A program made the translations under genes and the position numbers. This document shows, piece by piece, positions 1 through 42,950 of a stretch of DNA of 42,950 bases; positions within the stretch are counted from its first letter, which is position 1, and each line of letters opens with the position of its first letter. The stretch is from the IMG/VR virus record IMGVR_UViG_2870479586_000005. One strand, written 5' to 3'. Source of the stretch: a virus. Its lineage: Duplodnaviria > Heunggongvirae > Uroviricota > Caudoviricetes. Under the pieces are notes generated by a model. The model searched no databases and was not told the DNA's origin. It saw only the letters and a list, made by a program, of their open reading frames with translations.

Positions 1-1044
1 TTACTCCAGAGACAGCCGAACCGAAAAACCGTTTTCAGCGAGCGTCAGACTCAGTGTGTTGATAGTCCAGTCCCGGTCCTCCTCGGTCCCGAATCCTTGA
101 GTTGTGACTTTGCATTCTGCTGTCAGCGACACTAAATCGAGCGTCGCTGGCGTCGTGTACGTCATAGAGAACTCTTTTTTAGCTGCACCGCCCTTGAGCC
201 CTGGTGCAGCTTCTTTCGCTGCGTCGAGCGACGGCTCAACTGCCGGCCATTCAATGACAGGATCGCCGCCACTACCTGTCCGCAATTCTTTGATCTGCCC
301 AGTTGCTGTGTCGTGATATTTAATCAGATACGTCGGTTCCGGATTTTCGCCACCGCTACCACTATCGCCACTTTGTCCATTTCTCGAATAGCCCCAGCTG
401 GAGTTATCACGACGAGTTAGCGTGTAGTGCTGGAGCGGAGCACCGCTAACAGATTCGCCCGCGCCGCGCGGCAGGAATATCCAGTACCCGCCCGCGGGTT
501 TACTCACCGCATCGAATCTCGTTGCGAGCCGCGACATCAGGTGCATATCTGACTCGCCGACCTGATCGAGTTGCGTGATAACATTGTCTGCAAACCGCTT
601 TGATACGCGTGGTTTTAGCCCATTATCGCTCGCTATTGTCGCAACGATATCGCTGACAGTGACGTCGCTCCAGGAACGAGTCTTTTTGCTCTGAACTGTC
701 GGAGATCCTTTTGCTGCGTTCATCGGAGCCGCTTTTGCTGTGAAATCAACTACCCGGGGTTCACCGCCACTGCTAGCACCGTCAACGATGTATATCCCTT
801 TATCAATTATCTGATTACCGAAACCGAGCCCAATACTGATTTTTACTCCGCGGGCCGGAATTTTCAGAGTTTCAGAAACTATTGCTACGCGGAGTTCGTC
901 TGTCTGTTTACTGGAGCCGCCGTAATCTGTCAGCGTGATATTGATCAAACCTTTTCTTATTTTATCCGTGATGTTTTTATTATCAGCAGATATATAAAAA
1001 TTAGGTTTCCACGCCTCCACGCCAGTATTTACGTAATCACTCAT
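1..1044 (-). CDS. phage tail protein D (P2 gpD-like, late control D family)
   Basis: 347-aa ORF with stop at window edge; terminal position of a P2-type tail module after U and X; family assigned from recalled resemblance only. Confidence 0.55.
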   Translation of the reverse strand: MSDYVNTGVEAWKPNFYISADNKNITDKIRKGLINITLTDYGGSSKQTDELRVAIVSETLKIPARGVKISIGLGFGNQIIDKGIYIVDGASSGGEPRVVDFTAKAAPMNAAKGSPTVQSKKTRSWSDVTVSDIVATIASDNGLKPRVSKRFADNVITQLDQVGESDMHLMSRLATRFDAVSKPAGGYWIFLPRGAGESVSGAPLQHYTLTRRDNSSWGYSRNGQSGDSGSGGENPEPTYLIKYHDTATGQIKELRTGSGGDPVIEWPAVEPSLDAAKEAAPGLKGGAAKKEFSMTYTTPATLDLVSLTAECKVTTQGFGTEEDRDWTINTLSLTLAENGFSVRLSLE

Positions 1045-1047
1045 TCA

Positions 1048-1272
1048 TCAATCCCATAATTGCGTTTCTTTTTTAACCGGCTCTGGTTCGATATCTGGTA
1101 AAACAATTTTTTCTCCAGCACGAAACACGGCACACATATCCGTTACGCCGTAATTCGAAACCTGATATAAAACAGTCTCTGTCGTTTTTGACGCTCTCCC
1201 GTAGACCGCAAGGCAGATCTGATCGAGACGGTCACCGTCCCGTGTAGTGTATGTAATCATTTGGGGCCCCAT
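1048..1272 (-). CDS. phage tail protein X (gpX-like, LysM-like)
   Basis: 74-aa ORF; GDRLDQICLAVYGR...ETVL...LPD...LWD pattern recalls P2 gpX; sits between U and D. Confidence 0.7.
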   Translation of the reverse strand: MGPQMITYTTRDGDRLDQICLAVYGRASKTTETVLYQVSNYGVTDMCAVFRAGEKIVLPDIEPEPVKKETQLWD

Positions 1273-1432
1273 TAATTAAAAGGATTTCATAATGAGAATT
1301 AATTTTAGTAGTCGGAGAGGTATTAGTATTTCGGCGTCAAAAAAAATACCATCAGGTTGTTTTACATTTATGTTCGTAGTTTTTTTATTATTTTTATACT
1401 TGTTAAGTGCTCTGGTAGCGCTTGATTTTGTA

Positions 1433-1861
1433 TTAATCTAGCGAAGCTCCATAATATTCGAGCGTGAGTGAAAAGTCCTGCGATTTAGGTGTTCCGCCCA
1501 TCAAAAAGCTGTTTTGCGTTTCAGTTAGTTCTCGCAGCACCCAGTACCCTTTCACCTCCCCGGTCCCCAGCACTAGCTGCTGGGGTTCTCCCGTGTTCCC
1601 GAGCGCTCGCAAATCTGTCAACAGGCCGACGCCGCACCCGTCAAGAAATAAAGCGTTTATCTTTCCATCGATAGTAATTGTGGGGTTCGGTCGTCCGGTT
1701 ATCTGCAACGCGTCGTTTTTCCCGAATCGTGTTTGCTGAGCCCAGCGCCAGGCGTCACTACGTTGCAGTTTGTTGTACGCTACTGTTGATATAGCAAAAA
1801 TGAAATCACCCAGGCCGAGCATGATATCCTCAGCACCGTTTATTGCATCACTCATTGTCAC
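1433..1861 (-). CDS. phage tail protein U (gpU-like)
   Basis: 142-aa ORF; LQRSDAWRWA...FLDG...DFSLTL pattern recalls P2 gpU; immediately downstream of the tape measure. Confidence 0.75.
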   Translation of the reverse strand: MTMSDAINGAEDIMLGLGDFIFAISTVAYNKLQRSDAWRWAQQTRFGKNDALQITGRPNPTITIDGKINALFLDGCGVGLLTDLRALGNTGEPQQLVLGTGEVKGYWVLRELTETQNSFLMGGTPKSQDFSLTLEYYGASLD

Positions 1862-3496
1862 CCCGCCGCCGCTGGTTTATCAAACATCGCGCCACGATTG
1901 TACGAACTCGCAGCCTGTCTCAGTCCATCGAGCACCCCCGACGCTGCAGATTGTTGTATTGACTGCGGATCTGTCGCACCGACAATATTGATTTCGATTT
2001 TATTGTTTTGCTCCGGCGCAGGTGTCGAGACTGCCTGCTTCAACGTATCAATATTTAACGTCGACGAATCCAGTGCTGCAGGCGCGGTATTTTTATTTAC
2101 CATCCCGGATAATGGATTAACAAACGCGAGCATTGATTCTGCCTGAGATTTTGCCTGTTCTTGCCGTTCTGGATGCCGCATATTTTCGACAGCCTCTTCG
2201 GCTTTTGCCTTCGCAATATTATCAGCAGTCAATCCAGCGTTCGGTGAATATTTACCTCCCGAATCCATAAACTCTTGATATGCCCGATTATATTCGTCAT
2301 TATAAGTTTTCTGTTCTTCATCTGATTTTTCATCCGGAATAAGCCACTCCAGTTTCTTTACGACAGCCCATATAATCTTCCCGAATTTGACGCAACCTTC
2401 TCCAAAATTGACGATGCCATCCCACATTTTTTTCATATTTTCTGGTTTTACCCACTCAGTAATTGTGCTGACAAAACCACCCTGATTATCCTTAAACCAG
2501 GATGTAAATGTTTCACGTACTGAGTCAAACGTCGGCGCGAGTTCCCCCCGATTTTACCGAGTGTATCTGCAAGTCCCGACGTAATAGAGCCCCACAGATT
2601 TGTCACTGATACATGCGCACGCGCCGCCCCTTCCGCACCCTCTTTTGTTAACAAATTCGACTTTTGCGCGTCAGACATTGTCTGTTCCCAGCTTTTACCC
2701 GTCGCCTTCATATACGTCATGATCTTATTAGCCTCGCCCCCATGAGCTGGTCAGCGAGGCTCGCCGCTTGCTTCTCATCTTTCATTTCAGAGATGCGACG
2801 CATAACCTCATTAAACTGTTTTTCCCGATCCCAGCCAGCCATTCGTTTTTTCGTCAGGCCAATTTGAAATAACATGGGATTCAGGCTTTTTTCGTTTCCG
2901 ATTTCGCCGATTTTATTTGTAAGTTCTTCAGACAAATCCCCGATATTTTCGCCGTTCAGGCCCGCGGCTTTACCAATATTTTCCCACGCAGCGTATTTTT
3001 CGACGCCAACGCCGTAGGACTTCGCCAGACCGAGTTTTTCTGACGTCTCTGCATTCATTGCCAGCGAACCAGCTGCAGCACCGCCAATGAGCCCTGCCGC
3101 GCCAAGTGTCCCCCATTTGATACCCCGCCCCGTAGCCCTCACCGCACCTGCGGCGGCTCGTCCGCCCCATTTTGCAGCTCCTTTTGCGCGACCCGTCCAC
3201 TTCTCCAGCCGCTGTTTTTTAGCAAGTTGAGTATTCAGCGCCTCCTGGTCCTGCGTTGTCGCTTTTATCCGACGGTCCAGCTTTTGATACTGAGCAGATA
3301 AATCAGAAACGTCTTTACCTGCCAGTTTCATTGCTGCGATTTTGTCTTTTAATTTATCCTGACTTTTCGTTAATTTCCCGACAGTAGACGACGTCTGCCG
3401 AATCGCATCATTGAGTTCTGTTGTACCGCGACGAAACGACGGGTCTATTCGCCCACCGAATACAACCTGCGTTTTAAAGTTTTGAGAAATAGCCAT
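1858..3496 (-). CDS. tail tape measure protein (gpT-like), interrupted by two apparent 1-nt frameshifts
   Basis: Three consecutive minus-strand ORFs (2717-3496, 2448-2720, 1858-2436) with coiled-coil, Gly/Ala-rich tape-measure character; frames rejoin if one base is added in the C5 run at 2737-2741 and in the C6 run at 2544-2549. Confidence 0.7.
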
Positions 3497-3604
3497 CGAT
3501 TTTCATGACCTCGTTTACATAGAAATTAAAAACCCGGTACGGCAGGTCCATTTGCGTATCGGGCGGGATGGCAAGTTTTTTCGCAATAAACGGAATCAGA
3601 ATAA

Positions 3605-3886
3605 CTATATCTGATGTCGGTCTTTCGGGGGCTTTACCAGTTCGTTAAACGCGGCCTCCATTTGATCGTAATCGCACGCAGGCAGTGCATATAAATCCTC
3701 ACGCTCCAGATTTGCCAGGCGCGCCAGCATTGTCGCTGTCCGCTCTTCAAGACCACTTTTATCGTTACTGAACATAATGCGGTCGCGTAATTTTGGTTCG
3801 CGAATAGTAATTGTATCGCGGCTCTCACCCTTAATAATAAACGGGCGAGAGAGCGTAATAGTCATACTGTCTAATAATGATTCCAT
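3605..3886 (-). CDS. tail assembly chaperone (gpE-like)
   Basis: 93-aa ORF between tube and tape measure genes, the conserved chaperone position; no in-frame slippery heptamer found for an E-prime product. Confidence 0.45.
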   Translation of the reverse strand: MESLLDSMTITLSRPFIIKGESRDTITIREPKLRDRIMFSNDKSGLEERTATMLARLANLEREDLYALPACDYDQMEAAFNELVKPPKDRHQI

Positions 3887-3898
3887 TTTATTTGCCTT

Positions 3899-4411
3899 TT
3901 AATATACATGGAGAATACGAGCAACGCCCGCAAGAACGTCAACACCATTAATTACTCGTTTCATTTTTGCAGGATGAATCTCGTAAATAACTTTTCCATT
4001 TTGAACTCGTTTATAATAGCTCGGCGCAATCGTTACTGATTGCCCAACTGCTGATTTTGAATCAGTCCCCTGCGCGTCATCAGTAATCGCCGTAATAAGC
4101 CCCTCATATGTATCAATACGTTCAAAATTGACACCGTAATTGTCAGTATATGCACTTCGAATTTCGAACCTTGTTTTAGCACCTGGTATTAATCCAAAAT
4201 ACCCCATCACACCAGAATCGGAGCCAGAGACTTTAAAACTGGCTGACATTTTCTCCATCCCCCCATCCAGAGTGATAGCTGTATCCATCGCGCCTGTTTT
4301 AAACTCGTCTTCGATTATTTTCATATCGACTGGAGTATATTCAGTACAATTTAAAACCCGTTCGCCCTGCACGAATAGCGCAAACGCGCGGTAAGCGTTG
4401 CTGTCTGACAT
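3899..4411 (-). CDS. contractile tail tube protein (P2 FII-like)
   Basis: 170-aa ORF directly downstream of the sheath gene; C-terminal INGVDVLAG recalls P2 FII. Confidence 0.7.
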   Translation of the reverse strand: MSDSNAYRAFALFVQGERVLNCTEYTPVDMKIIEDEFKTGAMDTAITLDGGMEKMSASFKVSGSDSGVMGYFGLIPGAKTRFEIRSAYTDNYGVNFERIDTYEGLITAITDDAQGTDSKSAVGQSVTIAPSYYKRVQNGKVIYEIHPAKMKRVINGVDVLAGVARILHVY

Positions 4412-4428
4412 ATTTAATCTCCGAATTA

Positions 4429-5930
4429 TCAGGCTGCTTCTTTAAAAAGGGAGGCCAGTGCTTCAACTGTATAGTCATTATTAATGCGGTACATTAACGT
4501 AATTGTTTGTGCCGGAGATTTCGGACCAAAATCAACATTAATATAAAGATTACCCGCAGCCAGGCTTTCTTTTGTATTCAGCTCACTGTCTAACCACGCA
4601 CGCCCTCCGTTAATCGCACCCTGCTCCTCTAATTTGTGCAGATATGCGTTTATCGACTCGACAACGTCTGTTCCGAGGTGCAGGTCTATCGGACGATCAA
4701 TAAAATCGGTCATCATTGCCCGGGCTATAGAATCCTCAATTACGTCAGCTGTTCGACGAACGCTCTCGAAAGACCATTGCGGGCTGAGGCTGCACAAATA
4801 GTTACCCCAGTGTCTGAACCCGTCATAGCGAATAATCGTGCTGACCTGGCTGGCATTCAGCAGGTTCGCTGTGCAGTTTGTCTCACCAATAATAAAATCG
4901 TCGACTTGTTCAAGCCCTGTAACTCCGTAGATATTCTGGTTCGATTTACTCCACCAGAATCCTTTTTCATTATCAATTCGGGCTCGTAAACCAGCAGCGA
5001 TAGCTGAATACGGACGAGATAACCCACTGACATCACTCGTAGAATAAACGCGAGGTCGCAACAACTCAGCGCGTCCGCCGAGTTTTTGCCTGCGATTCAC
5101 AACGTCTGCAGGGGTAGCAGCGCGCGGAGAGTCGATATAACACACTCCCCGGAGTTTATTTGCAACCACTTCAAGCTGAGCCGCTATTTCGTCTCGTGCG
5201 CTGTAATCCGGCGCTATAATAATTCGCGGGGTAACTTCGTTAATTTGCGCTGACGTCAAAAGCGAATTAATTCCGGCGATAACATTTTCGCTCATATCAG
5301 CGTCGTCGCTACTCTCTACAACGCGAACAACAACGATTAATGCATCAGTCTGATTTAAAATATCAGAAATAGCGGGGGGCAGAGTCCCGTATTTCCCGAG
5401 CAGGGCGGCTTTCTTCTGACTACCTGCAATTAATACAGGAGAATTAATCGGGAATGCGTCATCCGTTCCACCTGATAAATTTGTAGGTGGAAGACCAAAT
5501 ACTGTACCGGTTCCGGAATGCTCGCCACCAAAAGTTACATTAATCCACTCTCCGTCTGTTTTCCCCTCTCTATATTCCTGATTCTGATCATACATTTTGC
5601 CGGGGTCATTCCCGGCTCCGTAATCATCGTTAATTTTTTTGTTCCGTCGGGCAGCGTGCTATATCCTGGAGTGCAGGTTGCGCCCTCAACTGTCATATCT
5701 ACAATTTCAACAACCCATTTATTCCCGTCGCTGCCCGGTGATACAGTTGAAAACTCAACGAGATTATCAGCCAGCGATGAGCCCCACGTTAATGATGCTC
5801 TCGTAGCCTCCGCGACGTTCGTCGCAGTACCAACAATCCCAATCACGGAAATATCTACTGTGTTGATCTCTTTTGTGCCGTCGTCGTATTCGAGCGTGCG
5901 AATACCGTGCAAAAAATTAGTTACGCTCAT
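4429..5930 (-). CDS. contractile tail sheath protein (P2 FI-like), split across two frames at a T7/A7 run
   Basis: ORF 5535-5930 begins with a sheath-like N-terminus (MSVTNFLHGIRTLEYDDGTKEINTVDISVIGIVGTA); ORF 4429-5595 carries the rest (FPINSPVLIAG...IIRYDGFRHWGN...LYINVDF); frames join with one extra base in the run at 5634-5640. Confidence 0.75.
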
Positions 5931-6316
5931 TTTATTCCTTCTCTATTTTCACCAATTCGCGTCGCTATTGCTTCTTTAAGCTCGGCCAAGTTTTCGATTT
6001 GCGCGTCAGATGCGGTTCCGGCATCTACTGCACACTGAATTGAGAATGCCTCAATTGACAGATCGCCAACAGTCCGTAATGTAGTCTGGAGTTTTTGCGT
6101 CTGCTCTTTTTTTACAAATTTAGAAATGCTCCCATAATCCCCGCTCAGCGCTCTTTCATATAAAACCCTACCGTGTTCCTCGCAATCATTTTTCATTGCG
6201 GTGAATGGAATGTCGTTTCCAATCCCGTCAATATCGCAAATAATATTTATAGATAACCCATGCTCGTCATTAAAAACAGGGTTTGTTATTTTTCTAAATG
6301 AATCAACACTTATCAT
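5927..6316 (-). CDS. tail fiber assembly chaperone (gpG/Tfa-like)
   Basis: 129-aa ORF immediately downstream of the tail fiber gene with 1-nt overlap. Confidence 0.5.
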   Translation of the reverse strand: MISVDSFRKITNPVFNDEHGLSINIICDIDGIGNDIPFTAMKNDCEEHGRVLYERALSGDYGSISKFVKKEQTQKLQTTLRTVGDLSIEAFSIQCAVDAGTASDAQIENLAELKEAIATRIGENREGIK

Positions 6317-7500
6317 TACGCAATCCTAATAGCTAAAAAACAGGCAGTCCCAATATCACCGACTCCACCTGGTGAATACGCCATAGCTCGCCATGAGCCA
6401 ACAAGTGGTGTGTCATAAAATGGTTTTGTGGCAATATCCGTGTTATATGAACCGGTATTATTTATACTAGCGTAATATAAATCACCTCCAGCCCATATGG
6501 AGCCCGGGAGTATTTGGGGTGCATGATTAATAGCGACAAGCGCATAAGTATTAACCGCGCCAACAACACCTATTTCCGGTGATGGGTCCGGTGAAAGACT
6601 TATATCTATGTTGCCATTTTCATCCGGCGACTCCCCGTTAATCGTTTTAACCGGTTTAAGATTAGCCTCATTCCAGTATTTATACGTCCGTCCGCCACAC
6701 AGTAATACCAGGCCATCATAGTGAACTCCGCGTAATCTATAAAAAACCTTCTGATTGTTTTCTCCACGGGTCGAAAAATCTAAATAATCGCCCGACACAT
6801 CTGATAAACCAGCAAGTGAAAACAACGTCAAATCAGTGCCCGGTTTGTTTATATTTATTTGTTTTTTAGAGGATAAAACGTCTTCAAAAATCACATCATC
6901 TTTAAAAGTATTTGGATGAGTAAATGCATTACCCTTATCTCTATATGCAACGTCCCCATCTATACCAATATTTTTCCGCGCAGCCTGCTGAGCAGTATCA
7001 CCATTTGCGGAAATTTCAGATAAGTTTTTACTTATCTGCAAATATTTTTTGTCAGCTTCCTCGGGAGTTACGTAGTTGTCATATACTACAACATTAACCG
7101 TAGATGTGCTGGACACCGCGAGGGTGTATTTATACGTGATTGAAATCAGCGCGCCGTTGCTGTCCGTGGGTTTTAAAATATCCGGCGAACGCGCTACAGA
7201 GTACAGTTCACCTTTATCTGTCAGTATTCCCACTTCGCGGATAGTATAGCCGCCGGTTTCCGGTGGTACGTATAGCGTAAAAATAACCTGATTACCGCTA
7301 TTTTCTGACGATTTAATATCACCGCGATACGTCTCGTGAATTAATGCTGTTCGTGCAGGGTCTGGTGTTACATCGTCGTTTCCGTTCGCGTCACCGATAA
7401 CAAATTTGTTCAGCACCACTGGAACGCCTGACGCCAGGGCGGCGGCCTCGAGTTGTGCGCCACGGTCTGTCAGTACTGCGTAAATTTTATTTTCAGCCAT
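6316..7500 (-). CDS. tail fiber protein (gpH-like N-terminal domain)
   Basis: 394-aa ORF; N-terminus (RTALIHETYRGD...YTIREVGILTDKGELYSVA) recalls the conserved N-terminal domain of P2 H; follows baseplate gene I. Confidence 0.7.
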   Translation of the reverse strand: MAENKIYAVLTDRGAQLEAAALASGVPVVLNKFVIGDANGNDDVTPDPARTALIHETYRGDIKSSENSGNQVIFTLYVPPETGGYTIREVGILTDKGELYSVARSPDILKPTDSNGALISITYKYTLAVSSTSTVNVVVYDNYVTPEEADKKYLQISKNLSEISANGDTAQQAARKNIGIDGDVAYRDKGNAFTHPNTFKDDVIFEDVLSSKKQININKPGTDLTLFSLAGLSDVSGDYLDFSTRGENNQKVFYRLRGVHYDGLVLLCGGRTYKYWNEANLKPVKTINGESPDENGNIDISLSPDPSPEIGVVGAVNTYALVAINHAPQILPGSIWAGGDLYYASINNTGSYNTDIATKPFYDTPLVGSWRAMAYSPGGVGDIGTACFLAIRIA

Positions 7501-8119
7501 TTGGCCCTATCTCCACATTTAAACTAACAATTGGTGAGCCCGATATATATAGCCCGCCGTTAATTTTTACACCGCCGTCGCCGTCTGCTGGGACGTTTAC
7601 GCCTATTTTCGCGTAAGGTGTACCGGCTATAAAAAACTCACCATCGACACCCGTTTCGAAATTTATTTCCTTTAATAATGAACGACAATTTTTTGCATCA
7701 AATATTTGCGCTATAAATGTATTCAATAGCTCTAAATCTAACCCTATACTTTTTAGCAGATATATTTTAATTGCGAATGTATACGGGTCGTCCCTGGGCG
7801 TGGCTTCAAACCACTCTCTCATTTTGCTCTCAAATCCCACCGTTAATAATGCTCGTTCGACGGCACCACGCGTGCCGCGATGTTTATTTTGCCAGGCTGC
7901 GGCCTTAATAATTTCGCGTTTTTGCTGCTCGCTCCAGTCGGGGTTCCAGTAGGTGACCGCGTACTCCCACGCCAGCCACGGCAACAGATTTGCAGGGCAC
8001 AAATCGGGATTTTTAATAATTCGAATATCGCCAGGCAGATCGCCGACGTGAGATAAAACAACCTCAAGCGCCCTCTCAGGGGTTATTGCGTTCGGAGGCA
8101 GTACGCTTTGACTTGTCAT
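7493..8119 (-). CDS. baseplate/tail protein I (gpI-like)
   Basis: 208-aa ORF between J and the fiber gene, as in the P2 V-W-J-I-H order. Confidence 0.6.
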   Translation of the reverse strand: MTSQSVLPPNAITPERALEVVLSHVGDLPGDIRIIKNPDLCPANLLPWLAWEYAVTYWNPDWSEQQKREIIKAAAWQNKHRGTRGAVERALLTVGFESKMREWFEATPRDDPYTFAIKIYLLKSIGLDLELLNTFIAQIFDAKNCRSLLKEINFETGVDGEFFIAGTPYAKIGVNVPADGDGGVKINGGLYISGSPIVSLNVEIGPNG

Positions 8120-8121
8120 GG

Positions 8122-9042
8122 CTACCCCATTTGCACGCTGAGTTTGATTTCTGTGCAGTACGGAGCCTGTCCGACGCCAGCAATCACATCCTCTGTTGGC
8201 GATATCAGAATCACACGCTCCGTTCCGTCACGATGTATCGCGTCGTAAATTCCTGACAGGGCTGCTGTCGCCCCGATTTTATGTTGTGTAGCCACGTATA
8301 TAGCTAAATCGCTTTGAGCACCGTTGAGCAACACGTTCTGATCGGGACCGAGCCCCGCTACGATAACGGCTTCAACCCGGTAATTCAGGTTCGACGCAGG
8401 TTTTACAGTCACGAAATCAGTCAGCGGTCGAGTATCGTCAGGAGACAGGGCCGCATTCACTGTATTCAGTAGTGATTGAGGCGGAGTGCCGTCGCCGGTT
8501 CGCGACAAAACATACATATCGACGTATCCAGGCTGGGTCACCGGCGGGCCGTACGCCTGAGCTGACAGAACGTCGGGATCACTCGACAGCGCGAAATAGT
8601 TATAGGCGTTCGTACTGCCGGCAGTATTCCGCGCGTACCATGATAGCTGTATGCGATGACGATACTCGTCGTCACTCTCGTAAACCGCCTCAGTCGGAGG
8701 AATTGCGTCAGGATTAGCTGGCGTTATCAACAGCCGCAGGCAGTCAAAATTAGCGCCGATCTGGTCGAGGTCACTCCCTTTTGCAAACGCGAGCAATACA
8801 GCGAGCATCCCCTGATTTACCCGAGCTGTAATAATGATTTCTCTGTATGCAACTATTTCCAGCAGTTTAACGGCCGGGTCTGACTCCAGGAGTGCGTTAA
8901 ATTGTGGATATAATATCTGCAATTCTGACAGTAGACTGGATTTAACATCTGAAAATAATGGGGTTTTAACGAATGCTGGCGGCGGCAGCAGACTCATATC
9001 AATAGTTTTCACTATCGAATTCTGAACTGTTGATGTTATCAA
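8122..9042 (-). CDS. baseplate protein J (gpJ-like)
   Basis: 306-aa ORF following the W-like gene; size and position match P2 J. Confidence 0.75.
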   Translation of the reverse strand: MITSTVQNSIVKTIDMSLLPPPAFVKTPLFSDVKSSLLSELQILYPQFNALLESDPAVKLLEIVAYREIIITARVNQGMLAVLLAFAKGSDLDQIGANFDCLRLLITPANPDAIPPTEAVYESDDEYRHRIQLSWYARNTAGSTNAYNYFALSSDPDVLSAQAYGPPVTQPGYVDMYVLSRTGDGTPPQSLLNTVNAALSPDDTRPLTDFVTVKPASNLNYRVEAVIVAGLGPDQNVLLNGAQSDLAIYVATQHKIGATAALSGIYDAIHRDGTERVILISPTEDVIAGVGQAPYCTEIKLSVQMG

Positions 9043-9428
9043 AATATCAGTTCCATATTATTAAACTCTAATCGCTGTTGTGTTTCGATATCTGTTGCGA
9101 TAATTAATATTGTTATTTTCCCGATGTCCACTGCTAACACATTTATTCTGTCAATTCTGACGCGTGGTTCCCAGCGTGCTATTGCTCCTGCACTTTCCAT
9201 TATTATTCTCATAGCAAGCGACGGATCAGTGGGATTATCAACGAGGTCAAATAATTTGCTGCCGTATTCCGGCAACATTACACGGGTTCCCAGCGGGGTC
9301 GTTAAAATATCAACGATAGACTGACAAATGTGATCAGTCCCCGATAAAGGCTTACCGGTGTTACGGTCCATTCCAAGCATATTTACGCCATTGGTTGGTT
9401 CGGTTGTTGTGTTTCCCCGTTCGGACAT
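9039..9428 (-). CDS. baseplate wedge protein W (GPW/gp25-like)
   Basis: 129-aa ORF; LGMDRNTGKPLSG...SIVDILTTPLGTRVMLPEYGS...WEPRV recalls P2 gpW. Confidence 0.8.
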   Translation of the reverse strand: MSERGNTTTEPTNGVNMLGMDRNTGKPLSGTDHICQSIVDILTTPLGTRVMLPEYGSKLFDLVDNPTDPSLAMRIIMESAGAIARWEPRVRIDRINVLAVDIGKITILIIATDIETQQRLEFNNMELIF

Positions 9429-10299
9429 ATATGAGTGTGTCCGTTGTACGTTGTGCGGACCTCAGTCATTGTGCCTTGTCGGTCCTGCACCTCTTGCCCT
9501 GCTAACACACTACCGCGAGTTGTGATATTACCTGTTCCACCGTTATCTCCAGTGACAGAAATATCGTTACGGAATGTCGCTAATTTATCTACTACTAATG
9601 TCTCGGTAATATGCGTTGGACCAGCTAGTGTTATACCACCCGGAGCCCACGCGCTGATTGTTTGAGCTGTCAGCGATATTCTGTTCGCAGCAGTAACACT
9701 AACAGAACTCGTTGCTATAACGTTCACTAAATCAGCATGTGCGTTAATTGTATCTGTCGCTGTGACATTAATAATATCAGCGTCTGCGTTAATTAATTTC
9801 CCACCATGGATATTAACTACATTTTCGCTATTAATAGTAACATCTGCGCGTCCAAATATTTCTATTTCAGACTCACCGAGTATTTTTACCACGCCGTCCG
9901 GTACGCCCTGCCATGTCAGAGTGTGATTTTTTGTGTTATACGTCATCGTAGCCCCGTCACAGTATGCAGTGACATGATCATGGGGTCATTGCTTGGCGGA
10001 GCTTTGTCGTCAATGTGCAGCCCGAGCATAACTACACCGTTCCGCGTATCCCCACCCTCAGAAACAACAGTAACGGGATCGCCCACTGATGGTGCGCTCC
10101 AGTCGACGCGTTCTGAGGTGGCGTGAGTAAACCACTGCAGCCAGCCTGACTGGTGTTCGCCACCAAATGAGACTCGGCAGCGTGGAGGATTCATTTTAAC
10201 TGCAGCTATCGTGCCGCGTTTAACTGCGTCACGCAGCCTGCGCGCGTTCTCCGCTGCAGCATATTCATCGTCCGATTGGGCCATAATAGTCGCCCTCAT
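9383..10299 (-). CDS. baseplate hub/spike protein V (gpV-like), encoded as two ORFs
   Basis: ORF 9943-10299 resembles the gpV N-terminal region (CRVSFGG...WLQWFTHA...WSAPSVG); ORF 9383-9946 resembles the C-terminal spike (beta-helical repeats, HTH metal-site motif); junction is an ATGA overlap beside a G4 run at 9982-9985. Confidence 0.65.
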
Positions 10300-10801
10300 G
10301 TTCTGCGCCGATATCTGGTGCTATTCCGACGTATATATTTTTCAGGGTCCCCTGTGAGGGATAATCGAAAATATCTGGACCAACGCCTACAACCTGCGTG
10401 AACGACACGCACTGAACTGAATGCGAACCGACTGACTGCCCGTTTTTAATCCAGTCGCACGGTTCCGCGTCGCTGAATTTTGCCGGTTTAGTTCCGGGAC
10501 CGAACATTCGCCCATTGATCCAGCTCGTCATATAGAGCGCTGCATTCTGCGATTTCAGTCCGTACTGATCAGCTGCAAATTCACGCAGCAAATACAAATT
10601 ACACGACAGCTCGACTGACTGAATTGAGCCTGGAACCGATTCGTCACTCTGTGACCAGTTGCTGATTTCCAGGAACAGAGCTGGCGTTTCAAATCCAGCC
10701 GGAATTTCCGGATAAATTCCGAATGTTTTGATGAACGGTATTTGTAAAACCGCGCCTTTAACGCGATCAAGATATTCGTCAAATGCATCCAGTCCGCTCA
10801 T
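10265..10801 (-). CDS. hypothetical virion protein (possible tail completion protein)
   Basis: 178-aa ORF between head and baseplate genes; assignment by position only. Confidence 0.3.
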   Translation of the reverse strand: MSGLDAFDEYLDRVKGAVLQIPFIKTFGIYPEIPAGFETPALFLEISNWSQSDESVPGSIQSVELSCNLYLLREFAADQYGLKSQNAALYMTSWINGRMFGPGTKPAKFSDAEPCDWIKNGQSVGSHSVQCVSFTQVVGVGPDIFDYPSQGTLKNIYVGIAPDIGAEHEGDYYGPIGR

Positions 10802-11100
10802 AATCGTTTACCTGTTTTTGGGTCTACGTGGACATTACCTTTCACGCGACCGCGCAAATCTTTCTCAAAAAAGCCCATAAAAACAGGGCCAATGTTTTCA
10901 AAAATATAATCATCGATAGCATCCTCCAGCGCGTCGTGCACAGGTACGCGAGCCTCTTCGATTCCTCCGCGATCCAGTCGAATCCAGACACTTTTCGCAC
11001 CGTAGCGTTTCGCTACGAATGAATCGGGCCAACTCATCATCGCCAGCCCTGCACTTTTGGGTGTAAAAGTTGCCCCTCTAGCGCCTTTTTTGGTTTTCAA
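10798..11100 (-). CDS. hypothetical virion protein (TTG start; may be 3' part of a frameshifted gene with 11214-11477)
   Basis: 100-aa ORF; its reading frame stays open upstream to about 11245 and can be joined to the 87-aa ORF by a 1-nt change near 11230-11240. Confidence 0.3.
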   Translation of the reverse strand: MKTKKGARGATFTPKSAGLAMMSWPDSFVAKRYGAKSVWIRLDRGGIEEARVPVHDALEDAIDDYIFENIGPVFMGFFEKDLRGRVKGNVHVDPKTGKRL

Positions 11101-11213
11101 AAACAGGCCGGTCTCAGGATCGCGAGGCTGTTTTTGCCTCCGTGGATTTTGTAATCGCCCCTTTAGCTCAGATACCCGGAAATCATTCAGACCGTACCAG
11201 AGCTTGGCGCTGC

Positions 11214-11477
11214 TCAGGTCTCCTGCCCTTCTTTTGTAAAATTACGGCGCTTAATGAACGGCTTGATTCGTTTATCTACGGCCTTATGATTTTTAGCTGC
11301 CAGTGCAGTCAAAATCATTCCTGCTGAAATTCGGTGCATATGTTTTGCAGTTCGGTTCAGCGCCCTGTTGTATACCATTAACATTTGATGTTGCGTCGCG
11401 CTGATTTCGACTCTGAGCTGCTCCAGCGCCGAAACATCGATATCGAACATCTGCGCGTTACTACGTAAATCGGCCAC
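11214..11477 (-). CDS. hypothetical virion protein
   Basis: 87-aa ORF downstream of the FII-like gene. Confidence 0.3.
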   Translation of the reverse strand: MADLRSNAQMFDIDVSALEQLRVEISATQHQMLMVYNRALNRTAKHMHRISAGMILTALAAKNHKAVDKRIKPFIKRRNFTKEGQET

Positions 11478-11508
11478 GGTTCCCCCTTAAGTGGGACCGA
11501 GGTCCCAC

Positions 11509-11889
11509 TTAGTATTTTGAATACTCGCTGTTTTCGCTGGACGTGTGAGGCTCTAAAAAAATATTCGTGAGCCCTGTGCCATCAGGTTGAGGCTCTTTAA
11601 CCACGTAATCGGTCCAGCCAGACCAGGTAACAGAGCCGTCAGGTTCGATGCTGCGCTGCTTTGGAACCTGGACGACGTCACGCGCAACAACGCCAGCGAC
11701 GTCGTCCGAGAGCGCCGTCAGGCTCGTTACTGTACCGGTAATAAAACCAGCGTGAGGAACGTCAACGCGCGCGTAAGGCTCGTTGAAAATAGCGATAATG
11801 GGGTCGGTTTTACCGCGTAATTTAACGGGCCGTCCCCACTCACGGATCATCTCCTCGTCGCCGGCCCGGAGGTCATCGTAGTAGCTCAT
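11509..11889 (-). CDS. head-tail connector / head completion protein (lambda FII-like)
   Basis: 126-aa ORF directly after the FI-like gene, in lambda head-gene order. Confidence 0.45.
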   Translation of the reverse strand: MSYYDDLRAGDEEMIREWGRPVKLRGKTDPIIAIFNEPYARVDVPHAGFITGTVTSLTALSDDVAGVVARDVVQVPKQRSIEPDGSVTWSGWTDYVVKEPQPDGTGLTNIFLEPHTSSENSEYSKY

Positions 11890-12305
11890 AGAGCGTAAAC
11901 GTGATCAGCTGCGATAAGGTCTGCGACCTCCGGTGAATCAACAACAATTTCACGGCCTGCGGCAACAATCTCGCGAACGCGACGCCCGTTCACGTAGTGA
12001 TAAACGTCCAGCGTGTTACGCAACTTGACGCGGCGCGTAGCCGGTGCGAGCTCCTGCTCTTGTGACTGTGAAACGATAGCGCTCGCGATTGATTGAGCGA
12101 GTTCATTATCGGTCCCGGACGCAGTATTCACTGTAATCTCGATGCCTCCCGCGTCACCGGATTGCTCGTTCAGAATATCGAGCTCTGACTCAGCGCCGGC
12201 AACGATTGATTCCAGTTCCGCAATAGTCCCGCTGCGCGGTAATTCGCGACCGAGCTGAGCGCTCAGATCGTCAATACGCGCCAGCAATTCTGTTTTTGTG
12301 CTCAT
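11886..12305 (-). CDS. DNA packaging protein (lambda FI-like)
   Basis: 139-aa ORF; N-terminus MSTKTELLARIDDLSAQLGRELPRSGT recalls lambda FI; follows the major capsid gene. Confidence 0.6.
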   Translation of the reverse strand: MSTKTELLARIDDLSAQLGRELPRSGTIAELESIVAGAESELDILNEQSGDAGGIEITVNTASGTDNELAQSIASAIVSQSQEQELAPATRRVKLRNTLDVYHYVNGRRVREIVAAGREIVVDSPEVADLIAADHVYAL

Positions 12306-12339
12306 GTTGATTCCTTAACAAAAAAGAGCCTTTCGACTC

Positions 12340-13374
12340 TTACGCGATTTTTACGACAACGAACGCGTCGGCGTCCGTGAGGACCATTGCTGGCGCGGAT
12401 TGCGTCATTGTTTGCGTCACTGCCGGATCACCGGTAGTGGTCCAGACTTTTGGATAGCGCGTCGCTTCGGAAATACCCTCTTTCAGCGCGTCTTCGTCCT
12501 GAATTGCGCCATAAGTGCGGAGCCCGCGGTTTTTTGTGTTGCCAAGGATCATCGTGTTATCCGGCATATAACGCGTTTCAGTGTCTGTTACCGGGTCGAG
12601 GTATTGCCCTTTGTAGACAAACAGCGCAGTGTCGCCGTAGTAGCCTTTAAAGCTGACAACGTCGCCCAGGTTTTTCAGCGCGACCTCGAGCTGGCTGTTT
12701 GAGCCACGGCGCGTATCCAGTGCCGTCCAGAATTTTTTAAAACGCTTCAACTGCTTCCAGGCTTTACCATCCATGATGATCACGTTAACAGCACCGGAGG
12801 CGAGGTCTGCATAGGATTCGATATCGTCGCTCGGGTCATACGTTTCCGCGTCCTGCGTAGACCAGGCTGTCGAACCAGACTGAGTGACGTTATTCGTCGC
12901 GCTGCGGCTCATGTCGATCTCATAGGTCTCGATATTGCTGCCGGAAACTGTGTATTTACCGTACAGAACCGCCTGCACAGCCTGAAATTCTTCGAGCTGG
13001 CTGATGCTCAGTTCCTCATCGAGCAAGTTCTGCATGATGATTTTTGCACGACGTTCGACCGGTGTTTCCGGCTGGCCAATCTGCTCTCCGGCGGCGCGCT
13101 TGATGCTCATATTCGGATTGATCGTGTGTTTGGGTTTCGTGTAACCCGGCTTAAAATGGTTAGTTGAATAGCCGCGGGTGCGATCTACTTTGCCGGTGAT
13201 CATCGGCGCGCAATACACCGCCATATTGACCTTACCCGGGATTTTATCCAGAAAAACCTCTTCGCTCGTAAACGTGTAGGTCTCACGGAAAAACAGTCTT
13301 AAAAACAACGAATTGAACTTAAATACCTGCTGTGTCGCGGTAATCAATTCTGACGTAGTAAACGAATCGCTCAT
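12340..13374 (-). CDS. major capsid protein (lambda gpE-like)
   Basis: 344-aa ORF; long colinear resemblance to lambda E (FKFNSLFLRLFFRETYTFT..., RGLRTYGAIQD..., YPKVWTTTGDPA...). Confidence 0.9.
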   Translation of the reverse strand: MSDSFTTSELITATQQVFKFNSLFLRLFFRETYTFTSEEVFLDKIPGKVNMAVYCAPMITGKVDRTRGYSTNHFKPGYTKPKHTINPNMSIKRAAGEQIGQPETPVERRAKIIMQNLLDEELSISQLEEFQAVQAVLYGKYTVSGSNIETYEIDMSRSATNNVTQSGSTAWSTQDAETYDPSDDIESYADLASGAVNVIIMDGKAWKQLKRFKKFWTALDTRRGSNSQLEVALKNLGDVVSFKGYYGDTALFVYKGQYLDPVTDTETRYMPDNTMILGNTKNRGLRTYGAIQDEDALKEGISEATRYPKVWTTTGDPAVTQTMTQSAPAMVLTDADAFVVVKIA

Positions 13375-13432
13375 TTATATATCCTGTTATAAAAAAACCG
13401 CCCGGAGGCGGCTTGTTTTGAGTTTTTTGCTA

Positions 13433-13762
13433 TCAGCCGACGCTGATCGGCGTACCCGCAAATGCTGATTTGCGTTTAGCTACGTCGGTAACCGTACCCC
13501 AGTTAATCGCCGTGTAACGGAACGAGCCTGATTTATAGTACGAGCAGTCTGCAGAACTGGAGCCAGTATTAACTGCGGTGGCAGTGAGGCCAATAGCTTT
13601 ACCGACTGAGCCGTCCCAAACCTTAAACGTCCCGACAGTAGCGTCGAGCATAATCGGTGTCAGCCGGGGTACGTTGATCCCGCCCTGAAAATGACCGACG
13701 GTCGTGACAACAAGGTCAGGCCCAAGAATAAAATCGTCCGGGCTATACGTTTCTGTAGTCAT
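13433..13762 (-). CDS. head decoration protein (lambda gpD-like)
   Basis: 109-aa ORF; YYKSGSFRY...KRKSAFAGTPISV recalls lambda D. Confidence 0.8.
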   Translation of the reverse strand: MTTETYSPDDFILGPDLVVTTVGHFQGGINVPRLTPIMLDATVGTFKVWDGSVGKAIGLTATAVNTGSSSADCSYYKSGSFRYTAINWGTVTDVAKRKSAFAGTPISVG

Positions 13763-15069
13763 TATTCATCCCCTAAAATTGAACGCCCTGCAGCAACCAG
13801 CATCGAGACGTTTGCGGTTGTTCCTGTTGCCGTAGTACTGCCAGCATCCTGAATAGTCGCTGGTGATTCAGTGCTCATTAGTGTATCGAGCGCCGTTTCT
13901 GTCCGCGCCTGCGCCGTTTTAGGTGCTGCAGCGAGGACTACCTGCGCCTGCCCGACCGTCATCCCGGGGACGCCAGCGAGCGCTTTTGCCTGCGCCTCGC
14001 GCCCAACAGCTTCGGGACAATTGATGATGGCCATCACACGCGCCAGTTCGCTTGATGCGGCGTCCGCGCGAATCTGCTCCGTGTTAAACTCAACCTGCGC
14101 GACAGTAGTCGTGGTCGCGGTTTGTTCTGTGGTCGTGGTCTCCGCCGTGGTTTCTGTACCAGACATAAAGCGCTCCATTTTTGGTTTCAGTGCGTCGGCC
14201 ATCACTGCGATAGCGTCCGCGTAATTAACGAGTTGATCAGCGAGACCAGATTTAATCGCGTCCGCGCCGATAAATACTGCAGCTTCCGTGGCCAGCACCC
14301 TGGATTTTTTCAGCCCGGTATAATCCGAGACTTTTTGCGCGAACTGCTCGCGCGTGCTGTTAATACTCAGCTGGAATTCGTCGCGAACGTCGCCTGGCAG
14401 CTGGGAATACGGGTTCCCGTCAACTTTGTGCGCGCCGGCGTAAATCAGCGTCACGTCGACGCCAGCAATCTCCAGCGCTTTTTCGACGCAGCGGTGAGCC
14501 ATCAGGACACCGATTGAACCAACTGTGCCTGTCTGCGTTATCAGCCGGCGCGAACACGCTGACGCCAGCAAATAGGCAGCGCTGCAGGCCGTATCGCTGG
14601 CCAGCGCCCACACAGGTTTTTGCTCTCGCGCCCGGGCGATTAAATCAGCAGTATCAAACGCGCCGGCGACTTCACCGCCAGGGGAGTCAATATCAAGCAG
14701 GACCCCTCTTACATCGGGATCAGAAATCGCCTGCTGCAGGCGTTTTGCGATTCCGTCGTAACCGCTCATCCCGCTAACTGGGTTGATATAACCCAATTTA
14801 TGAACCAGCGTCCCGGTAACCGGCAGAACGGCTATACCACGCTCCACGCGATACGATTTCTGGCGTGTTCGCTCGCTGCTGTCCCACCCCATCGCGAGCG
14901 CGTTCATTTCGTCGCTGTTCATTACCTCTCCAGACGCTGTATCAATCAGTCGCCCGGTACCGAACCGGTCGCTCAGCGCCGAAAAAAATACCCGCGCGTA
15001 GGTGGGCTCCAGCAAAAGCGGTTGATTGAACGCCCTGGCGGCGAGGTGCGGAAAATTGTTCCACGGCAT
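13762..15069 (-). CDS. head maturation protease / scaffold (lambda gpC-like, S49 peptidase family)
   Basis: 435-aa ORF between portal and decoration genes; ClpP/S49-like core with Ala/Thr-rich C-terminal scaffold-like region. Confidence 0.8.
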   Translation of the reverse strand: MPWNNFPHLAARAFNQPLLLEPTYARVFFSALSDRFGTGRLIDTASGEVMNSDEMNALAMGWDSSERTRQKSYRVERGIAVLPVTGTLVHKLGYINPVSGMSGYDGIAKRLQQAISDPDVRGVLLDIDSPGGEVAGAFDTADLIARAREQKPVWALASDTACSAAYLLASACSRRLITQTGTVGSIGVLMAHRCVEKALEIAGVDVTLIYAGAHKVDGNPYSQLPGDVRDEFQLSINSTREQFAQKVSDYTGLKKSRVLATEAAVFIGADAIKSGLADQLVNYADAIAVMADALKPKMERFMSGTETTAETTTTEQTATTTTVAQVEFNTEQIRADAASSELARVMAIINCPEAVGREAQAKALAGVPGMTVGQAQVVLAAAPKTAQARTETALDTLMSTESPATIQDAGSTTATGTTANVSMLVAAGRSILGDE

Positions 15070-16643
15070 CAGTTACCTCCCCAGCCGTTATCGTTGGTAT
15101 TTGAGGGGTGAGATACAGACCATGACGGTTCGCTCAGCCCCATTTCACGCCGGCGCTGAATTTCGTATTCCTGCTGCTCCATAACCTCCTCGTAATCCTG
15201 TCCCTGCAGCGCCAGTTCGTTCTGATACGTGCTGAGGCCAGTTGTGATGCGCATGGCGCTCTCCTGAACCTCTTTCAGCCCATCAATCGCCATGCGACCA
15301 GCGCCGATCCAGAGCGCGTTCGTCCAGGAGTTCCGCGCCTCATAAAACGACCGGACAGCTGAGCGTGGCAGGGTGATAATTCCGCGTGCCAGCGCCTCTT
15401 CAAACCAGCAGCAGAACATCAGCGACGCCTGTCGCGCGGCGATAAAACGTCGACGCCCCATGAAAAATCGCCAGCTGACGTTAGCACTGGCCCGGGCGCT
15501 GGAGTAACTGACCTGGCTGTAGTCCCGGCTAAGTTCTTCGTATGACGCGCCAACGCCAGCTGCAACGTAACGCAGGAGTGATTTTTCCAGTGAACTAAAA
15601 CCAGCATCAGCATTCTGAGCGGTCTGTAAACTGAGTTTGTCGCCGGGATGCAGGTGGGGAACTTTCACACCACCGAGCTTGATATTTGCGCCGTTGTAGT
15701 ACGTCACGTAACTCTGAATAAACGAATTCAGCGGGTTCGAGTCGATATCAGTACCCGCGCCGGCGATATATTCAAACGCCTGCTGGCTGTCGAGCTCTGA
15801 TTCGATTGTCGCGGCATACATCGCCTTCACAATGGCGCTCTGCAGTTGTGTTTGCTGCAGTGTGTCGAGCATTTTCAGGCGCTCCATGACGCTGTAAAAA
15901 ATATTGTCCCCGCGGGTCTGTCCGTCCTCGAGCGGCTCGAATATGTGGATGAATGCGTGTCTGCCGCTGCTGAGCTGTGCTGGGATACGCCGGCATTTAC
16001 CGACTCCGCCGAGAGGGTAAGTATCCTCGGCTATCCAGTACCCGACCGCGGCCCCGTTTTTATCGATATCAACACCGGCGCGGCGAAATTGAGTGTCAGC
16101 TGCGTAACCCGGATTTCGAATCCGTTTCGGTGAGACCATTTTGAATCGCGTCCGAAAAACGCTGCCGGCACTACTCTCCCATACTGGTTGTACGCAGGTT
16201 TCACCGTTGAAAGCGTGAGTAGCCACGCCCTCGCGGATCATCATTGTGAACGTCCGTTTCCGCTCGATATCAATCGTGCAGTGAGGGTCCTCGGCGTATT
16301 CAGTCCACGCTACCTCGACGTCACGCGCCAGCGCCCTGGCGTCCTCGCGAGATATGCCGAGGTAACGCCAGTTAGGGCGATAACTCAACTTAAACAGATT
16401 GCCGACGATATGATCCTGGTGCAGCTGCACGGCGTTCGACGCGACGCCGTTATTGCGAACGAGATCGTCTGCTCGCGCGTTACCGCGATAAAAATTCGGC
16501 AACAGTGCTGCGTCGGCGCTCTGCTGTGGTGCGTTCCAGTCAATCAGCTGGCCACCGAAACCGGGACCGCCGCCGTTATACCCCGCGTAACGGCGTAGTG
16601 GCGTTTTACCGTCAGGCCCGAGCAGCTGCTGCGGAGCAGTCAT
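15069..16643 (-). CDS. portal protein (lambda gpB-like)
   Basis: 524-aa ORF; extensive resemblance to lambda B (LLGPDG...YAGY.GGG.GFGGQL..., FTMMIREGVA.HAFNGE, QSAIVKAMYAATIESELD, WIGAGRMAIDGLKEVQE). Confidence 0.9.
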   Translation of the reverse strand: MTAPQQLLGPDGKTPLRRYAGYNGGGPGFGGQLIDWNAPQQSADAALLPNFYRGNARADDLVRNNGVASNAVQLHQDHIVGNLFKLSYRPNWRYLGISREDARALARDVEVAWTEYAEDPHCTIDIERKRTFTMMIREGVATHAFNGETCVQPVWESSAGSVFRTRFKMVSPKRIRNPGYAADTQFRRAGVDIDKNGAAVGYWIAEDTYPLGGVGKCRRIPAQLSSGRHAFIHIFEPLEDGQTRGDNIFYSVMERLKMLDTLQQTQLQSAIVKAMYAATIESELDSQQAFEYIAGAGTDIDSNPLNSFIQSYVTYYNGANIKLGGVKVPHLHPGDKLSLQTAQNADAGFSSLEKSLLRYVAAGVGASYEELSRDYSQVSYSSARASANVSWRFFMGRRRFIAARQASLMFCCWFEEALARGIITLPRSAVRSFYEARNSWTNALWIGAGRMAIDGLKEVQESAMRITTGLSTYQNELALQGQDYEEVMEQQEYEIQRRREMGLSEPSWSVSHPSNTNDNGWGGN

Positions 16644-16873
16644 AATCGAACTCCCACGGGCCGACGGCGTCCCGTACTCAGACCGAGCTGTGATTTCAGC
16701 TCGATAATGTACGTTCGGAGCTGCTCAATACTCGCCTGCGAGTATTGATAGCTCCGGTTATTTCCTGCTGAATCGCCGTGAGACAGCGACACGGTCGATT
16801 TACCCGTTAATAATTTGTGCAGAGCGATTTCCGCTTCCAGCAGTCGTTCTGTTAAAACCTCGCGCGACGTCAT
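16640..16873 (-). CDS. head-tail joining protein (lambda gpW-like)
   Basis: 77-aa ORF between terminase and portal genes; coupled overlaps with both. Confidence 0.75.
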   Translation of the reverse strand: MTSREVLTERLLEAEIALHKLLTGKSTVSLSHGDSAGNNRSYQYSQASIEQLRTYIIELKSQLGLSTGRRRPVGVRL

Positions 16874-18834
16874 TAGCTCCCTCCGAGCATTCTGGCCATC
16901 TCCTCGAGAGACAGTTTGTTTTGTGATTTTTTCCGTTGCTCAGCGAGCGTCTCGAGATTGAGCTGGAAACGAATTTTACTGATACGCAGCGCTGCCAGTC
17001 CGTACACCCAGCAGTCGAGCGCCTCATTTCGCCGGCCCTGGTTGTCCCAACGATAAACGACGCGACCGTTAATGAGTTTCGGGATCAGAACCTCGGAGAC
17101 GAGCTGTTTTGCCTCTGTCGTGCTGAATATTTCGTCGTCGTTGGGAAAATGAATCGCACCTGGTGTCGCCGATTTGGAGTCGGGTTCCAGCTGCAGGCGC
17201 ATTGCGAGCAGGTCTTTCGCTGTATCTGTCCCAATCAACGACAAATACACTTTATTCGCGTTACGGGTACGAGGCATATTTACGACCGGCTGGCCGTATG
17301 AGCTCGCACCCTTGATTGGAATGACCCACAGCGGACCGAGTTTCAGCGAGCGGTTATAAACGACCTGCGCATCTATGCCGCCGGTATCCCACGCCCAGCG
17401 ACTGACGCCGATTGTGGTCCCGTCGCTGCGCCGGTATTGTTTGCGAATCACGCCGTCGACGCGCTGCAGCGTATCCTCCTCGTCGTAGCGACCGAGGACG
17501 ATTGTTTTATCAATCAGCCAGCACTCCTCCTCGGCTCCCCAGCCCCACACGTAACACTCGTAGCGCCCGGACGTCTGAGAGTCGATGCCGCCGGTTATAT
17601 AAACAACACCGTCAGGAACCTGGCTGGCGTATCTTTCCCGGCGATTAACGAGAATATCGTGTTCCAGCTGCTCGCTGGCCACTTCGCTCCAGAGTTCGCC
17701 GAGCGTAGTGTTATGAAACGTTTTTTCTTTGAGTGGTTCGCCCTTCGCTTTCAGCCACTCGCTGACAATCTCGCCCCAGCCGTCGAGATTCAGTGAATAC
17801 AGGGCGTTTATCACGATCGCCGCGTGTTTCGGCGCGCGAACGACGCCACCGTCATGATCAAAAAAATGGATTCCGTCTCGGGTCCAGGTGCAGTCCTCGG
17901 CTATCCAGCGCCCCCCGAGCTCCATTTTTTCGAGATCGCGATAGTAAAAATGCTCCGGGCAGTGGCAGCACTGGTAATACGCGGACGACGATTTCGACTC
18001 GTTGGTCTGCAGGCTGTCATCCCACTTGAGACCGTATTCGATACCGTCGAAACCAAATACCAGGGTCTGCTCCTCGCTACAATGCGGACACTTCAGGTAA
18101 AAACGAAATGTCAGATCAGCAGCGTCTTCCAACATTTCGATATGACTTTTACCGGTGACTGTCGGTGTCGAACCGAAAATCGCCTTCGGGTACGCTGCCC
18201 CTTTAATTCGAACGAGCGCCAGTTCGATGGGCGAGCCCTCGCCTTTGCCTTTTTTGGCAACTTCCAGCGGCCAGCCGTCAACTTCGTCACCCTCGACAAC
18301 CTGTTTCGTTAGTCGCCGGAAATTTCCTGGCGTACTCGCGCCGCGAAAATCAATAATCGCGCCGTTCATTTCTTTACGCTGGAGATTGTTACGCTCGTTG
18401 CTTTTATCCCAGTCGGGGAAAATTTTCTGAATCACCGGCATTTCGGCGATAGCGGGGTCAACCTCATCGGCGACAAATCCATCCGATTCGTCATCGATAG
18501 GCTGATAGACCACGGCACTACGTTTTTTGTGCTCAGCGAAATAGAGCAGCGCCGCGACGAGTATTTTTGTATAACCGAGACGAGCTGATTTGCGAACAGA
18601 CACGATTTTTATCGCGTCGTTAGTCATCATATTGAGCATCACTACCTGGACCGGCTGAGTCGTCCAGTGGCCAGCGATGTGGCTGGAGCCCTCAGGGAGA
18701 TAAAAATATTTATCAGCCCACTTAACCCCCGTCATCGGTATCGTCACGCGCAAGGGATTCAACCCTGTCGAGATCGCGTTCGATATCGCTGACATCGTAA
18801 TCGCTGAAATCGACTCGTATGTCTGCCAGTTCAT
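16873..18834 (-). CDS. terminase large subunit (lambda gpA-like)
   Basis: 653-aa ORF; resemblance to lambda A including CPHC...C motif, GIDSQ and ALDC motifs; true start probably downstream of 18834 since the ORF overlaps the small-subunit gene by about 110 bp. Confidence 0.9.
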   Translation of the reverse strand: MNWQTYESISAITMSAISNAISTGLNPLRVTIPMTGVKWADKYFYLPEGSSHIAGHWTTQPVQVVMLNMMTNDAIKIVSVRKSARLGYTKILVAALLYFAEHKKRSAVVYQPIDDESDGFVADEVDPAIAEMPVIQKIFPDWDKSNERNNLQRKEMNGAIIDFRGASTPGNFRRLTKQVVEGDEVDGWPLEVAKKGKGEGSPIELALVRIKGAAYPKAIFGSTPTVTGKSHIEMLEDAADLTFRFYLKCPHCSEEQTLVFGFDGIEYGLKWDDSLQTNESKSSSAYYQCCHCPEHFYYRDLEKMELGGRWIAEDCTWTRDGIHFFDHDGGVVRAPKHAAIVINALYSLNLDGWGEIVSEWLKAKGEPLKEKTFHNTTLGELWSEVASEQLEHDILVNRRERYASQVPDGVVYITGGIDSQTSGRYECYVWGWGAEEECWLIDKTIVLGRYDEEDTLQRVDGVIRKQYRRSDGTTIGVSRWAWDTGGIDAQVVYNRSLKLGPLWVIPIKGASSYGQPVVNMPRTRNANKVYLSLIGTDTAKDLLAMRLQLEPDSKSATPGAIHFPNDDEIFSTTEAKQLVSEVLIPKLINGRVVYRWDNQGRRNEALDCWVYGLAALRISKIRFQLNLETLAEQRKKSQNKLSLEEMARMLGGS

Positions 18835-19288
18835 TCAGGGCTATCGCCAGCTCCTCTCGTAATACACTGCTCGCCTCCTGCGGCATTTCAGGCCACACCT
18901 TTTTCAATCGTGGTGGCCACGACTCGACGCGGGTACGTAATTCAACGGCGACGCGAGATACAGCAACGCTAATTAATTCAATTGGCGCGTAGCGTTTAGC
19001 GAGAATGCGGCGTTTTACTCGTGCCATCAGGATTCGCTCCTGTCGTTCCTCATTTTTCAGCCACTGCTCGCGATTTTTTTCGGGAGAATTGTCCCCCACT
19101 TCCGGTTCGTCAGTACCAATTGTGTCGCGTCTATTACTCCGGAGATAATGAATATAAAAATGGCGCCAGGCATCAAGGTCCCAATCGCCACGTCCCTGTG
19201 GGACTGGAGCTCCCGGAAGTTTTGCGAGATCGCGCAGACGACGATCAGATAGCAGTAAATGTGCTGCGACCTCAGCCTGACTTGCCAT
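18722..19288 (-). CDS. terminase small subunit (lambda Nu1-like)
   Basis: 188-aa ORF immediately upstream of the large subunit; N-terminal HTH-like segment. Confidence 0.65.
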   Translation of the reverse strand: MASQAEVAAHLLLSDRRLRDLAKLPGAPVPQGRGDWDLDAWRHFYIHYLRSNRRDTIGTDEPEVGDNSPEKNREQWLKNEERQERILMARVKRRILAKRYAPIELISVAVSRVAVELRTRVESWPPRLKKVWPEMPQEASSVLREELAIALNELADIRVDFSDYDVSDIERDLDRVESLARDDTDDGG

Positions 19289-19643
19289 TAAAAATCCTCA
19301 CCGGAACCGGAAATACCCAAAATGAAAAAATACTAAAAATGAGTGAGTTTTTGCGCGTCTACCGACCCTCGGTGTTTTGGATTTCGGAAAGGACCCGCGA
19401 CCAGGGTGGGCTATCTCCCTTTCAGGACAGGAATCGGGGGCTCGCATCAGGTTCATCAAACTCGACTGTAGCCTCGCGGCGTACTTGTTTGCATACATCA
19501 GCTTTGTGTATCTGATTATCAGCGTAAGCTTTCACTTTGGCAGCGAGCCATCCTTTTGCGCTGTATCGATAGACTACCGAACAAGTTTTCGATATATGTA
19601 TATATCTTGAACTTATTGATATCCTTACAGAAAAACAACAACC

Positions 19644-19904
19644 ATGAGAACGCAAAAAATGAACAGAGAAAAAATTGAAGCCTTAATGAGCGTAATATTA
19701 AAAGAAGCTGACCCAAAAAAGTTTCCTGAGACGTTATCAGAGGACGCCATCGTATCTTTTTATCGTGCGAACTCCTCTTATCTAAATTGTTCAACTTTAA
19801 GAGAATGGCTAAGCGGCGAAGCAGAGCCTTCAGATGAGATACTTCAGAAGATTATGGTTCAGAACAACTGGCGCGCAACAAAATGGTCAAATCAGTTACC
19901 TTAA
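19644..19904 (+). CDS. hypothetical protein (possible moron, opposite strand to the late operon)
   Basis: 86-aa ORF in an AT-rich segment between the lysis cassette and the packaging genes; no strong RBS. Confidence 0.3.
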   Translation: MRTQKMNREKIEALMSVILKEADPKKFPETLSEDAIVSFYRANSSYLNCSTLREWLSGEAEPSDEILQKIMVQNNWRATKWSNQLP

Positions 19905-19963
19905 TCTGTTGAATGTGTGCCGCCTTAAAACAAAAAGGCGGCCTCTCGTTAAAGTAAATTACC

Positions 19964-20158
19964 CTATTTTCCACCAAGGCATGAAGCCTCTGCCCCGGTT
20001 GAATCAATACAACCACCGTTCGCAGTAGTAATCTTCGTACCCGGCGCGATCATCACGTGTTTAATACTGCTGCCGTCAGCGCGAGTCGCTTCGGTGTATG
20101 TCGAATGTGTGCAGCCTGCCATCGTGAAGAACGCGACAGCTAAGAGAAGTTTTTTCAC
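19964..20158 (-). CDS. small lipoprotein at the end of the lysis cassette (possible o-spanin-like or lysis accessory protein)
   Basis: 64-aa ORF with signal peptide and lipobox (LLAVAFFTMAGC); directly downstream of the endolysin gene. Confidence 0.55.
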   Translation of the reverse strand: MKKLLLAVAFFTMAGCTHSTYTEATRADGSSIKHVMIAPGTKITTANGGCIDSTGAEASCLGGK

Positions 20159-20165
20159 GTTTTAC

Positions 20166-20645
20166 CTACGCTTCTGAGATAGATTTCTCAGCATTCACCA
20201 ATGGAAGTGATTGTGGAACATCCGTTTGACCTGCTGGCCAGCGGTAGCCTGTTACGCGGGAACGAGGAAAAGCTTTGATATTCACTGCGTCTGCCTGGTT
20301 GCCACCCAAAATCATTAAATCCCCGGCGGCATTTTTCCCGACAACAAAGCCAACGTGACCACCGCCAGACCGAGACAGAATAGCAATGCATCCATAGGCG
20401 GGTTCCTTCAGTTCATTACCCCAATCGAGATAAGAATTCGCAGACTCAAAACGCGTTGAGCGAATACCCGCACGTTCCAGCATTGCCCCGGTGAAAGCAG
20501 CGCACCACGGTGTTTCGTCATCCTTAATGCCGCCGCGTTTGATATCTTTCCAGTACTGCACAATTTCCGCAGCATGTTGCTTCCCTTTCATTTCCCGAAT
20601 GCCGAGGTTTTTTCGAGCCTCAATTAGCCATTTAGGATCGGTCAT
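20166..20645 (-). CDS. putative endolysin (Cys peptidase-like, TIGR02594-type)
   Basis: 159-aa ORF after two membrane-protein genes; candidate catalytic Cys in WCAAF and His in GGGHVGFV. Confidence 0.55.
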   Translation of the reverse strand: MTDPKWLIEARKNLGIREMKGKQHAAEIVQYWKDIKRGGIKDDETPWCAAFTGAMLERAGIRSTRFESANSYLDWGNELKEPAYGCIAILSRSGGGHVGFVVGKNAAGDLMILGGNQADAVNIKAFPRSRVTGYRWPAGQTDVPQSLPLVNAEKSISEA

Positions 20646-20917
20646 GACCTGTCTCCTGTTATTTTTGAAATATTCCCTCGTGCCCGCCAGACAGCAATAC
20701 AGATGGTGAGGTTGAGAAAGAACTCTGCGGGATCAACCTGCGTATATTTCCCGTAAAAAATTCGTAGGGCTATCCACGCAGCAGACAGAATCGCGAGGTA
20801 AGCAGTTAGTGAGATGAAAAAACGATAGCGGCCTGTTTTTTGAAAAAACATCAACCGTAGTGCCAACATCAGACAAATAATTGCATTGGCATTGATGAGG
20901 ACAGAGTGCAGGGTCAT
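20642..20917 (-). CDS. holin-like / antiholin-like membrane protein
   Basis: 91-aa ORF with about three hydrophobic helices; coupled between holin and endolysin. Confidence 0.5.
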   Translation of the reverse strand: MTLHSVLINANAIICLMLALRLMFFQKTGRYRFFISLTAYLAILSAAWIALRIFYGKYTQVDPAEFFLNLTICIAVWRARGNISKITGDRS

Positions 20918-21255
20918 TATTTCATCCCCTTATCTGATTTCCATAAACGAGCTTGTGACATGATCCGCAACAGTGATGTAACGCTGATTACTGATGCAAC
21001 CAGTGCACCAATGGCGGGAGAGACTTTTACTGTTACGGGAGGGTTCAGGTGACTCAGCACCGCGTTCAGAATACCGGTAATGATGGCTGATGCTGTTTCA
21101 GCGCAATACACACCACCAACAAATGAAATGAGTGCGAAAATAACCTGCTTCCAGAATCGATGCTGCCCGGATGACAACACATAGAGAGCTGCGCCTGCCA
21201 GCGCACAGATCATCACTGCAGGTGTTGCCTCAGGAAATAACGCAGCAAACGTCAC
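20917..21255 (-). CDS. putative holin
   Basis: 112-aa ORF (GTG start in track, internal Met nearby) with multiple TM helices; first gene after the Q-like gene. Confidence 0.5.
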   Translation of the reverse strand: MTFAALFPEATPAVMICALAGAALYVLSSGQHRFWKQVIFALISFVGGVYCAETASAIITGILNAVLSHLNPPVTVKVSPAIGALVASVISVTSLLRIMSQARLWKSDKGMK

Positions 21256-21496
21256 CCCGCCGAGCCAGCAGCAACGCCAGCGGTTAGAGGTTCAGACATG
21301 ATTTTTCCTGATTCAGAAACGACAAAACCCGCCGTGGCGAGGTTCTTAGAGATTTGGCAACATACCAAATTAGCGTTAAATATGGCCTATTTTGTTCGGT
21401 TTTGCAAGCATTATACGCAAACGTCGTCTAAATGGTTCTGATAATGATGCAAAGTTGCAAGAAGTGCCACTTCATCAAGTGCTCTCACCGCCTCTT

Positions 21497-22081
21497 TCAT
21501 TCCTGCCCAGTGCGGGAGTATGTTTCGCACCAGGTGGAACGAGAAACAGACAACATTCCAGCTAGCGCAGATCCGGCCATCTCCTTAAAATCCTCGCGTT
21601 TATTTGCTGCTGCGACCGCCTGCACGGACAACCACACCAACGAAAGCAGGCGCTTGACTACTTTTCTCTGAGTTGACGCAGAGATGTTTCCTTTATAGCG
21701 ACTCCAGACAGCCTCACAAATAGCTGTTTGGTGTTTGAACGCCAGGTTACCACCGTAGCAATAGCGCAACCACGCCTGCTGGCTAACGTCGAGCGCGTTC
21801 ACAGCGCGGCGCCACGATGAATCAGCGAATTCAAAATCATTCATCGGCGGCGCGGGGCGACGTCTGCTGAAACTTTCCAGGGCATAAACTGGCGTAACCA
21901 GAGCATCAACGGTCCGGTCCTCCAGTTGCACACGATGAATATGTTTGCGTGGGTATGCGTTTTTATCTGCTGGCGGGTGCTCACACAATGCTTCCAGTTG
22001 CCCCTTAGAACCACCAGACAAATCCCGCAATGCAGCGCGCAGTTTTATGCGGGTATATTCCAATAAATACTCGTTACTCAT
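21497..22081 (-). CDS. putative late-gene regulator (antiterminator Q-like by position)
   Basis: 194-aa ORF immediately upstream of the lysis genes and downstream of nin-like genes; no sequence motif recognised. Confidence 0.4.
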   Translation of the reverse strand: MSNEYLLEYTRIKLRAALRDLSGGSKGQLEALCEHPPADKNAYPRKHIHRVQLEDRTVDALVTPVYALESFSRRRPAPPMNDFEFADSSWRRAVNALDVSQQAWLRYCYGGNLAFKHQTAICEAVWSRYKGNISASTQRKVVKRLLSLVWLSVQAVAAANKREDFKEMAGSALAGMLSVSRSTWCETYSRTGQE

Positions 22082-22374
22082 CAGATAAACTCCTCATCGC
22101 GCCAGATAGCCAGTGTTCTGAAAACTCCCTCAGCGTGCATCAACAGCAATGAGTCGTGCTCGTAATCCGTTTTTGTACGTCCGTCGATAGCATCGTGACA
22201 CGCACTACAGGCGATAGCGCCCTGCATATCGTGAGGTTTGATGGCTGTGCCGCACGTTCCGGCGAGACGATAATGAGCCAGTACGCTGGTTTCAGGATTG
22301 TGATTGCACACACCGGGGATACGCACAGTACAAGCGCGACCACGTGCAGCTTTTCTCAGGTCGATTTTTTTCAT
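22081..22374 (-). CDS. YbcO-like protein (DUF1364)
   Basis: 97-aa ORF; KAARGR.C.VRIPGVCN.NPETSVLAH.RL.G.CGT..KP.D...AIACSACHD.ID.RT motif recalls DLP12 YbcO. Confidence 0.7.
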   Translation of the reverse strand: MKKIDLRKAARGRACTVRIPGVCNHNPETSVLAHYRLAGTCGTAIKPHDMQGAIACSACHDAIDGRTKTDYEHDSLLLMHAEGVFRTLAIWRDEEFI

Positions 22375-22967
22375 GATGTGTAATCCAGCAGCTGCGCGGC
22401 GGCATTTTCAGCGGCCTCCTGAGAGGCAAACGTGCGGAACAAAATATAATTCCACAGCACATCTAAAACGGCTGAATACAGTTGACCGAACTCAAGATCG
22501 TCCATCGCAGCAAACGAGATTGAACGAGGTACGCGCATCAAACTGCCGTCTGGCATCTGATGAACGTCATAAAACCCAGCTTCCATAATCGCCCATGCGC
22601 GAAACGCCTCGAACGACTTCACCGCACTGATATTCCCCGCGCGCTTTTCCGACTCATCGAGAAGATACTGATCAGCCAGCTCTGCCATGACATCACCGTG
22701 TCCACCGTAATACGCCAGTAACTTAACGTAGCCATGGACCAGTTCGCGCTCCGCAGGAGAAATAGCCCCTCCGGACGGATGCCAGTAATCAAAGCCCAGG
22801 TTTAGAAGTGAGAAAAATTTACGATGAAACGCGGGATTACGCGCCTGTTTGAAATCTGCATACACAACAGCACCTGGTTTGACTCGTTCAGTCAACCAGC
22901 GTTGCGTGTCTGGTGTCGCGGGTATTAGCGAACCGCCGGATACCCTGATAAATGAATGCTGCGCCAT
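22371..22967 (-). CDS. DUF1367-family phage protein
   Basis: 198-aa ORF, coupled (4-nt overlap) to the YbcO-like gene; family assignment from recall. Confidence 0.5.
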   Translation of the reverse strand: MAQHSFIRVSGGSLIPATPDTQRWLTERVKPGAVVYADFKQARNPAFHRKFFSLLNLGFDYWHPSGGAISPAERELVHGYVKLLAYYGGHGDVMAELADQYLLDESEKRAGNISAVKSFEAFRAWAIMEAGFYDVHQMPDGSLMRVPRSISFAAMDDLEFGQLYSAVLDVLWNYILFRTFASQEAAENAAAQLLDYTS

Positions 22968-23044
22968 GTTTAACTCCAGGTGGCGCGGCAGTGTTCAGAA
23001 AATGGTGCCGGGTGTTCAATCCAGCACCGATATTATACCGTGTT

Positions 23045-23224
23045 TTACGCGTCAGGGGGTGTAATAGTATATCCAGCTATTTCTGCCAACTCGAGAAACG
23101 CCATCAGGCTGGCAATCCGTTCATCATCAGTCAGAACACGCACACCAACGATGTGTCCGTCCTTACGCTTGATAACAGCCCGGCATGTTTCCGGTAGTTC
23201 GCCTATAGATTCTTGAATATTCAT
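23045..23224 (-). CDS. small hypothetical protein (59 aa)
   Basis: ATG at 23224 preceded by an AGGGGG Shine-Dalgarno; below the ORF-track length cut-off. Confidence 0.25.
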   Translation of the reverse strand: MNIQESIGELPETCRAVIKRKDGHIVGVRVLTDDERIASLMAFLELAEIAGYTITPPDA

Positions 23225-23375
23225 GTCTTCCCCCTAACGCCATTGCCTGTGCATTTATACAGTATTTTATGGCATTTGTCATAACGCCAGATACAATGAG
23301 GGAATAATGAACAATTATATTCACGTCGTGAATTTTATTAAACGGTTTTATAGGGGATTAAACCGTTTATGGTCA

Positions 23376-24017
23376 TTATTTATCACTCCTGTAAATTGAA
23401 ATTAACCATTTTCTAATCGTCGACGCTGCAGGTGGGTCAGAGTATTTCGCCACAAAAATACCGGATATGTATTGCACACCACGCGATAATGGCGCTGTCG
23501 GGTTTTCAGTAAAAAAACGATCAGCCAGTTCAATGGCTTCGCTTTTTAATCTGTGCTGTGGCCGTCCTCCGCCCTTAGTGCCAAGGTAACGCGCCAGTTG
23601 TTTGAAACGGTAGGCGATGATTAACGGTCGCATCATCATATTGAAAAAATCTCGGGCATCGTTGTCAGCGCCTTGCGCTATCAACAGTGCAAAAAACAGA
23701 TACGGGATTGTGTACACTTCAGGAGATATACGAACCCGTTCACAAGTTGGTGGAGCCAACTCAATAAGTAAGTCAGCCAGCGGATCCCCCTTTTCTCCAT
23801 GTTTGTAATAGCGATACAGAGGCCCGATATCGAGTTCACTCACGTCAATTTCAGGATGCCCGGCAACGGTTGTACGTATCTCTTCTGCCAGAGCGTCAAA
23901 TATTACCCCGGTCCGCTCAAGATAGAGCCTCCGGGTCGAACCGCGATCATCCAACGCCCGTAACATATCTAACCGGCTTACGAAAGTTTCAGGCCAGTCC
24001 TCATAGAAAGTTTTCAT
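23376..24017 (-). CDS. hypothetical protein (213 aa), accessory island
   Basis: Track ORF 23376-24053; internal ATG at 24017 has a GAGGT Shine-Dalgarno 5 nt upstream, so the upstream extension is probably not translated. Confidence 0.5.
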   Translation of the reverse strand: MKTFYEDWPETFVSRLDMLRALDDRGSTRRLYLERTGVIFDALAEEIRTTVAGHPEIDVSELDIGPLYRYYKHGEKGDPLADLLIELAPPTCERVRISPEVYTIPYLFFALLIAQGADNDARDFFNMMMRPLIIAYRFKQLARYLGTKGGGRPQHRLKSEAIELADRFFTENPTAPLSRGVQYISGIFVAKYSDPPAASTIRKWLISIYRSDK

Positions 24018-24088
24018 AATTACCTCGAATAATAAAAACTGCATTATTTGCACAATTTATTATTCGTTTTCACATCGCAGGGTTCTAT

Positions 24089-24115
24089 AAAAAAGAAAAC
24101 CCGCCGAAGCGGGTT
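24089..24115 (-). terminator. rho-independent terminator
   Basis: Hairpin AACCCGC-CGAA-GCGGGTT followed on the minus strand by TTTCTTTTT, 20 bp after the stop of the 92-aa gene. Confidence 0.55.
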
Positions 24116-24135
24116 AGTTAATAAGTTACACCAGG

Positions 24136-24414
24136 TTATGAGGCCATACCGTAAGCTTTTTTATGCATCCCATGGTCATAGCCCATATTATATGCTTCAA
24201 AAGCATCTTTATGACGGACATGCCCAGCCTGGCTTTCGGGTAAATCACCTAAAACAGAGTCATCAACCGCACGCGGAACGCCGATTAATGCATGCCACAT
24301 ACCTTTATCATAGGCACATCCACAACACTTGTGCCGCCCAACGTTACCCTGATTTGCAGAAAGAACATCAAACATACTGTCGTGACGATGTGACTTTTTA
24401 CAGATGTGTTTCAT
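24136..24414 (-). CDS. hypothetical Cys/His-rich small protein
   Basis: 92-aa ORF (CKKSHRHD...HKCCGCAYDKGMWH...) with its own downstream terminator; weak Shine-Dalgarno. Confidence 0.35.
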   Translation of the reverse strand: MKHICKKSHRHDSMFDVLSANQGNVGRHKCCGCAYDKGMWHALIGVPRAVDDSVLGDLPESQAGHVRHKDAFEAYNMGYDHGMHKKAYGMAS

Positions 24415-24882
24415 TCATTGACCTATATCATTTTCGGTAATGAATGCTTTACACGGGATCCCGGTTGAGGTAATCTCCCAAACCGAGATCTCAACGAAAG
24501 CATTAACCGATGTTTTTGTATGGCCCTGACAGTTGGCGCTGTCAGGGCTTTCCCTTTGATGCGACTCTAAAAACTTCGCAACCTCCAGATCCTATCCAGG
24601 ACCAAGAAAAACTTCAATGAAAAGATCAAGTTAGATCTGTATTTTTTTACAGATGTAATAAATCACACATGTAATAGCCTTCCCTTTCCGTTCTCATCTG
24701 GCCTCTTGTGGCATCCATTTTTTTAAGAAACATATGGACGCCTAAAAAACCACTAATGTCATGATTATCATGTATGTTTTTACTGGAAACATTGAGCCAT
24801 CCACAATGCAGCGTAAAAAGCAAGCAATTCACAAGATTTTAAAGTGATTTATCTGGAAGACTTTACTACTAACAGTTAATAT

Positions 24883-24927
24883 CGTACCAGAAGTGCAGAA
24901 TTTGCACTTTCACAGGAAAGTGGTACG
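24883..24927. promoter_or_regulatory. nested palindrome / candidate operator upstream of the peptidase gene
   Basis: CGTACCA (24883-24889) pairs with TGGTACG (24921-24927); AGTGCA (24892-24897) pairs with TGCACT (24903-24908); lies 55-100 bp upstream of the ATG at 24982. Confidence 0.4.
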
Positions 24928-24981
24928 GAACATGTTGTCTATATTTCGACCAACAATCGTAATGCAGTAACTGGAGGAGCT

Positions 24982-25470
24982 ATGGCTACCAACCCAAGAG
25001 AGCACGCCCGGCGAGTGCTGGACACGTTCTGGTGCGGGCGTGGTTTCCCTGTTGATCCAGCGAAAATTGCTCACGACATGGGATTAGATGTTTTTATTAC
25101 CGATCTTCCTGGGAAAGTTTCTGGCGCACTGATTAAACAAAAAGATCAAGATCCAGCGATCTTTCTAAACAGTGATGACAACAAAGTTCGTCAACGTTTT
25201 TCATGTGGGCATGAGTTGGGGCATTACATCGCCCGGCAAGCATCGCATAGTGATGAATATGAGTACGTTGATTTACGTGGCGAAACCGCAAGCGCCGGAA
25301 CGCATCCTGATGAAATTTTTGCGAACAAGTTCGCAGCAGAACTTCTGATGCCGGTTGATGAGGTCAGAAAACTGCACGCTGACGGCCAACCAAGTTATAT
25401 AATGGCGCATTATTTTGGCGTATCTGACGATGCGATGACTTATCGTTTAAAGAACTTGAGGTTGGGGTAA
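24982..25470 (+). CDS. ImmA/IrrE-family Zn metallopeptidase (HExxH)
   Basis: 162-aa ORF; HELGHY motif within a DUF955/ImmA-like context; GGAGGA Shine-Dalgarno upstream. Confidence 0.75.
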   Translation: MATNPREHARRVLDTFWCGRGFPVDPAKIAHDMGLDVFITDLPGKVSGALIKQKDQDPAIFLNSDDNKVRQRFSCGHELGHYIARQASHSDEYEYVDLRGETASAGTHPDEIFANKFAAELLMPVDEVRKLHADGQPSYIMAHYFGVSDDAMTYRLKNLRLG

Positions 25471-25479
25471 CGCTTTAGA

Positions 25480-26085
25480 ATGCCATCGGATGACGATTTT
25501 AACAGCCGTTTCAAACAGGAAGTTGCACGCCGACTGAAGGATTCCCTCAACCTACACCGTCAGTTAGCAGAAGAGGTTGAGCCGGAGGACGATGAAACTC
25601 CGGTTCAGTCCCCTGATGAAACTTCACCTCTGCAAAAGATTTCGCACGACCCCAAAAAACCATCTGTCCGTATTCACGGAATAGCCAGAAAAAGAGCTGC
25701 CGAAGCTCGCAAAATGGCTGTAGCTGCGTCTAGCAAAAGAACTCCAACTGCTACACCATCTCAACAAGTCACCCGTACTGAGAGTAAAATCTTGACCGAG
25801 TTCACATCTGTGAAACAGGTGAGTTCACTTGATACCGAGCATGAGCGCAAACAACTCAACAACAAAGATTTTGAAGCTGAAATCGCTCTAAAAAAACGCT
25901 ACGGAAAATGGTTCCTGATAATCCTTGCTTGCCAACTTCTGATAATGAATGGGGTATTTATTGCCGACGGCGCAGGTAAGCTGGAATTTGAGGATTTAAC
26001 ACTACAGTTGTACATGGGCGGTACTTTGACAGAGGTATTCGGCCTCGTGCTGGTCGTGACAAAATACCTTTTTAAACGCAAGTAA
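25480..26085 (+). CDS. membrane protein with charged N-terminal region and two C-terminal TM helices
   Basis: 201-aa ORF starting 10 bp after the peptidase stop; C-terminus WFLIILACQLLIMNGVFIA and GGTLTEVFGLVLVVTKYLF are hydrophobic helices. Confidence 0.65.
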   Translation: MPSDDDFNSRFKQEVARRLKDSLNLHRQLAEEVEPEDDETPVQSPDETSPLQKISHDPKKPSVRIHGIARKRAAEARKMAVAASSKRTPTATPSQQVTRTESKILTEFTSVKQVSSLDTEHERKQLNNKDFEAEIALKKRYGKWFLIILACQLLIMNGVFIADGAGKLEFEDLTLQLYMGGTLTEVFGLVLVVTKYLFKRK

Positions 26086-26509
26086 CTCTCTCGGTCCAAC
26101 AGTCTTTCGAAAGCCCTGATCAAAGGGCCTTGATAAATTAGCAGTGCGTTGAAAACAGATAGTTATTCCCATCAGTTCCAACGTAATACACATCAAAAAA
26201 ATCACCATTCTTTTGCTCTACGTCAACACCTACCCTTAAAAAAATAATTCTCCAAGAATGAGAAAGTTATTGTGTGTATTAGATAAGATATGAGCTGACA
26301 CATCTATGGCGTGGAGCCAAACCTAATATGACAGTCCGCTCTGTGCCAAGAGCGAACATTACAAACACACTAAAATTTATGTTTGTACTTCGCTGTAGCC
26401 ACCTAAAAGTATTATTGCGGGTGGTTTCGTGACAATGTTAGATATTCTTCATTTTGAATTGATTACTGAATTAAGATAAAACCACCCGAATTAAAACTAT
26501 CAAAAGTAT

Positions 26510-27391
26510 CTATGGTTGTTCATCACTCTCTTCTGAAAGTATTTGTACTACTTGTCCACACTCTCCACATACTACGTGTAATTGACTATCTTCTTCGGAC
26601 TTGAAAATCTCACTAACTAAGCTATGACAGTTAGGGCATTTTATCTCGTTATCAAAACCTATGAATTTAAGGAATAAGTTTTGAATTAATGAAACTGCAG
26701 TGCAAGTGAGTATAAGGCAAATTTTAGCGTCAGGAATGTTTTTGTTTGAAGAGTGCACCGTCTCTGCGGAAAAATCCCATGCAGACTCAATCGTTGAGCG
26801 GCAATATTTTCTGAGACTTGAGTTTCGTTTTCCTGCGGCATACAACCCAATAATAATTCGGCAAATATTTTTAAAGTCAGCTGCTTTAATATTTTCTTTT
26901 TTTAATATATCCTCATGAGTTTTATAAAGGTGAGCAGCAAGCTCAACCATGCTCTCTCTACAAGTTAGTCCAATACTTTGAATATCTTCAGGGGCCTTAA
27001 TATTATTCAGAGCAACAGCAGAAGCATTTAACCTCCGGCTAATAGAACGAAGCATATCTATATCTAAAGGTAACTCATCAATAACATGTTTGAAATCATT
27101 GCTATGTCTTGCTTGTAGTCTTTGAGTTATACCCAAATGAAAAGAATATGCTTCATCAGCAGAAAAGAAAAACTCATTTTGAGTGTATAAGTTTAAAGGA
27201 ACGTTTTCACCTTCAGCAACCCACCAGTTACCATCATTTTTTGTTCTGACGTTCCAAATGTTAACCTCAAAACCTAAATCATTAAATGTTTGCTCAACTT
27301 GCATGTTTTTTATGTTTTCTATATTTTGAGTTTTTAAATATTCAGTAATTCTTTTCTCAGCATCGATTCTGTATTCTGGTGTCATGTGCAA
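26510..27391 (-). CDS. hypothetical protein with C-terminal zinc ribbon
   Basis: 293-aa ORF in AT-rich DNA; C-terminal CPNC...CGEC four-Cys motif. Confidence 0.55.
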   Translation of the reverse strand: MHMTPEYRIDAEKRITEYLKTQNIENIKNMQVEQTFNDLGFEVNIWNVRTKNDGNWWVAEGENVPLNLYTQNEFFFSADEAYSFHLGITQRLQARHSNDFKHVIDELPLDIDMLRSISRRLNASAVALNNIKAPEDIQSIGLTCRESMVELAAHLYKTHEDILKKENIKAADFKNICRIIIGLYAAGKRNSSLRKYCRSTIESAWDFSAETVHSSNKNIPDAKICLILTCTAVSLIQNLFLKFIGFDNEIKCPNCHSLVSEIFKSEEDSQLHVVCGECGQVVQILSEESDEQP

Positions 27392-27449
27392 TCCCTTTTA
27401 ATAAGATACTAAAAGTAAAAGCGCATTATAGCATAACACATACAATGCG

Positions 27450-27695
27450 TTAATGCGTATGCTTGTGCCCTGTAATGATTTCAAAATGAACGTTTGCATA
27501 CAACTGTTTTTTGATCTGGTTGTATTGCAACAGAATGATTTCCACTGCTCGTTCATAGCTGATCTTCAGTTTAGTTAGCATGTCCGTTCTGTGCCTTTTA
27601 AGTTCATTCTTGCCATACTTAGCCGACTTGAATGCTATTTCTTCTATCACTTTTTTAGTTGGCATATTGGGGCTAGAGTTCCGTTCCTCGCTCAC
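27450..27695 (-). CDS. small hypothetical protein
   Basis: 81-aa ORF (GTG start in track) just upstream of the 293-aa gene; start uncertain. Confidence 0.3.
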   Translation of the reverse strand: MSEERNSSPNMPTKKVIEEIAFKSAKYGKNELKRHRTDMLTKLKISYERAVEIILLQYNQIKKQLYANVHFEIITGHKHTH

Positions 27696-27862
27696 GGCAG
27701 ACCTTAAGCTCAGTTAGTTCGTCTGCTCCGTGCCAGAGCGAACGTTGTAAACACAACATTGCTTTAGTCGACAGGGGCCAATAGGCTACTGCGTACCCTG
27801 TGCTAGAGTAAGTATCAAATAGGTATTATCCATGTATATGACTGCTCGATGATGCATCATAA

Positions 27863-28942
27863 TCACAAACGTTCATGATCAAGACTGTTTTCATCATTAT
27901 TTAAGTCATTAAGCATTTGAAGTGCGTCACGAGTACGTTCATAATTACTTTCAGGGTATAATCTAAACTTCATATTTTCCAAATTAATTAATTTTCTTTT
28001 TAATTTGAAGGAATCGTTAGAAAGTGACATTTCGTAAAAATCAATATCCCCCTGTCTGGATTGTAATGCACTCATAACGGAAAACTTAGCAGATTCTTTG
28101 AACCTCAAACCGAATGTAACATCGCTTAACCGAAATGGTGAGTTCTGTAAACCTTGATTATTAATAACTCGATATTCATTTTCATATTTCCAAGAAGGAG
28201 CTTTGCTGAGAAGAATGACCCTATCAATCTCTTTTTTGGCAGTATTCTTTATATTATCATTGCTGCCAAATAACATATCATGAACTTGTTGAGTTCTAAT
28301 AAATCGATTCCCTTTGTAATCAACTGGATGGATATCTAAAGAGTCATTTTCAGAAGTATCATATCCAATACAAAATCCCTTATGTTGATCAGCATAATGC
28401 GACCACATTAAGGGGCAGTTAAATTTTCTTGCTAATGAAAGAACACCAACCTCATAATTTTTTAGCAAGTATCTTTTAATATAAAAACTGGCGCTAGCAT
28501 AAAAATCATCACCATAATTATCAACATCCCACGAAATATTATCAATTAATTTTCGAGCTTCGCTTTCACCTAGCATTTCAATTTTCTCTAATGTCCTTAG
28601 ACCTTTATATTTAATTTTTTTTGCTGCTTTCGCTAGTTCCTTTTGATGATTTTCTTTTACTAATTTATGAAGGATAGAGTTCAATTCATTGACATTATTG
28701 ATGTCGTTTAACACGGAAGGATTACAATCCAAAGGGTCATTGAATGTTGTTGGATCAGCAAAATACAGTCTATCGCTTACAAGCAAGTCAAGACTATCAA
28801 CACTAAAGCTTTTATATTTATATAATCGAGAGGGAATATTCTGTATCATCACTTTTATCTCATAAATTTTTTTGATATTATCTGCCAATTCTAGCCCCAT
28901 GGGCAATAGCAAAATCGAAAAATACTCTCTACGTAAGGGCAA
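27863..28942 (-). CDS. DUF2971-like protein (candidate defence-associated)
   Basis: 359-aa ORF in AT-rich DNA; RLYKYKSF...LYFADPTTFNDPLDC...PLMWSHYADQHKGFCIGYD...KYENEYRV motifs recalled as DUF2971 hallmarks; start may be at an internal Met. Confidence 0.5.
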   Translation of the reverse strand: MPLRREYFSILLLPMGLELADNIKKIYEIKVMIQNIPSRLYKYKSFSVDSLDLLVSDRLYFADPTTFNDPLDCNPSVLNDINNVNELNSILHKLVKENHQKELAKAAKKIKYKGLRTLEKIEMLGESEARKLIDNISWDVDNYGDDFYASASFYIKRYLLKNYEVGVLSLARKFNCPLMWSHYADQHKGFCIGYDTSENDSLDIHPVDYKGNRFIRTQQVHDMLFGSNDNIKNTAKKEIDRVILLSKAPSWKYENEYRVINNQGLQNSPFRLSDVTFGLRFKESAKFSVMSALQSRQGDIDFYEMSLSNDSFKLKRKLINLENMKFRLYPESNYERTRDALQMLNDLNNDENSLDHERL

Positions 28943-29514
28943 GCCCTTTCCCCATGGATATTCATCAAATTAAGCGGGTGTACTTAGGTCATATTGACCT
29001 GTTCCTAATTGACGATACACCTCGATGTTCATTAAGCCACTTAGAGTGCTGAGACAGATATGAACTGCAGCTTTTCGCTCACTGCTGCCCTTCAGTAAGC
29101 GAAAAAATGCCTACTCGGTGCCATATACAGTCATGGTTATTAACTACAGGGAATAATTCCACACTGAAATTAAATGTCTGCCTTTTACAGTAGAAATAGT
29201 TTCTCCAGGACACTATCCATTGCCGGGCACAATCACTCGGGGTATAACGATATAAAATATGTTCATGATAGTGCAGGTTCGTATATTAAGTTCAGCAGCG
29301 AAAACATGCCTTACAGGTTTCCGGTTTTGGGAGCGTCGTTACAGGATCCTGCGCATACCGTTCCCATCTGTTGAATTAAAGGTTTCACAGCCTTTGCCGA
29401 TATCGCCTTTTACCTTGCCTGTGATGCGTTCAGTGCTCAGCGTTGTTTACTGTAGCTCTCGGAACTGATTACAGACCGCGTCTTAAAAACCAATCCTTAC
29501 TCTAAAGGGAATTC

Positions 29515-30438
29515 ATGAGATTAAAATACTCAGTACTCTTACTCGCCATTGCCCTTACAGGCTGTGATAACAAAAAAGATGAGATCGGTTGTTCTTCGGA
29601 AATGACCCAATCAGCTCTCATGGATTTATTAAAAAAATCTGCTTATGAAGGACTCTCTGAACAGGTCGATAAATACCCTGATGTCACTAATCAGACCAAA
29701 CGAAGCACACTGGACAAGATCAAACTAGCCGTCTCTGAAATCTCCACAACATCAAGTGACACGGGCAGCACAATGAAAACTTGTGAAGGGACCGTGACGA
29801 TGACTCTACCTGCGAACGAGTACGTCCAGCTTTCAGATGCTTACAGAAAGAATTTTAATCGTAATCTCGACAAGCAAATGGAAAGCCTGTTTTTGGAGAA
29901 CAACGCAAACGCCTTTTCCAAACGTATCACCTACACCGTGCAGGCGACCGACGATCAGAAAAACGTTTTTGTAAAAACCTCTTCTGATAATCCGATATCA
30001 GTGGGCGCCGCTTTACTGACATCACTTTCTATTATCAACCCGATCGTTGAGCAGCAGAAAATCCAGCAGGCTAAGGATGCCCAACAGAGCCAAATTGAAG
30101 CGGAACAACAGGTGCAACTCAGGGCGCAGGAACAGGCTAAGTATGAGGCGGAGAAGCAAATAGAGAGACAGGCACAACTTCAGCCACAAAAAGCTGACAG
30201 CCTTGATCAGTCCCGAATGGCATTTGCGAATGCCGACTCTGATTTGAGTACCGTCTGGAGCAAGTTAACCCCGGCGAAGAAAAAAGATTTGCTGCCTTCT
30301 CAGCGTCAGTGGATCAAAACTAAGGATGCTATGTGCGGTAAAGTTTCAATGCAGGGAACAGATGCTGAAGTCAAGAAAATGCTCGACTGCCAGACGCAAA
30401 TGACCCTTTCAAGAATCGCTTTCCTCAGAAACCAATAA
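29515..30438 (+). CDS. lipoprotein with C-terminal LprI/DUF1311-like domain
   Basis: 307-aa ORF; signal peptide plus lipobox (LLLAIALTGC); Gln-rich coiled region; C-terminal QRQWIKTKDAMCG...KMLDCQT...RIAFL resembles lysozyme-inhibitor LprI-type domains. Confidence 0.65.
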   Translation: MRLKYSVLLLAIALTGCDNKKDEIGCSSEMTQSALMDLLKKSAYEGLSEQVDKYPDVTNQTKRSTLDKIKLAVSEISTTSSDTGSTMKTCEGTVTMTLPANEYVQLSDAYRKNFNRNLDKQMESLFLENNANAFSKRITYTVQATDDQKNVFVKTSSDNPISVGAALLTSLSIINPIVEQQKIQQAKDAQQSQIEAEQQVQLRAQEQAKYEAEKQIERQAQLQPQKADSLDQSRMAFANADSDLSTVWSKLTPAKKKDLLPSQRQWIKTKDAMCGKVSMQGTDAEVKKMLDCQTQMTLSRIAFLRNQ

Positions 30439-30458
30439 CTGAAGTTTCCTTCAAGCTG

Positions 30459-30492
30459 GCGCCAGGTGTTAACCTGGTGCCAGCTTAGTCAT
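30459..30492. other. strong stem-loop downstream of the lipoprotein gene
   Basis: AGCTGGCGCCAGG-tgttaa-CCTGGTGCCAGCT, 13-bp arms with one mismatch; not followed by a clear U-tract. Confidence 0.5.
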
Positions 30493-30515
30493 CAAGTGCA
30501 TATTTAACTGTTTTA

Positions 30516-30588
30516 TATGGGCGGTACTTTGACAGAGGTATTCGGTCTCGTGCTGGTCGTGGTCAAATACCTTTTTAAACGCAAATAG
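30516..30588 (+). repeat. orphan direct repeat duplicating the 3' end of the membrane-protein gene (26011-26085)
   Basis: About 73 bp near-identical to 26011-26085, including the stop region, but with no gene body upstream. Confidence 0.8.
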
Positions 30589-30612
30589 AGTATTTCCACC
30601 CCAAACAACCTG

Positions 30613-31401
30613 TCAAAATGCTGAATCAGCAACAGATACAGCCGACTTTTTCCCCATTACCATCAATTTATCCAGTGTCATACTTCGCAGATTGTCGCTG
30701 TGGATCACCAGATACCCTGCCCGCTCAGCGATCTCTTTGAAAGCGTCAAAGGTCATCAGATGTTCGCCTTTGGCAACATGGCGCATCCTTGTCACTTTTC
30801 CATTTTTGATAGTGGTGATAAAAGAAAAATCCGGAATGGTTGGCTGATTTTCATCGAGTAGCAGGCAGTGGATGTATTCAATCGCCTCTAACATTTGCGT
30901 CTGTGACAGTTGTTCTATGTGAGAGACGGCGAAGCGTTGATGAATCATGGTGTAGGCATCGGGATACATCATGCCTTTCTTACCGACCAGCATATTAACG
31001 GCATCACGTAAGGGAGTACGGTCATCGGTAGTTGTACTCCGCCTCTCTGGGCGCTGGCTAAAATAACAATCTTCAAGCTTTTCGAAAACTTCCCAAGCCT
31101 GTTCTGTTTCCAGCATTTTGGCATGGCGAGCTGCGCCGCGTTCTGTCCAGAGAATGAGGGATCGGGTATGTTTAGCAACTGACTGACTATCTGTCAGTCT
31201 GTTTTTGAAGTCGCGTAATTCATTACCTTCCAGCTTAAAAAAATGCTTTCCTACGACAAATCTGGCGATGTTGCGCTTGAAGTTTTGCTGGATACCATTT
31301 ACTTCCGTGCCATACAAACTGGCAAGCAATTCAGTAGTGATGACGGGAAGTTGGTTATGATGTAGCGGAGAAAGGGATTCCGCAGATATTTGGATTGTCA
31401 T
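30613..31401 (-). CDS. phage antirepressor (AntA/ORF6N-type N-terminus)
   Basis: Track ORF 30613-31449; ATG at 31401 has a GAGG Shine-Dalgarno; antirepressor-like character judged from recall. Confidence 0.6.
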   Translation of the reverse strand: MTIQISAESLSPLHHNQLPVITTELLASLYGTEVNGIQQNFKRNIARFVVGKHFFKLEGNELRDFKNRLTDSQSVAKHTRSLILWTERGAARHAKMLETEQAWEVFEKLEDCYFSQRPERRSTTTDDRTPLRDAVNMLVGKKGMMYPDAYTMIHQRFAVSHIEQLSQTQMLEAIEYIHCLLLDENQPTIPDFSFITTIKNGKVTRMRHVAKGEHLMTFDAFKEIAERAGYLVIHSDNLRSMTLDKLMVMGKKSAVSVADSAF

Positions 31402-31431
31402 CGCAGTGGCCTCACTTAGTGTTTTTTTCAT

Positions 31432-31462
31432 CACCACCAGCGACGCCAATCATCTGGTGGTG
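31432..31462. promoter_or_regulatory. perfect 9-bp inverted repeat (candidate operator of the antirepressor gene)
   Basis: CACCACCAG (31432-31440), 13-bp spacer, CTGGTGGTG (31454-31462), immediately upstream of the antirepressor start codons. Confidence 0.45.
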
Positions 31463-31673
31463 AACTGTGCAGGGTTGGCGTAACCGGCTAAGTGAACCCG
31501 GCGCTTCCGCAGAAGCCCCCACACAGCCCACCATAATGCGAATGTGGCCGTGCCTAACACATAAAAAAACCGCTAACGCGGCTATGCGTCACTTAGATAT
31601 CCGGGACGCCAATCCCGGCAACCGATTTTGCGGCTGCGCGGAAACTATAGCCCCGGGCTTTTTCTAAGTCAAT

Positions 31674-31895
31674 TCAATCAACTTCAAACCTCCGGTGTTC
31701 ACATTCCATACACTCAACGGGAACATCATCGCGATGCAAGTCCACATATCCGACCCGCTTATACAACTCAATAATGTCCGGTAACGTGACCAGATGTTTT
31801 TCCGGTTCCAACACCTCAGCCCTGGTTACTTTGTAATCTGAAATATAGAGCACTATCCGCCCGTTCCGTGGTAACTCCAGTTTATCGCCAAACAT
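31674..31895 (-). CDS. hypothetical protein
   Basis: 73-aa ORF in minus-strand early region. Confidence 0.3.
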   Translation of the reverse strand: MFGDKLELPRNGRIVLYISDYKVTRAEVLEPEKHLVTLPDIIELYKRVGYVDLHRDDVPVECMECEHRRFEVD

Positions 31896-32082
31896 GTCCT
31901 TTCCCTCCGGGAAACCAATGATATTGACGATATTACACCCACAACGATTCGTTTTACGTCACTCCGCAATCACCATACATACGTACCAATCCGTACATTC
32001 CCACCACAAAAATGGCATTCGGCGGGCACTGGTAATGGATTTTTAACGCGTGCTATTGCCTTGCGACGTATTTTCAACTCAC

Positions 32083-32307
32083 TCATACAGCCTCCCTGCT
32101 CTCAAATGGGCGAATATTGGTTGGTTCTCCACACGGAATAGCCCAACCCAGCCAGGTAAATATTTTCAGGTCACACATCGCGTCATACCGTTCGCCAGGA
32201 TTCACATCCACCATGCTGCAGGCAATTTCATATTGTTCACCATTATCAGTCAGTGCGATCTGGTCATTAATAAACCGGGGCACAAATGCCAGAAAAAGTT
32301 CTTTCAT
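32083..32307 (-). CDS. hypothetical protein
   Basis: 74-aa ORF, coupled to the upstream gene. Confidence 0.3.
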   Translation of the reverse strand: MKELFLAFVPRFINDQIALTDNGEQYEIACSMVDVNPGERYDAMCDLKIFTWLGWAIPCGEPTNIRPFESREAV

Positions 32308-32614
32308 GAAATCCTCCGCTCAAAATAAACATACTGATTCACCGCACCGATCGACATTTCGAGTTTTTCCGCGATATCCTGGCGATTAATACCCGACTGA
32401 TGTAATTCCCTTGCCAGCTCGATATCCTCCTGGCGGTATTTCACTGACTGGTGATAATTACCCGCAGATACATACAGATTTTCAACTCGCGCGCTTTTGT
32501 GCGTACCGCAGCACCGGTTCTTCCAATAAGCTGCCCTATACGTTCAACTGTCATGCTGCCCGCACATTGTTTGATGATTACGACTTCCGCACGCACCCAC
32601 CGTTTGTATTTCAT
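32304..32614 (-). pseudogene. HTH-containing small protein gene, apparently frameshifted
   Basis: ATG at 32614 opens a 57-codon frame (MKYKRWVRAEVVIIK...MTVERIGQLIGRTGAAVRTKAREL); a second frame continues to 32304 (...DIELARELHQSGINRQDIAEKLEMSIGAVNQYV); both halves look protein-like. Confidence 0.3.
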
Positions 32615-32847
32615 TGCTCCATCCCCCCTCTCCAGTAGTTCAGACGCTCTCTGAAAAATTCCCGGTACGTATCCGGCGTCATTCCGATTTGCTCAATCAC
32701 GCTTCCCCTCGGAATACGTTTCTCAAAGAGTTGGCGGATCAGCGTCGCCGCTCGCATGTCGTAGTGCTCTTTAAGCAGGTATTCCTGAGGCCATTTGGCG
32801 CGGTTGTGTGGTAAGCCGGGCGGCAGGTAATCTGATTGCCCTGCCAT
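32611..32847 (-). CDS. hypothetical protein
   Basis: 78-aa ORF with ATGA overlap to the downstream gene. Confidence 0.35.
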   Translation of the reverse strand: MAGQSDYLPPGLPHNRAKWPQEYLLKEHYDMRAATLIRQLFEKRIPRGSVIEQIGMTPDTYREFFRERLNYWRGGMEQ

Positions 32848-32848
32848 A

Positions 32849-33259
32849 TCACGTCCCTTTCTTTGCTATCGGAGTGATGGAACTCAGCAGCAGGCGACAG
32901 CGACCGGGCGCGCCAATGCGCTGTCCGGTTATCTTGTCGTAAGTTTCATGCGGTGAGGCACACCAGGTTGTCGCTGTTTCGTGGAGTTTCACTTGCCGCT
33001 CACCATTTCTGCGAATCGCGATCCCGATGTGCGTTTTACCCTTACATTTCACTGCTGGCGCTGCGGCTACGGATGCCTGACGGGCAGGCTGAGCTGGTGT
33101 TGAAAAATTGCCTGCTTTGGGTCTTGGTACAAAAACCGCACGAGTGCGCGCACGTGGCCCGGCGTTCATATTCCACAAAATGACGTCGAGATAGTTTTTA
33201 CCGTCGTCTATGTGTCCTTTGTCCGACGGGTACTCTAATTTGCCTGAAATGGTGGTCAT
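32849..33259 (-). CDS. hypothetical protein
   Basis: 136-aa ORF directly downstream of the helicase gene. Confidence 0.35.
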   Translation of the reverse strand: MTTISGKLEYPSDKGHIDDGKNYLDVILWNMNAGPRARTRAVFVPRPKAGNFSTPAQPARQASVAAAPAVKCKGKTHIGIAIRRNGERQVKLHETATTWCASPHETYDKITGQRIGAPGRCRLLLSSITPIAKKGT

Positions 33260-33297
33260 TGGTCTTTCCTCGGTTATTTCACGCTGGTCATGCGTGG

Positions 33298-34689
33298 TTA
33301 AAATGGGTCCGTATTAAAGTTTTTGTTTGAATACCGTTTTTCACGTTTTCTCGGTTGCTCTGCCTCCTTCTGGATGCGTAATTTTTCGCGTGCTACGTGT
33401 TGATCAACTGGCAGGAAATGCCCATTCCGGAATTCCTGATAAATAATTTCACCTGCCCCGCCAGAACGGTTTTTACCGATAATCACCTCGGCGATACCCT
33501 TTGCAGGTGAATCAGGTGTGTAAACTTCATCGCGGTACAAAAACAAAATGCTGTCAGCGTCCTGCTCAACACTGCCGGAATCGCGCAGGTCCGACATCAC
33601 CGGGCGACGCTGGCCAGCAGGTCGAGAATCCACCTGGCGGGAAAGCTGGCTAAGAGCAAAAACAGGGGTATGCAGACGCATGGCCATAGTCTTCATGTTG
33701 CGGGAGATATGCCCGACAGCGAGATCGTGGCGCTCGGCCTTCGGTTTTTTGATCAGGCCCATGTAATCAACACCAATCAACTTCAGGTGCGGATAACGGC
33801 GTTTATGAGTCTCTGCAATGGCGCGGATCTGCTCAATCGTCAAATCAGTGGCATCAACAATCCAGATATCGCGATCCTGCATGATTGCAAGCGCGGCGGT
33901 TAATCTGGTCAAATCCTCATCGTCCATTTCTTTTGGATTACGCAGACGCGACGTGGACATATTCCCAGCCCCGGCAACGGTACGTTCAACAATCTGCTGA
34001 GCGCCCATTTCCATGCTGAAAAACAGTGCGCCGCCGCCATCTGCGGTAACGCCATCGATAATCTTCAGGGTAAATTCCGTTTTCCCCATGCCTGGACGAC
34101 CGGCAACCACAACAAGGTCGGTCATGTTGATACCGCCCAGGGCGACATCCAGATCCTCGACTCCGGTTTTCAGCATCATTTCCTGCGCGTCGCCAGACAT
34201 CCGTTTATCAACGGTGTCAATGTAGAGCGGTAACAGCTCTTTGATGTGTACCGGCTGGACTGTGCCGGTAGCGGCGCTCATATCCAGCACCTGAGCAACA
34301 TGAGATTCAATAACCTCATCACGCTGACTCTGGTTTACAGCGTTACGGATACCATCCGCGCCAGATTGCAACAATGCCGCCATTTTGCGGCTCCGCCATG
34401 CCCGCACCATTTTCCCGGCATAGCCTTTCAGATTCGGTACCGTTGCCGGGATCCGGGATATTTGAGACAGATCCGCAAGGCTGGAACCGCCCAGCGCTTC
34501 GCTGATAAACAACATGTCGATCATGCCGTTCGCCAGTGCCTGCTTTTTGATTTCGCTGAAAGCGCGACGGTGAAACACGATGCTGAAGGCTTCCTCCGGA
34601 GTAGTGGCAATCACATCAAACGCGTCAGGCGTCGCGCCACCGTTAATCAGACCAGCGAGAACGATCGCTTCCAGTTCTTCTGGATTCAT
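33298..34689 (-). CDS. replicative DNA helicase (DnaB-like)
   Basis: 463-aa ORF; Walker A GRPGMGKT, Walker B-like IWIVD context, DnaB-type C-terminal motifs; follows the O-like gene. Confidence 0.85.
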   Translation of the reverse strand: MNPEELEAIVLAGLINGGATPDAFDVIATTPEEAFSIVFHRRAFSEIKKQALANGMIDMLFISEALGGSSLADLSQISRIPATVPNLKGYAGKMVRAWRSRKMAALLQSGADGIRNAVNQSQRDEVIESHVAQVLDMSAATGTVQPVHIKELLPLYIDTVDKRMSGDAQEMMLKTGVEDLDVALGGINMTDLVVVAGRPGMGKTEFTLKIIDGVTADGGGALFFSMEMGAQQIVERTVAGAGNMSTSRLRNPKEMDDEDLTRLTAALAIMQDRDIWIVDATDLTIEQIRAIAETHKRRYPHLKLIGVDYMGLIKKPKAERHDLAVGHISRNMKTMAMRLHTPVFALSQLSRQVDSRPAGQRRPVMSDLRDSGSVEQDADSILFLYRDEVYTPDSPAKGIAEVIIGKNRSGGAGEIIYQEFRNGHFLPVDQHVAREKLRIQKEAEQPRKREKRYSNKNFNTDPF

Positions 34690-35786
34690 AATGCCCCTTC
34701 CCTGGTTTTACGCAGTGTTTCTGGCTTCATCAGGTAATCAAACCCTGCCCGCCAGCCGGTGCGATATTCGCCGCCGAAATAGAAGTCTGGGGCGTTATCG
34801 CGGAATTTTTCGAAGTAGCCGATAAATGCGCCAAGAGTTTGCGTGCGCATATGTGCCAGCAGGCGCAGGATTGCCCGACGGCGGTCAGTATCAATTTCAG
34901 CTATAGGTAGCAGGTCGCCCAGAATCTCGTTGTAGCCCTTCACAACTTCAGCAGGGTCAACGGCAGCCTCAGCAGTGGCCCACGTCTCAGCGTCAGCCAG
35001 GTATCCGTCAAACCGGTTTACGCGGCAAATGTTCGCAGGTTTCGGAACGCTTCCGCTACGACGGCGCCATGTCGCAATAACCCAACGAATTACTAACTGA
35101 ATCTCAGCCACGCTGTAACCAGCGCGGGTGGTGGTGGCAGTTAGCAGCATGACAAACGGTTTAACGTCGCGGCAGCGGGTACCGACTTTCTCGTTGTAGT
35201 AGTTCAGAGCTTTTTGAGCGTCAGCGAGAATGATTTCCTCGCCCTCCCCCTTTTGGGGGTAAGGGGGATCTTTTATCTCTGTAGTACTCTCTGTTGTATT
35301 CTCTGTAGGAGATTGGGTCATTTTGACCTTAGCGCATGGGTCAACTTGACCTGATGCTTGGGTCACATTGACCTCTTCGATTGGGTCAACTTGACCTAAT
35401 CGATTGGCCACAGGGAATGTTGTCTCTTCAATCTTACATAACTGGGCATAATTGATTGAATACCACTTGGTTTTATCCCAGGCATCACTGTTAAAGTTCC
35501 CAGTAAGCAACACATTCAATTTTTCCAGATTGGCCAACACGCGTTTTATTGTCGACTCGCTCCAGAACGGGAATTGTTCTTGCCAGTCGGTCACACTGTT
35601 GTACACCCAGTGGCGATTTTCGAAGAAATTTTGAGACGAATTCAGCCAGTAGTGGATTTGCTGTAGAACGATGGCTTCATTCAACCCTATAGTGCATGCC
35701 AACGTGGGCAGGACCTGAAGGGGGTTTTCGTTAATCAGCAAACGACTCATACTCAGATCTCCAGAGCTTCGGCTATCTGACGACAA
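34686..35786 (-). CDS. replication initiation protein (lambda O-like) containing the origin iterons
   Basis: 366-aa ORF; four iterons lie inside the coding sequence (each translated as the GQVDP repeat), as in lambda O/ori; coupled to the helicase gene. Confidence 0.6.
   Translation of the reverse strand: MSSDSRSSGDLSMSRLLINENPLQVLPTLACTIGLNEAIVLQQIHYWLNSSQNFFENRHWVYNSVTDWQEQFPFWSESTIKRVLANLEKLNVLLTGNFNSDAWDKTKWYSINYAQLCKIEETTFPVANRLGQVDPIEEVNVTQASGQVDPCAKVKMTQSPTENTTESTTEIKDPPYPQKGEGEEIILADAQKALNYYNEKVGTRCRDVKPFVMLLTATTTRAGYSVAEIQLVIRWVIATWRRRSGSVPKPANICRVNRFDGYLADAETWATAEAAVDPAEVVKGYNEILGDLLPIAEIDTDRRRAILRLLAHMRTQTLGAFIGYFEKFRDNAPDFYFGGEYRTGWRAGFDYLMKPETLRKTREGAL
35331..35418. repeat. origin iterons (4 copies of an 18-19-bp palindromic unit)
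   Basis: TTGGGTCAACTTGACCT-like units, each an inverted repeat GGGTCA-N2-4-TGACC; adjacent 3x TCTCTGT(A/T)G direct repeat at 35276-35311. Confidence 0.7.
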
Positions 35787-35977
35787 CCGGCTTCATAGTC
35801 CGCATTGCTCAGCCCTTTGTCGCGCAACTCGACCTTCCTGGATTCATACTGCTCCCACACCGAAAGCGCGGCAGCCATACGCCCATCAAAAATAGGTTGG
35901 ATCTCTGCAACATGTGCCGGGCGCCCATTCAGGTGCCAGCCGTTACGCCAGGTAATGCGGTCAATATGTCTTAACAT
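35753..35977 (-). CDS. hypothetical protein
   Basis: 74-aa ORF between the YdaT-like and O-like genes. Confidence 0.3.
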   Translation of the reverse strand: MLRHIDRITWRNGWHLNGRPAHVAEIQPIFDGRMAAALSVWEQYESRKVELRDKGLSNADYEAGCRQIAEALEI

Positions 35978-36016
35978 CGGTCTTTCCTCGGTATAAGTTA
36001 AACGCTGGTCAGGCGC

Positions 36017-36493
36017 TCATGCATGGTGGCCTTGCGCAGTGCTTATCACTGCTCCTCGCGTCGCTACCAGCGCCGCTATTGCTTCGTCAATTTCCTGAAT
36101 AGTTAACTCTGGCGCGAAGTGGAGATGTACAGCGTTAATCGCTTCCACCCCTTCTTTTGCCGCCAGCGTTGCCAGCAAAACGGGATCGCCCGGCGACTCC
36201 AGACGCGCCCGCCGTTCTGCGGGTAGCACTGCTTTCATCACACTGGCCAGCACCTGAGTTTTTCGGCGCGCCGCCGTTGTCTCGCCACGTAACCAGCGAA
36301 AGATTTTCTGCCGGTTGTTGTTGATGGCTCTCCAGTCCACGTTGCCGTCCGTGTCCTCAAATTCATGTAGTCTCAACTCATCATTGCGTCCCTGACTGAA
36401 CCAGGCCCGGCAGATTTCAATCGTGACGAGTTCCTGCCCTGCCCTTGCCGCCCAGGTCAAAATCTCTTTTTGTAATTCCTCTTGGTTTTCCAT
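36017..36493 (-). CDS. YdaT-like regulator (CII-analogue position)
   Basis: 158-aa ORF; NNNRQKIFRWLRGETTAARRKTQVL recalls Rac YdaT (WLKGET region); second gene of the cro-side operon. Confidence 0.55.
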   Translation of the reverse strand: MENQEELQKEILTWAARAGQELVTIEICRAWFSQGRNDELRLHEFEDTDGNVDWRAINNNRQKIFRWLRGETTAARRKTQVLASVMKAVLPAERRARLESPGDPVLLATLAAKEGVEAINAVHLHFAPELTIQEIDEAIAALVATRGAVISTAQGHHA

Positions 36494-36552
36494 AGCGTCT
36501 CCTGTCGCTAAAAATTGATTACGCTTAATCAGATGTAATAAGCCGCCTTTTG

Positions 36553-36750
36553 CTAAGCTTTTTCATGTTTTGGAACATCGTAAAAAGTCGGGTCATATTT
36601 CAGTGCTCCATTAGTGATATGGTCGAGTCGAGCTGCTCGCTTTTCAGGAACTGTTGCCCCCCAACGAGTAACCGCCACTTGTGATATACCCAGCACCTTG
36701 GCTGTGGCTGTCTTTGAACCAAAAAAACTAATAACCGTCTCTGTTTTCAT
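36553..36750 (-). CDS. Cro/YdaS-like HTH regulator
   Basis: 65-aa ORF with an HTH (TATAKVLGISQVAVTRW); divergent from the repressor gene. Confidence 0.65.
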   Translation of the reverse strand: MKTETVISFFGSKTATAKVLGISQVAVTRWGATVPEKRAARLDHITNGALKYDPTFYDVPKHEKA

Positions 36751-36818
36751 AATTCCTCCGCGTAACTTTTGTTAGCAACATAAATACTAACGAAAGTTAT
36801 GTCAAGTTAACTTATATT
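36751..36818. promoter_or_regulatory. divergent promoter/operator region of the immunity switch
   Basis: 68-bp AT-rich spacer between divergent cro-like and repressor genes. Confidence 0.4.
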
Positions 36819-37232
36819 ATGAGGATGAAAAATTTGATGCTTAGCGACCGTTTATCTCAAAGACGCAAACAGCTTGGTCTAACCCAACAACAGCTTGCTG
36901 ATATGGTTGGAAGATCGAGTGTGAGCGTTTTTAAATGGGAAAGCGGACAAAATGAACCAAAGGGCCAGAACTTGTTGGCTTTGGCCAATGCACTCAAGTG
37001 TTCTGCCACATGGCTGCTTTTTGGTGACGAAGACCAGGCGCCAACTCCGGTAGACGAATTACCAACAGAGCTGGATTCACGTCAAAAAAGATTGTTAGAG
37101 TTATTTGATTCATTACCCGAGTCAGAAAAAGAAAAGCAACTAATTGAATTAGAAGATAAAGTTGAAAACTTTAATCGTTTATTTGAAGAGTTACTGGTTA
37201 CCAGAAAGAAACTAACCCCCACCAAAAAATAA
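36819..37232 (+). CDS. XRE-family HTH repressor (CI analogue lacking S24 peptidase domain)
   Basis: 137-aa ORF; HTH (LTQQQLADMVGRSSVSVFKWESG) then a coiled, acidic C-terminus; no Ser/Lys autoprotease motifs seen. Confidence 0.7.
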   Translation: MRMKNLMLSDRLSQRRKQLGLTQQQLADMVGRSSVSVFKWESGQNEPKGQNLLALANALKCSATWLLFGDEDQAPTPVDELPTELDSRQKRLLELFDSLPESEKEKQLIELEDKVENFNRLFEELLVTRKKLTPTKK

Positions 37233-37235
37233 AAT

Positions 37236-37270
37236 AAAGGCAATGTTTTCAATGCATTGCCTTTATTTTT
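37236..37270 (+). terminator. rho-independent terminator after the repressor gene
   Basis: AAAGGCAATG-9 nt loop-CATTGCCTTT followed by ATTTTT, starting 4 nt after the stop. Confidence 0.65.
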
Positions 37271-38178
37271 ACCCCAAATACTAACTTTTGTTATAAAACA
37301 TCTTGCACATAAAATTACCTTTAGTTATATTCATTCCATCAACAACGCTTACCCAGCGGCAGTTGTTCAGAAACACGTTCTGACAGCCGGAAAGACGGCA
37401 CCAAATTTTGCGCGTCGGCGCCAACACGGTGACAGAGGGAAAGACTTCACCGGCATATGGCACATGTGTCGAAGCGGTCTGGATGGAAGCGGAGCCTTAA
37501 CGCGTTGTCTCCATAGCAGGTAGCCGGAATGTGCAAGCCACAGCCAGGTATGAGCGATTGATTCACCATCAAGGCGATACGGTGTGACCACCAGGGAAGA
37601 GTCCTGGCTACAACACGAGAGCGCACTTCATCGACTCAACTTTGAGCTTTGTCGTTAAATTTTGAAATGGCGGAGTGCGCTCCCGGTTGTGGTGAACAGG
37701 TGTTTAACGGGAACTCCCTGCCCGTTACCCGGTTCGATTCCGGGCGCCCATCATCAATTTGCTGTGTTTAGTCTTTGCCCAGTCCGCACGATGGGCCATT
37801 TTTTCACACAGCCAGGTTTTATCGCTGTGCCTGAGTCCCCAACAGGAGAGGCCAAACCCGCAGCGTGACACCAGGGAAAGACCGGAGGAAGTACCACGCC
37901 TGACCAGCGTTGACCATGAGCCTGACCAGCTCAAAACAGGAAAGACCAGCCCTGTACGGTCGTAATGGAAACATAACGACGCCGGAAACGTAACCGGCAC
38001 CCTTTAGATAGCAAAAGACCCGCACAAGGCGGGCCAGTTACCCCGAACGGCGACCAAACCATTCGGATTTATCACAAGTGACCAAACTTGTGATGAGGAA
38101 AGACCAACGACACTGACGCTATGGAAGCTGATCAATATTCGCTGATCGGCTCTGAGTATACATTACCAAGGAGTCGCT

Positions 38179-38499
38179 ATGGAAGCGCGCACCATCCCAG
38201 TAACACTCTTTATTCATTATGCAACTTCAACTTTCAGCCACGAAAAGCTGCTTGTTGCGACGGTTGATATGTCAAAAAATTTTCCAGACAGGTACATCCT
38301 TCTGGAAAGCCGCGAAATTGAAATTACCGTCAACCAGCCCCAGCCAATCGACATCATCGGTTTACAGGTCGAGCAGCTGCATGAGCAAAAACAGAAAACA
38401 GCCGCCGACGCCCAACAGCGTATTGCTGCTATCGATGACGAAATCCAGCAGTTACTTTGCATCGAATACACGCCAGATACCGATGAAATCCCCTACTAA
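38179..38499 (+). CDS. hypothetical early-left protein
   Basis: 106-aa ORF with AAGGAG Shine-Dalgarno. Confidence 0.4.
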   Translation: MEARTIPVTLFIHYATSTFSHEKLLVATVDMSKNFPDRYILLESREIEITVNQPQPIDIIGLQVEQLHEQKQKTAADAQQRIAAIDDEIQQLLCIEYTPDTDEIPY

Positions 38500-38529
38500 A
38501 GACCACTGACCTGTAATGAGGAAAGACCA

Positions 38530-38859
38530 ATGACCATTTTTAACGGCTTGTTAGAAGCGAAAAAAGGCGCGCTCAAAAACGGTGCGATCCCGGCGCTGGC
38601 CATCGCCATCGACGCCCCTAACAAAAAAGTTGCCGAGAACATCATCATCGGCAAATTGTGGGAAGCCTACCCTGACCACGGCGACAACTATTTCAAACCT
38701 AAAATCTGGGAGGATGCCCCAGGCCAACCGCGCCCAGGCGTCGGTGAGTTTGATGAGACGTTTGCCACAGAACACAGTTTTGATGGCGAAAAATGGGTAG
38801 TTAACCCCCCGCTGATTCAGATAGCGGTTCAGCAGATATCGCACAGGTTAACGACCTGA
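38530..38859 (+). CDS. hypothetical early-left protein
   Basis: 109-aa ORF; ATG directly follows the repeated TAATGAGGAAAGACCA initiation module. Confidence 0.45.
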   Translation: MTIFNGLLEAKKGALKNGAIPALAIAIDAPNKKVAENIIIGKLWEAYPDHGDNYFKPKIWEDAPGQPRPGVGEFDETFATEHSFDGEKWVVNPPLIQIAVQQISHRLTT

Positions 38860-40745
38860 TGAAACTGCCTGCTCGTGAACGCTTCGCCGCCGTCCTGCTG
38901 TTCAGCCACGACGCCAACGAAGTCGACAGTGAATTGCTTGCGCAGACGCGTGAATACCTGGAGATGCTCGACAACAGTGATACTAACAGTGAGGATGAGG
39001 TTGACGCGTTTAACCGCATCGTCCTCGATGCCATGGTAGCGTGTAAGCCCATTGAGTACATGCATATTGCTGGATTGAATAATCTGGTACATGCAATTTT
39101 GGCAAGTTGCGATACCCAGGAACAAAACCCGACCAGTTGGACTATCTCCAAATTTATAAAAAAATGGGTAGAGAATCCCGGTAAACGCGATGAAATGCTG
39201 CCGGAGGTAAAACCACAAACAGCATCCGCACGTCCTTACCAACAGACTCACGCCACACTGGATCGTGAAATTGCCTGCGCCCTGTTACCTGTTGCCCCGG
39301 AAAAAATCACCCCCAGCATCCTGAAAGCGGCAGACGAAATAATCAGTCAGGACAGGGAAGATTTTAAACGCTGGTCAATGGCCTTGCGCACAACGGATCA
39401 GATCCTTGCCTATGACCGCGCATCAGTATTCGGTGTTATTCAGAGCGCCCCCGCAAAAGACACGTACCACTTCCCACAATCCCTGCGCAGTCACATCGAC
39501 AACTGGCTGCAAGCTAACGGGCAGCGTGATGCAAATGCTGTTGAAGAGAAGCCAAAGGAAGCAGCACCAAAGGATGATGTAAAAGTCACCAACCACGGCG
39601 GCGGACGATTCTCAATTGATGGGATGATGTCAGAAACATCCTCAAATCAGGGCGAAAAAAGCGAAGCAGCAAATGCTGGAGAACGTAGTTTGCAGCAGTT
39701 GCGTGAGCAGTTTGTCACGCCCCGCCATGTGTATGGCGTACCAGAAAATAACGCCGTATCACAGCGGGAATCTGTAACTGTTATCCTGGAAGAAGAGACT
39801 CCTCCACAAGAAAAACTTAGCGAGCAGGTAAAGGAGCCTGTGCAGAACGTTGACGCGCTGGTTGAGCGGATCCATACCGAAGAGCACCAGCGGCAGAATG
39901 CAATCTCAGCTATCGAAACGGAGTTAAATGACTCCAGTGATACGGATAACCTGGCATTGTGGAAGAACGTATTCAAAACCGATGAGCGTTTCACCAAAGC
40001 TTTCTCTCAGAATGGCGGCGGCACATCCATCAACGGTACTTATATAGCGATGAAAGCGACTCGCGAATTTGGGCCGTTTGGTATTGGCTGGGGTGTAGAG
40101 GTGGTGGAAGAGCGTTTTGATAAAGGCGCACCGATAGTTCGCAAAAAACAGGTTGGTGAAAAAATAGAATGGGATCTGATTCAAGACGGAGTTGGCGGGT
40201 ACCTATGTGAAATGCACCACACCATGAAAGTTAGAGTCTGGTACATATTGAATGGGGTGCGCGGTGAGTCCGAGGCTTACGGATGCACACCTTATATCTA
40301 CGACACTAAATACGGACCAACAAGCGACGGCGAAGCGCCGAAGAAATCCTGGACGGATGCTGTTAAGAAAGCGCTATCCCCTCTCGGATTCAGCGCCGAT
40401 ATTTTCATGGGCCTGTACGACAATCCGGAATACCGCCAGAGGAATAAAGCTGAGTTTGATATCAAGAATGCCAGCGAAAATGCGGAAGATGCTACCCGTC
40501 TGCGTAAGGAACTGGATGAGAAGCTTATCAACGTTGCCAATACGCTGGCCGCCGCGGTAACCGCCAACGAAGTAAACAAGGTATTTGGCCTCATCGCCCG
40601 CGAAGTGGATGTACACCGAAAAGCAGCAGAAGCCAAAGGCGATAAAGAATATTCATCGTATCTGGGATCGCGCCTGCGCCGTATCACCGACATCAAAACT
40701 GAACGCCTCGCCGCCCTCACCGCTGCACAGGAGCAAACCGCATGA
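38859..40745 (+). CDS. large early protein, possible single-strand annealing recombinase (Erf/Rad52-like C-terminal region)
   Basis: 628-aa ORF; C-terminal KKSWTDAVKKALSPLGFSADIFMGLYDNPEY loosely recalls the Erf-family conserved segment; upstream of a Gp157-like gene. Confidence 0.35.
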   Translation: MKLPARERFAAVLLFSHDANEVDSELLAQTREYLEMLDNSDTNSEDEVDAFNRIVLDAMVACKPIEYMHIAGLNNLVHAILASCDTQEQNPTSWTISKFIKKWVENPGKRDEMLPEVKPQTASARPYQQTHATLDREIACALLPVAPEKITPSILKAADEIISQDREDFKRWSMALRTTDQILAYDRASVFGVIQSAPAKDTYHFPQSLRSHIDNWLQANGQRDANAVEEKPKEAAPKDDVKVTNHGGGRFSIDGMMSETSSNQGEKSEAANAGERSLQQLREQFVTPRHVYGVPENNAVSQRESVTVILEEETPPQEKLSEQVKEPVQNVDALVERIHTEEHQRQNAISAIETELNDSSDTDNLALWKNVFKTDERFTKAFSQNGGGTSINGTYIAMKATREFGPFGIGWGVEVVEERFDKGAPIVRKKQVGEKIEWDLIQDGVGGYLCEMHHTMKVRVWYILNGVRGESEAYGCTPYIYDTKYGPTSDGEAPKKSWTDAVKKALSPLGFSADIFMGLYDNPEYRQRNKAEFDIKNASENAEDATRLRKELDEKLINVANTLAAAVTANEVNKVFGLIAREVDVHRKAAEAKGDKEYSSYLGSRLRRITDIKTERLAALTAAQEQTA

Positions 40746-41311
40746 GCACAGCTATCGCTATTGCAAAAGAATATGCCAGCCTGATTGACCTGCTGGAAAC
40801 CTCCGACGAACTGACGCCAGAGATGATCGCCGACACGCTTGAAGGTATGGAAGGAGAACTGGGAGACAAACTGGACGCCATGATGGTCATCTGCCGCAAT
40901 TTACAGGGCAATGCCAATACCTGCGCTGAAGAAATGTCTCGCCTGGCTACCCGTAAGACGTCCTTTGAAGGCAAGGAAAAAGCAATCCGAAAGCATATGC
41001 TCGCCTGCCTGCAAGCTGCTGGCCTGGATAAACTGAAAACCGCAAAAAACACATTTACTGATGCACAGGGGGCTATCCGGGTAATTATCGATAGCAAAGA
41101 TAAGATCCCGGATGAGTATGAAGGCGTGTCACTTGTTGATGTAGAAACGGTTATTACACCAAACAAGCGAGCCATTAAAGAAGTGATTGAATCTGCGGAG
41201 GCGGTTGCCGCCGAAATACTGGCGCGTGGAGAAACACCACCAGCCGAGTTATTAAACCCGGTACCAGGCGCACATCTGGAACGCGGCGAACGTTCACTGA
41301 GGGTACGCTAA
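40742..41311 (+). CDS. Gp157-like protein (recombination-associated family)
   Basis: 189-aa ORF coupled to the upstream gene; family assignment from recall. Confidence 0.4.
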   Translation: MSTAIAIAKEYASLIDLLETSDELTPEMIADTLEGMEGELGDKLDAMMVICRNLQGNANTCAEEMSRLATRKTSFEGKEKAIRKHMLACLQAAGLDKLKTAKNTFTDAQGAIRVIIDSKDKIPDEYEGVSLVDVETVITPNKRAIKEVIESAEAVAAEILARGETPPAELLNPVPGAHLERGERSLRVR

Positions 41312-41471
41312 TGCTTAAACTCACATTAAAGCGTGGTGACGCGGTTCACCTGGTACTTGCCGATGGAACCAACGGCATTATTGAAGCACGGAGCCGCTGC
41401 GAACTTGGGCTACACCTGCCAGAAAACATTAAGGTCACGCGGGAGAAATCGGCATTCCCCCACCAGAACTG
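41310..41471 (+). CDS. small hypothetical protein (53 aa)
   Basis: ATG overlapping the upstream stop (TAATG); MLKLTLKRGDAVHLVLADG... ; below the ORF-track cut-off. Confidence 0.25.
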
Positions 41472-41701
41472 ATTACGCCTAATCAGAAATAAAAACTCAC
41501 CATCGCTAGCATTGCGATTCACCAGTAACCGGAGGATCACAATGCTGCGATGGCAACCGGGAGCAACTCTGCTCTCCGCATTTGATATCAAAATTGGCCG
41601 ACTGTCGGCCAGCGTCAGGAAACAGGCTGTGACCGAGTCTGATATTGCCCGTGCCTGCAAGGCGGCAGATGACGCAATAAGCTACATAATGAGGAAAGAC
41701 C

Positions 41702-41965
41702 ATGAGAAGCGATCACGACATAATCACCAGAGAAGAAATGGTCGAGCTGACGGGAAGCCCACTTAAATCAAAGCAATGTGAGGCTCTTCGCCGGGCTGGA
41801 ATTTTCTTCATGGAAAGGGCTGACGGGCACCCAAAAACAACCTGGGGCCATTTCATGAACCCAATAAAATTTCGCAATTTACAGGAGGTGACGACGCGAA
41901 AAGATGATGAACCTGATTTTGGAGCAATATTTAATGGCCGGAAAGAGAAAGAACCCAGCAGATAA
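41702..41965 (+). CDS. DUF4224-like small protein (possible excision/directionality factor)
   Basis: 87-aa ORF immediately upstream of the integrase; ATG follows the repeated initiation module. Confidence 0.45.
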   Translation: MRSDHDIITREEMVELTGSPLKSKQCEALRRAGIFFMERADGHPKTTWGHFMNPIKFRNLQEVTTRKDDEPDFGAIFNGRKEKEPSR

Positions 41966-42950
41966 CTGGATGCCGCCTCGTGTTTACCAGGGCAAAGCGG
42001 CCTACGAATTCAGGAATAAAGATAACAAAGCGATACGCCTGTGCGCATTGGATGCGCCACGATCAGCCGTATGGCTGGCATATGAAAAAGCGGTCGGTGA
42101 CGAAAAAGAAAGAAATACTTTTCAGGCGCTCGCGGAACAATTCATGACCTCCCCTGATTTTATGGATTTGGCAGTCGAAACCAGGAAAGACTACACAAAA
42201 TATTCCGGAAAAGTTCTGCCTGTCTTCGGGAAGATCGACCCGGATAAAATCAAACCTGAACATATTCGGCGCTATATGGATCAACGCGGTTTATCAAGCC
42301 GAACTCAGGCAAACAGGGAAAAAAGCTTTATGTCCCGGGTATTCCGTTGGGGTTATGAGCGAGGTTATGTCCAGAGGAATCCTTGCCAGGGAGTTAAGCA
42401 GTTTAAAGAGACAGCACGCGAACGTTATATTACGGATGAAGAATATCAGGCCGTTTATGAAGTGTCTCCTGACGTCGTTCGCGTGGCAATGGAGATTGCC
42501 TACTTATGCGTGGCCAGACAGAGTGATGTACTTTCATTGCAGAAAGACCAGCTGTTCAATTCCGGGATCTACATTCGTCAGGGAAAAACCGGCGTTAAGC
42601 AAATCAAAGCCTGGTCGCCTCGTCTGCAGAAAGCGATAGCTCTGGCTCGTTCTCTGCCATTAAAAACGGGAATCAGTAGCCTGTTTGTGATTCATCAAAC
42701 TACCGGTGGCAAGTACACCCGTGATGGTTTTAACTCTCGTTGGCGTGATGTCAAAGCGGCAGCACAGGAAAAATATCCTCATCTGCAAATAGACTTCACA
42801 TTTCATGATCTGAAAGCAAAAGGTATCTCTGATCTGGAAGGCAGCCTGGAAGAGAAGCAAGCAATTTCCGGGCATAAGAACCCACGACAGACAGCTGCCT
42901 ATGACCGAAAAGTTAAAGTAGTGCCCGTAGTTGGTGGCCAGAGAAAATGA
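41904..42950 (+). CDS. tyrosine integrase (site-specific recombinase)
   Basis: 348-aa ORF ending at the window edge; C-terminal catalytic region FHDLKAKG...GHKNPRQTAAYDRK with His and Tyr; true start probably at 41934 or 41970. Confidence 0.85.
   Translation: MMNLILEQYLMAGKRKNPADNWMPPRVYQGKAAYEFRNKDNKAIRLCALDAPRSAVWLAYEKAVGDEKERNTFQALAEQFMTSPDFMDLAVETRKDYTKYSGKVLPVFGKIDPDKIKPEHIRRYMDQRGLSSRTQANREKSFMSRVFRWGYERGYVQRNPCQGVKQFKETARERYITDEEYQAVYEVSPDVVRVAMEIAYLCVARQSDVLSLQKDQLFNSGIYIRQGKTGVKQIKAWSPRLQKAIALARSLPLKTGISSLFVIHQTTGGKYTRDGFNSRWRDVKAAAQEKYPHLQIDFTFHDLKAKGISDLEGSLEEKQAISGHKNPRQTAAYDRKVKVVPVVGGQRK

Follow-up and report, generated by a model that had tools for sequence, protein, structure and literature searches.

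A lambda-type head and a P2/R-pyocin-like contractile tail in a lambdoid Escherichia coli prophage that probably belongs to an old chimeric lineage

How does a virus come to carry lambda-like head genes in front of a P2-like contractile tail, and what joins the two? The question is raised by a 42,950-nucleotide stretch of Caudoviricetes DNA (IMG/VR record IMGVR_UViG_2870479586_000005; hereafter, the window), whose positions 1–19288 had been read in an earlier note as a mosaic of both virion types, with unassigned junction genes that might be adaptors between them. We consider it probable (roughly 85%) that this region holds the whole set of virion-assembly genes in the late operon of an E. coli prophage, a temperate lambdoid myovirus, and that its architecture is that of an old and widespread chimeric lineage, not a new recombinant. 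The remainder of the window is lambdoid, with an integrase, cI/cro, a DnaB-type helicase, Q, holins and an endolysin, and no part of the window yielded a tRNA gene.

Read from 19288 to 1, the region encodes lambda-family packaging and head genes followed by a P2-family contractile tail, all on the minus strand, contiguous and overlapping (Table 1). Pfam and BLASTP assigned 22 of the 24 genes to families, and the assignment of the other two (the tape measure and a 129-amino-acid (aa) fibre-associated gene) rests on PHROGs. Profile searches of the proteins, which the earlier note had proposed as a check, upheld the lambda-head/P2-tail reading for every assigned gene. The order A-W-B-C-D-E-FI-FII, preceded by a small terminase subunit that is probably of Nu1 type, was confirmed by Pfam, PHROGs and BLASTP against lambda; A, B, E and D, whose resemblance to lambda had been described earlier as strong, are 40–64% identical to their lambda counterparts by BLASTP. 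All eight genes from gpA to gpFII scored above the curated Pfam cut-off, seven of them (A, W, B, C, D, E and FI) at 32–64% identity to lambda; FII was assigned through Pfam and phrog_82. The large terminase subunit carries the gpA ATPase and nuclease domains by Pfam. The small subunit falls in phrog_57, as does lambda Nu1, with a BLASTP E value of 0.017 against Nu1 and no Pfam match. The P2 capsid and packaging genes Q, P, O, N, M and L had no match in the window or in 29 related loci, and matches to lambda cosN did not rise above chance level, none of them falling in 19289–19700.

Table 1. Genes of the virion block of the window, in the order in which they are read (19288 to 1)
Feature	Position	Strand	Evidence and remarks
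Terminase small subunit, probably lambda Nu1-type	18722–19288	-	phrog_57 (E 1.3e-39, full length); 46% identity to Vibrio phage Valp1 TerS
Terminase large subunit, gpA type	16873–18834	-	PF05876 and PF20454; 42% identity to lambda A over 651 aa, 59% to Valp1
gpW head-tail adaptor	16640–16873	-	PF02831 (6e-16); 35% identity to lambda W
Portal, lambda family	15069–16643	-	PF05136 (7.7e-91); 64% identity to lambda B
Head protease/scaffold, gpC-type, S49	13762–15069	-	PF01343; 55% identity to lambda C over 409 aa
Head decoration protein D	13433–13762	-	PF02924; 40% identity to lambda D
Major capsid protein E	12340–13374	-	PF03864 (2e-59); 56% identity to lambda E
DNA packaging chaperone FI	11886–12305	-	PF14000; phrog_92; 32% identity to lambda FI
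Head closure/tail attachment protein FII	11509–11889	-	PF05354 (2.8e-11); phrog_82, also the PHROG of lambda FII
Tail completion protein, lambda gpZ type	10798–11477	-	Intact 226 aa, here split at 11226; gpZ PHROG and Pfam bridging, HK97-gp10 fold
Tail (tube and sheath) terminator, pyocin R2 collar PA0615 type	10265–10801	-	178 aa; sequence match to PA0615, terminator fold
Baseplate spike gpV	9383–10299	-	Intact 300 aa, split at 9982; PF04717; 35% identity to P2 V
Baseplate wedge gpW/gp25	9039–9428	-	PF04965; 37% identity to P2 W
Baseplate protein J	8122–9042	-	PF04865; 41% identity to P2 J
Baseplate/tail protein I	7493–8119	-	PF09684 (4e-37); 34% identity to P2 I
Tail fibre, P2 H-type N-terminal domain and unrelated C-terminal part	6316–7500	-	PF12571 (residues 4–139); 33% identity to P2 H over 115 aa
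Fibre-associated protein, 129 aa, at P2 G position	5927–6316	-	phrog_1795 ('tail fiber protein'), N-terminal part only
Tail sheath	4429–5930	-	Intact 500 aa, split at 5602; PF04984 and PF17482; 35% identity to P2 FI
Tail tube	3899–4411	-	PF04985 (8e-23); 31% identity to P2 FII
Tail assembly chaperone E (3605–3886) with open -1 frame E' extension to 3474	3474–3886	-	PF10109
Tape measure	1858–3496	-	Intact 546 aa, split at 2737 and 2544; position, length, phrog_3654 (4e-262), 35% identity to Valp1 homologue
gpU	1433–1861	-	PF06995 (3e-31); 35% identity to P2 U
Tail protein X, LysM-like	1048–1272	-	PF05489; 40% identity to P2 X
gpD baseplate hub	1–1044	-	phrog_52 (3e-94); 26% identity to P2 D over 370 aa

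In the tail, the P2 families V, W, J, I, the N-terminal domain of H, the FI sheath, the FII tube, E, U, X and D are all present (Pfam, BLASTP and PHROGs), whereas the gene taken for G is unlike P2 gpG and the order U-X-D is not that of P2, in which X stands beside the lysis genes, far from U and D. The P2 proteins gpR, gpS and gpG showed no similarity in the window by BLASTP or profile search, and the 129-aa gene, which has no Pfam match, was ruled out as a G homologue by its lack of similarity to gpG. The sheath is longer than that of P2 (500 versus 396 aa) and the tape measure shorter (546 versus 815 aa). The U-X-D order is of the R-pyocin/phiCTX type, and the gene order of the pyocin R2 cassette (PA0615–PA0628) is established; in that cassette a terminator homologous to the one found here, PA0615, directly precedes gpV, as it does in the window. 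The order from the terminator through V to U-X-D fits the R-pyocin cassette better than P2. Counterparts of the non-contractile tail genes of lambda (U, V, G/T, H, M, L, K, I and J) are absent from the window, none matching any window protein by BLASTP or tblastn.

At the junction (10265–11477), the earlier note had counted three open reading frames (ORFs), left them unassigned and suggested that they might be siphovirus-head/myovirus-tail adaptors. There are two genes, since a 1-bp deletion divides what is a single 226-aa gene into ORFs 11214–11477 and 10798–11100, and both can be assigned through PHROGs, Pfam, the match to PA0615 and folds. The 226-aa protein belongs to the gpZ/HK97 gp10-like tail completion proteins by both sequence family and fold, and the 178-aa protein has a terminator fold, resembles the Mu terminator and lambda gpU in structure, and lies between the neck and tail genes; the fold comparison proposed earlier as a check on the junction proteins gave an HK97-gp10 fold for the former and a terminator fold for the latter. 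The window proteins fall in phrog_1072 (terminator) and phrog_27, whereas P2 R and S fall in phrog_65 and phrog_26 and the lambda terminator in phrog_37. Profiles of the two junction families matched neither the single sequences of lambda gpZ, lambda gpU, P2 gpR and P2 gpS (hhalign) nor any of the lambda and P2 virion proteins (hmmsearch), and a PDB profile search with the Z-like family gave no match; the evidence for the gpZ link therefore consists of PHROG and Pfam bridging and the fold. The terminator link was drawn from PHROGs, Pfam bridging, a PDB profile search and the fold; a profile search of genome contigs with the terminator, in which few patterns matched, returned one locus, in Escherichia whittamii. 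The notion of special adaptors is unsupported: a gpZ-type protein and a terminator are canonical neck components needed by every long-tailed phage, and they stand in the order FII-Z-terminator-V in every relative examined. Both genes are labelled 'hypothetical' in deposited relatives (RefSeq and GenBank) and can now be given functions, the 226-aa gene in tail completion (gpZ-type) and the 178-aa gene as a tail terminator of the PA0615 type.

Close relatives of the block are common. Escherichia phages vB_EcoM-705R4, -720R5, -569R10 and -783R5 (ON470624 and others) and an E. coli prophage adjoining yecA share its gene order and 96.9–99.3% nucleotide identity over 19.3 kb; the 'phage' records at 97% identity include the host gene yecA and may therefore be prophage regions. 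Among 5,426 complete E. coli genomes, the head block occurs in 443 and the tail block in 453, with ST131 among the carriers. Lambda/P2 chimeras have already been described (PMC3235987, PMC2771037, PMC10612066). Wolbachia WO, Xylella XfP1/XfP2, VHML/phiHAP-1/VP882 (Hapunavirus), Vibrio phage Valp1 and the Iiscvirinae (Jilinvirus: Arya, ep3 and ECO1230-10) share with the window a head module with gpA terminase and lambda-family portal, after which come FII, a Z-like protein, a terminator and then the P2-type series V-W-J-I...sheath-tube-E-T-U-X-D (PMC3235987, PMC2771037), at only 20–59% sequence identity to the window. They differ in that protease and capsid are fused in one gene in VP882 and Jilinvirus where the window has separate C, D and E, in that Valp1 and VP882 encode ParA-type partition proteins where the window encodes an integrase, and in the lytic growth of the jilinviruses. 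The order FII-Z-terminator-V recurs in Valp1, Arya, VP882 and 29 of 29 IMG/VR loci, and this constancy indicates an old established lineage rather than a new junction. The chimeric design has been known for more than 20 years, and the block is an ordinary, common E. coli prophage module that does not change current understanding.

The boundary between the head and tail modules is the 3' end of FII, as indicated by a step in GC3 (0.60 in FII, 0.43–0.50 in the next gene) and by the breakpoint with a related viral contig (L025), which has the tail in common from the FII 3' end onward but a different head, and with which nucleotide similarity begins at 11589. Judged by such comparisons of sequence, the head and tail blocks are exchangeable modules; one tail behind two head types provides a clean illustration of modular phage evolution. 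A further reading, which we regard as unlikely and put forward only tentatively, is that FII and the two junction proteins (Z-type completion protein, PA0615-type terminator) constitute a conserved and portable 'neck interface', through which one contractile tail could receive, by recombination at the FII 3' end, at least two kinds of lambda-family head (with separate C-D-E or with a ClpP-capsid fusion). If so, the FII–terminator contact would be a generic docking standard for siphovirus and myovirus tails, and could be used to engineer head/tail chimeras.

With homology, gene order, fold, the FII 3' boundary and the genomic linkage of both blocks as our data, the lambda and P2/R-pyocin model systems suggest by analogy how the particle may be assembled. 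An upstream Q-type antiterminator would yield one long minus-strand transcript. The head would be built in lambda style, with Nu1/gpA packaging DNA, gpB as the portal, gpC as protease and scaffold, gpE as the shell, gpD as decoration and gpFI as a packaging aid, after which gpW and gpFII would close the portal. The tail would be assembled separately in P2/R-pyocin style: a baseplate would form from V-W-J-I and the hub proteins D-U-X, the tape measure T would act with the chaperones E/E', and the tube and sheath would then polymerize. The 178-aa terminator would cap the tube and sheath and the gpZ-type protein would complete the tail, and the finished tail may then dock onto gpFII through the terminator ring.

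Whether this copy could make such a particle depends on five one-base contractions of G/C runs, which interrupt Z, V, the sheath and, twice, the tape measure (positions in Table 1). If real, these frameshifts would leave the window copy unable to make tails, as expected of a defective prophage remnant that is dead or kept only for its cargo genes; this we consider improbable. Five frameshifts in four essential tail-pathway genes, further frameshifts in the holin/Q region of the window and single pseudogenes in some relatives (the portal gene of strain A42 and Q of strain 22KM0354) would fit such decay. However, every virion-region indel is a one-base contraction of a G/C run, a pattern typical of homopolymer consensus errors, and premature stops, deletions and other signs of decay are absent. 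None of the indels is shared with the relatives compared (three E. coli and E. whittamii; four of four lack all of them), and Z, V, the sheath and the tape measure are intact in strains A42 and 22KM0354 and in phage 705R4. Given their absence from all four relatives, the virion-region frameshifts are probably sequencing errors, and apparent pseudogenes in the window should be treated with the same caution, as most likely homopolymer errors.

An established lineage is also favoured over a recent one-off cross in which a lambda-like siphovirus of E. coli recombined with a P2-like myovirus and the junction ORFs were newly recruited as special adaptors, a scenario that we judge highly improbable. 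Such an event could account for the GC3 step of about 0.1–0.15 at the FII–Z border and for the portal, C and E being 55–64% identical to lambda as against only 33–48% to Valp1, and head swaps do occur in the group. The tail proteins, however, are only 26–41% identical to P2 and closer to Valp1 (36–52%), the P2 R and S genes are absent, and DNA similarity to P2 and lambda is limited to about 150 bp of the portal gene. Moreover, distant phages, among them those of Vibrio, Enterobacter, Pseudomonas and Burkholderia, carry the junction families at this same position, and Wolbachia WO already lists a 'minor tail protein Z' between its head genes and baseplate V (PMC3235987).

That lambdoid head genes merely lie beside an independent R-type tailocin cluster is scarcely credible: although the genes from the terminator to D are collinear with the structural genes of pyocin R2, PA0615–PA0628 (PMC11871291), the gene ends overlap at both Z–terminator and terminator–V on a single strand throughout, no lysis or regulatory genes intervene between the blocks, gpZ and FII, required only for head joining, are present, and the two blocks co-occur at nearly equal counts across genomes (443 versus 453).

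Some details of the tail genes complete the annotation. ORF 9943–10299 is the N-terminus of the 300-aa gpV and not a separate gene. The E' extension comprises 46 codons, the -1 frame being open from the end of E to just beyond the start of the tape measure, and no canonical slippery heptamer was identified in the E/E' region. The gpD stop codon occupies window positions 1–3, and a gpD relative carries the RefSeq label 'VgrG/Pvc8 family'. The 129-aa gene at the G position is the most variable among relatives (28–100% identity).

The virion block (19288 to 1) carries every long ORF on the minus strand, closely packed. The earlier note had read it as lambda-type head genes followed by a P2-type contractile tail, and profile searches of the proteins bore this out, assigning the head to lambda families and the tail to P2 families; the finding is real and was correctly read at this level. 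The upstream genes matched the Pfam families gpA ATPase and nuclease, gpW, lambda-family portal, S49 peptidase, head decoration D, capsid E, FI and FII, with 32–64% identity to lambda (A, W, B, C, D, E and FI; Table). The small terminase had no match in the Pfam search and matched phrog_57, which also holds lambda Nu1, over its full length. The downstream genes belong to the P2 tail families V, W/gp25, J, I, H (N-terminal domain), sheath, tube, E chaperone, U, X and D, with 26–41% identity to P2 (BLASTP). A 46-codon open −1 frame after gene E, ending just inside the tape measure gene, appears to be the expected E/E′ arrangement. Terminator-like hairpins with T-runs directly follow D and E; they may increase the expression of these two genes, by attenuation or by stabilising the mRNA. 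Alignments of relatives break at 7484–7500, at the start of tail fibre gene H, where their gene is 27 bp (9 codons) longer (403 aa versus 394 aa); within the block, variation is greatest in the fibre C terminus and the next gene (129 aa), at 28–100% identity among relatives.

Features of the window, with protein and structural matches
Feature	Coordinates	Remark
A		42% identity to lambda (BLASTP)
W		35% identity to lambda (BLASTP)
B		64% identity to lambda (BLASTP)
C		55% identity to lambda (BLASTP)
D		40% identity to lambda (BLASTP)
E		56% identity to lambda (BLASTP)
FI		32% identity to lambda (BLASTP)
Hairpin after D	13395–13414	minus strand
Hairpin after capsid gene E	12324–12341	minus strand
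226-aa gene	10798–11477	gpZ-type
178-aa gene	10265–10801	terminator
Phage Mu terminator		match to 178-aa model, 14.5
PA0615		match to 178-aa model, 13.9
Lambda gpU		match to 178-aa model, 12.7
T5 p142		match to 178-aa model, 11.9
T4 gp15		match to 178-aa model, 9.4
Low-GC island	24982–28942	GC 0.34–0.42
ImmA/IrrE (CapP-like) metallopeptidase	24982–25470	in low-GC island
DUF2971 protein	27863–28942	matches PADLOC candidate defence family PDC-S31, E 1e-50
cI-like repressor and P22-Cro-type gene		lambdoid backbone
DnaB-type helicase		lambdoid backbone
Integrase	41904–42950	far end of window

Alignment of the window to the 99% identical E. coli A42 prophage and a 97% identical deposited phage showed that a G or C run is one base shorter in the window at 2544, 2737, 5602, 9982, 11226, 21255, 21328 and 21514; each contraction disrupts a gene or reduces an intergenic run. 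Among the virion genes, the tape measure falls into three ORFs, and the sheath, gpV and one junction gene into two each. All five virion-gene contractions are absent from a second 99% identical relative (which also lacks the three upstream ones) and from a 92% identical Escherichia whittamii prophage. The window could conceivably be a genuinely defective prophage copy with real frameshifts; given that all eight indels are contractions, all homopolymeric and all private to the window among the relatives compared, long-read consensus errors are the most likely explanation. With such errors in the window, ORF calls elsewhere in it may also be affected, a warning that we add here. As one contraction falls in the junction region, the three junction ORFs described previously reduce to two genes, ORF 9943–10299 being the N terminus of the 300-aa gpV.

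These two genes, annotated as hypothetical, had been left unassigned, perhaps as adaptors between a siphovirus-type head and a myovirus-type tail; we assign functions to both. The 226-aa protein, studied in its intact form through an exact homologue, is a gpZ-type tail completion protein. It had no match itself in the Pfam search and matched phrog_27 (4e-43), which holds lambda gpZ (P2 gpS is in phrog_26). Of 30 members of the family (38% identity or more), 3 reached Pfam Minor_tail_Z (best, 2e-12), lambda gpZ as query retrieved a member of the family (P0038, 3.7e-7), and Foldseek against viral models returned ‘minor tail protein’ and HK97-gp10 entries. In lambda, tails require gpZ to yield infectious particles. 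The 178-aa protein is a PA0615-type tail terminator. It falls in phrog_1072 (labelled ‘unknown function’), as do Arya gp10 and Valp1 gp58 at the same genome position; its family profile matched the pyocin R2 collar PA0615 over nearly the full length (E 1.6e-6), and its predicted model (pLDDT 76) matched terminators (Table). The family comprises approximately 270 cluster representatives among 1.84 billion proteins. Family and fold evidence thus identify two standard tail-end components, and novel adaptors were rejected. Lambda gpU caps the tube and its surface is bound by gpFII, and the pyocin R2 collar caps both tube and sheath; by analogy, the head–tail joint here is likely to be FII docked on the 178-aa terminator ring.

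By family, the block is lambda-type through Z and P2/R-pyocin-type from the terminator; by history, the module boundary lies one gene earlier, between FII and the Z-like gene, a position that this analysis adds. GC3 is 0.54–0.63 from TerL to FII and 0.35–0.54 from the Z-like gene on. Moreover, the related IMG/VR contig L025 (IMGVR_UViG_2529293142_000021) aligns with the window at 71–77% nucleotide identity over the stretch that begins at 11589, in the 3′ part of FII, and runs through gpD, with no nucleotide similarity upstream of 11589. Its head belongs to another lambdoid type (DUF1441 small terminase, gpA, lambda-family portal, ClpP–capsid fusion, cement protein and an FII of its own), and the sequence comparison shows a clear natural head swap (L025, 1–9300) with its breakpoint at the FII 3′ end. 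The GC3 step and this breakpoint indicate that the Z-like gene and terminator travel with the tail, consistent with heads and tails being assembled along separate pathways. Three further contigs (L036–L038) likewise carry the same contractile tail type behind a different lambdoid head with DUF1441 TerS, a ClpP–capsid fusion and a cement protein. A more distant IMG/VR subgroup (L031–L036 and L038) has its gpU homologue between the terminator and gpV, not beside X and D. The 31-bp FII/Z-like gap contains, exactly at the boundary, a perfect palindrome with an 11-bp stem (11487–11512), approximately 22 bp of which are missing from the E. whittamii relative; it may serve as an attenuator or stabilise RNA, or may be the scar of a recombination event.

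This prophage type is already known and very common. Among 5,426 complete E. coli genomes, the head block was present (≥80% coverage) in 443 and the tail block in 453, including ST131, and the two are linked in E. coli. The order FII, Z-like, terminator, V, W, J, I was found in all 29 IMG/VR loci gathered with the terminator profile; lambda tail genes, P2 head genes and P2 R/S were found in none of them. The same gene order occurs in Enterobacter phage Arya (Jilinvirus) and VP882 (Hapunavirus), and Vibrio phage Valp1 shares the FII–Z-like–terminator–V order and has separate C, D and E, as in the window, whose tail proteins are nearer to Valp1 (36–52%) than to P2. Lambda/P2 chimeric phages have been described (Wolbachia WO and Xylella XfP1/XfP2), and in the WORiC gene list a ‘minor tail protein Z’ already separates the head genes from baseplate V (PMC3235987). 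For HAP1-like viruses, the tail operons V and F are noted to be all that is shared with P2 (PMC2771037); the P2 tail module is described as having ‘exchanged relatively liberally’ into phages outside the P2 group, VHML among them (PMC10612066); and the Iiscvirinae, a known group of myoviruses with small genomes, have relatives among E. coli prophages (PMC11990801). Four deposited ‘phage’ records show 97% identity. That of vB_EcoM-705R4 (ON470624.1), a ‘complete genome’ of only 27 kb, opens with the host gene yecA (1–666), and appears to be a partial prophage region, not a packaged genome.

In relatives, the Q antiterminator, two holins and the endolysin lie directly upstream of the terminase genes; beyond the end of gpD, related E. 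coli chromosomes carry one small lipoprotein gene (phrog_890) and then yecA–tyrP. From these flanks, the block is approximately the entire virion-gene portion of the late operon. Outside the block, the window has the backbone of a lambdoid prophage, with a low-GC island between the Q region and the replication genes that is probably anti-phage cargo (Table). CRISPR spacers in several E. coli genomes match the window at 100% at 8120–8155 (the I/J gene junction) and in the portal gene (15383–15417).

Follow-up and report, generated by a model that had tools for sequence, protein, structure and literature searches.

The DNA analyzed here, which we call the window, is a stretch of 42,950 nucleotides from IMG/VR virus record IMGVR_UViG_2870479586_000005, and it consists of prophage DNA only (~43 kb), with its cuts at gene boundaries, the gpD stop codon at one end and the integrase stop codon at the other. 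The prophage lies in E. coli between tRNA-Leu (beside pgsA and uvrC) and yecA. The head module is lambda-like (gpW, portal, S49 protease, capsid, and FI), and the tail module is P2-like (baseplate V/W/J/I, fiber, sheath, tube, chaperone, a tape-measure candidate, gpU, X, and D); by gene content, the predicted virion has a P2-type contractile tail and a lambda-type head. Within the tail module, the genes and features of concern are the following.

1433..1861, minus strand: gpU-like tail protein gene (PF06995), directly downstream of the tape-measure gene
1858..3496, minus strand: putative tail tape-measure gene, a single 1641-nt ORF of 546 aa that appears in the window as three ORFs
1858..2436, minus strand: ORF fragment 3, 192 aa, the C-terminal portion, with an internal Met as its start
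2448..2720, minus strand: ORF fragment 2, 90 aa, mid-protein, between both lesions
2544..2549: lesion 2, C6 (G6 on the coding strand), probable true length 7
2717..3496, minus strand: ORF fragment 1, 259 aa, residues 1-253 of the tape measure plus 6 residues read out of frame
2737..2741: lesion 1, C5 (G5 on the coding strand), probable true length 6; ORF fragment 1 stops 7 codons on
3497-3640, minus strand: -1-frame ORF that overlaps the 3' end of the chaperone gene and ends just beyond the tape-measure ATG
3605..3886, minus strand: tail assembly chaperone gene (P2 gpE-like, PF10109), directly upstream of the tape-measure gene

Three-frame translation revealed that the tape-measure protein passes from frame 1 to frame 0 to frame 2, that is, through two successive one-base deficits. 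These frame switches map to the C5 run at 2737-2741 and the C6 run at 2544-2549, two of the only four C/G runs of at least five bases in 1858-3496. When one C is added to each, a 1641-nt ORF results whose one stop codon is terminal; it encodes 546 aa and matches the intact protein of L017 (positions 14006-15646), an independent assembly of the same phage, at 100% identity. Further, in a coding-strand alignment with three relatives, length differences occur solely at these two runs (G6 against G5 in the window, and G7 against G6 in the window). The first-pass annotation had proposed that the three ORFs become one upon addition of a C at the C5 and C6 runs, and this proposal is borne out in full, by an ORF of 546 aa that matches the intact gene at 100%. 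The reading of three ORFs as one is not a product of chance.

The tape-measure label, in turn, is upheld by gene order and finds no counterpart in a curated family. Specifically, the gene is preceded by a PF10109 chaperone with an overlapping -1-frame ORF and followed by a PF06995 gpU. The -1-frame ORF at 3497-3640 matches the layout of the P2 E/E' programmed frameshift; the permitted interval of the overlap yielded no canonical XXXYYYZ slip site, and the candidate slip region includes AAG CCC CCG AAA. For the 546-aa protein itself, neither Pfam nor NCBIfam returned a family above cut-off, the PDB held no sequence match, P2 gpT showed no significant similarity (BLASTP E = 0.14), and the assignment obtained was to PHROG 3654, 'unknown function'. 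A tblastn search of phage genomes recovered distant relatives at 30-35% identity in Hafnia, Citrobacter, and many Vibrio phages, most of them labeled 'TMhelix' or 'coil containing protein', and a single named tape-measure match, a partial one to a Vibrio phage gene at 34% identity. Because no curated family matches the protein, the name is drawn from gene order only; on these positional grounds, it is likely a tape measure, albeit one outside the curated tape-measure families. At ~0.15 nm per residue, 546 aa would predict a tail of ~80 nm. The family also marks an annotation gap, in that a widespread E. coli prophage family goes without a curated tape-measure name despite its tape-measure gene order.

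The gene region is present in 453 of 5,426 RefSeq complete E. coli genomes (by a 2001-base query, the best matches to which extend 2003 bases), as well as in four deposited 'phage' records, and the protein family in about 430-450 of the same 5,426 genomes. In relatives, the gene is one 1641-nt CDS (e.g., WP_021560836.1), annotated 'hypothetical protein', and the intact 546-aa gene is present in L001, L003, L004, and L014-L019. With 91-nt probes, the C6 of the window at site 2 was found in 6 of 431 RefSeq complete E. coli genomes, the other 425 differing, and its C5 at site 1 in 2 of 428, the other 426 differing. Among the matches listed, all 54 differing genomes at site 2, and all 58 at site 1, have one extra base, and each relative's record that we examined combines the longer run with an intact gene. 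No RefSeq complete E. coli genome has both short runs (431 at site 2 and 428 at site 1 were probed). A DNA pattern with both lesions likewise had 0 matches in the sets of viral and genome contigs searched, and neither the 259-aa fragment nor the 388-aa sheath fragment occurs on record as an exact protein. We did not take vB_EcoM-720R5 and the related 'phage' records as evidence of viability, as the papers in which they came up concern phages in the genomes of clinical isolates and CRISPR systems.

Programmed recoding and phase variation are two of the biological explanations considered. In the first, the full-length protein would be rescued from a genuinely split gene at the C/G runs, either by ribosomal frameshifting or by transcriptional slippage, much as the adjacent chaperone gene belongs to a family with a programmed -1 frameshift (P2 E/E'). 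Recoding would, however, need two independent +1 corrections, and neither the split-ORF arrangement nor a conserved slip site was found in the relatives, where 425/431 and 426/428 RefSeq genomes lack the short run. Because the relatives, in every record examined, encode one continuous 1641-nt ORF, recoding is effectively refuted, and we assign it a negligible probability.

In the second, phase variation, the coding-strand G6 and G7 tracts would act as contingency sites, and reversible slippage there would turn the tape-measure gene, and thereby tail production, off and on. Public assemblies contain the exact 192-aa C-terminal fragment in 296 indexed blocks, such that the site-2 contraction recurs, and the short site-2 allele stands in 6/431 RefSeq genomes. 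Yet the short alleles are rare (~1.4% of genomes at site 2 and ~0.5% at site 1), those fragment records that lie on short contigs may be contigs starting inside the gene, and the fragment carriers L009, L011, and L012 have broken housekeeping genes (tyrP, araF, or ftnB). The same type of contraction also affects 11 unrelated runs of the window, and contingency tracts are typically longer than 6-7 G. Two-way variation in tract length, by which a phase-variable locus would be known, was not seen, there being no expansions among the records listed.

The genomes that carry the short site-2 allele bear further on this explanation. The three carriers that we examined, the near-clonal ST131 genomes A1.S1.18, 447, and UID2404240038, each have additional single-base differences and show other long-read error signatures; in A1.S1.18, for example, there is an A-run deletion at the start of flhC. 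In 447 (L034) and UID2404240038 (L035), we observed single-base insertions and G-to-A differences concentrated at GAGACC, at L036-equivalent positions 9500, 9854, 11563, 11670, and 36439. Such motif-linked errors would be typical where methylated sites are basecalled, and the GAGACC-linked differences in these two RefSeq 'complete' genomes look like motif-specific (methylation-related) basecalling error. A different case is CP103710, which over 40 kb departs from three sister ST131 genomes by the site-1 contraction and nothing else. Since CP103710 shows no other difference, we allow for real slippage there and give phase variation a very small, though nonzero, probability. The first-pass annotation had named phase-variable tail length as a remote option, and remote it stays, given a rare short allele, carriers marked by error, and the same change at 11 unrelated runs; we regard it as highly improbable for the window. 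Only marginally less improbable is the broader idea that slippage is genuinely frequent at the G6 and G7 tracts and sometimes switches tail assembly off in lysogens. If that were true, a few public short alleles (e.g., that of CP103710) would be real and heritable, and would constitute a low-frequency on/off switch for the tail.

Beyond the tape-measure gene, an alignment of the whole window with its best RefSeq relative (98.9% identity) revealed a dozen one-base gaps, all of them in homopolymers and all of them losses on the side of the window. The ratio of substitutions to indels private to the window, relative to four RefSeq relatives, was dropped as a measure, as the 191 private substitutions fell in clusters at third codon positions and reflected mosaic recombination. 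Clusters of substitutions with spacings in multiples of three set the window apart from the four RefSeq relatives at 7150-7450, 12790-13350, 21650-22000, and 39640-40200; we interpret such clusters as mosaic recombination tracts under purifying selection, and they are real because the assemblies identical to the window also have them. None of the four diverged comparators, one of which (L016) has 610 private substitutions, had a private single-base frameshift, and their private indels were either in-frame or inside divergent tracts. Given the mosaic recombination tracts in the best RefSeq relative, the comparison was moved to sequence-identical assemblies, of which L017 and L018 were found through the tail-fiber protein of the window, and L022, L024, and L025 through its 291-aa cargo protein; the LprI-family and cI-like proteins were too common to pull out the window's own lineage. 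These assemblies cover the window as follows.

L017, ENA metagenome scaffold of 318 kb: 17,498 nt of the window, 0 mismatches
L018, Logan SRR8942362: 15,840 + 2,688 nt, 0 mismatches
L022, Logan SRR35780240: ~20.9 kb, 1 mismatch, at 18809
L024, GCA_031703225.1 (NCBI draft): ~20.9 kb, 1 mismatch, at 18809
L025, same ENA scaffold as L017: 12,263 nt, 1 mismatch, at 18809

Two of these searches led to observations on the prophage itself. In L018 (positions 15800-17000 of a 31-kb contig of SRR8942362), the phage end with gpD and the 139-aa gene is joined directly to the integrase end, through a shared core of 125 nt in which the 3' end of tRNA-Leu is contained. This attP-like junction points to an excised or circular form of the phage, at 100% identity to the window, as the molecule sequenced in L018, where the prophage reaches ~0.9 kb past the start of the window. 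The 291-aa protein, which has C-terminal CxxC pairs, is encoded together with a DUF2971 protein on 3 kb of cargo at 26092-29114. The closest RefSeq relatives lack this cargo and have a GIY-YIG nuclease and other genes there instead, and the site, between the ImmA/IrrE-family and LprI-family genes, is a predicted variable moron or defense-type hot spot.

Across 40,072 nt, 1 substitution and 12 one-base gaps separate the window from the independent assemblies. Each of the 12 is a base absent from the window that shortens a homopolymer, and a 13th contraction, at 38810, was seen against four relatives of ~99% identity. All 13 changes of run length are contractions, with 0 expansions. They are listed below with their probable true run, the run in the window, and the gene affected.

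1386: T8, T7 in the window
2549: C7, C6 in the window, tape-measure gene
2741: C6, C5 in the window, tape-measure gene
5605 (run 5602..5605): G5, G4 in the window, tail sheath gene
9985 (run 9982..9985): G5, G4 in the window, baseplate V gene
11228 (run 11226..11228): C4, C3 in the window, 226-aa hypothetical gene
21258 (run 21255..21258): C5, C4 in the window, holin gene
21330: C4, C3 in the window
21516 (run 21514..21516): G4, G3 in the window, antiterminator Q gene
27777: G5, G4 in the window
32463: C4, C3 in the window
38810 (run 38805..38810): C7, C6 in the window, 738-aa YdfE_N-domain gene, by comparison with the ~99%-identity relatives only
41461 (run 41457..41461): C6, C5 in the window, 60-aa hypothetical gene

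Ten of these lesions disrupt nine genes (the tape measure twice, the sheath, baseplate V, the holin, Q, the YdfE_N gene, and three short hypothetical genes), and three are intergenic. The sheath gene (4429-5931, minus strand), which encodes 500 aa in relatives, illustrates the effect, as the lesion at 5602-5605 splits it into ORFs at 4429-5595 (388 aa) and 5535-5930 (131 aa). In the sequence-identical assemblies, the tape-measure gene encodes 546 aa and the sheath gene 500 aa. Nine unrelated genes and three intergenic sites mean that the lesions are blind to gene function. They are not blind to run length, as is apparent from the share of runs contracted, computed on a rebuilt, corrected sequence of the window.

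G/C runs, length 4: 4/121 (3%)
G/C runs, length 5: 4/24 (17%)
G/C runs, length 6: 2/7 (29%)
G/C runs, length 7: 2/2 (100%)
G/C runs, length 8: none present
A/T runs, length 4: 0/367
A/T runs, length 5: 0/159
A/T runs, length 6: 0/66
A/T runs, length 7: 0/23
A/T runs, length 8: 1/3

The rate of contraction thus climbs with the length of the G/C run, and none of the 615 A/T runs of 4-7 bases is contracted.

These counts also bear on genuine decay, in which the tape-measure gene would be a true pseudogene of a decaying prophage, and real single-base slippage deletions would have inactivated it along with the sheath, baseplate, holin, and other genes. Prophages do decay, G/C homopolymers are natural slippage sites and the more slippage-prone runs in vivo, and the site-1 contraction of CP103710 could be an instance of it. 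Some relatives, moreover, have real-looking lesions, namely an internal stop in Q (L004 and L014) and another in the portal gene (EC28). Against this, the window shows 1 substitution against 12 one-base contractions in 40 kb when set beside identical copies elsewhere, whereas in E. coli mutation-accumulation studies, substitutions exceed small indels several-fold to approximately ten-fold, even in mismatch-repair mutants. A real accumulation of 13 slippage deletions would therefore be expected to come with many substitutions, and one was seen. The window also has 0 expansions and lacks larger deletions, IS insertions, and nonsense substitutions, its A/T runs of 4-7 are spared (0/615), and the frame past each lesion is perfectly preserved, to the extent that the repaired tape-measure protein is 100% identical to the intact copy. 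Hence, the degraded prophage that the first-pass annotation had offered as an alternative does not stand, as 40 kb contain one substitution beside 12 contractions and the sequence past the frameshifts is free of decay; we consider it very unlikely, if slightly less so than the slippage-based switches discussed above.

Several lesions in the relatives are observations in their own right. The internal stop in antiterminator Q occurs in 22KM0354 and MEI3O-23, and that in the portal gene in EC28 (L004:22469-23140 and L015:29057-30631). As these are real-looking inactivating substitutions, some copies of the prophage are genuinely defective, by another route. In addition, the gpD-like gene downstream of X encodes 257 aa (774 nt), not 347 aa, in many ST131 assemblies (L005, L006, and L034-L036), and this short form, in contrast to the lesions of the tape-measure gene, may be a real truncation specific to its lineage.

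Taken together, we hold that both frameshifts in the tape-measure gene are very probably errors of the sequence record and not features of the organism, and we infer homopolymer under-calling as their technical cause. Under-calling was the cause that the first-pass annotation had listed first, and it gains strength from the same lesion at 11 more runs and from identical assemblies with longer runs and intact genes. The discrepancies from the identical copies are single-base homopolymer changes, essentially without substitutions, and the probability of a loss grows with run length and ignores gene function. The sequencing platform or a consensus step would have under-counted homopolymers systematically, G/C runs above all, and one base would have been dropped from each of 13 runs in the 43-kb prophage. 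Two of the dropped bases would fall in the putative tape-measure gene, with coding-strand tracts of G6 and G7 written as G5 and G6, and the real gene would be one intact 546-aa ORF between the tail assembly chaperone and gpU genes. If so, the record misstates at least nine genes of a prophage that is otherwise intact and probably functional, and pseudogene counts, 'defective prophage' calls, and protein clustering drawn from it would be wrong. The 13 listed positions would let the whole record be corrected, beyond the tape-measure gene.

Three known systems offer points of comparison. First, the P2 operon FI-FII-E-E'-T-U-D has the same order as the tail genes here, which run sheath, tube, PF10109 chaperone with a -1-frame ORF, long protein, PF06995 gpU, X, and D, with an Ala/Gly/Lys-rich long protein in the position of gpT. 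The two differ in that P2 gpT has 815 aa, against 546 aa for the protein of the window, and in that the head module of this phage is lambda-like rather than P2-like. Second, contingency loci likewise have a poly-G tract within a coding region, the length of which sets the reading frame; the tracts in the tape-measure gene, in contrast, are short (6-7), their variant is rare, and it co-occurs with assembly errors. Third, the closest likeness in kind is to sequencing error. The errors that remain in long-read bacterial assemblies concern homopolymer length for the most part and are chiefly false deletions, according to PMC8812927 and PMC12007338. As far as such accounts describe them, the errors of long-read-only or flow-based assemblies are likewise single-base false deletions in homopolymers, at a rate that rises with run length, and they are likewise scattered over genes, give rise to adjacent ORFs, and are absent from independent assemblies. 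The window departs from the nanopore case in PMC12007338 in its strong bias toward G/C over A/T runs, as it was A/T runs that were most affected there.

Follow-up and report, generated by a model that had tools for sequence, protein, structure and literature searches.

The window, i.e. the whole 42,950-nucleotide stretch of DNA analysed here (IMG/VR record IMGVR_UViG_2870479586_000005), represents a single prophage of about 43 kb with an integrase (41934-42947), lambda-type head genes and P2-type tail genes. In E. coli relatives the prophage site lies between tRNA-Leu/pgsA and yecA. The P2 FI-like tail sheath gene (4429..5930, minus strand) is identified by a 1503-nt CDS in relatives, Pfam domains, a pyocin sheath match and Foldseek. 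As the initial annotation had stated, it is split into two frames one base apart. ORF1 (5535..5930, minus strand, 131 aa) starts with an ATG at 5930 and is homologous to the N-terminus of P2 FI; ORF2 (4429..5595, minus strand, 388 aa) starts with an ATG at 5595 and contains the conserved sheath core together with the remainder of an extra domain. The two ORFs overlap, ORF2 being in the -1 frame relative to ORF1. The ORF2 frame is open from 5658, so both frames are co-open over 5538-5658 and a single-base correction anywhere in this interval would join them. Directly downstream of the sheath gene follows the tail tube gene (3899-4411, minus strand; PF04985, 8e-23), and then the tail assembly chaperone (3605-3886, minus strand; PF10109, Phage_TAC_7).

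Pfam domain calls were judged against the gathering scores. The restored sheath protein, i.e. the product after insertion of one base, contains Phage_sheath_1 (PF04984, residues 228-377, 43.8 bits against a cut-off of 31.4) and Phage_sheath_1C (PF17482, residues 383-480, 52.8 bits against a cut-off of 26.9). Phage_sheath_1 is likewise recovered from ORF2 alone (44.2 bits), and ORF1 alone has no Pfam match. The sheath-like nature ascribed to the N-terminal ORF is confirmed by a MAFFT alignment of residues 1-41 with P2 FI 1-39, in which eight residues (H8, G9, E14, T19, G31, V33, T35 and A36) are invariant. The R2 pyocin sheath PA0622 is matched with E = 7e-47 (query 143-492, chain 25-383). With the AF2 model as Foldseek query, pyocin R2 sheath chains rank first (3j9r/3j9q/6u5b, E = 2e-15 to 3e-16, 32% identity), followed by the sheaths of PVC, T4, diffocin and phiCD508; the C-terminal third of this model is poor (pLDDT <50 at 316-333, 344-413 and 484-500), and so are its TM-scores. 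The protein passes all sheath-family tests run (Pfam, N-terminal arm, fold and the adjoining tube gene) and is a contractile-tail sheath protein, in agreement with the initial annotation.

Among 5,426 complete E. coli genomes, 453 contain relatives of the sheath stretch, as do four records named "Escherichia phage vB_EcoM-...R". The gene is a single 1503-nt CDS of 500 aa in all annotated relatives examined, namely EC28, SK1144, phage 569R10, 22KM0354 and SA186. Two RefSeq groups represent the same gene: WP_021560839.1 / WP_097478780.1 from E. coli prophages, and WP_000117510.1 / URC09434.1 (Escherichia phage vB_EcoM-569R10), about 85% identical to the restored protein. Both share the order hyp129, sheath, tube, tail assembly chaperone, tape measure, gpU, gpX and gpD, and both have one 1503-nt sheath ORF, from which the window differs by a missing C at codons 109/110. 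The succession of sheath, tube, chaperone and tape measure is also common to the window and phage P2. P2 gpFI (Peduovirus P2, YP_010663829.1) aligns in its N-terminal arm and core with 37% identity (MAFFT), and by tblastn with 35% over residues 158-495 of the restored protein. The best solved relative is the R-type pyocin sheath PA0622 (PDB 3J9Q/3J9R), the top Foldseek match, which belongs to a tailocin rather than a phage.

The extra domain (5461..5807, minus strand) corresponds to residues 42-157 of the restored protein and is found neither in P2 FI nor in the pyocin sheath. In the MAFFT alignment with P2 gpFI it comprises 116 residues between the N-terminal strand and the core, flanked by P2 FI homology in residues 1-41 and 158-500, and this agrees with the insertion of about 110 aa noted initially. 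P2 FI, with 396 aa, has no counterpart of this segment and carries its own 15-residue insert elsewhere. The frame break falls within the extra domain. ORF1 is genuine sheath from residue 1 to about 109, where it has passed the N-terminal arm and two thirds of the extra domain; its tail of about 21 residues (AKCMIRIRNIERGKQTESGLM) results from reading on out of frame. M1 of ORF2 is M113 of the intact sheath protein.

This insertion is not peculiar to the phage. The homologue search yields 613 sequences, and among the 120 listed nearly all are 490-520 aa long; they come from Escherichia, Salmonella, Enterobacter, Cronobacter, Pantoea, Klebsiella and others. No other part of the family varies as much as this segment: the enclosing stretch of residues 26-165 measures between 133 and 176 aa and retains few conserved positions. 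A Foldseek search with the extra domain gives no match. Judged from these alignments, the predicted domain is a variable outer domain common to a large Enterobacteriaceae family with sheaths of about 490-520 aa, and not a new one. It is probably a surface-exposed accessory domain of the larger sheaths, missing from those of P2 and the pyocin. Outer or additional sheath domains for comparison are provided by phiCD508 gp55, DSY3957 (3HXL), Halogeometricum borinquense (9EZM), T4 gp18 and phiKZ gp29. The family is large and already sequenced, so the domain adds nothing new on contractile tails.

The initial annotation had placed the split at the T7/A7 run (5634..5640), which reads A_AAA_AAA on the coding strand in the frame of ORF1. 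Gapped alignments place it elsewhere, in a run of four G on the plus strand (5602..5605), i.e. four C on the coding strand, at codons T109/P110. Here the window has C4 and close relatives have C5 (ACC CCC GGC or ACC CCC AGC); the aligned stretch is GAATGACCCCGGC in the window, GAATGACCCCCGGC in 22KM0354 and GAATGACCCCCAGC in EC28. With one base inserted after 5605, the gene encodes 500 aa, as the length of about 500 aa given initially implied, and differs in one residue from the protein of 22KM0354 (WP_021560839.1). It matches cluster P0001 (71 members) at 100% (rounded). These alignments show that the missing base lies in the C-run at 5602-5605. The supposed one-base offset between the frames is real, and the base that joins them belongs in the C-run rather than in A7.

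The A-run itself is seven long and in frame in the intact relatives EC28 and 22KM0354, and also in two metagenome contigs, which rules it out as the lesion. A length of seven is therefore normal at this position, and the N-terminal ORF has the sheath homology described above. Joining the frames at A7 introduces 11 wrong residues, INDDYGAGNDP, where relatives have LTMITEPGMTP. In a group of relatives with 82.5% identity the position reads GAGAAAA and no run is present.

The same heptamer raises the question of programmed recoding, in which a -1 frameshift or transcriptional slippage at A_AAA_AAA (5640-5634) would yield the 500-aa sheath and possibly also a 131-aa product. A7 is a perfect X_XXY_YYZ motif in the frame of ORF1, lies within the overlap, and a -1 shift there enters the frame of ORF2; a GCCGGG/CCCGGC hairpin lies 17 nt downstream. 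The arrangement resembles the -1 frameshifts of the lambda G/GT and P2 E/E' chaperone genes, which share overlapping ORFs in the tail cluster and a slippery-looking heptamer in the overlap, but it would concern the wrong gene and is conserved in no relative. Every relative instead has an uninterrupted single ORF with the same A7 in frame, the 82.5% group has not kept the heptamer, and the 11 residues of the recoded product are absent from four relatives aligned across the stretch. A like frame break, moreover, is seen in eight or more further genes of the window, none of which has a slippery site there. The hairpin downstream of A7 contains the C-run. The downstream fold has an MFE of -16.8 kcal/mol; its z-score is -1.8, and shuffled sequences equal it in 14 of 200 cases. 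Programmed frameshifting or transcriptional slippage is consequently rejected as highly improbable, the arrangement not being conserved and the downstream fold not being significantly better than shuffles.

The contraction of the sheath C-run is one of many in the window. Compared with its closest relative, 22KM0354 (identity about 99%, with 377 substitutions over 39.9 kb), the window has lost a single base at 12 sites. Each of these is a homopolymer, and 11 are G/C runs; they lie at plus-strand positions 1380, 2544, 2737, 5602, 9982, 11226, 21255, 21328, 21514, 32461, 38805 and 41457. This corresponds to about one homopolymer deletion per 3.6 kb, in a window of which G/C runs of three or more bases make up only 5.6%. 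Only two base gains are found against 22KM0354, both in 3-base runs. The more distant relatives SA186 and GF131 have the longer length at all 12 sites, and so have the metagenome contigs at every site that they cover (four in L009, one in L010).

The loss rate, in the comparison with 22KM0354, climbs smoothly with run length. Among G/C runs, contractions affect 4 of the 112 compared with a length of 4 (3.6%), 3 of 20 with a length of 5 (15%), 2 of 6 with a length of 6 (33%) and both runs with a length of 7 (100%). Among A/T runs, one of the two with a length of 8 is contracted and none of the 1358 with lengths of 3-7. The contracted C-run of the sheath gene forms the 3' arm of a perfect 6-bp GC hairpin (GCCGGG AATGAC CCCGGC; 5590-5612, minus strand), and this hairpin might contribute to miscalling or slippage.

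At least nine genes are broken by these losses. The halves of the broken genes are 91-100% identical to the relative in tblastn comparisons, mostly 100%, and no further breaks were seen there in the genes hit. Two losses divide the tape measure gene (about 1861-3496) into three pieces, and one-base losses break gpV (9386-10284) and a 226-aa baseplate gene (10801-11477). The other broken genes are holin, Q and three hypothetical genes of 103, 738 and 60 aa. The antiterminator Q of 22KM0354 (21969-22640 of its contig, L004) already has an internal stop and is annotated there as a pseudogene; its equivalent in the window (about 21414-22081) has an extra one-base loss at 21514.

The split was initially taken as a feature of the sheath gene. 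This does not hold, as G/C-run losses of the same type affect no fewer than eight further genes of the window, which indicates a sequence error rather than biology. The split is very probably a homopolymer-length assembly error in an ordinary prophage sheath gene. The assembly would have dropped one C of the C5 run (5602-5605, coding strand), throwing the frame at codon 109/110, and the product in the organism is most likely a normal sheath of 500 aa, without any involvement of recoding. We infer a sequencing or consensus error rather than a mutation from the window-wide pattern of like defects and from the absence of the short allele in high-quality relatives, both of which are shown by the sequence comparisons.

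Two points count against an error: the strong G/C over A/T bias is not expected of every long-read platform, and real replication slippage also favours G/C homopolymers, especially in lineages deficient in mismatch repair. Parts of the long-read literature describe errors of the kind proposed here: homopolymer-length errors as the commonest residual error of long-read-only bacterial assemblies (passages of PMC8812927), gene-breaking, pseudogenising frameshifts introduced by long-read errors (passages of PMC12007338) and recurrent, 'systematic' nanopore errors (passages of PMC8011154). Errors of long-read-only assemblies and the losses in the window have in common that they are one-base losses, confined to homopolymers, rising with run length, gene-fragmenting and recurrent between data sets; the window differs in a G/C bias stronger than is assumed for all platforms.

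Since slippage mutations favour homopolymers, the same losses could also be read as real mutations, with C5 changed to C4 in a decaying prophage or a mutator lineage, a sheath pseudogene and a tail-defective prophage as the outcome. Decay does occur in this prophage family, as the pseudogenised Q of a relative demonstrates. It would, however, have produced 12 frameshifts in 43 kb without other degenerative change, the flanking protein halves being mostly 100% identical; in the tblastn comparisons of the sheath and the other broken genes, only single-base frame changes are seen, with halves 91-100% identical. All 12 changes are contractions, set against only the two gains in 3-base runs. Runs of four are also reduced to three, at a rate only about 30-fold below that of 7-base runs, and the run-length dependence seen in the window is flatter than that of biological slippage. 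A real mutation is thus considered unlikely, and if the deletion were real, it would merely add one more tail-defective prophage.

The occurrence of the short allele in other sequences bears on the choice between mutation and assembly error. Complete genomes were surveyed with an 81-nt query centred on the C-run. This sheath variant occurs in 14 complete RefSeq E. coli genomes; the matched stretch spans 82 nt in all of them, with at most 98.8% identity, so C4 is present in 0 of 14. A pattern search for either allele recovers two metagenome contigs, both with C5 and A7, and gives no match among GTDB species representatives. The short allele is accordingly found in none of the complete genomes and neither of the metagenome contigs, a distribution that argues against a real mutation. 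Exact-product look-ups of ORF2 and of the 259-aa tape-measure fragment return no match.

The exact 131-aa product of ORF1 is found on one Logan contig only, L007 (ERR15665874), the sole further source of the C4 allele, which derives from a strain different from that of the window, 70 substitutions apart; these substitutions are mostly clustered in 7100-7483 (tail fibre). L007 shares the short alleles of the window at 5602 (C4) and at 2544 (the C6 allele of the tape measure). Their presence in an independent strain favours a real mutation, and the recurrence of C4 in an independent read set speaks against an error. L007 carries the long alleles at 2737 and 1380, so that two of the window's four tail-region losses are common to both. 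Within 7 kb it additionally lacks single bases in at least three homopolymers where the window does not (an A-run, a T-run and a C-run), and its tail-fibre and sheath genes are thereby fragmented further. The contraction sets are therefore different and only partly overlapping, which counts against a real mutation. Such partial overlap, read from the contigs, is as would be expected from recurrent basecalling or consensus error and would be awkward for inheritance. If ERR15665874 consists of accurate short-read data, the C4 allele is real.

A further reading combines both runs. C4 would be real in at least two strains, those of the window and of ERR15665874, and low levels of full-length sheath would arise by ribosomal or transcriptional -1 slippage on A_AAA_AAA, 29 nt upstream. 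The 11 residues thereby replaced would lie in the variable domain, which is probably surface-exposed and where the replacement could be tolerated, and the result would be an accidental, not an evolved, rescue of a structural phage gene. We give this combination only a very slim chance. With assembly error as the preferred explanation, the gene beneath the artefact is, by its restored translation, evidently a sheath already catalogued, one residue off a RefSeq entry, and the split itself is most appropriately classed as no real feature. Its main relevance is one of quality control: other "split genes", "frameshifts" and "pseudogenes" of the window are equally suspect, and the breaks in tape measure, gpV, holin and Q remain so pending a read check.

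Two genes downstream of the sheath gene, at about 3497-3886, a chaperone frameshift that resembles the conserved, programmed E/E' type is likely to be genuine. The -1 frame of the chaperone is open from about 3625, crosses the 108-nt gap and enters the beginning of the tape measure (ERPTSDIVILIPFIAKKLAIPPDTQMDLPYRVFNFYVNEVMKIDGYFSKL*; window 3470-3886, minus strand). A canonical slippery heptamer is not seen (AAG CCC CCG AAA), and the extension has no Pfam match.

On the other side of the sheath gene, between it and the tail fibre, lies a conserved hypothetical ORF of 129 aa (5927-6316, minus strand) without Pfam match. Its positions 6107-6113 form a T7 run (plus strand) in the window, ungapped against 22KM0354, and T6 in the metagenome contigs L009 and L010; the hypothetical gene would thus be frameshifted in those contigs. 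The adjacent tail-fibre gene (6316-7500, minus strand) is mosaic, with alignments to close relatives breaking or changing identity at about 7484 (boundary 7484-7494), and encodes 394 aa in the window compared with 403 aa in EC28 and 22KM0354.

A variable cargo slot is located at 26100-29100. It is absent from the closest relative, which has a GIY-YIG nuclease and other genes there. One ORF of the slot (26510-27391, minus strand, 293 aa) has a weak C-terminal zinc-ribbon match, and another (27863-28942, minus strand, 359 aa) contains DUF2971 (Pfam, 9e-11) and matches the PADLOC candidate defence system PDC-S31 (1e-50).

Follow-up and report, generated by a model that had tools for sequence, protein, structure and literature searches.

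The window (the whole 42,950-nt stretch of DNA that we analysed, positions 1-42950) is a complete prophage that extends from a gpD-like gene (1..1044) to an integrase gene (41904..42950). Its contractile tail and baseplate genes are P2-like (gpD, U, X, tape measure, tube, sheath, V, W, J and I), and its head and packaging genes are lambda-like (terminase gpA, gpW, portal, S49 protease, decoration protein, capsid protein E and FI). Relatives are integrated next to tRNA-Leu and yecA, and the prophage is present in ~440 of 5,426 complete E. coli genomes, many ST131 strains included. A variable accessory slot at ~26100-29100, with minus-strand ORFs at 26510..27391 and 27863..28942, is absent from E. 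coli 22KM0354, where a GIY-YIG nuclease takes its place. The slot's 359-aa DUF2971 protein matched the PADLOC candidate defence family PDC-S31 (E=1e-50), and its 293-aa neighbour in the slot gave only a weak zinc-ribbon match.

The baseplate spike gene V appeared as two minus-strand ORFs, ORF A and ORF B, which share four nucleotides (TCAT on the plus strand, ATGA on the coding strand; Table 1), the layout that the first-pass annotation had described. The longest form of ORF A begins 15 nt upstream of the ATG at 10284, which is the start annotated in most relatives and gives a product of 113 aa. Upon translation, the frame of ORF B was found to be open upstream into a G4 run, as the same annotation had reported: 13 further codons (PHDHVTAYCDGAT) precede its ATG and are bounded by a TGA at 9988..9986, and the first of them, CCC at 9985..9983, lies within the run. 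One added base at this run had been predicted to fuse the two ORFs, and adding a G in silico did yield a 300-aa ORF. The repaired protein is gpV of 22KM0354 except for D289N, and the 3' part is 99.5% identical to residues 101-300 of that gpV. The D289N change is private to the window and sits in a CPDG motif just past the HxH apex motif, at a position where Asp is kept in 19 of 21 aligned homologues. A real polymorphism, relaxed selection or an error could each account for it.

Table 1. Features of the gpV locus and G/C-run contractions elsewhere in the window (contractions relative to 22KM0354)
Feature	Position in the window	Strand	Description
ORF A	10299..9943	minus	118 aa from first ATG; OB domain PF04717
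ORF B	9946..9383	minus	187 aa
gpV 5' part, codons 1-101, original frame	9982..10284	minus	OB-fold domain; 100% identical to residues 1-101 of 22KM0354 gpV
Lesion site	9982..9985		G4 on plus strand (C4 on coding strand), G5 in relatives (alignments)
Out-of-frame tail of ORF A (MIMSLHTVTGLR) and TGA stop	9943..9981	minus	From translations
13 codons (PHDHVTAYCDGAT) of original gpV frame	9947..9985	minus	In neither ORF as written
ATGA overlap	9943..9946	minus	Met114-Thr115 codons (ATG ACG) of intact gene; shifted frame reads TGA
gpV 3' part, codons 114-300 and stop	9383..9946	minus	Presumed beta-helical shaft and apex
HxH (His-Thr-His) apex motif	9439..9431	minus	Residues 283-285 of repaired 300-aa protein
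Asn289 codon AAC	9419..9421	minus	GAC (Asp) in relatives; sole amino-acid difference from closest relatives
gpW/gp25 baseplate wedge gene	9039..9380	minus	PF04965 E=1e-15; start 9380 follows relatives' annotation
Contraction	2543 (2543-2549)		C7 to C6, tape measure
Contraction	2736 (2736-2741)		C6 to C5, tape measure
Contraction	5601 (5601-5605)		G5 to G4, sheath
Contraction	9981		G5 to G4, gpV
Contraction	11225 (11225-11228)		C4 to C3, 226-aa protein
Contraction	21254 (21254-21258)		C5 to C4, putative holin
Contraction	21327 (21327-21330)		C4 to C3, putative holin
Contraction	21513 (21513-21516)		G4 to G3, antiterminator Q
Contraction	32460		C4 to C3, early gene
Contraction	38804		C7 to C6, early gene
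Contraction	41456		C6 to C5, early gene

The product had been called gpV-like, and this identity held for the N-terminal OB domain in ORF A (PF04717, Phage_base_V; E=6e-13, 49.4 bits, cut-off 23.8) and for a C-terminal spike part with its HxH motif in ORF B; the beta-helical shaft between them is presumed from homology and motifs. The model TIGR01644 ('phage baseplate assembly protein V') scored 67.6 bits with ORF A alone and 104.5 bits with an intact relative (cut-off 46.75), and ORF B alone gave no TIGR01644 match. ORF B gave no Pfam match, and hence no PAAR. Profile matches to P2 gpV (PDB 3QR8; E=4.8e-21, profile positions 15-136) and to the R-type pyocin spike PA0616 (PDB 4S37; E=1e-18, profile positions 10-138) each ran as a single stretch over the break, with the PHDHVTAYCDGAT region aligned to 'LHIRFPDGAV' of P2 gpV and 'ETWRFDDGAS' of PA0616. 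The alignment pairs residue 102, where the frame shifts, with P2 residue 97, and the split point nearly coincides with the OB/beta-helix boundary, which also lies at P2 residue 97. In P2 the OB-fold attaches the spike and fragment 97-211 folds alone; an HxH histidine cage near the C-terminus is the criterion for an apex domain (bioRxiv 10.1101/2023.02.25.529910). Alignment of the shaft to that of P2 was weak and non-significant, and an AlphaFold2 monomer built from the intact homologue P0002 with a 23-sequence alignment was unusable (mean pLDDT 53.9, pTM 0.35), too poor for a fold search.

The gene resembles that of P2 gpV in its N-terminal OB-fold, in the unbroken homology across the OB/beta-helix junction, in an HxH motif 16-18 residues from the C-terminus and in its place directly upstream of gpW/gp25, gpJ and gpI. 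The next two genes match PF04965 (gpW/gp25) and PF04865 (gpJ), a position in the baseplate cluster as in annotated relatives. It differs in length, the intact window-type protein having 300 aa and P2 gpV 211 aa with the surplus in the shaft, in being split as written by a one-base gap, and in belonging to a prophage that joins a P2-like tail to a lambda-like head module (capsid protein E, FI, S49 protease). Shafts vary by blocks of 15-22 residues in the alignment of 21 homologues. The likeness to PA0616 extends over residues 2-128 and includes the break point, whereas PA0616 is only 185 aa long, has a shorter shaft and is a tailocin component rather than a phage one. By its sequence the gene encodes a spike of the standard single-chain type, whose extra length relative to P2 gpV is confined to the shaft.

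A comparison with the V genes of related prophages, which the first-pass annotation had called for, showed a G5 run and a single gene in the relatives. Four Escherichia phage records matched positions 9000-10900 by megablast (98.6-98.7% identity); in each, the match exceeds the query by one base, and a single 903-nt 'baseplate assembly protein' gene is present. The region was held by 449 of 5,426 complete E. coli genomes, and the best matches (99.8%; 1,102 bases compared to the 1,101-base query) annotate one 'phage baseplate assembly protein V' gene. EC28, the closest relative in 9300-10400, differs there only by one G (G5 vs G4) and a SNP at 9421. When a 68-nt query centred on the run was used, the G4 allele was found in none of the 440 complete E. 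coli genomes carrying the site, 424 of which matched at 98.6% and 16 at 90-95%. A pattern scan accepting either allele likewise found G4 in none of six IMG/VR contigs, all six having the longer form.

More distant homologues showed the same organisation. The intact protein matched 436 of 50,697 phage records by tblastn; the best 40 of these, phiCTX, ECO1230-10 and Burkholderia, Vibrio and Ralstonia phages among them, all aligned across residues 100-120, and 39 did so as a single piece. A search with ORF B of a set of 5.8 billion proteins recovered 35 clusters from Escherichia, Salmonella, Citrobacter and Cronobacter, with identities as low as 44%. These homologues span 270-323 aa, and in almost all of them PF04717 is part of the same polypeptide; those without an OB match were contig-end partials, one 219-aa Logan protein and one frameshift fusion.

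The segment around the break ranks among the best-conserved parts of the protein across 21 homologues, with P97, S98, P101, H104, V105, T106, Y108, D110, G111 and A112 invariant or nearly so. Seven of these nearly invariant residues (H104, V105, T106, Y108, D110, G111 and A112) belong to the 13 codons that the split discards, in exchange for a 12-residue nonsense tail (MIMSLHTVTGLR) that none of the 21 aligned homologues shares. H283 and H285 of the apex motif are also nearly invariant. Outside E. coli, homologues carry Q, L, E or D in place of Met114, with which ORF B starts. Intact genes likewise contain the ATGA and, five bases before the ATG, the GGGG, which indicates that both are there by chance and not through selection for translational coupling. 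All spike domains lie in one polypeptide in the relatives, and in the window after one added G, but not as the window is written. It is essentially certain that the two ORFs are one gpV gene broken by a one-base loss.

A third homopolymer lesion had been suspected at the G4 run. The lesion does lie there, at that exact base, but it is one of eleven rather than the third. We surveyed the window against 22KM0354, the best overall relative (~99% identity to the whole window), and found eleven G/C runs shortened by one base (Table 1) and no G/C-run expansion anywhere in the window. Nine genes are broken: the tape measure (twice), the sheath, V, the 226-aa protein, the holin, Q and three early genes. 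As a result of translation as written, the tape measure is in three ORFs (1858..2436, 2448..2720 and 2717..3496), the sheath in two (4429..5595 and 5535..5930) and the 226-aa protein in two (10798..11100 and 11214..11477). The contracted fraction climbed with the length of the G/C run, from 0/539 for runs of 3 through 4/112 for runs of 4, 3/20 for runs of 5 and 2/6 for runs of 6 to 2/2 for runs of 7. A/T runs of 4-7 were contracted in 0/537 cases and A/T runs of 8 in 1/2, this being a single T8 site that is polymorphic among relatives (G/C vs A/T, Fisher p ~2e-8).

Other kinds of damage were missing. No substitution-derived stop codon was found in the ~55 genes shared with 22KM0354, no IS element or deletion was among the window's lesions, and most protein segments are 100% identical to those of 22KM0354. 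Eight of the contractions lie in 1-24 kb, and six of these are absent from all four relatives compared, against ~14 isolated SNPs that are private to the window as judged against these four full-length relatives only; other private SNPs in this interval fall in recombination patches. Among complete genomes, the window's allele at 2736 (C5) was found in 2 of 428 and its allele at 38804 in 0 of 442. The relatives have pseudogenes of their own, of the 'internal stop' kind (the portal in EC28 and A42, Q in 22KM0354), whereas the window's lesions are homopolymer-only, and real decay thus looks different.

Six other assemblies (L015-L018 and L021 from Logan, L020 from NCBI) encode precisely the frameshifted product of ORF A (118 or 113 aa); all of them sit on the ST131/SA186 haplotype, which differs from that of the window. 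Relative to SA186, L017 and L018 showed one-base homopolymer deletions only, and L015 and L016 showed homopolymer deletions together with CCWGG miscalls (e.g. CCTGG to CACGG) and one other substitution. L020 had 13 gaps in 4.3 kb, most of them one-base homopolymer changes, and L021 had six gaps, all one-base homopolymer changes; five mismatches were counted in the former and four in the latter. The window's C4 to C3 contraction at 11225 is also present in L020. Homopolymer deletions combined with CCWGG miscalls are the signature of nanopore basecalling on Dcm-methylated DNA. The recurrence of the G4 call in six noisy assemblies of another haplotype indicates that the G5 tract is an error hot-spot. 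We rejected the six as independent support for a real G4 allele, given their load of errors and their different haplotype. They have lost bases from A/T runs too, which the window has not, and the platform or polishing history of the window must therefore differ from theirs. The exact 187-aa ORF B product matched no record in the contig collection.

Errors of this kind have been described for long-read assemblies. Single-base deletions are a systematic error of PacBio-only assemblies; they fall mostly in G or C homopolymers of 4-6 nt, and they truncate genes even at high coverage (ARAMIS, PMC8574707). False deletions in homopolymers of 4-5 nt make up most long-read assembly errors (Kastor, PMC12007338). 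The window resembles these cases in its single-base G/C-run deletions that truncate genes, and under-calling fits its 11 contractions with 0 expansions, their length-dependent rate and the 0 nonsense substitutions. The direction of the changes, their base specificity, their length dependence, the lack of other decay and the recurrence in noisy assemblies all favour an artefact, and we infer that the gpV split probably arose in sequencing or assembly.

The window as written lacks one C of the C5 at codons 100-102, where GAC CCC CAT has turned into GAC CCC ATG. The frame shifts at residue 102 and runs through 12 wrong codons to a TGA stop that overlaps the internal Met114 codon, and a downstream ORF B thereby appears. 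The missing base is probably present in the DNA, as one of eleven G/C homopolymer under-calls, a pattern typical of assemblies that were made from long reads alone or were poorly polished. On this reading the real prophage would make a normal single-chain spike, in which the OB-fold is expected to dock on the tube and baseplate hub and to be followed by the beta-helical shaft and the HxH apex.

The alternative that survives best is a real, recent slipped-strand contraction of the C5 that inactivated gpV in a decaying prophage; we consider it unlikely, although several considerations count against an artefact. Homopolymers are the usual site of real frameshifts, their contraction being the commonest frameshift mutation of all, G/C tracts are intrinsically unstable, and selection does not maintain the tail genes of a silent prophage. 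The ten other lesions in tail, lysis and regulatory genes would fit a dead prophage, the private D289N at a conserved gpV residue would fit relaxed selection, and the C5 allele at 2736 in two complete genomes means that at least one site varies among deposited genomes. After such a deletion, ORF A would be an OB-fold plug with a 12-residue nonsense tail, and ORF B, if translated, a shaft and apex without an OB domain to attach to the tube. Since the OB domain anchors the spike, no working spike and no functional tail would result, except that rare -1 slippage of tRNA-Pro on C_CCC might yield small amounts of the exact wild-type protein.

The spectrum of lesions argues against this history. Each of the 11 events shortened a G/C run; A/T runs of 4-7 are untouched, though slippage would be expected in A/T 6-7-mers no less often than in G/C 4-mers. 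Protein segments flanking the lesions are 100% identical to those of relatives, and nonsense mutations, IS elements and deletions are lacking. The eight indels per ~14 isolated private SNPs in 1-24 kb are far above the indel-to-substitution ratio of E. coli mutation, which is roughly 1:10. The same call has moreover arisen independently in six demonstrably error-laden assemblies. A broader version, in which all eleven contractions are real and stem from a lineage-specific process biased to G/C-tract contraction (e.g. a polymerase or mismatch-repair defect), strikes us as very unlikely. The prophage would in that case have been inactivated gene by gene without substitutions, and gpV would be leaky via -1 slippage on C_CCC.

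The first-pass annotation had also considered a genuine two-gene spike, an idea that the single fused gene in all related prophages and phages did not bear out. Such a spike would consist of an OB adaptor and a separate shaft and apex, translationally coupled through the ATGA and assembling non-covalently. The gene is split almost exactly at the OB/beta-helix boundary, the ATGA with its upstream GGGG could support re-initiation, and T4 gp5* and gp5C remain together after cleavage. Natural spikes of more than one polypeptide do exist, as in T4 gp5 with gp5.4 and T6SS VgrG with PAAR. In the gp5.4/PAAR systems, the separate piece is the PAAR tip rather than the shaft, and the spike has no HxH (10.1101/2023.02.25.529910). 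ORF B differs from these in having no PAAR, in carrying its own HxH apex and in being fused to the OB domain in every relative. The arrangement occurs in no relative and is effectively refuted by that comparison; the putative coupling signals exist in intact genes, Met114 is unconserved, and 13 codons, seven of them nearly invariant, would have been swapped for a nonsense tail. Ten sister lesions in unrelated genes would also need the same explanation, and we give this arrangement next to no credence.

Equally improbable is a regulated switch, in which the amount of spike would be set by phase variation of the G/C tract or by programmed -1 frameshifting: the tract does lie within the coding region and a -1 slip in the P site, on C_CCC, would give back the exact wild-type sequence, but the tract is only 4-5 nt long, G5 is invariant in 440 good genomes, 9990..9975 contains no X_XXY_YYZ slippery heptamer, the relatives read one frame with no conserved two-frame arrangement, and G4 occurs only in assemblies full of other homopolymer errors while the closest relatives have G5.

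As written, the prophage looks heavily pseudogenised, with spike, sheath, tape measure, holin and antiterminator Q all split; in annotation it would be labelled cryptic, or its spike might be described as a novel split form. We believe that the element is probably intact, belonging to a common family of E. coli prophages in which a P2-like tail is combined with a lambda-like head. All frameshifts in the window should be judged together as one artefact class, and the finding matters mainly as quality control, with little biology in it and most likely none that is new. If the lesions were true, the prophage would be dead, a known and common outcome.

Two further observations concern assembly quality. 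A 302-aa protein, cluster P0001, is a fusion of the gpV C-terminus with gpW that begins at the same Met as ORF B (Met114). We rejected it as support for the split: its source, GCA_054903315.1, has G5, and V is broken elsewhere. This E. coli chromosome (CM142812.1) has an extra T at GTTC motifs, at no fewer than six sites in its prophage copy; this different systematic error breaks V and generates the spurious fusion, which is recorded as 'GPW/gp25 family protein'. In the window itself, a two-base GT insertion at 19406-19407 lies within the relatives' G5 run (CCAGGGTGGGC vs CCAGGGGGC), right after a CCAGG (Dcm) site in the intergenic stretch between a 188-aa gene and an 86-aa gene, and may be another basecalling artefact.

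What the first reader, a model, noticed from the sequence alone, without database searches (positions are those of the whole stretch)
19964..21255. Lysis cassette without a recognisable Rz/Rz1 spanin pair
Two consecutive multi-TM proteins are followed by a Cys-peptidase-like endolysin and then a lone 64-aa lipoprotein (lipobox MAGC, three Cys). No i-spanin-like ORF with an N-terminal TM helix is present, so the lipoprotein may be an atypical spanin or a lysis regulator.
Basis: partly seen in the sequence, partly recalled or inferred. Interest (0 to 1): 0.35.

Follow-up and report, generated by a model that had tools for sequence, protein, structure and literature searches.

The report
Lone lipoprotein in a phage spanin slot
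An E. coli prophage lysis operon (two holins and a CHAP-type endolysin) has no Rz/Rz1 spanin pair; in that position sits a small, highly conserved and uncharacterised outer-membrane lipoprotein that travels with lysis genes across many enterobacterial prophages and may be an undescribed way of breaking the outer membrane.

Summary
On the minus strand lie holin-1 (Phage_holin_8), holin-2 (Phage_holin_3_7), a soluble TIGR02594/CHAP endolysin and a 64-aa lipoprotein (lipobox MAGC; Cys16, Cys50, Cys60). No i-spanin-like ORF exists in the cassette or elsewhere in the 42.9-kb window.

The lipoprotein belongs to an unnamed family restricted to Enterobacteriaceae prophages (147 clusters at 90% identity). 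Its mature peptide is under strong purifying selection (median dN/dS 0.057, with dS saturated).

In 15 of 17 distinct contexts holding an intact gene, it lies directly after a holin or endolysin, usually 2-12 nt downstream. The partners comprise four endolysin types and at least three holin families, in unrelated phage backbones. It never co-occurs with an Rz/Rz1-type pair. The closest phage homologue of the endolysin outside this prophage lineage is followed by a canonical embedded Rz/Rz1.

It is too short to span the periplasm, lacks a C-terminal TMD and is not cationic, so it is neither a spanin nor a disruptin.

Best reading (about 0.45): a non-spanning outer-membrane lysis factor that acts on a conserved host component. 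The main rival is a moron lipoprotein.

This copy of the operon carries three single-base deletions (Q, the tR' hairpin, holin-1).

The parts
21328..21341 (-). tR'-like hairpin followed by TTTTGTCGTTT, lying between a TATAAT hexamer (21415..21410, overlapping the end of Q) and holin-1. It is the presumed Q-antiterminated start of the late operon. The window has one G fewer here (G3 at 21330..21328) than its relatives (G4).
   Evidence: Terminator-like site; sequence read; alignment with three relatives. The function is inferred from lambdoid gene order.
20917..21299 (-). Holin-1 (Phage_holin_8 / phrog_198). It is a 127-aa gene in relatives. In the window it is frameshifted after codon 15 by a 1-nt deletion in a G-run (21258..21255), which leaves a 112-aa ORF starting at GTG 21255.
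20642..20917 (-). Holin-2, 91 aa with 3 TM (Phage_holin_3_7 / phrog_217). It may be a second holin or an antiholin. Its start overlaps the holin-1 stop and its stop overlaps the endolysin start.
20166..20645 (-). Soluble endolysin, 159 aa, of the TIGR02594 family with a CHAP-type cysteine peptidase/amidase domain. It has no signal or SAR sequence.
19964..20158 (-). The 64-aa prolipoprotein. It has a GTG start 7 nt after the endolysin stop, with AGGT 6 nt upstream. The signal peptide is residues 1-15, the lipobox is MAGC, the acylated Cys is Cys16 and Thr17 is a Lol-sorting residue for the outer membrane. The mature peptide is CTHSTYTEATRADGSSIKHVMIAPGTKITTANGGCIDSTGAEASCLGGK, with conserved Cys50 and Cys60.
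19919..19942 (-). Stable 8-bp GC-rich hairpin (GCCGCCUU...AAGGCGGC) about 20 nt after the lipoprotein stop codon. No U-tract follows it on either strand. It lies between the lysis operon and the convergent + strand ORF 19644..19904.
   Evidence: (-18 kcal/mol, z = -3.7).

Best explanation
The 64-aa gene encodes an outer-membrane lipoprotein that is the third component of this lysis cassette. It occupies the place that Rz/Rz1 fills in other phages.

Proposed sequence of events:
1. The gene is transcribed with holin-1, holin-2 and the endolysin from the Q-dependent late promoter. This is inferred from the 7-nt spacing, the lack of a promoter of its own, and the tR'-like hairpin upstream of holin-1.
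2. The precursor is exported, lipidated at Cys16 and sorted by Lol to the inner leaflet of the outer membrane, because residue +2 is Thr, Ser or Ala and never Asp. This is inferred from the sequence.
3. Cys50 and Cys60 probably close a small disulfide loop. This is inferred from their conservation.
4. The holin releases the soluble CHAP endolysin, which degrades the murein. This rests on family-level knowledge.
5. Once the murein is gone, the lipoprotein weakens the outer membrane without bridging to the inner membrane. It most likely acts on a conserved host envelope component, not on a phage partner. This step is a hypothesis.

This particular copy may be inactive, because Q and holin-1 are frameshifted.
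For: (1) Linkage to lysis genes. Among 17 distinct contexts holding an intact family gene, 15 place it directly after an endolysin or a holin, usually 2-12 nt downstream (up to about 130 nt, or after one inserted gene). This holds in lambdoid, BPP-1-like podoviral and other backbones, and at different genome positions: after Q, between scaffold and capsid genes, after a tailspike gene, and after tail genes.

(2) Changing partners. The endolysins are of four types: TIGR02594/CHAP, Peptidase_M15_4, Peptidase_M15_3 and GH24 lysozyme. The holins are phrog_198 plus phrog_217, the lambda-S-like phrog_126, and the LydA-like phrog_785/6384. The protein therefore behaves as an exchangeable lysis module and cannot depend on one phage-encoded partner.

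(3) No spanin alongside it. No i-spanin or second o-spanin candidate lies next to it in any of the 19 loci scanned, in L049, or anywhere in the window. By contrast, the closest homologue of the endolysin in a phage outside this prophage lineage (Aeromonas PhAER-5, 65% identity) is followed at once by a canonical embedded Rz/Rz1 pair. Pseudomonas phage Kopi has an annotated Rz in the same place.

(4) A real, constrained gene. Median dN/dS is 0.057 with mean dS 1.56 over the mature core. The mature peptide is 73-92% identical between loci whose neighbouring endolysins are 65-90% identical, while the signal peptide varies freely.

(5) No sigma-70-like promoter lies within 500 bp upstream of it.

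(6) Narrow host range. All 147 clusters come from Enterobacteriaceae, and there are only 18 representatives among 1.84 billion proteins. This fits a host-specific target.

(7) Precedent for the problem. Kongari et al. 2018 (PMC6139136, section 15) report that 13% of phages of Gram-negative hosts have no recognisable spanin. In 31 of those genomes a lipoprotein gene has no linked i-spanin.
Against: - There is no experimental evidence. Function is inferred only from gene order.
- Klebsiella prophages carry the same S-like holin and a 72%-identical endolysin with neither lipoprotein nor spanin nearby. The lipoprotein is therefore not obligatory for such cassettes.
- Two contexts have no adjacent lysis genes. 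L037 follows an SU10-type capsid gene. L040 is a lone gene beside an MFS transporter gene and frmR.
- L014 has two copies flanking an anti-CBASS Acb2-like gene, which is typical moron territory.
- The end of a lambdoid lysis operon is a classic moron site, as with lambda bor (established knowledge).
- Only one of 50,697 deposited phage genomes carries the gene.
- The peptide is polar and about neutral, and it shows no membrane-active segment.
- The structure prediction is poor (pLDDT 59), so no mechanism can be read from the fold.
- The divergent Cronobacter homologue lacks both periplasmic Cys, so the disulfide loop is not universal.
Confidence: 0.45

Rival explanations
1. It is a moron: a lipoprotein unrelated to lysis (superinfection exclusion, receptor masking, or lysogenic conversion like lambda Bor, phi80 Cor or T5 Llp) that sits at the permissive end of the lysis operon. 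These phages would manage without a dedicated outer-membrane step.
For: - Klebsiella cassettes with the same holin and endolysin lack it and lack spanins.
- An intact lone copy persists beside chromosomal genes in Superficieibacter (L040), and a copy lies in a head-gene module with no lysis genes (L037).
- Two copies flank an Acb2-like anti-defence gene in L014.
- A Citrobacter freundii prophage remnant that keeps it is widespread; the index lists the protein in 306 blocks of the collection.
- Strong conservation of the mature peptide fits binding to a conserved host surface or envelope protein.
- Four of 17 family members give weak hits to the Cor PHROG (best E 0.004).
Against: - The gene has no promoter of its own and sits 2-12 nt behind the endolysin stop.
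- It moves with holin and endolysin genes among phages with siphoviral, myoviral and podoviral tail modules. A receptor-specific exclusion protein would be expected to track the tail fibre gene instead.
- The Cor hits are as weak as the hits to an Rz-like spanin PHROG, and both cover mainly the signal peptide.
- It never co-occurs with Rz/Rz1, although a moron should be indifferent to their presence.
Confidence: 0.25
2. It is an accessory or regulator of lysis, not the outer-membrane disruptor. It might tune lysis timing, or loosen envelope tethers such as Lpp, Pal or OmpA so that endolysin action becomes lethal under some conditions.
For: The linkage evidence is the same as for the best explanation. 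Dispensability in Klebsiella cassettes and pseudogenisation in Leclercia fit a helpful but non-essential role.
Against: Known regulators of lysis timing (antiholins, T4 RI, Mu releasin) act at the inner membrane or on the endolysin. An outer-membrane lipoprotein that works equally with four endolysin types and three holin families is an unlikely specific regulator of any of them.
Confidence: 0.15
3. It is a true o-spanin whose inner-membrane partner has an unrecognised form (a multi-TM holin-like protein, an inner-membrane lipoprotein, or a host protein) or is encoded far away.
For: - Size, lipobox, two periplasmic Cys near the C-terminus and position in the cassette all resemble o-spanins. 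T4 PseT.2 also has two essential Cys 11 residues apart and a beta-rich, non-proline-rich domain (PMC6139136).
- Kongari et al. explicitly allow for non-canonical i-spanins.
- Five of 17 members give weak hits to an 'Rz-like spanin' PHROG (best E 0.001).
- The window encodes a 307-aa lipoprotein with Asp at +2, an inner-membrane retention signal.
Against: - No candidate partner is shared between contexts. Holin families differ, the second holin is present only in the E. coli lineage, and the 307-aa lipoprotein lies in a variable low-GC island that is absent from relatives with the same cassette. Its only recognised domain is a C-terminal LprI lysozyme-inhibitor-like domain.
- Spanin subunits co-evolve and diverge fast, whereas this peptide is nearly invariant across cassettes.
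- The podoviral cassette L007 has only holin, endolysin and lipoprotein between the scaffold and capsid genes.
Confidence: 0.1

Closest known systems
Lambda Rz1 and other o-spanins (the outer-membrane lipoprotein subunit of two-component spanins)
   Same: Small lipoprotein (mature 40-60 aa) with an outer-membrane sorting signal and periplasmic cysteines, encoded directly after the endolysin in the late lysis operon.
   Different: It has no i-spanin partner, whether embedded, overlapping or separated. It is not proline-rich (1 Pro against 10 in Rz1). It is predicted to be beta-stranded. Its sequence is nearly invariant across cassettes instead of fast-evolving. It gives no significant hit to spanin models in Pfam, NCBIfam or PHROGs.
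T1 gp11 unimolecular spanin
   Same: A single gene after the endolysin, an N-terminal lipobox, and a periplasmic part predicted to be beta-rich.
   Different: gp11-type proteins are about 110-140 aa and end in a transmembrane helix that anchors them in the inner membrane. This protein is 64 aa and ends in a polar tail (…CLGGK), so it cannot connect the two membranes.
phiKT gp28 'disruptin' (bioRxiv 10.1101/515445)
   Same: It would be a non-spanin solution to the outer-membrane step in a phage that lacks spanins.
   Different: By the title and abstract of that preprint, gp28 is a cationic antimicrobial peptide, and from my own knowledge it is not a lipoprotein. This protein is a lipid-anchored, roughly neutral, Thr/Gly/Ala-rich beta peptide.
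Phage lipoprotein morons: lambda Bor, phi80/N15 Cor, T5 Llp
   Same: Small outer-membrane lipoproteins encoded by phages. bor lies just beyond the lambda lysis genes. Llp has a disulfide.
   Different: From established knowledge, those genes have their own promoters or early expression and, for Cor and Llp, lie next to receptor-binding or tail genes. This gene is operonic with the endolysin and follows lysis genes across unrelated tail types. There is no significant sequence similarity.
The 31 'lipoprotein without linked i-spanin' cases in Kongari et al. 2018 (PMC6139136)
   Same: This is exactly that situation: a lipoprotein gene is present and no type-II membrane partner can be found.
   Different: Those cases were listed, not analysed as families. 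Here the lipoprotein defines a conserved family with a consistent position in the spanin slot, in genetically tractable hosts.

Membership tests
Two-component spanin (Rz/Rz1 type) | Outer-membrane lipoprotein subunit: lipobox, acylated Cys, no Asp at +2 | tested here: met
   MAG|C at residues 13-16 and Thr17. In all aligned homologues the +2 residue is Thr, Ser, Ala or Met.
Two-component spanin (Rz/Rz1 type) | Cognate i-spanin: a type-II inner-membrane protein (N-terminal TMD plus a coiled-coil periplasmic domain) whose gene embeds, overlaps or adjoins the o-spanin gene | tested here: not met
   Six-frame scans using all start codons found none in the window or beside the gene in 19 related loci. 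Saturated dS excludes a conserved embedded ORF.
Two-component spanin (Rz/Rz1 type) | Sequence membership in a known spanin family | tested here: not met
   No Pfam, NCBIfam or PHROG hit at E<=0.01 for the window protein. The best 'Rz-like spanin' PHROG hit among 17 members has E 0.001 and covers mainly the signal peptide.
Two-component spanin (Rz/Rz1 type) | Periplasmic cysteine(s) able to form disulfide links | tested here: inconclusive
   Cys50 and Cys60 are conserved in 90% or more of close homologues. Their spacing varies from 8 to 10 residues in distant members, and both are absent in the Cronobacter homologue. Bond formation cannot be tested here.
Unimolecular spanin (T1 gp11 type) | N-terminal lipoprotein signal together with a C-terminal transmembrane helix in one polypeptide | tested here: not met
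   The lipobox is present. There is no hydrophobic segment after residue 16, and the C-terminus is …GAEASCLGGK.
Disruptin (phiKT gp28 type) | Cationic antimicrobial-peptide-like lysis protein (the amphipathic-helix and no-lipid-anchor details are from my own knowledge) | tested here: not met
   The window's mature peptide has 4 Lys/Arg and 4 Asp/Glu. It is predicted as four short beta strands and carries a lipobox.
YgdI/YgdR (DUF903) host lipoproteins | Profile similarity of the mature domain | tested here: not met
   hhalign gives 95% probability only when signal peptides are included and 0.27% for the mature parts alone.
NHL-repeat beta-propeller (single blade) | Significant match of the mature peptide to one NHL blade, and assembly into a propeller | tested here: inconclusive
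   The family profile hits designed 'Pizza' NHL propellers. The low E-values come from summing identical blades that each score about 10 bits, and one-stretch hits have E 0.004-0.03. A single blade scores 16.7 bits against a maximum of 12.3 in 20,000 shuffles. Pfam NHL is not hit. AlphaFold2 on a six-fold concatenate gives pLDDT 41.
Lysis-cassette component (operational definition) | Conserved position in the same operon as holin and endolysin across unrelated phages | tested here: met
   15 of 17 distinct contexts with an intact gene.
Lysis-cassette component (operational definition) | Required for, or able to cause, outer-membrane disruption | not testable with these tools
   This needs complementation of lambda RzamRz1am or a prophage knockout.

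The most novel reading that the evidence does not exclude
The family is a third class of phage outer-membrane disruption protein, alongside spanins and disruptins. It would be a lipid-anchored peptide of about 48 residues that never touches the inner membrane and that breaks or unzips the outer membrane after murein degradation by engaging a conserved enterobacterial envelope component. It might act as a homo-oligomer, because the mature peptide is about the length of one beta-propeller blade and resembles one weakly.
Probability: 0.35. Interest if true: 0.75.

Novelty: new variant of a known kind. Interest (0 to 1): 0.55.

Why it matters
About one phage in eight that infects Gram-negative hosts has no recognisable spanin. 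Only one alternative, the phiKT disruptin, appears in the literature I found.

This family is a concrete and testable candidate in E. coli and Salmonella. The lambda RzamRz1am complementation platform described by Kongari et al. can give a yes-or-no answer.

If the protein does act on a conserved host envelope component, it would mark a vulnerability of the enterobacterial outer membrane that is reachable from the periplasmic side.

There is also an annotation point. The gene is unnamed everywhere and PGAP sometimes fails to call it (it is not annotated in NZ_CP172134). Lysis cassettes of a prophage found in about 8% of complete E. coli genomes (447 of 5,426) are therefore annotated incompletely.

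Tried and rejected
- **Embedded or overlapping i-spanin.** Six-frame scans using all start codons found nothing in the window or in related loci. Rejected.
- **The 307-aa lipoprotein (29515..30438, Asp at +2) as an inner-membrane partner.** Its only Pfam domain is a C-terminal LprI lysozyme-inhibitor-like domain. It lies in a low-GC island that is absent from relatives with the same cassette. Rejected.
- **Homology to host YgdI/YgdR lipoproteins.** A weak NCBIfam hit and an hhalign probability of 95% were driven by the signal peptide. The mature-only comparison gives 0.27%. Rejected.
- **Structure.** The AlphaFold2 model built from the family alignment has pLDDT 59 with four short strands. A Foldseek search against the PDB found nothing with E<1. 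Uninformative.
- **Single NHL-like blade forming a hexameric propeller.** The PDB profile hits to the 'Pizza' designs owe their low E-values to summing identical repeats. One blade beats 20,000 shuffles. The long repeat proteins hit in the 1.84-billion-protein search belong to unrelated folds, which points to a compositional effect. AlphaFold2 on a six-fold concatenate failed (pLDDT 41). Left as an unproven lead.
- **PADLOC defence models** for the lipoprotein, the holins and the convergent ORF: no hits.
- **Literature.** Searches for this family, for the phage vB_EcoM-705R4 and for spanin-less lysis found nothing specific beyond Kongari 2018 and the disruptin preprint. The LambdaSo and T10SS papers turned out not to be relevant.
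- **BPP-1 as a comparator for the podoviral context L007.** Its lysis genes are arranged differently, at the left end of the genome. Not pursued.
Full report
**What the window is.** The region belongs to an E. coli prophage with lambda-like early, Q, terminase and head genes and a P2-like contractile tail. It is 98.6% identical to the deposited phage vB_EcoM-705R4. Near-identical copies of the 2.2-kb lysis region occur in 447 of 5,426 complete E. coli genomes, always on the chromosome. Annotated relatives show the gene order Q, 'putative holin', 'phage holin family protein', 'TIGR02594 family protein', a 64-aa hypothetical protein, a convergent small ORF, then terminase.

**Checking the observation.**
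- ORF 21255..20917 is Phage_holin_8 / phrog_198.
- ORF 20917..20642 is Phage_holin_3_7 / phrog_217.
- ORF 20645..20166 is TIGR02594 (1.3e-40) with a CHAP domain and no signal or SAR sequence.
- ORF 20158..19964 matches no family.

The last ORF is a textbook prolipoprotein. It has MKK, a hydrophobic stretch, the lipobox MAG|C, Thr at +2, and two more Cys at positions 50 and 60.

One correction is needed. Compared with three relatives, the window lacks one G in a G5 run (window G4 at 21258..21255). Two more single-base deletions lie nearby. One is in the tR'-like hairpin (G3 at 21330..21328 against G4 in relatives). The other is in Q at about 21513/21514 and replaces its last 35 residues with five out-of-frame codons. 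They may be sequencing errors or signs of decay, and either way they do not touch the lipoprotein gene.

**Is a spanin hidden somewhere?** I scanned every ATG, GTG and TTG start in all six frames of the window for two things: lipobox signals, and a single N-terminal TM helix followed by 60-260 residues. I repeated the TM scan at a looser threshold on the 71 non-overlapping long ORFs. Nothing resembles an i-spanin.

The only other lipoprotein (29515..30438, + strand, 307 aa) has Asp at +2 and a C-terminal LprI lysozyme-inhibitor-like domain. It lies in a low-GC island that relatives with the same cassette do not share.

Synonymous sites of the lipoprotein gene are saturated between homologues (mean dS 1.56). 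No conserved ORF can therefore be embedded in it.

**The lipoprotein is a real, constrained family.**
- A search of 5.8 billion proteins found 70 clusters. A profile search raised this to 147 clusters.
- All named members come from Enterobacteriaceae: Escherichia, Salmonella, Citrobacter, Enterobacter, Leclercia, Lelliottia, Pseudescherichia. Locus scans add Superficieibacter, and a divergent homologue lies in Cronobacter.
- All are annotated as 'hypothetical protein' or 'lipoprotein'.
- A filter-free profile search of 1.84 billion representatives found only 18 hits. About ten are genuine small lipoproteins. The rest are long repeat proteins of unrelated folds, which indicates compositional matches.
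- Signal peptides vary freely. The mature peptide, CTHTTYTEATRADGSTVKHVAIAPGTKITTAxGGCIDSTGAxxxCP, is almost invariant.
- Over 38 core codons in 13 genes the median dN/dS is 0.057.
- Between the same pairs of loci the mature peptide is at least as conserved (73-92% identity) as the neighbouring endolysin enzyme (65-90%).

**Genomic context.** This is the main evidence. I collected contexts from assemblies, IMG/VR and GTDB genomes and re-called the ORFs.

*After a TIGR02594/CHAP endolysin:*
- E. coli and E. whittamii, window type, with two holins.
- Salmonella loci L012, L013 and L014.
- E. coli loci L031, L045 and L046.
- L035.
- Enterobacter L047.
- Cronobacter L049, with a divergent Cys-less 53-aa version.

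*After other endolysin types:*
- Peptidase_M15_4 in a Citrobacter remnant (L004-6) and in Superficieibacter electus (L033/L039).
- Peptidase_M15_3 in a BPP-1-like podoviral prophage of Salmonella (L007-11). There the trio of holin, endolysin and lipoprotein sits between the scaffold and capsid genes.
- A GH24 lysozyme, with a KilA-N-like (L034) or another inserted gene (L032) in between.

*Directly after a holin, with no endolysin between:* L017, L018 and L036.

*Holin families:* phrog_198 plus phrog_217, the lambda-S-like phrog_126, and the LydA-like phrog_785/6384.

*Spacing:* the gap to the upstream gene is typically 2-12 nt, and a Shine-Dalgarno-like motif precedes the start codon.

*Exceptions:*
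- L037 follows an SU10-type capsid gene.
- L040 is a lone intact copy between an MFS transporter gene and frmR. This is near the frmR/frmA neighbourhood that also flanks the Citrobacter prophage remnant.
- Leclercia L050 holds a frameshifted, truncated copy.
- Klebsiella L042-44 has the holin and endolysin, then a hairpin and an opposite-strand DUF2971 gene, with no lipoprotein and no spanin.

In no locus did I find an i-spanin candidate or an Rz1-like second lipoprotein. Conversely, the closest homologue of the endolysin in a phage outside this prophage lineage, in Aeromonas phage PhAER-5 (65% identity), is followed by a classical i-spanin. That protein has an N-terminal TMD and is 183 aa, and a proline-rich lipoprotein is embedded in its +1 frame. 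Pseudomonas phage Kopi has an annotated Rz in the same slot.

**What it is not.**
- It fails the defining feature of two-component spanins, because it has no partner.
- It fails the defining feature of u-spanins, because it has no C-terminal TMD.
- A mature chain of 48 residues could reach at most about 17 nm if fully extended. That is less than the width of the periplasm.
- It is not disruptin-like. It has 4 basic and 4 acidic residues, is predicted to be beta-stranded, and is lipid-anchored.
- Pfam, NCBIfam, PHROGs and PADLOC give nothing significant.
- Scanning 17 family members individually against PHROGs gives equally weak hits to an 'Rz-like spanin' family and to Cor. Both hits cover mainly the signal peptide.
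- An apparent link to the host YgdI/YgdR lipoproteins vanished once signal peptides were removed.
- The AlphaFold2 model is poor (pLDDT 59, four short strands), and Foldseek finds nothing.
- One lead remains. The family profile matches single blades of the designed NHL 'Pizza' propellers. A single blade scores 16.7 bits, against a maximum of 12.3 in 20,000 shuffles. However, the low E-values come from summing identical repeats, Pfam NHL is not hit, and a six-fold concatenate did not fold in AlphaFold2. I record this as unproven.

**Most likely mechanism.**
- *Shown:* the gene is real, is under strong purifying selection, carries an outer-membrane-type lipoprotein signal, is operonic with the endolysin, and is linked to lysis genes across unrelated cassettes that lack spanins.
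- *Inferred:* late, Q-dependent co-expression; Lol-dependent sorting to the inner leaflet of the outer membrane; and a Cys50-Cys60 loop.
- *Hypothesised:* after the holin fires and the soluble endolysin removes the murein, the lipoprotein compromises the outer membrane without bridging to the inner membrane.

Its holin and endolysin partners change while its own sequence barely does, and it is confined to one bacterial family. Its interaction partner is therefore more likely a conserved host envelope component than a phage protein. I put this at about 0.45.

The chief rival (0.25) is a moron lipoprotein unrelated to lysis. The Klebsiella cassettes, the two non-lysis contexts, the duplicated copies around an Acb2-like gene and the known moron-friendliness of this site all favour it. 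The tight operonic spacing, the absence of a promoter, the indifference to tail type and the lack of co-occurrence with spanins count against it. Lesser rivals are a non-essential lysis accessory (0.15) and an o-spanin with an unrecognised partner (0.10).

**Relation to what is known.** Kongari et al. 2018 found no spanin in 91 of 677 phage genomes. They noted 31 genomes with a lipoprotein gene but no linked i-spanin, and left the mechanism open (PMC6139136). The only alternative outer-membrane disruptor that my literature searches turned up is the phiKT disruptin. I found no paper on this family or on vB_EcoM-705R4 beyond a passing mention. The finding is therefore a well-defined new instance of a recognised open problem. 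It is not a new category yet, but it would become one if the complementation test is positive.

**Verdict.** Novelty: a new variant of a known kind. Interest 0.55.

Noticed in passing
window about 21513/21514 (Q), 21330..21328 (tR'-like hairpin), 21258..21255 (holin-1): There are three single-base deletions relative to close relatives within about 260 bp. They truncate the C-terminus of Q, shorten the hairpin's G-run and frameshift holin-1. Two are in G-runs and one removes a lone T. They may be sequencing errors or inactivation of late gene expression. Q is also a pseudogene or is split in the relatives L001 and L019.
   Followed up: partly
window 29515..30438 (+): A 307-aa lipoprotein with Asp at +2 (inner-membrane retention signal), a Gln-rich central stretch and a C-terminal LprI (PF07007) lysozyme-inhibitor-like domain. 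It lies in a low-GC island. It could protect the lysogen's murein from lysozymes.
   Followed up: partly
window 19644..19904 (+): An 86-aa ORF convergent with the lysis operon. It matches phrog_5191 (unknown function) over its full length (6.6e-61) and is annotated in relatives. It is separated from the lipoprotein gene by a stable hairpin at 19942..19919.
   Followed up: no
window about 24000..29000: A low-GC segment (0.33-0.40) on a 0.45-0.55 background. It encodes an ImmA/IrrE-type Peptidase_M78 protein, a DUF2971 protein and a protein with a zinc-ribbon-like motif. This accessory region differs from the one in relative GF131.
   Followed up: partly
L014 4001..4198 and 4813..5004: A Salmonella prophage carries two diverged copies of the lipoprotein gene flanking an Acb2/Tad1-like anti-CBASS gene. 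An IS605-family TnpB gene lies just downstream.
   Followed up: no
L035 4199..4447: A second, unrelated 82-aa lipoprotein (MKKTLLAALFLSLTAC|TDPDSARK…) starts 4 nt after the family lipoprotein in this cassette. It has no Pfam match.
   Followed up: no
L049 2991..3152 (Cronobacter turicensis): A 53-aa lipoprotein lies 7 nt after a CHAP endolysin and a LydA-like holin. It aligns with the family (DG..V..V…G…LDATG) but lacks both periplasmic cysteines.
   Followed up: partly
L042-L044 (Klebsiella pneumoniae) and L050 (Leclercia): These loci have the same S-like holin and a 71-72%-identical endolysin. In Klebsiella the lipoprotein is absent and an opposite-strand DUF2971 gene follows the endolysin. 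In Leclercia the lipoprotein is a frameshifted, truncated pseudogene. No spanin is visible within 2.5 kb in either.
   Followed up: partly
L004-L006 (Citrobacter) and L040 (Superficieibacter sp.): A widespread Citrobacter prophage remnant keeps an intact holin, M15_4 endolysin and lipoprotein near frmR/frmA. The index lists the protein in 306 blocks of the collection. In a Superficieibacter genome only the lipoprotein gene survives, upstream of frmR/frmA. This hints at retention for a host-side benefit.
   Followed up: no
L003 20605..20867 (NZ_CP172134): PGAP did not call the lipoprotein gene in this genome although the sequence is conserved. Counts based on annotation will therefore underestimate the family.
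   Followed up: no
window 20113..19967 (mature lipoprotein): The family profile weakly matches single 42-residue blades of the designed NHL 'Pizza' propellers (…PNGVAVDSAGT… against …ANGGCIDSTGA…). One blade scores above all 20,000 shuffles, but the match is not significant database-wide on its own.
   Followed up: partly

Follow-up and report, generated by a model that had tools for sequence, protein, structure and literature searches.

An AT-rich mosaic with a candidate defence cargo slot in the nin position of a lambdoid E. coli prophage

Layout and composition of the stretch

We analyzed a window of 42,950 nucleotides from a lambda-like (lambdoid) E. coli prophage, concentrating on a stretch in the "nin" position first delimited as 23230-31500. 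The prophage has an immunity region of the Rac/YdaS-YdaT type. Its 137-aa repressor (36819-37232) contains an HTH_3 domain only, with no S24 self-cleavage domain, and its Q gene is frameshifted in this copy. The right neighbor of the stretch is a DnaB-type helicase gene (33298-34689), and its left neighbors are the DUF1367, DUF1364(YbcO), and Q genes (21497-22967). Three genes are on the plus strand, encoding an ImmA/IrrE-type peptidase (24982-25470), a TM protein (25480-26085), and an LprI lipoprotein (29515-30438). Every other gene in the stretch is on the minus strand, as is the early-to-late operon.

The GC content of 23230-31500 is 0.412, and that of an AT-rich core at 26108-29113 is 0.354. 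For the 3-kb windows outside the stretch (n = 287), the mean was 0.499 (sd 0.033, minimum 0.44). GC3 values agreed: 0.25 for a DUF2971 gene and 0.26 for a gene encoding a 291-aa protein, both within the core, and approximately 0.5 for neighboring genes. Thus, the low-GC core, the genes on both strands, and the location near the replication genes, all claimed in the original prediction, were borne out. Of the hairpins and repeats it described, terminator-like sites were mildly in excess (12 in the stretch compared to 7.3 ± 2.5 in shuffled sequences), and there is one real direct repeat, of 81 bp. The limits had to be moved. Because LexA box 1 (23247-23262) belongs to the gene at 23045-23224, from which the proposed left limit severs it, and because the C4/isrK RNAs and their promoter reach 31672, limits of 23230-31500 cut through functional units, and ~23040-31672 fits better.

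Lysogeny-control elements at the edges

The leftmost gene (23045-23224, minus strand) encodes a 59-aa protein of phrog_340 (1.6e-20) and was present in all relatives compared. LexA box 1 (TACTGTATAAATGCACAGGC on the minus strand, 23245-23264) lies 22 nt upstream, matches the consensus at 15 of 20 positions, and overlaps the -10 element of an ATGACA-17-TATAAA promoter. Its CTGT and ACAG were conserved in 12 of 12 related loci, with a spacer that varied. Two CTGT-N8-ACAG sites occur in the window, compared to 0.45 expected, and both are LexA boxes. The 59-aa protein is weakly similar to the C-terminal portion of the ORF6N antirepressor described below (34% identity over 38 aa, E = 8e-6). In Gifsy prophages, LexA-controlled small antirepressors act on RacR/DicA-type repressors (PMC3121763), and we consider the 59-aa protein a candidate of this kind, which probably acts as an SOS antirepressor on the non-cleavable repressor.

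The adjacent 225-aa ORF (23376-24053, minus strand; 213 aa in RefSeq relatives) belongs to phrog_5215 (7.6e-147) and is conserved in relatives; it had no match in Pfam, PADLOC, NCBIfam, or PDB. Beyond it is a variable slot of ~0.6 kb (slot 2, 24116-24719, minus strand). Judged by its sequence elements, the slot here is a self-contained SOS unit, comprising LexA box 2 (24635-24654, CTGT-N8-ACAG), a hairpin with a 12-bp stem (24522-24549), a 92-aa gene of phrog_3941 (24136-24414), and a terminator (24098-24115). LexA box 2 occurs only in loci carrying the 92-aa gene. In relatives of the L002 type, slot 2 is replaced by another gene, of 77 aa, on the plus strand.

At the right edge, the plus-strand gene at 29515-30438 is a moron encoding a 307-aa lipoprotein (phrog_5094), with a signal peptide that includes the lipobox LTGC and a C-terminal LprI/DUF1311 domain (Pfam LprI, 3.2e-7). 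It is kept in most relatives and lost in L010, L058, and L059. It is followed by the 81-bp repeat (30507-30587, plus strand), in which the 3′ end of a TM-type gene survives as a remnant, up to and including the stop codon. This remnant, also found in L001 and L002, is a direct repeat of 26004-26084, with 90% identity and homology that stops exactly at the stop codon.

The minus-strand gene at 30613-31401 encodes a 262-aa ORF6N-domain antirepressor resembling AnrP and Ant (Pfam ORF6N, 9.3e-22; phrog_4792 anti-repressor, 2.5e-163). Its regulatory leader (31412-31672, minus strand) begins with a promoter-like TTGACT-17-TATAGT (31672-31644) and contains three Rfam elements: c4-a1b1 (31650-31598; RF03163, 52.9 bits, gathering score 46.7), isrK (31637-31563; RF01394, 80.4 bits, gathering score 50), and the C4 antisense RNA (31538-31453; RF01695, 74.5 bits, gathering score 45). 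A 40-aa upstream ORF (31534-31412) ends 11 nt before the antirepressor start, an ATG at 31401. The match of RNAs and ORFs identifies 30613-31672 as an isrK/C4 RNA-orf40-antirepressor module of the type known from Gifsy-1 and P1. In such modules IsrK activates and C4 represses, and the RNA here may do either.

The RNA-antirepressor module and the LexA-boxed genes belong to lysis-lysogeny control, not defence. The original prediction that the stretch lacks core phage functions fails here, where the RNA-antirepressor module lies. Nor is the content all defence, given the two LexA boxes that precede small genes and a repressor without a self-cleavage domain.

Variable slots and their cargo

The first plus-strand gene (24982-25470) encodes a 162-aa M78 zinc metallopeptidase of the ImmA/IrrE type, which consists of the peptidase domain only and contains HELGH (Pfam Peptidase_M78, PF06114, 7.7e-18). 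Its best match in PADLOC was capP (2.4e-25), RmrA was also matched, and the closest solved chain by sequence was CapP (7t5t). The second gene (25480-26085) encodes a 201-aa protein of phrog_5346, whose N-terminal 150 aa are charged and of low complexity; hydropathy predicts a TM helix at ~144-164 and a second hydrophobic stretch at the C terminus. This TM family is confined to Enterobacterales (48 clusters). The 162-aa M78 gene was always directly upstream of the TM gene, with a gap of 4-12 nt, also at three other prophage positions, and the TM protein was the neighbor of ImmA in four of four contexts. No HTH gene or LexA box was found next to ImmA, and the 77-aa upstream ORF of L002 had no Pfam match. 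The pair was present in 431 of 5426 complete E. coli genomes and is deleted in L005, a variant of the same prophage. By gene order and distribution, ImmA-TM is a mobile two-gene cassette.

The AT-rich core constitutes variable slot 1. When the window was compared with relatives by blastn, the left edge of the slot fell at 26107 or 26354-26361 and the right edge at 29064-29114, 30317, 30576, or 30672. Relatives share a conserved frame, in which the slot is bounded by ImmA-TM at one end and by the LprI lipoprotein and the ORF6N antirepressor at the other. Inside these flanks the gene content differed, with no fewer than seven cargo sets: the DUF2971 and 291-aa genes in the window; a 134-aa gene with T5orf172/GIY-YIG in L001; a 232-aa gene in L002; PDC-M25A/B in L010; HEC-08/DUF3644, an integrase fragment, and ETEC_3214 in L011; PD-T4-3 (1.7e-137) with DUF6650 in L058; and a SMEK_N protein with a methyltransferase in L059. 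PD-T4-3 is a validated defence system; PDC-S31, PDC-M25, and HEC-08 are candidate families of PADLOC only. The core of the window was found in none of the 5426 complete E. coli genomes searched.

These comparisons agree with the description of the stretch as accessory and modular, with a variable core. They also agree with the presence of at least three separable candidate modules, as the DUF2971 gene, the 291-aa gene, and the ImmA-TM pair each occur alone in other genomes. The variability is less extensive than proposed. Set against the possibility that related prophages share the same genes as conserved content of normal composition, the ~3-kb core and the 0.6-kb slot 2 are variable, but hundreds of related prophages retain the 225-aa gene, ImmA-TM, LprI, and ORF6N, the composition of which is close to normal. 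ImmA, TM, LprI, and the DUF2971 gene are matched by E. coli CRISPR spacers that have correct PAMs; the cargo has therefore travelled on an infecting element.

The DUF2971 gene (27863-28849, minus strand) encodes a protein of 328 aa from the start MIQNIPSRLYKY. It matches Pfam DUF2971 (PF11185) with E = 9.1e-11 and 43.4 bits, compared to a cut-off of 22, and PADLOC PDC-S31 with 1e-50. A structure model predicts an ADP-ribosyltransferase fold, nearest to DarT and Tpt1, with large helical inserts at residues 53-130. The family has a conserved Tyr and an ExE motif, the latter invariant. The gene stands alone, with different neighbors in E. coli, Citrobacter, and Serratia. We rejected membership in DarTG, since the protein had no match to Pfam DarT at E ≤ 0.01 and no partner or macrodomain antitoxin (DarG) gene was found among the neighboring ORFs. 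A member of the DUF2971 family, Aristaios, is a single-gene abortive-infection system of lactococcal plasmids that protects cells (PMC11381338). Based on the modeled fold, the protein is likely a single-gene anti-phage candidate, a DarT-like ADP-ribosyltransferase.

The second cargo gene (26510-27385, minus strand), with its own promoter-like site (27453-27425), encodes a 291-aa protein of an unannotated family that has 67% mean column identity across phyla. The protein comprises an N-domain (1-91), a helical HEPN-like bundle (110-241), and a C4 zinc ribbon (C250, C253, C273, C276). The N-domain is novel and carries the motif W..V.T..G.WWV..P.NLY.Q..F.S.D.A.SFH.GL..R. Within the bundle, the conserved positions are R143, E144, S145, R192, W203, H211, D219, and K221, and an Rx4-6H catalytic motif is absent from them. 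The string RLQARH falls in the disordered linker, at residues 89-94, and its H94 lacks conservation. In other proteins, the N-domain is fused to TIR (P0350, E = 6e-50 to AbTIR) or joined to an RNQLEH C-terminal region (P0333).

No conserved neighbor of the 291-aa gene was found across the loci compared. In raw listings, its neighbors include RM IIG, IetAS, DRT9, PDC-S02, PDC-S21, and a type IV REase, as well as SIR2, ADP-ribosyl toxin, and RT genes in Vibrio. At almost every locus the gene has a lower GC content than the contig that carries it. The copies in Stutzerimonas, Aliivibrio, and Marinobacter have attC-like repeats on either side, and the gene is thus also found in the form of an integron cassette. 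The gene is likely an anti-phage gene of an undescribed family. More tentatively, it may represent an undescribed single-gene immune family in which a ~90-aa sensor N-domain is combined with interchangeable effectors (a HEPN-like bundle, non-canonical here; TIR in P0350 and P0352; an RNQLEH-type C-terminal region in P0333), with a Zn ribbon as a frequent cap, and which could have crossed between phyla in integron cassettes, in defence islands, and as prophage cargo.

An 81-aa ORF between the two cargo genes (27450-27695, minus strand) is doubtful as a real gene. It had no match in any family library, its GC3 is 0.49 compared to 0.25 in its neighbors, and it straddles a homology edge at 27559.

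A mosaic of cassettes and its known counterparts

We think it probable that the stretch is a mosaic in which each cassette is transcribed on its own, with a defence cargo slot in the center and lysogeny control at the edges, all with predicted activities. This reading builds on the composition, modularity, variability, folds, RNA elements, and LexA boxes documented above. The slot would be filled with different anti-phage genes, probably swapped by homologous recombination via the conserved flanks, and its two unrelated AT-rich single-gene units would have been acquired separately. The DUF2971 protein would be a DarT/Tpt1-like NAD-dependent ADP-ribosyltransferase that is inactive until infection, when it may modify nucleic acid or an essential protein to abort the infection, as proposed for Aristaios. 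Since the same N-domain is followed by TIR or by a canonical HEPN motif in relatives, the 291-aa protein could be a sensor-effector defence protein in which a sensor-like N-domain is joined to a HEPN-like bundle and a Zn ribbon. Our best guess is that ImmA-TM works either as a membrane effector under protease control or as an exclusion pair akin to a toxin-antitoxin system. The right edge would supply an RNA-gated antirepressor and the left edge two LexA-boxed small genes.

Alternatively, the cargo could serve the phage, with the DUF2971 and 291-aa proteins acting as host-takeover or counter-defence factors in lytic growth. Both genes are co-directional with the early-right operon, which would allow lytic-phase expression for the benefit of the phage. 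Phages also use ADP-ribosyltransferase folds, as T4 Alt, ModA, and ModB ADP-ribosylate host proteins, and the DUF2971 family is represented in PHROGs (phrog_1762). However, each gene has its own promoter-like site, most orthologues come from islands in bacterial chromosomes, from plasmids, and from integron arrays rather than from phage genomes, and a related prophage holds the host-protective PD-T4-3 in the same slot. With the DUF2971 family also a PADLOC defence candidate that includes the protective Aristaios, we consider this explanation unlikely.

We give still less credence to the possibility that the stretch is mainly a lysogeny and induction circuit, in which ImmA would cleave an Xre-type repressor and form an induction switch with the ORF6N and 59-aa antirepressors, the AT-rich genes being incidental passengers. 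In ICEBs1, ImmA cleaves ImmR, and the M78 peptidase, the repressor without a cleavage domain, the two LexA boxes, and the isrK/C4-antirepressor module would suit such a switch. Yet ImmA always accompanies its TM partner and sits at other positions in unrelated prophages whose immunity regions differ, the L005 variant dispenses with both, and neither a LexA box nor an HTH gene adjoins ImmA. A circuit of this kind accounts for the edges of the island, not for its variable core.

Least probable of all is that the genes are morons for lysogenic conversion or fitness with no part in phage defence (envelope or virulence functions, for example), or silenced, decaying foreign DNA: LprI has a lysozyme-inhibitor-type domain, the AT-rich core is of the kind that H-NS typically silences in E. 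coli, the prophage may be decaying given its frameshifted Q gene, and the 225-aa, 92-aa, and TM proteins lack informative homology in the family libraries searched, but the core ORFs are intact and highly conserved, as in the 291-aa family, the DUF2971 catalytic motifs are invariant, and the cargo of sister prophages matches defence families.

As a mosaic with a central defence slot, the stretch resembles P2/P4 cargo hotspots and lambdoid moron loci in its conserved flanks, interchangeable cargo, AT-rich foreign composition, own promoters, and cargo comprising PADLOC candidates as well as a validated system, PD-T4-3 of L058. It differs in that the slot lies between ImmA-TM and LprI/ORF6N in the nin region of a lambdoid prophage with Rac-type immunity, and in that the 81-bp gene-end remnant repeat brackets the slot and LprI. 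The slot is probably a new instance of the prophage defence hotspot, a known type, with one family inside it that may be new; we found no published account of this particular slot, although no dedicated literature search was made.

The DUF2971 protein shares with Aristaios its Pfam family, a length of ~320 aa, a predicted ADP-ribosyltransferase fold, and a stand-alone gene, a likeness by family and fold, not by direct alignment. The hosts are of different phyla, and the carrier is a prophage here and a plasmid there. Compared to DarT, it has the large helical inserts. ImmA has the M78/IrrE-type zinc peptidase with HExxH in common with ImmA/ImmR, CapP/CapH, and RosmerTA (RmrA). Unlike these, it is a lone peptidase domain of 162 aa, without an HTH regulator fused to it or next to it, and its constant partner is a small membrane protein.

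At the left edge, the counterparts are the LexA-controlled small antirepressors GfoA/GftA of Gifsy, Tum of 186, and AntC of N15 (PMC3121763). The likeness is in layout: a small gene with a hairpin before it lies downstream of the replication genes, its promoter is overlapped by a LexA box, and the prophage repressor is a non-cleavable one of the RacR/DicA kind. In contrast to these, there is no dinI-like gene here, and a second LexA-boxed unit, with the 92-aa gene, has no known counterpart. The right edge follows the isrK-orf45-anrP layout of Gifsy-1 (PMC4825925) and c4-icd-ant of P1/P7 immI. The isrK, C4, and a1b1 elements are in the right order below a consensus-like promoter, followed by a small leader ORF (40 aa here) and then the antirepressor ORF, which in this E. 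coli prophage encodes an ORF6N-domain protein.

Composition and limits of the island

The window is a lambdoid prophage. Its minus strand carries the late genes and the early-right operon, in which a DnaB-type helicase gene (33298-34689) is followed by small ORFs, then by DUF1367, DUF1364/YbcO, and Q (21497-22967), and finally by the holins and terminase. A Rac-type immunity region holds a 137-aa, HTH_3-only repressor (36819-37232) and genes resembling Cro/YdaS and YdaT. In the Q gene (21497-22081), a 1-nt deletion near position 21513, relative to the related locus L002, shortens the product from 223 to 194 aa; the full 223-aa gene is present in the near-identical contig L003. Either late transcription is defective in the window's copy, or the deletion is a sequencing error.

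The original prediction described 23230-31500 as an AT-rich, mixed-strand stretch, and GC, GC3, and gene orientation all confirmed this. GC is 0.412 across the stretch and 0.354 across its core (26108-29113), compared to a mean of 0.499 (sd 0.033, minimum 0.44) for 287 3-kb windows outside it, and GC3 is ~0.25 in both core genes, which encode a DUF2971 protein and a 291-aa protein. The genes for an ImmA peptidase, a membrane protein (TM), and an LprI lipoprotein lie on the plus strand, and the rest are on the minus strand. As to the predicted hairpins and repeats, terminator-like hairpins are mildly enriched (12, versus 7.3 ± 2.5 in shuffles), and one 81-bp direct repeat is real. An 81-aa ORF is doubtful as a genuine gene. 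The view of the stretch as a modular accessory island, with natural limits at about 23040-31672, was largely right; the claim that it contains no core phage functions failed at the edges, which hold prophage induction switches in the form of antirepressor modules.

A variable cargo slot in a conserved frame

In a megablast search of 5426 complete E. coli genomes, the flanks are 96-98% identical in hundreds of genomes, and the ImmA-TM gene pair (24982-25470 and 25480-26085, plus strand) occurs in 431. None of the 5426 covered at least 80% of the stretch, and none contained the core 26400-28950, whose sole matches were six CRISPR arrays. The same arrangement was found on eleven Logan contigs, one of which (L003) is 99.99% identical across 23001-32000. 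Among phage records, megablast recovered a single partial relative, vB_EcoM-705R4, which aligns over the left 2.2 kb.

Alignment with relatives defined two variable slots. Slot 1, between ImmA-TM and the LprI gene (29515-30438, plus strand), begins at 26107 or 26354-26361 and ends at 29064-29114, 30317, 30576, or 30672; slot 2 spans 24116-24719. In the window, slot 1 carries the DUF2971 and 291-aa genes. In related loci, its cargo consists of a 134-aa gene, a T5orf172/MUG113 GIY-YIG gene, and a 65-aa gene (L001); a 232-aa protein (L002 and L012); PDC-M25A/B, an AAA_21 ATPase and its partner (L010); HEC-08/DUF3644 with an integrase fragment, ETEC_3214, and a 269-aa gene (L011); PD-T4-3 (E 1.7e-137) with DUF6650 (L058); or a SMEK_N protein with a methyltransferase and a 450-aa protein (L059). 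In another variant (L005), 24208 is fused directly to 26197 and ImmA-TM is missing. The 134-aa family (MSGWKESFTLAEQIQLALNLGYEAVPD...), which had no match in Pfam or PADLOC, has the GIY-YIG/T5orf172 gene as its slot neighbour in one E. coli relative (L001 5966-6370) and a homologue of the 291-aa gene as its neighbour in a Providencia chromosome (L006 5231-5635); it may be a further shuffling cargo unit.

The 81-bp direct repeat (26004-26084 and 30507-30587) may offer one route for exchange. Its second copy, situated between the LprI and ORF6N antirepressor genes and kept in relatives, consists of the final 27 codons and stop of a TM-type gene. As the 3′ end of such a gene, it looks like the scar of the recombination that brought in the slot and LprI, and the repeat could plausibly act as a homology anchor for cassette exchange. 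Insertion of an IS or integrative element as the source of the AT-rich core was rejected, as the window lacks terminal inverted repeats and any transposase or integrase. Some E. coli relatives (H41-H48) do carry IS1 or ISEc52 insertions in the slot, which are absent from the window, and one relative contains a truncated tyrosine-integrase gene (L011 5675-6277), suggesting that several mechanisms remodel the slot.

CRISPR immunity appears to target the prophage as well. Natural E. coli type I-E spacers match it perfectly at five sites, within DUF1367 (22827-22859), ImmA (25190-25221), TM (26036-26067), DUF2971 (28720-28751), and LprI (29515-29546), and the PAM is AAG or ATG at all five. Imperfect matches fall at 2234-2262, 8082-8105, and 15220-15248. 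The matching arrays are L013, L014, L073, and L074; in strains 2014C-3061 and OkiPb01683, all four spacers nearest cas2 target the prophage, including its DUF2971 cargo. From these matches, the spacers look like genuine and perhaps primed adaptation to this phage. As natural type I-E spacers with correct PAMs against this island, they provide rare direct evidence that E. coli CRISPR has adapted to a temperate phage.

Candidate defence genes

The 291-aa gene (26510-27385) encodes an N-domain, a HEPN-like region, and a Zn ribbon; membership in the canonical HEPN family was not supported. All 306 of its homologues lack Pfam domains; the Providencia homologue is 93% identical, and those of Vibrio, Shewanella, Burkholderia, and Pseudomonas are ~60% identical. 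Among species representatives, identity is 50-58% in Bacteroidota and 33-35% in Firmicutes. The gene's GC is nearly always below that of the host contig. In a Providencia chromosomal islet, the DNA is 87.7% identical to window positions 26324-27559; the 134-aa gene that neighbors the Providencia copy was not found here by tblastn. The family has no conserved partner, and at most 3 of 110 neighbours share any one Pfam family. Raw neighbour lists frequently contain defence genes, namely RM IIG, IetAS, DRT9, PDC-S02, PDC-S21, and type IV REase genes and, in Vibrio, SIR2, ADP-ribosyl toxin, and RT genes. Judged by the attC-like repeats on both sides, the gene is an integron cassette in Stutzerimonas, Aliivibrio, and Marinobacter; inspection by eye recognised no attC remnants around the window's copy. 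Defence systems are known to ride integron cassettes, according to references within 10.64898/2026.03.17.712381.

An exhaustive search with the N-domain only recovered 100 representatives of 35-521 aa, including stand-alone forms. In one relative (P0350), the N-domain (39% identity over 83 aa) is fused to a TIR domain (E 6e-50 to AbTIR), and another (P0333) bears an RNQLEH motif. Two high-GC relatives of 509-521 aa (P0344 and P0354) share the N-domain, bundle, and Zn ribbon of the 291-aa protein and have a long C-terminal extension ending in a SEC-C-like CPCGS...C.HG motif. Immune sensor-effector proteins typically show this pattern of a common N-domain joined to exchangeable effector-type domains, and by this analogy we infer that the 291-aa protein may be one.

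The DUF2971 gene (27863-28849), which matches Pfam DUF2971 and the PADLOC candidate PDC-S31 (1e-50), has 634 homologues, with 83% identity in Serratia and Klebsiella. Invariant residues are FNDPLD (36-41), CPLMWSHY (145-152), and Y222-E223-x-E225-x-R227, the last of which fits the published view of DUF2971 as an ART-superfamily member bearing an ExE motif (PMC12522546). Aristaios, a single-gene DUF2971 system, confers an abortive anti-phage phenotype in Lactococcus (PMC11381338). Orthologues are solitary genes in variable islands and, in contrast to DarTG, the window's gene has no antitoxin-like neighbour. Given this assignment, precedent, and context, we filed it as a candidate of the DUF2971/Aristaios type, not DarTG. 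That it forms a two-gene system with the 291-aa gene was rejected because the two are linked only in this prophage and are separate elsewhere.

ImmA is a 162-aa M78 peptidase with an HELGH motif and no HTH, and is nearest by profile to CapP and RmrA. Its partner, from a family confined to Enterobacterales, combines a charged N-terminal region with a C-terminal TM helix. The pair, with a gap of 4-12 nt, recurs in three other settings: prophages of Klebsiella and of E. coli, where it adjoins the integrase, and a prophage of Serratia, where it lies between the antiterminator and the lysis genes. ImmA-TM is therefore a mobile two-gene cassette found at typical moron positions. Nested inverted repeats at 24884-24926, 55-100 nt upstream of the ImmA start, include AGTGCA-GAATT-TGCACT (24892-24908) within GTACCA...TGGTAC and look like a putative operator. 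Searches of Pfam, NCBIfam, PADLOC, and PDB sequences gave no informative matches for the TM, 225-aa, 92-aa, or 59-aa proteins.

Probable induction switches and relation to known systems

At the right edge, c4-a1b1, isrK, and C4 RNAs (31453-31650, minus strand) all scored above the Rfam gathering threshold. A promoter-like site (TTGACT-17-TATAGT) lies upstream, and downstream a 40-aa ORF precedes the gene for the ORF6N antirepressor, matching the layout of Gifsy-1 isrK-orf45-anrP and P1 immI (PMC4825925). At the left, the CTGT-N8-ACAG motif of LexA boxes occurs just twice in the window, both times inside the island. Box 1 (23245-23264) covers the -10 element of the promoter of the 59-aa gene (23045-23224, minus strand) and is kept in 12 of 12 relatives, though its spacer changes; box 2 (24635-24654) is part of the 92-aa gene unit in slot 2. 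A very strong hairpin (24522-24549), with 7 GC pairs in its 12-bp stem and, on the plus strand, a T-rich tail, separates LexA box 2 from the minus-strand 92-aa gene; it may be a 5′-UTR structure, a plus-strand terminator, or the end of a small RNA. The 59-aa protein resembles the C terminus of the ORF6N antirepressor. Since the prophage's repressor has no cleavage domain, the likeliest reading is that the gene encodes a LexA-controlled small antirepressor, as in the Gifsy model (PMC3121763).

What appears to be a single island is defence cargo combined with the prophage's own RNA-gated and SOS-gated antirepressors, and forecasts of how these prophages react to DNA-damaging antibiotics need to take this mixture into account. 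The slot is concrete and easily surveyed, and the prophage family that carries it occurs in ~8% of complete E. coli genomes, ST131-type strains included. Since the slot of sister phages holds validated and candidate defence genes, its unannotated cargo provides good candidates for new anti-phage functions, chiefly the 291-aa N-domain/HEPN-like/Zn-ribbon family and the ImmA-TM pair. The HTH partner that characterizes ImmA-ImmR, CapP-CapH, and RosmerTA is missing from ImmA-TM, and a DarT-like DUF2971 gene is now placed on an E. coli phage. Prophage defence hotspots are already known as a kind; what is new, as members or candidates, is first and foremost the 291-aa family, along with this slot, the phage-borne E. 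coli DUF2971 gene, and the ImmA-TM cassette.

Follow-up and report, generated by a model that had tools for sequence, protein, structure and literature searches.

In the ImmA/ImmR, IrrE/DdrO and CapP/CapH systems, a zinc peptidase is accompanied by the gene of its substrate, a repressor of the Xre type. In the stretch of viral DNA analyzed here (IMG/VR record IMGVR_UViG_2870479586_000005, 42,950 nucleotides, hereafter the window), a peptidase sharing their fold and catalytic motif has a membrane protein as partner instead and no HTH gene is adjacent to it. This raises the question of what such an enzyme does and on which protein it could act. A first-pass annotation of the sequence had seen in this pair a membrane effector gated by the protease, possibly an abortive-infection or exclusion module, preceded by a palindrome taken for an operator.

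A peptidase and a membrane protein encoded by a mobile prophage cassette

The window is a lambdoid prophage which, judging from the closest E. coli chromosomes, is inserted beside a tRNA-Leu/Cys/Gly cluster and pgsA. Both genes have the replication/ORF6N antirepressor genes on one side and the DUF1367-DUF1364-Q genes on the other; they share the strand of the repressor and integrase genes, which is opposite to that of the early-right operon. They are co-oriented and separated by 9 nt (25471-25479). The two ORFs of the operon described in the first-pass annotation are thus present as stated, and the tight coupling stands with a gap of 9 nt in place of the 10 bp then given. The absence of an attached HTH gene was also borne out: the 540 nt preceding the peptidase gene contain no HTH-encoding ORF, the largest ORFs of the + strand being of 20-36 aa, and a hidden HTH partner was rejected on this basis. 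No HTH ORF adjoins the pair either in the window or in the other loci examined. In ST131-type loci, a 77-aa gene is located upstream; its product is without Pfam domain, its sole match being a PHROG whose function is unknown.

The limits of the cassette given in Table 1 are based on matches to E. coli genomes, most of which begin at ~24720-24726 and stop at ~26354-26361 (window positions). This 1.6-kb block was found in 453 of 5426 complete E. coli genomes (~8%), and was chromosomal in every case. The DNA to its right varies by strain: it encodes a 293-aa zinc-ribbon protein and a DUF2971/PDC-S31 protein in the window (in a stretch of 33-37% GC), a pair of AAA ATPases in strain GF131 and a GIY-YIG nuclease in strain 22KM0354. 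The cassette was found with differing immunity regions and in prophages of Salmonella, Klebsiella, Serratia, Enterobacter, Cronobacter and others. In a Serratia prophage the pair is flanked by the late antiterminator and the lysis genes, in Salmonella its neighbour is an integrase remnant at an island edge, and in another E. coli lineage it is found outside the integrase gene at the prophage end, all three being sites where prophages keep accessory genes. One pair adjoins an MmeI-type restriction-modification gene. The two genes are therefore a mobile unit occupying variable accessory-gene slots of prophages and found in defence islands as well, common in Enterobacterales and apparently unannotated.

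Table 1. Position of the cassette and of its elements in the window (a single codon or a range of nucleotides; all on the + strand).
Feature	Position	Strand	Remarks
Mobile two-gene cassette, approximate limits	24720..26360	+	leader, peptidase gene, predicted toxin gene and ~270 nt of 3' flank
Nested palindrome/stem-loop	24883..24927	+	three perfect 7-nt inverted repeats; ends 55 nt before the start codon
Shine-Dalgarno GGAGG	24973..24977	+	4 nt before the ATG of the peptidase gene; read from the sequence
Gene for 162-aa single-domain M78 (ImmA/IrrE) zinc peptidase, predicted RmrA_D25-like antitoxin	24982..25470	+	Pfam PF06114; identity with Kita gp32
Catalytic motif HELGH, codons of H77-E78-L-G-H81	25210..25224	+	invariant in the paired peptidases
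E111 codon	25312-25314	+	conserved downstream Glu, putative zinc ligand
Gene for 201-aa membrane protein, predicted RmrT_D5-like toxin	25480..26085	+	PHROG 5346; alignment with Kita gp33; family HMM
N-terminal helix, residues 5-32	25492..25575	+	AlphaFold2 pLDDT ~90; conserved among Enterobacterales members
Disordered linker, residues 33-113	25576..25818	+	pLDDT ~50; length 0 to ~100 residues among homologues
Juxtamembrane helix and TM1 (119-164), 8-residue loop, TM2 (173-197)	25834..26070	+	AlphaFold2; conserved core of the family

The product of the first gene contains Peptidase_M78 as its sole Pfam domain (residues 32-157, E = 7.7e-18, 64.9 bits for a cutoff of 22), and this domain, together with HELGH at residues 77-81, upheld the earlier assignment to the HExxH peptidases of the ImmA/IrrE type. 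Among 18 peptidases paired with homologues of the membrane protein, and also among 34 homologues of the enzyme, the residues H77, E78, H81 and E111 do not vary; the conserved E111 would be a zinc ligand. The AlphaFold2 model of the peptidase (pLDDT 89.8, pTM 0.86) had CapP (7t5t) and IrrE/PprI (3dte/8sln) as best fold matches in the PDB. These structures of 240-330 aa are covered over their peptidase domain only (TM-score relative to the target ~0.4), and the second, GAF-like domain of CapP and IrrE is absent from the 162-aa protein. The PADLOC models were likewise matched in the peptidase domain only: the capP match (E = 2.4e-25) spans model positions 3-151 of 242, and the matches to the RmrA models, which count 357-400 positions, cover their central peptidase part (for example positions 166-266 of 363). 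The paired peptidases are single-domain proteins of ~160 aa and belong to one clade, in which the motifs PVDP, RxRF, HE(L/I)GH, ExxANxFAAxLLMP (which holds E111) and the C-terminal VSxxAxxxR are invariant or nearly so.

The 201-aa product of the second gene matches PHROG 5346, of unknown function, over its full length; no match was obtained in Pfam, in PADLOC (E up to 0.1), in a sequence search of the PDB or by tblastn against 50,697 phage records. Its residues 1-140 include 26 K+R and 24 D+E, and two hydrophobic segments were detected at ~143-165 (2.25) and ~175-193 (1.56) with the Kyte-Doolittle scale and a 19-residue window. The AlphaFold2 model, built on 40 homologues, agrees with the hydropathy: a helix (5-32) is followed by a low-confidence region without secondary structure (33-113) and by the helices 119-164 and 173-197. 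Charge count, hydropathy and model therefore bear out the long charged N-terminus and the two C-terminal transmembrane helices noticed at first. In the alignment, TM2 and the C-terminal tail are nearly invariant across the Enterobacterales members, to which the full-length relatives are confined, and a juxtamembrane motif D..LKK.Y(A/G).W is located at approximately residues 128-143 of the window's protein.

Relationship with the RosmerTA pair of Gordonia phage Kita

When the peptidase was compared by tblastn with 50,697 phage genomes, one partial E. coli phage contig was returned and then Gordonia phages, including Kita gp32 (E = 5e-31), Kita being the best phage match outside E. coli. The window peptidase and gp32 share 43.3% identity over 157 of 162 residues (E = 1.4e-41). 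The protein encoded downstream of gp32, gp33, could be aligned through its residues 57-113 with residues 144-199 of the window's membrane protein (31.6% identity over 57 residues, E = 4e-7), and both proteins have the motifs NG.FI in TM1 and T..EV.GL...(V/I)T..LFK in TM2. Since matches between transmembrane segments can be compositional, and since an hhalign profile-profile comparison with a narrow enterobacterial alignment gave a probability of 55% only, the link between the two membrane proteins was tested separately with a family HMM. An exhaustive profile search with the enterobacterial alignment yielded 709 clusters with a threshold of E<=1e-3 and 182 with E<=1e-10; most of these proteins are 100-150 aa long, and the HMM was then built from 184 of the sequences found. 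With this HMM, Kita gp33 obtained 43.7 bits (E = 1e-9 at Z=1e6, bias 0) and two Kita-like actinobacterial homologues reached E ~1e-12. From the pairwise and HMM scores, both genes are therefore homologues of the Kita pair, the function of which has been tested.

Kita gp32 and gp33 are the antitoxin RmrA_D25 and the toxin RmrT_D5 of a validated RosmerTA system (Ernits et al. 2023, PMC10440598). According to this work, RmrT_D5, annotated just as 'transmembrane', by itself arrests the growth of E. coli, shuts down macromolecular synthesis and leaves the cells depolarised and permeable; neutralisation by RmrA_D25 is incomplete, and the native operon protects E. coli against some Myoviridae of the BASEL collection. 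The same authors were unable to model the RmrA_D25/RmrT_D5 complex reliably (PMC10440598).

The likeness between the two pairs extends from the homology of both proteins to their organization. As in the window, gp32 (178 aa) has the M78 domain only and is devoid of an HTH, its gene comes first and is tightly coupled to the next one, and the pair is borne by a phage in an accessory-gene position. They differ in host (Actinobacteria for Kita, Enterobacterales for the window) and in spacing, the Kita genes (2944-3480 and 3477-3836 in the fetched locus L010) overlapping by 4 nt whereas the window genes are separated by a 9-nt gap. They also differ in the size of the toxin, gp33 having 119 aa and the window's protein 201 aa with an additional conserved N-terminal helix and a disordered linker of ~80 residues. 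Because this 110-residue N-terminal extension is absent from Kita gp33, the regulation of the enterobacterial toxin may differ. By sequence and arrangement, the window pair can be classified as a Kita-type RosmerTA (D25:D5) and not as a separate new system, so that it enlarges a known family and opens no new one. The searches thus place the pair in a characterised system, RmrA_D25/RmrT_D5 of Kita, an outcome which the first-pass annotation had itself set against its proposal. Toxicity, neutralisation and defence would be transferred to the window pair from a homologue whose toxin core is ~32% identical. No paper was found under the accessions of the E. coli proteins.

The first-pass annotation had also proposed looking for the pair in other genomes, and there it was found with strict pairing. 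The ORFs of every fetched locus were screened with the toxin HMM and with the sequence of the peptidase. Upstream DNA was available for 32 loci, and in each of them the toxin gene is immediately preceded, on its own strand, by an M78 gene (~160 aa), the intergenic distance being -17 to +11 nt. In this systematic scoring, a partner was missing only for a toxin gene situated where its contig ends. The more distant members L044 and L047, inspected afterwards, were also paired, and one orphan toxin of degenerate sequence had no peptidase gene. The paired proteins diverge in step, with peptidases 43-89% and toxins 32-81% identical to those of the window. Several members of the toxin family count only 86-110 aa and contain little beyond the juxtamembrane motif and the hairpin. 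Nine viral contigs retain only decayed 3' fragments of the toxin gene, as expected if this gene is harmful.

Comparison with other systems containing an M78 peptidase delimits the assignment to the Kita type. With RosmerTA as first defined (Millman et al. 2022; PADLOC), the window peptidase has a domain matched by RmrA models with E values down to 5.8e-12. Because RmrA is not matched over its full length and no model, including RmrT, matches the membrane protein, the pair falls outside this wider PADLOC definition. According to NetFlax, proteins of the RmrA antitoxin class also frequently carry a small N-terminal HTH (PMC10440598), which is absent from the window peptidase. Neither does the pair belong with ImmA/ImmR, IrrE/DdrO or CapP/CapH, because it has no HTH partner and the peptidase has no second domain; in CapP, the GAF domain binds ssDNA and controls a cysteine-switch loop, and the window peptidase is without it. 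The E. coli defence system PD-lambda-2 similarly includes an ImmA/IrrE peptidase domain within an operon resembling a toxin-antitoxin one, but it consists of three genes, encoding a HigB-like toxin, an Xre-peptidase fusion which is itself toxic and a third component, and has no membrane protein (Vassallo et al. 2022, PMC9519451). Finally, Mycobacterium phage Che9c (gp32/gp33) and the P2-like phage NC_070905 (gp41/gp42) encode homologous peptidases, 45% and 37% identical respectively to that of the window, each followed by a small protein with hydrophobic segments. No similarity of these downstream proteins to the window toxin could be detected in pairwise comparison or with its family HMM, and the antitoxin clade has apparently swapped partners.

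Mode of action and alternative readings

Taken with the properties of the Kita homologue, these data make it quite probable that the cassette is a toxin-antitoxin and phage-defence module of the RosmerTA type, carried as an accessory gene pair ('moron') by the lambdoid prophage. The downstream gene would encode the toxin, anchored by its C-terminal two-helix hairpin, which, if unrestrained, would assemble in the inner membrane and collapse the membrane potential. The antitoxin would be the minimal M78 zinc peptidase produced from the same transcript, keeping the toxin harmless in the uninfected lysogen. Upon infection by certain phages this restraint would be lost, and the resulting depolarisation would abort the infection. 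The first functional guess was close to this scheme as far as abortive infection is concerned, and the variable accessory slot in the prophage is in keeping with it; the module would be one of toxin-antitoxin and abortive-infection type.

How the peptidase restrains the toxin can be approached from the conserved residues. The invariance of the catalytic residues and the lack of a DNA-binding domain in both partners make it probable that neutralisation requires proteolysis. Its likeliest target would be the juxtamembrane motif at ~128-143, the only cytosolic segment of the toxin conserved throughout the family; the members of 86-110 aa hold little else besides the hairpin, which makes this motif the most plausible site of recognition or cleavage. 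As a tentative and still doubtful proposal, the M78 peptidase may act as a catalytic antitoxin which continuously cuts the juxtamembrane segment of the toxin, and not by binding to it or by repressing its gene, and a phage product blocking or diverting the peptidase would trigger depolarisation. The N-terminal helix and linker specific to Enterobacterales may add regulation.

The opposite direction, implied by the first reading of a protease-gated effector, supposes that the full-length membrane protein is inert because of its long N-terminal region and that, in response to a signal from phage or stress, this region is cut off by the M78 peptidase, which frees a pore-forming hairpin in a manner similar to gasdermins. 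Such arming would give a role to the conserved N-terminal helix and the long disordered linker, which the enterobacterial proteins possess and the Kita toxin lacks; it is also compatible with the invariance of the catalytic residues, and the known M78 peptidases ImmA, IrrE and CapP are signal-activated proteases. However, the Kita toxin is toxic in the absence of the peptidase, and the peptidase lowers this toxicity. Moreover, the members of 86-110 aa are hardly long enough to include an inhibitory N-terminal domain and the family still keeps the peptidase, which itself is devoid of a sensor domain such as the ssDNA-sensing GAF of CapP. We thus consider arming unlikely. The unit formed by a peptidase and a membrane effector stands, and by analogy with Kita its gating is probably the reverse of the one first supposed, the toxin being active by itself and the peptidase neutralising it.

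Two other roles were considered. The 137-aa repressor of this prophage (36819-37232), of Xre type, combines an HTH_3 domain with a short C-terminal part and is devoid of an S24/autocleavage domain. It is of the type of the ImmR, DdrO and CapH substrates which are classical for an M78 peptidase, and a Serratia prophage with the cassette also has an HTH_3 repressor, of 132 aa. The peptidase could consequently be an anti-repressor similar to ImmA, cleaving the short repressor and inducing the prophage, with the membrane protein as accessory or unrelated. Nevertheless, ~11 kb separate the peptidase gene from the repressor gene; the former never adjoins an HTH gene and is tied to the membrane-protein gene in all the loci scored. 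The pair also occurs together with different immunity regions, and no phage repressor gene is present in the examined DNA at the Salmonella island edge or beside the restriction-modification gene. An anti-repressor role is quite unlikely, given this strict linkage to the toxin gene, the presence of the pair at sites without a phage repressor gene nearby and the antitoxin activity of the Kita homologue. Superinfection exclusion, in which the inner-membrane protein would block the DNA entry of other phages without killing and the peptidase would control its level, agrees with the cassette being an accessory unit of the prophage that shares its strand with the repressor and the integrase, and the near invariance of TM2 across genera would fit binding to a conserved membrane protein of the host. 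Yet the Kita homologue alone depolarises and permeabilises cells, the family is found outside prophages too, and the decayed toxin remnants indicate a cost for the host; exclusion of this kind appears highly improbable.

If the toxin-antitoxin reading with a catalytic antitoxin were true, it would represent a mode in which the antitoxin is the protease of its own toxin, and it would explain the working of RosmerTA pairs devoid of HTH, a point left open by the Kita study. The cassette, as a version of the Kita system native to E. coli, is suited to asking how a protease without HTH restrains a membrane toxin and which phage signal releases it. It escapes the toxin models of PADLOC and is therefore probably a defence or toxin-antitoxin locus that has been overlooked in clinical strains.

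The leader region

The nested palindrome reported upstream of the peptidase gene in the first-pass annotation was confirmed as inverted repeats and by its folding. Its outer arms, CGTACCA and TGGTACG, enclose a 31-nt interior, and the inner 7-nt repeats are AAGTGCA/TGCACTT and CACTTTC/GAAAGTG. As RNA, it folds with -18 kcal/mol (z -4.24), and none of 200 shuffled sequences was equally stable. In the rest of the E. coli loci, the second of the two inner repeats is imperfect. In the Salmonella cassette the outer arms are kept and lengthened (TCGTACCAG/CTGGTACGA), the 32-nt interior has diverged and the fold is barely above chance (z -1.85). The palindrome is absent from the remaining cassettes, those of Serratia, of the E. 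coli 155-aa variant and of metagenomic origin having unrelated leaders. The element is thus real and more structured than expected by chance, and is limited to the E. coli/Salmonella lineage of the cassette.

A conserved operator was rejected, only the Salmonella cassette retaining the outer arms. The earlier reading of the palindrome as an operator is left without support because neither protein has a DNA-binding domain and the element occurs in one lineage alone; it fits a stem-loop of the leader mRNA equally well.

A perfect CTGT-N8-ACAG site of the LexA type is located at 24637-24652, where it overlaps the best promoter-like site. This site was present in 4 of the 28 loci checked, all of E. 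coli, and is deleted in ST131-type loci; LexA control was rejected as a core part of the module on account of this low frequency. A search of Rfam gave nothing meaningful in 24300-26600. In the four enterobacterial leaders that were aligned, the sequence GGAGGA preceding the peptidase gene is invariant.

Promoter-like and SOS-type sites left of the pair

Upstream of the peptidase and toxin genes, the best sigma-70-like site is oriented toward the peptidase gene at a distance of about 300 nt, and its -35 hexamer is overlapped by a perfect LexA-box core (Table). Of the 28 loci checked, only 4 have this box; it is missing from the ST131-type loci, where its loss corresponds to a deletion of about 70 nt left of the cassette. 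Given this distribution, the box probably does not belong to the core of the module. On the same side, the ST131-type loci carry a 77-aa plus-strand gene in place of the 92-aa minus-strand ORF, as in E. coli Ecol_AZ159 (L003). In the window, a strong terminator-like hairpin is located between this 92-aa ORF and the pair, and no evident plus-strand gene terminates at it.

A 59-aa minus-strand ORF is preceded, at a distance of 22 nt, by a second perfect LexA-box core, and a good promoter-like site (TTAATA-16-TATAAT) is present upstream of this box. Together with the short prophage repressor, which is devoid of an autocleavage domain, this arrangement suggests that the prophage is induced via an SOS-controlled antirepressor scheme.

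Table. Features flanking the peptidase-toxin pair. Positions refer to the window unless L003 is indicated.
Feature	Position	Strand	Description
59-aa ORF	23045-23224	-	phrog_340 (no annotated function)
Second LexA-box core	23247-23262		perfect, CTGTGCATTTATACAG
Terminator-like hairpin	24522-24549	+	strong; 12 pairs, then TTTCCCTTT
LexA-box core	24637-24652		perfect, CTGTATTTTTTTACAG; overlap with the sigma-70-like -35 hexamer
Sigma-70-like site	TTTACA at 24646, TGTAAT at 24670		18-nt spacer; 10/12 matches
Low-GC cargo	26510-28942	-	33-37% GC; immediately right of the pair
77-aa gene	L003 8625-8858	+	phrog_5550; no Pfam domain; E. coli Ecol_AZ159

Variable cargo right of the pair

In the low-GC cargo, one gene specifies a protein of 293 aa bearing a zinc ribbon at its C-terminal end, and another encodes a DUF2971 protein (359 aa) matching PDC-S31, a PADLOC candidate defence family (E = 1e-50). 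Since the same slot is occupied in other strains by an AAA ATPase pair or by a GIY-YIG nuclease, it is a hotspot of variable cargo, including candidate defence genes.

Decay of the toxin gene, and its apparent exchange and fusion

Peptidases of the antitoxin clade also precede small hydrophobic proteins in Che9c (gp32/gp33, L011; 45% identity for the peptidase) and in the P2-like phage NC_070905 (gp41/gp42, L012; 37% identity). As Che9c gp33 and NC_070905 gp42 bear no detectable relation to the toxin of the window, sequence comparison suggests an exchange of toxin partners within this antitoxin clade. In the IMG/VR contigs L035-L043, the toxin gene is present only as decayed remnants restricted to the last 25-58 codons and interrupted in some cases by internal stops. 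The profile search with the enterobacterial toxin alignment also yielded a 130-aa protein (P0101) in which the N-terminal part of an M78 peptidase (FPIDPVTLGRELGIKIIDV) appears to be joined in frame to the TM hairpin of the toxin and its juxtamembrane motif; this protein probably arose by a deletion inside a pair.
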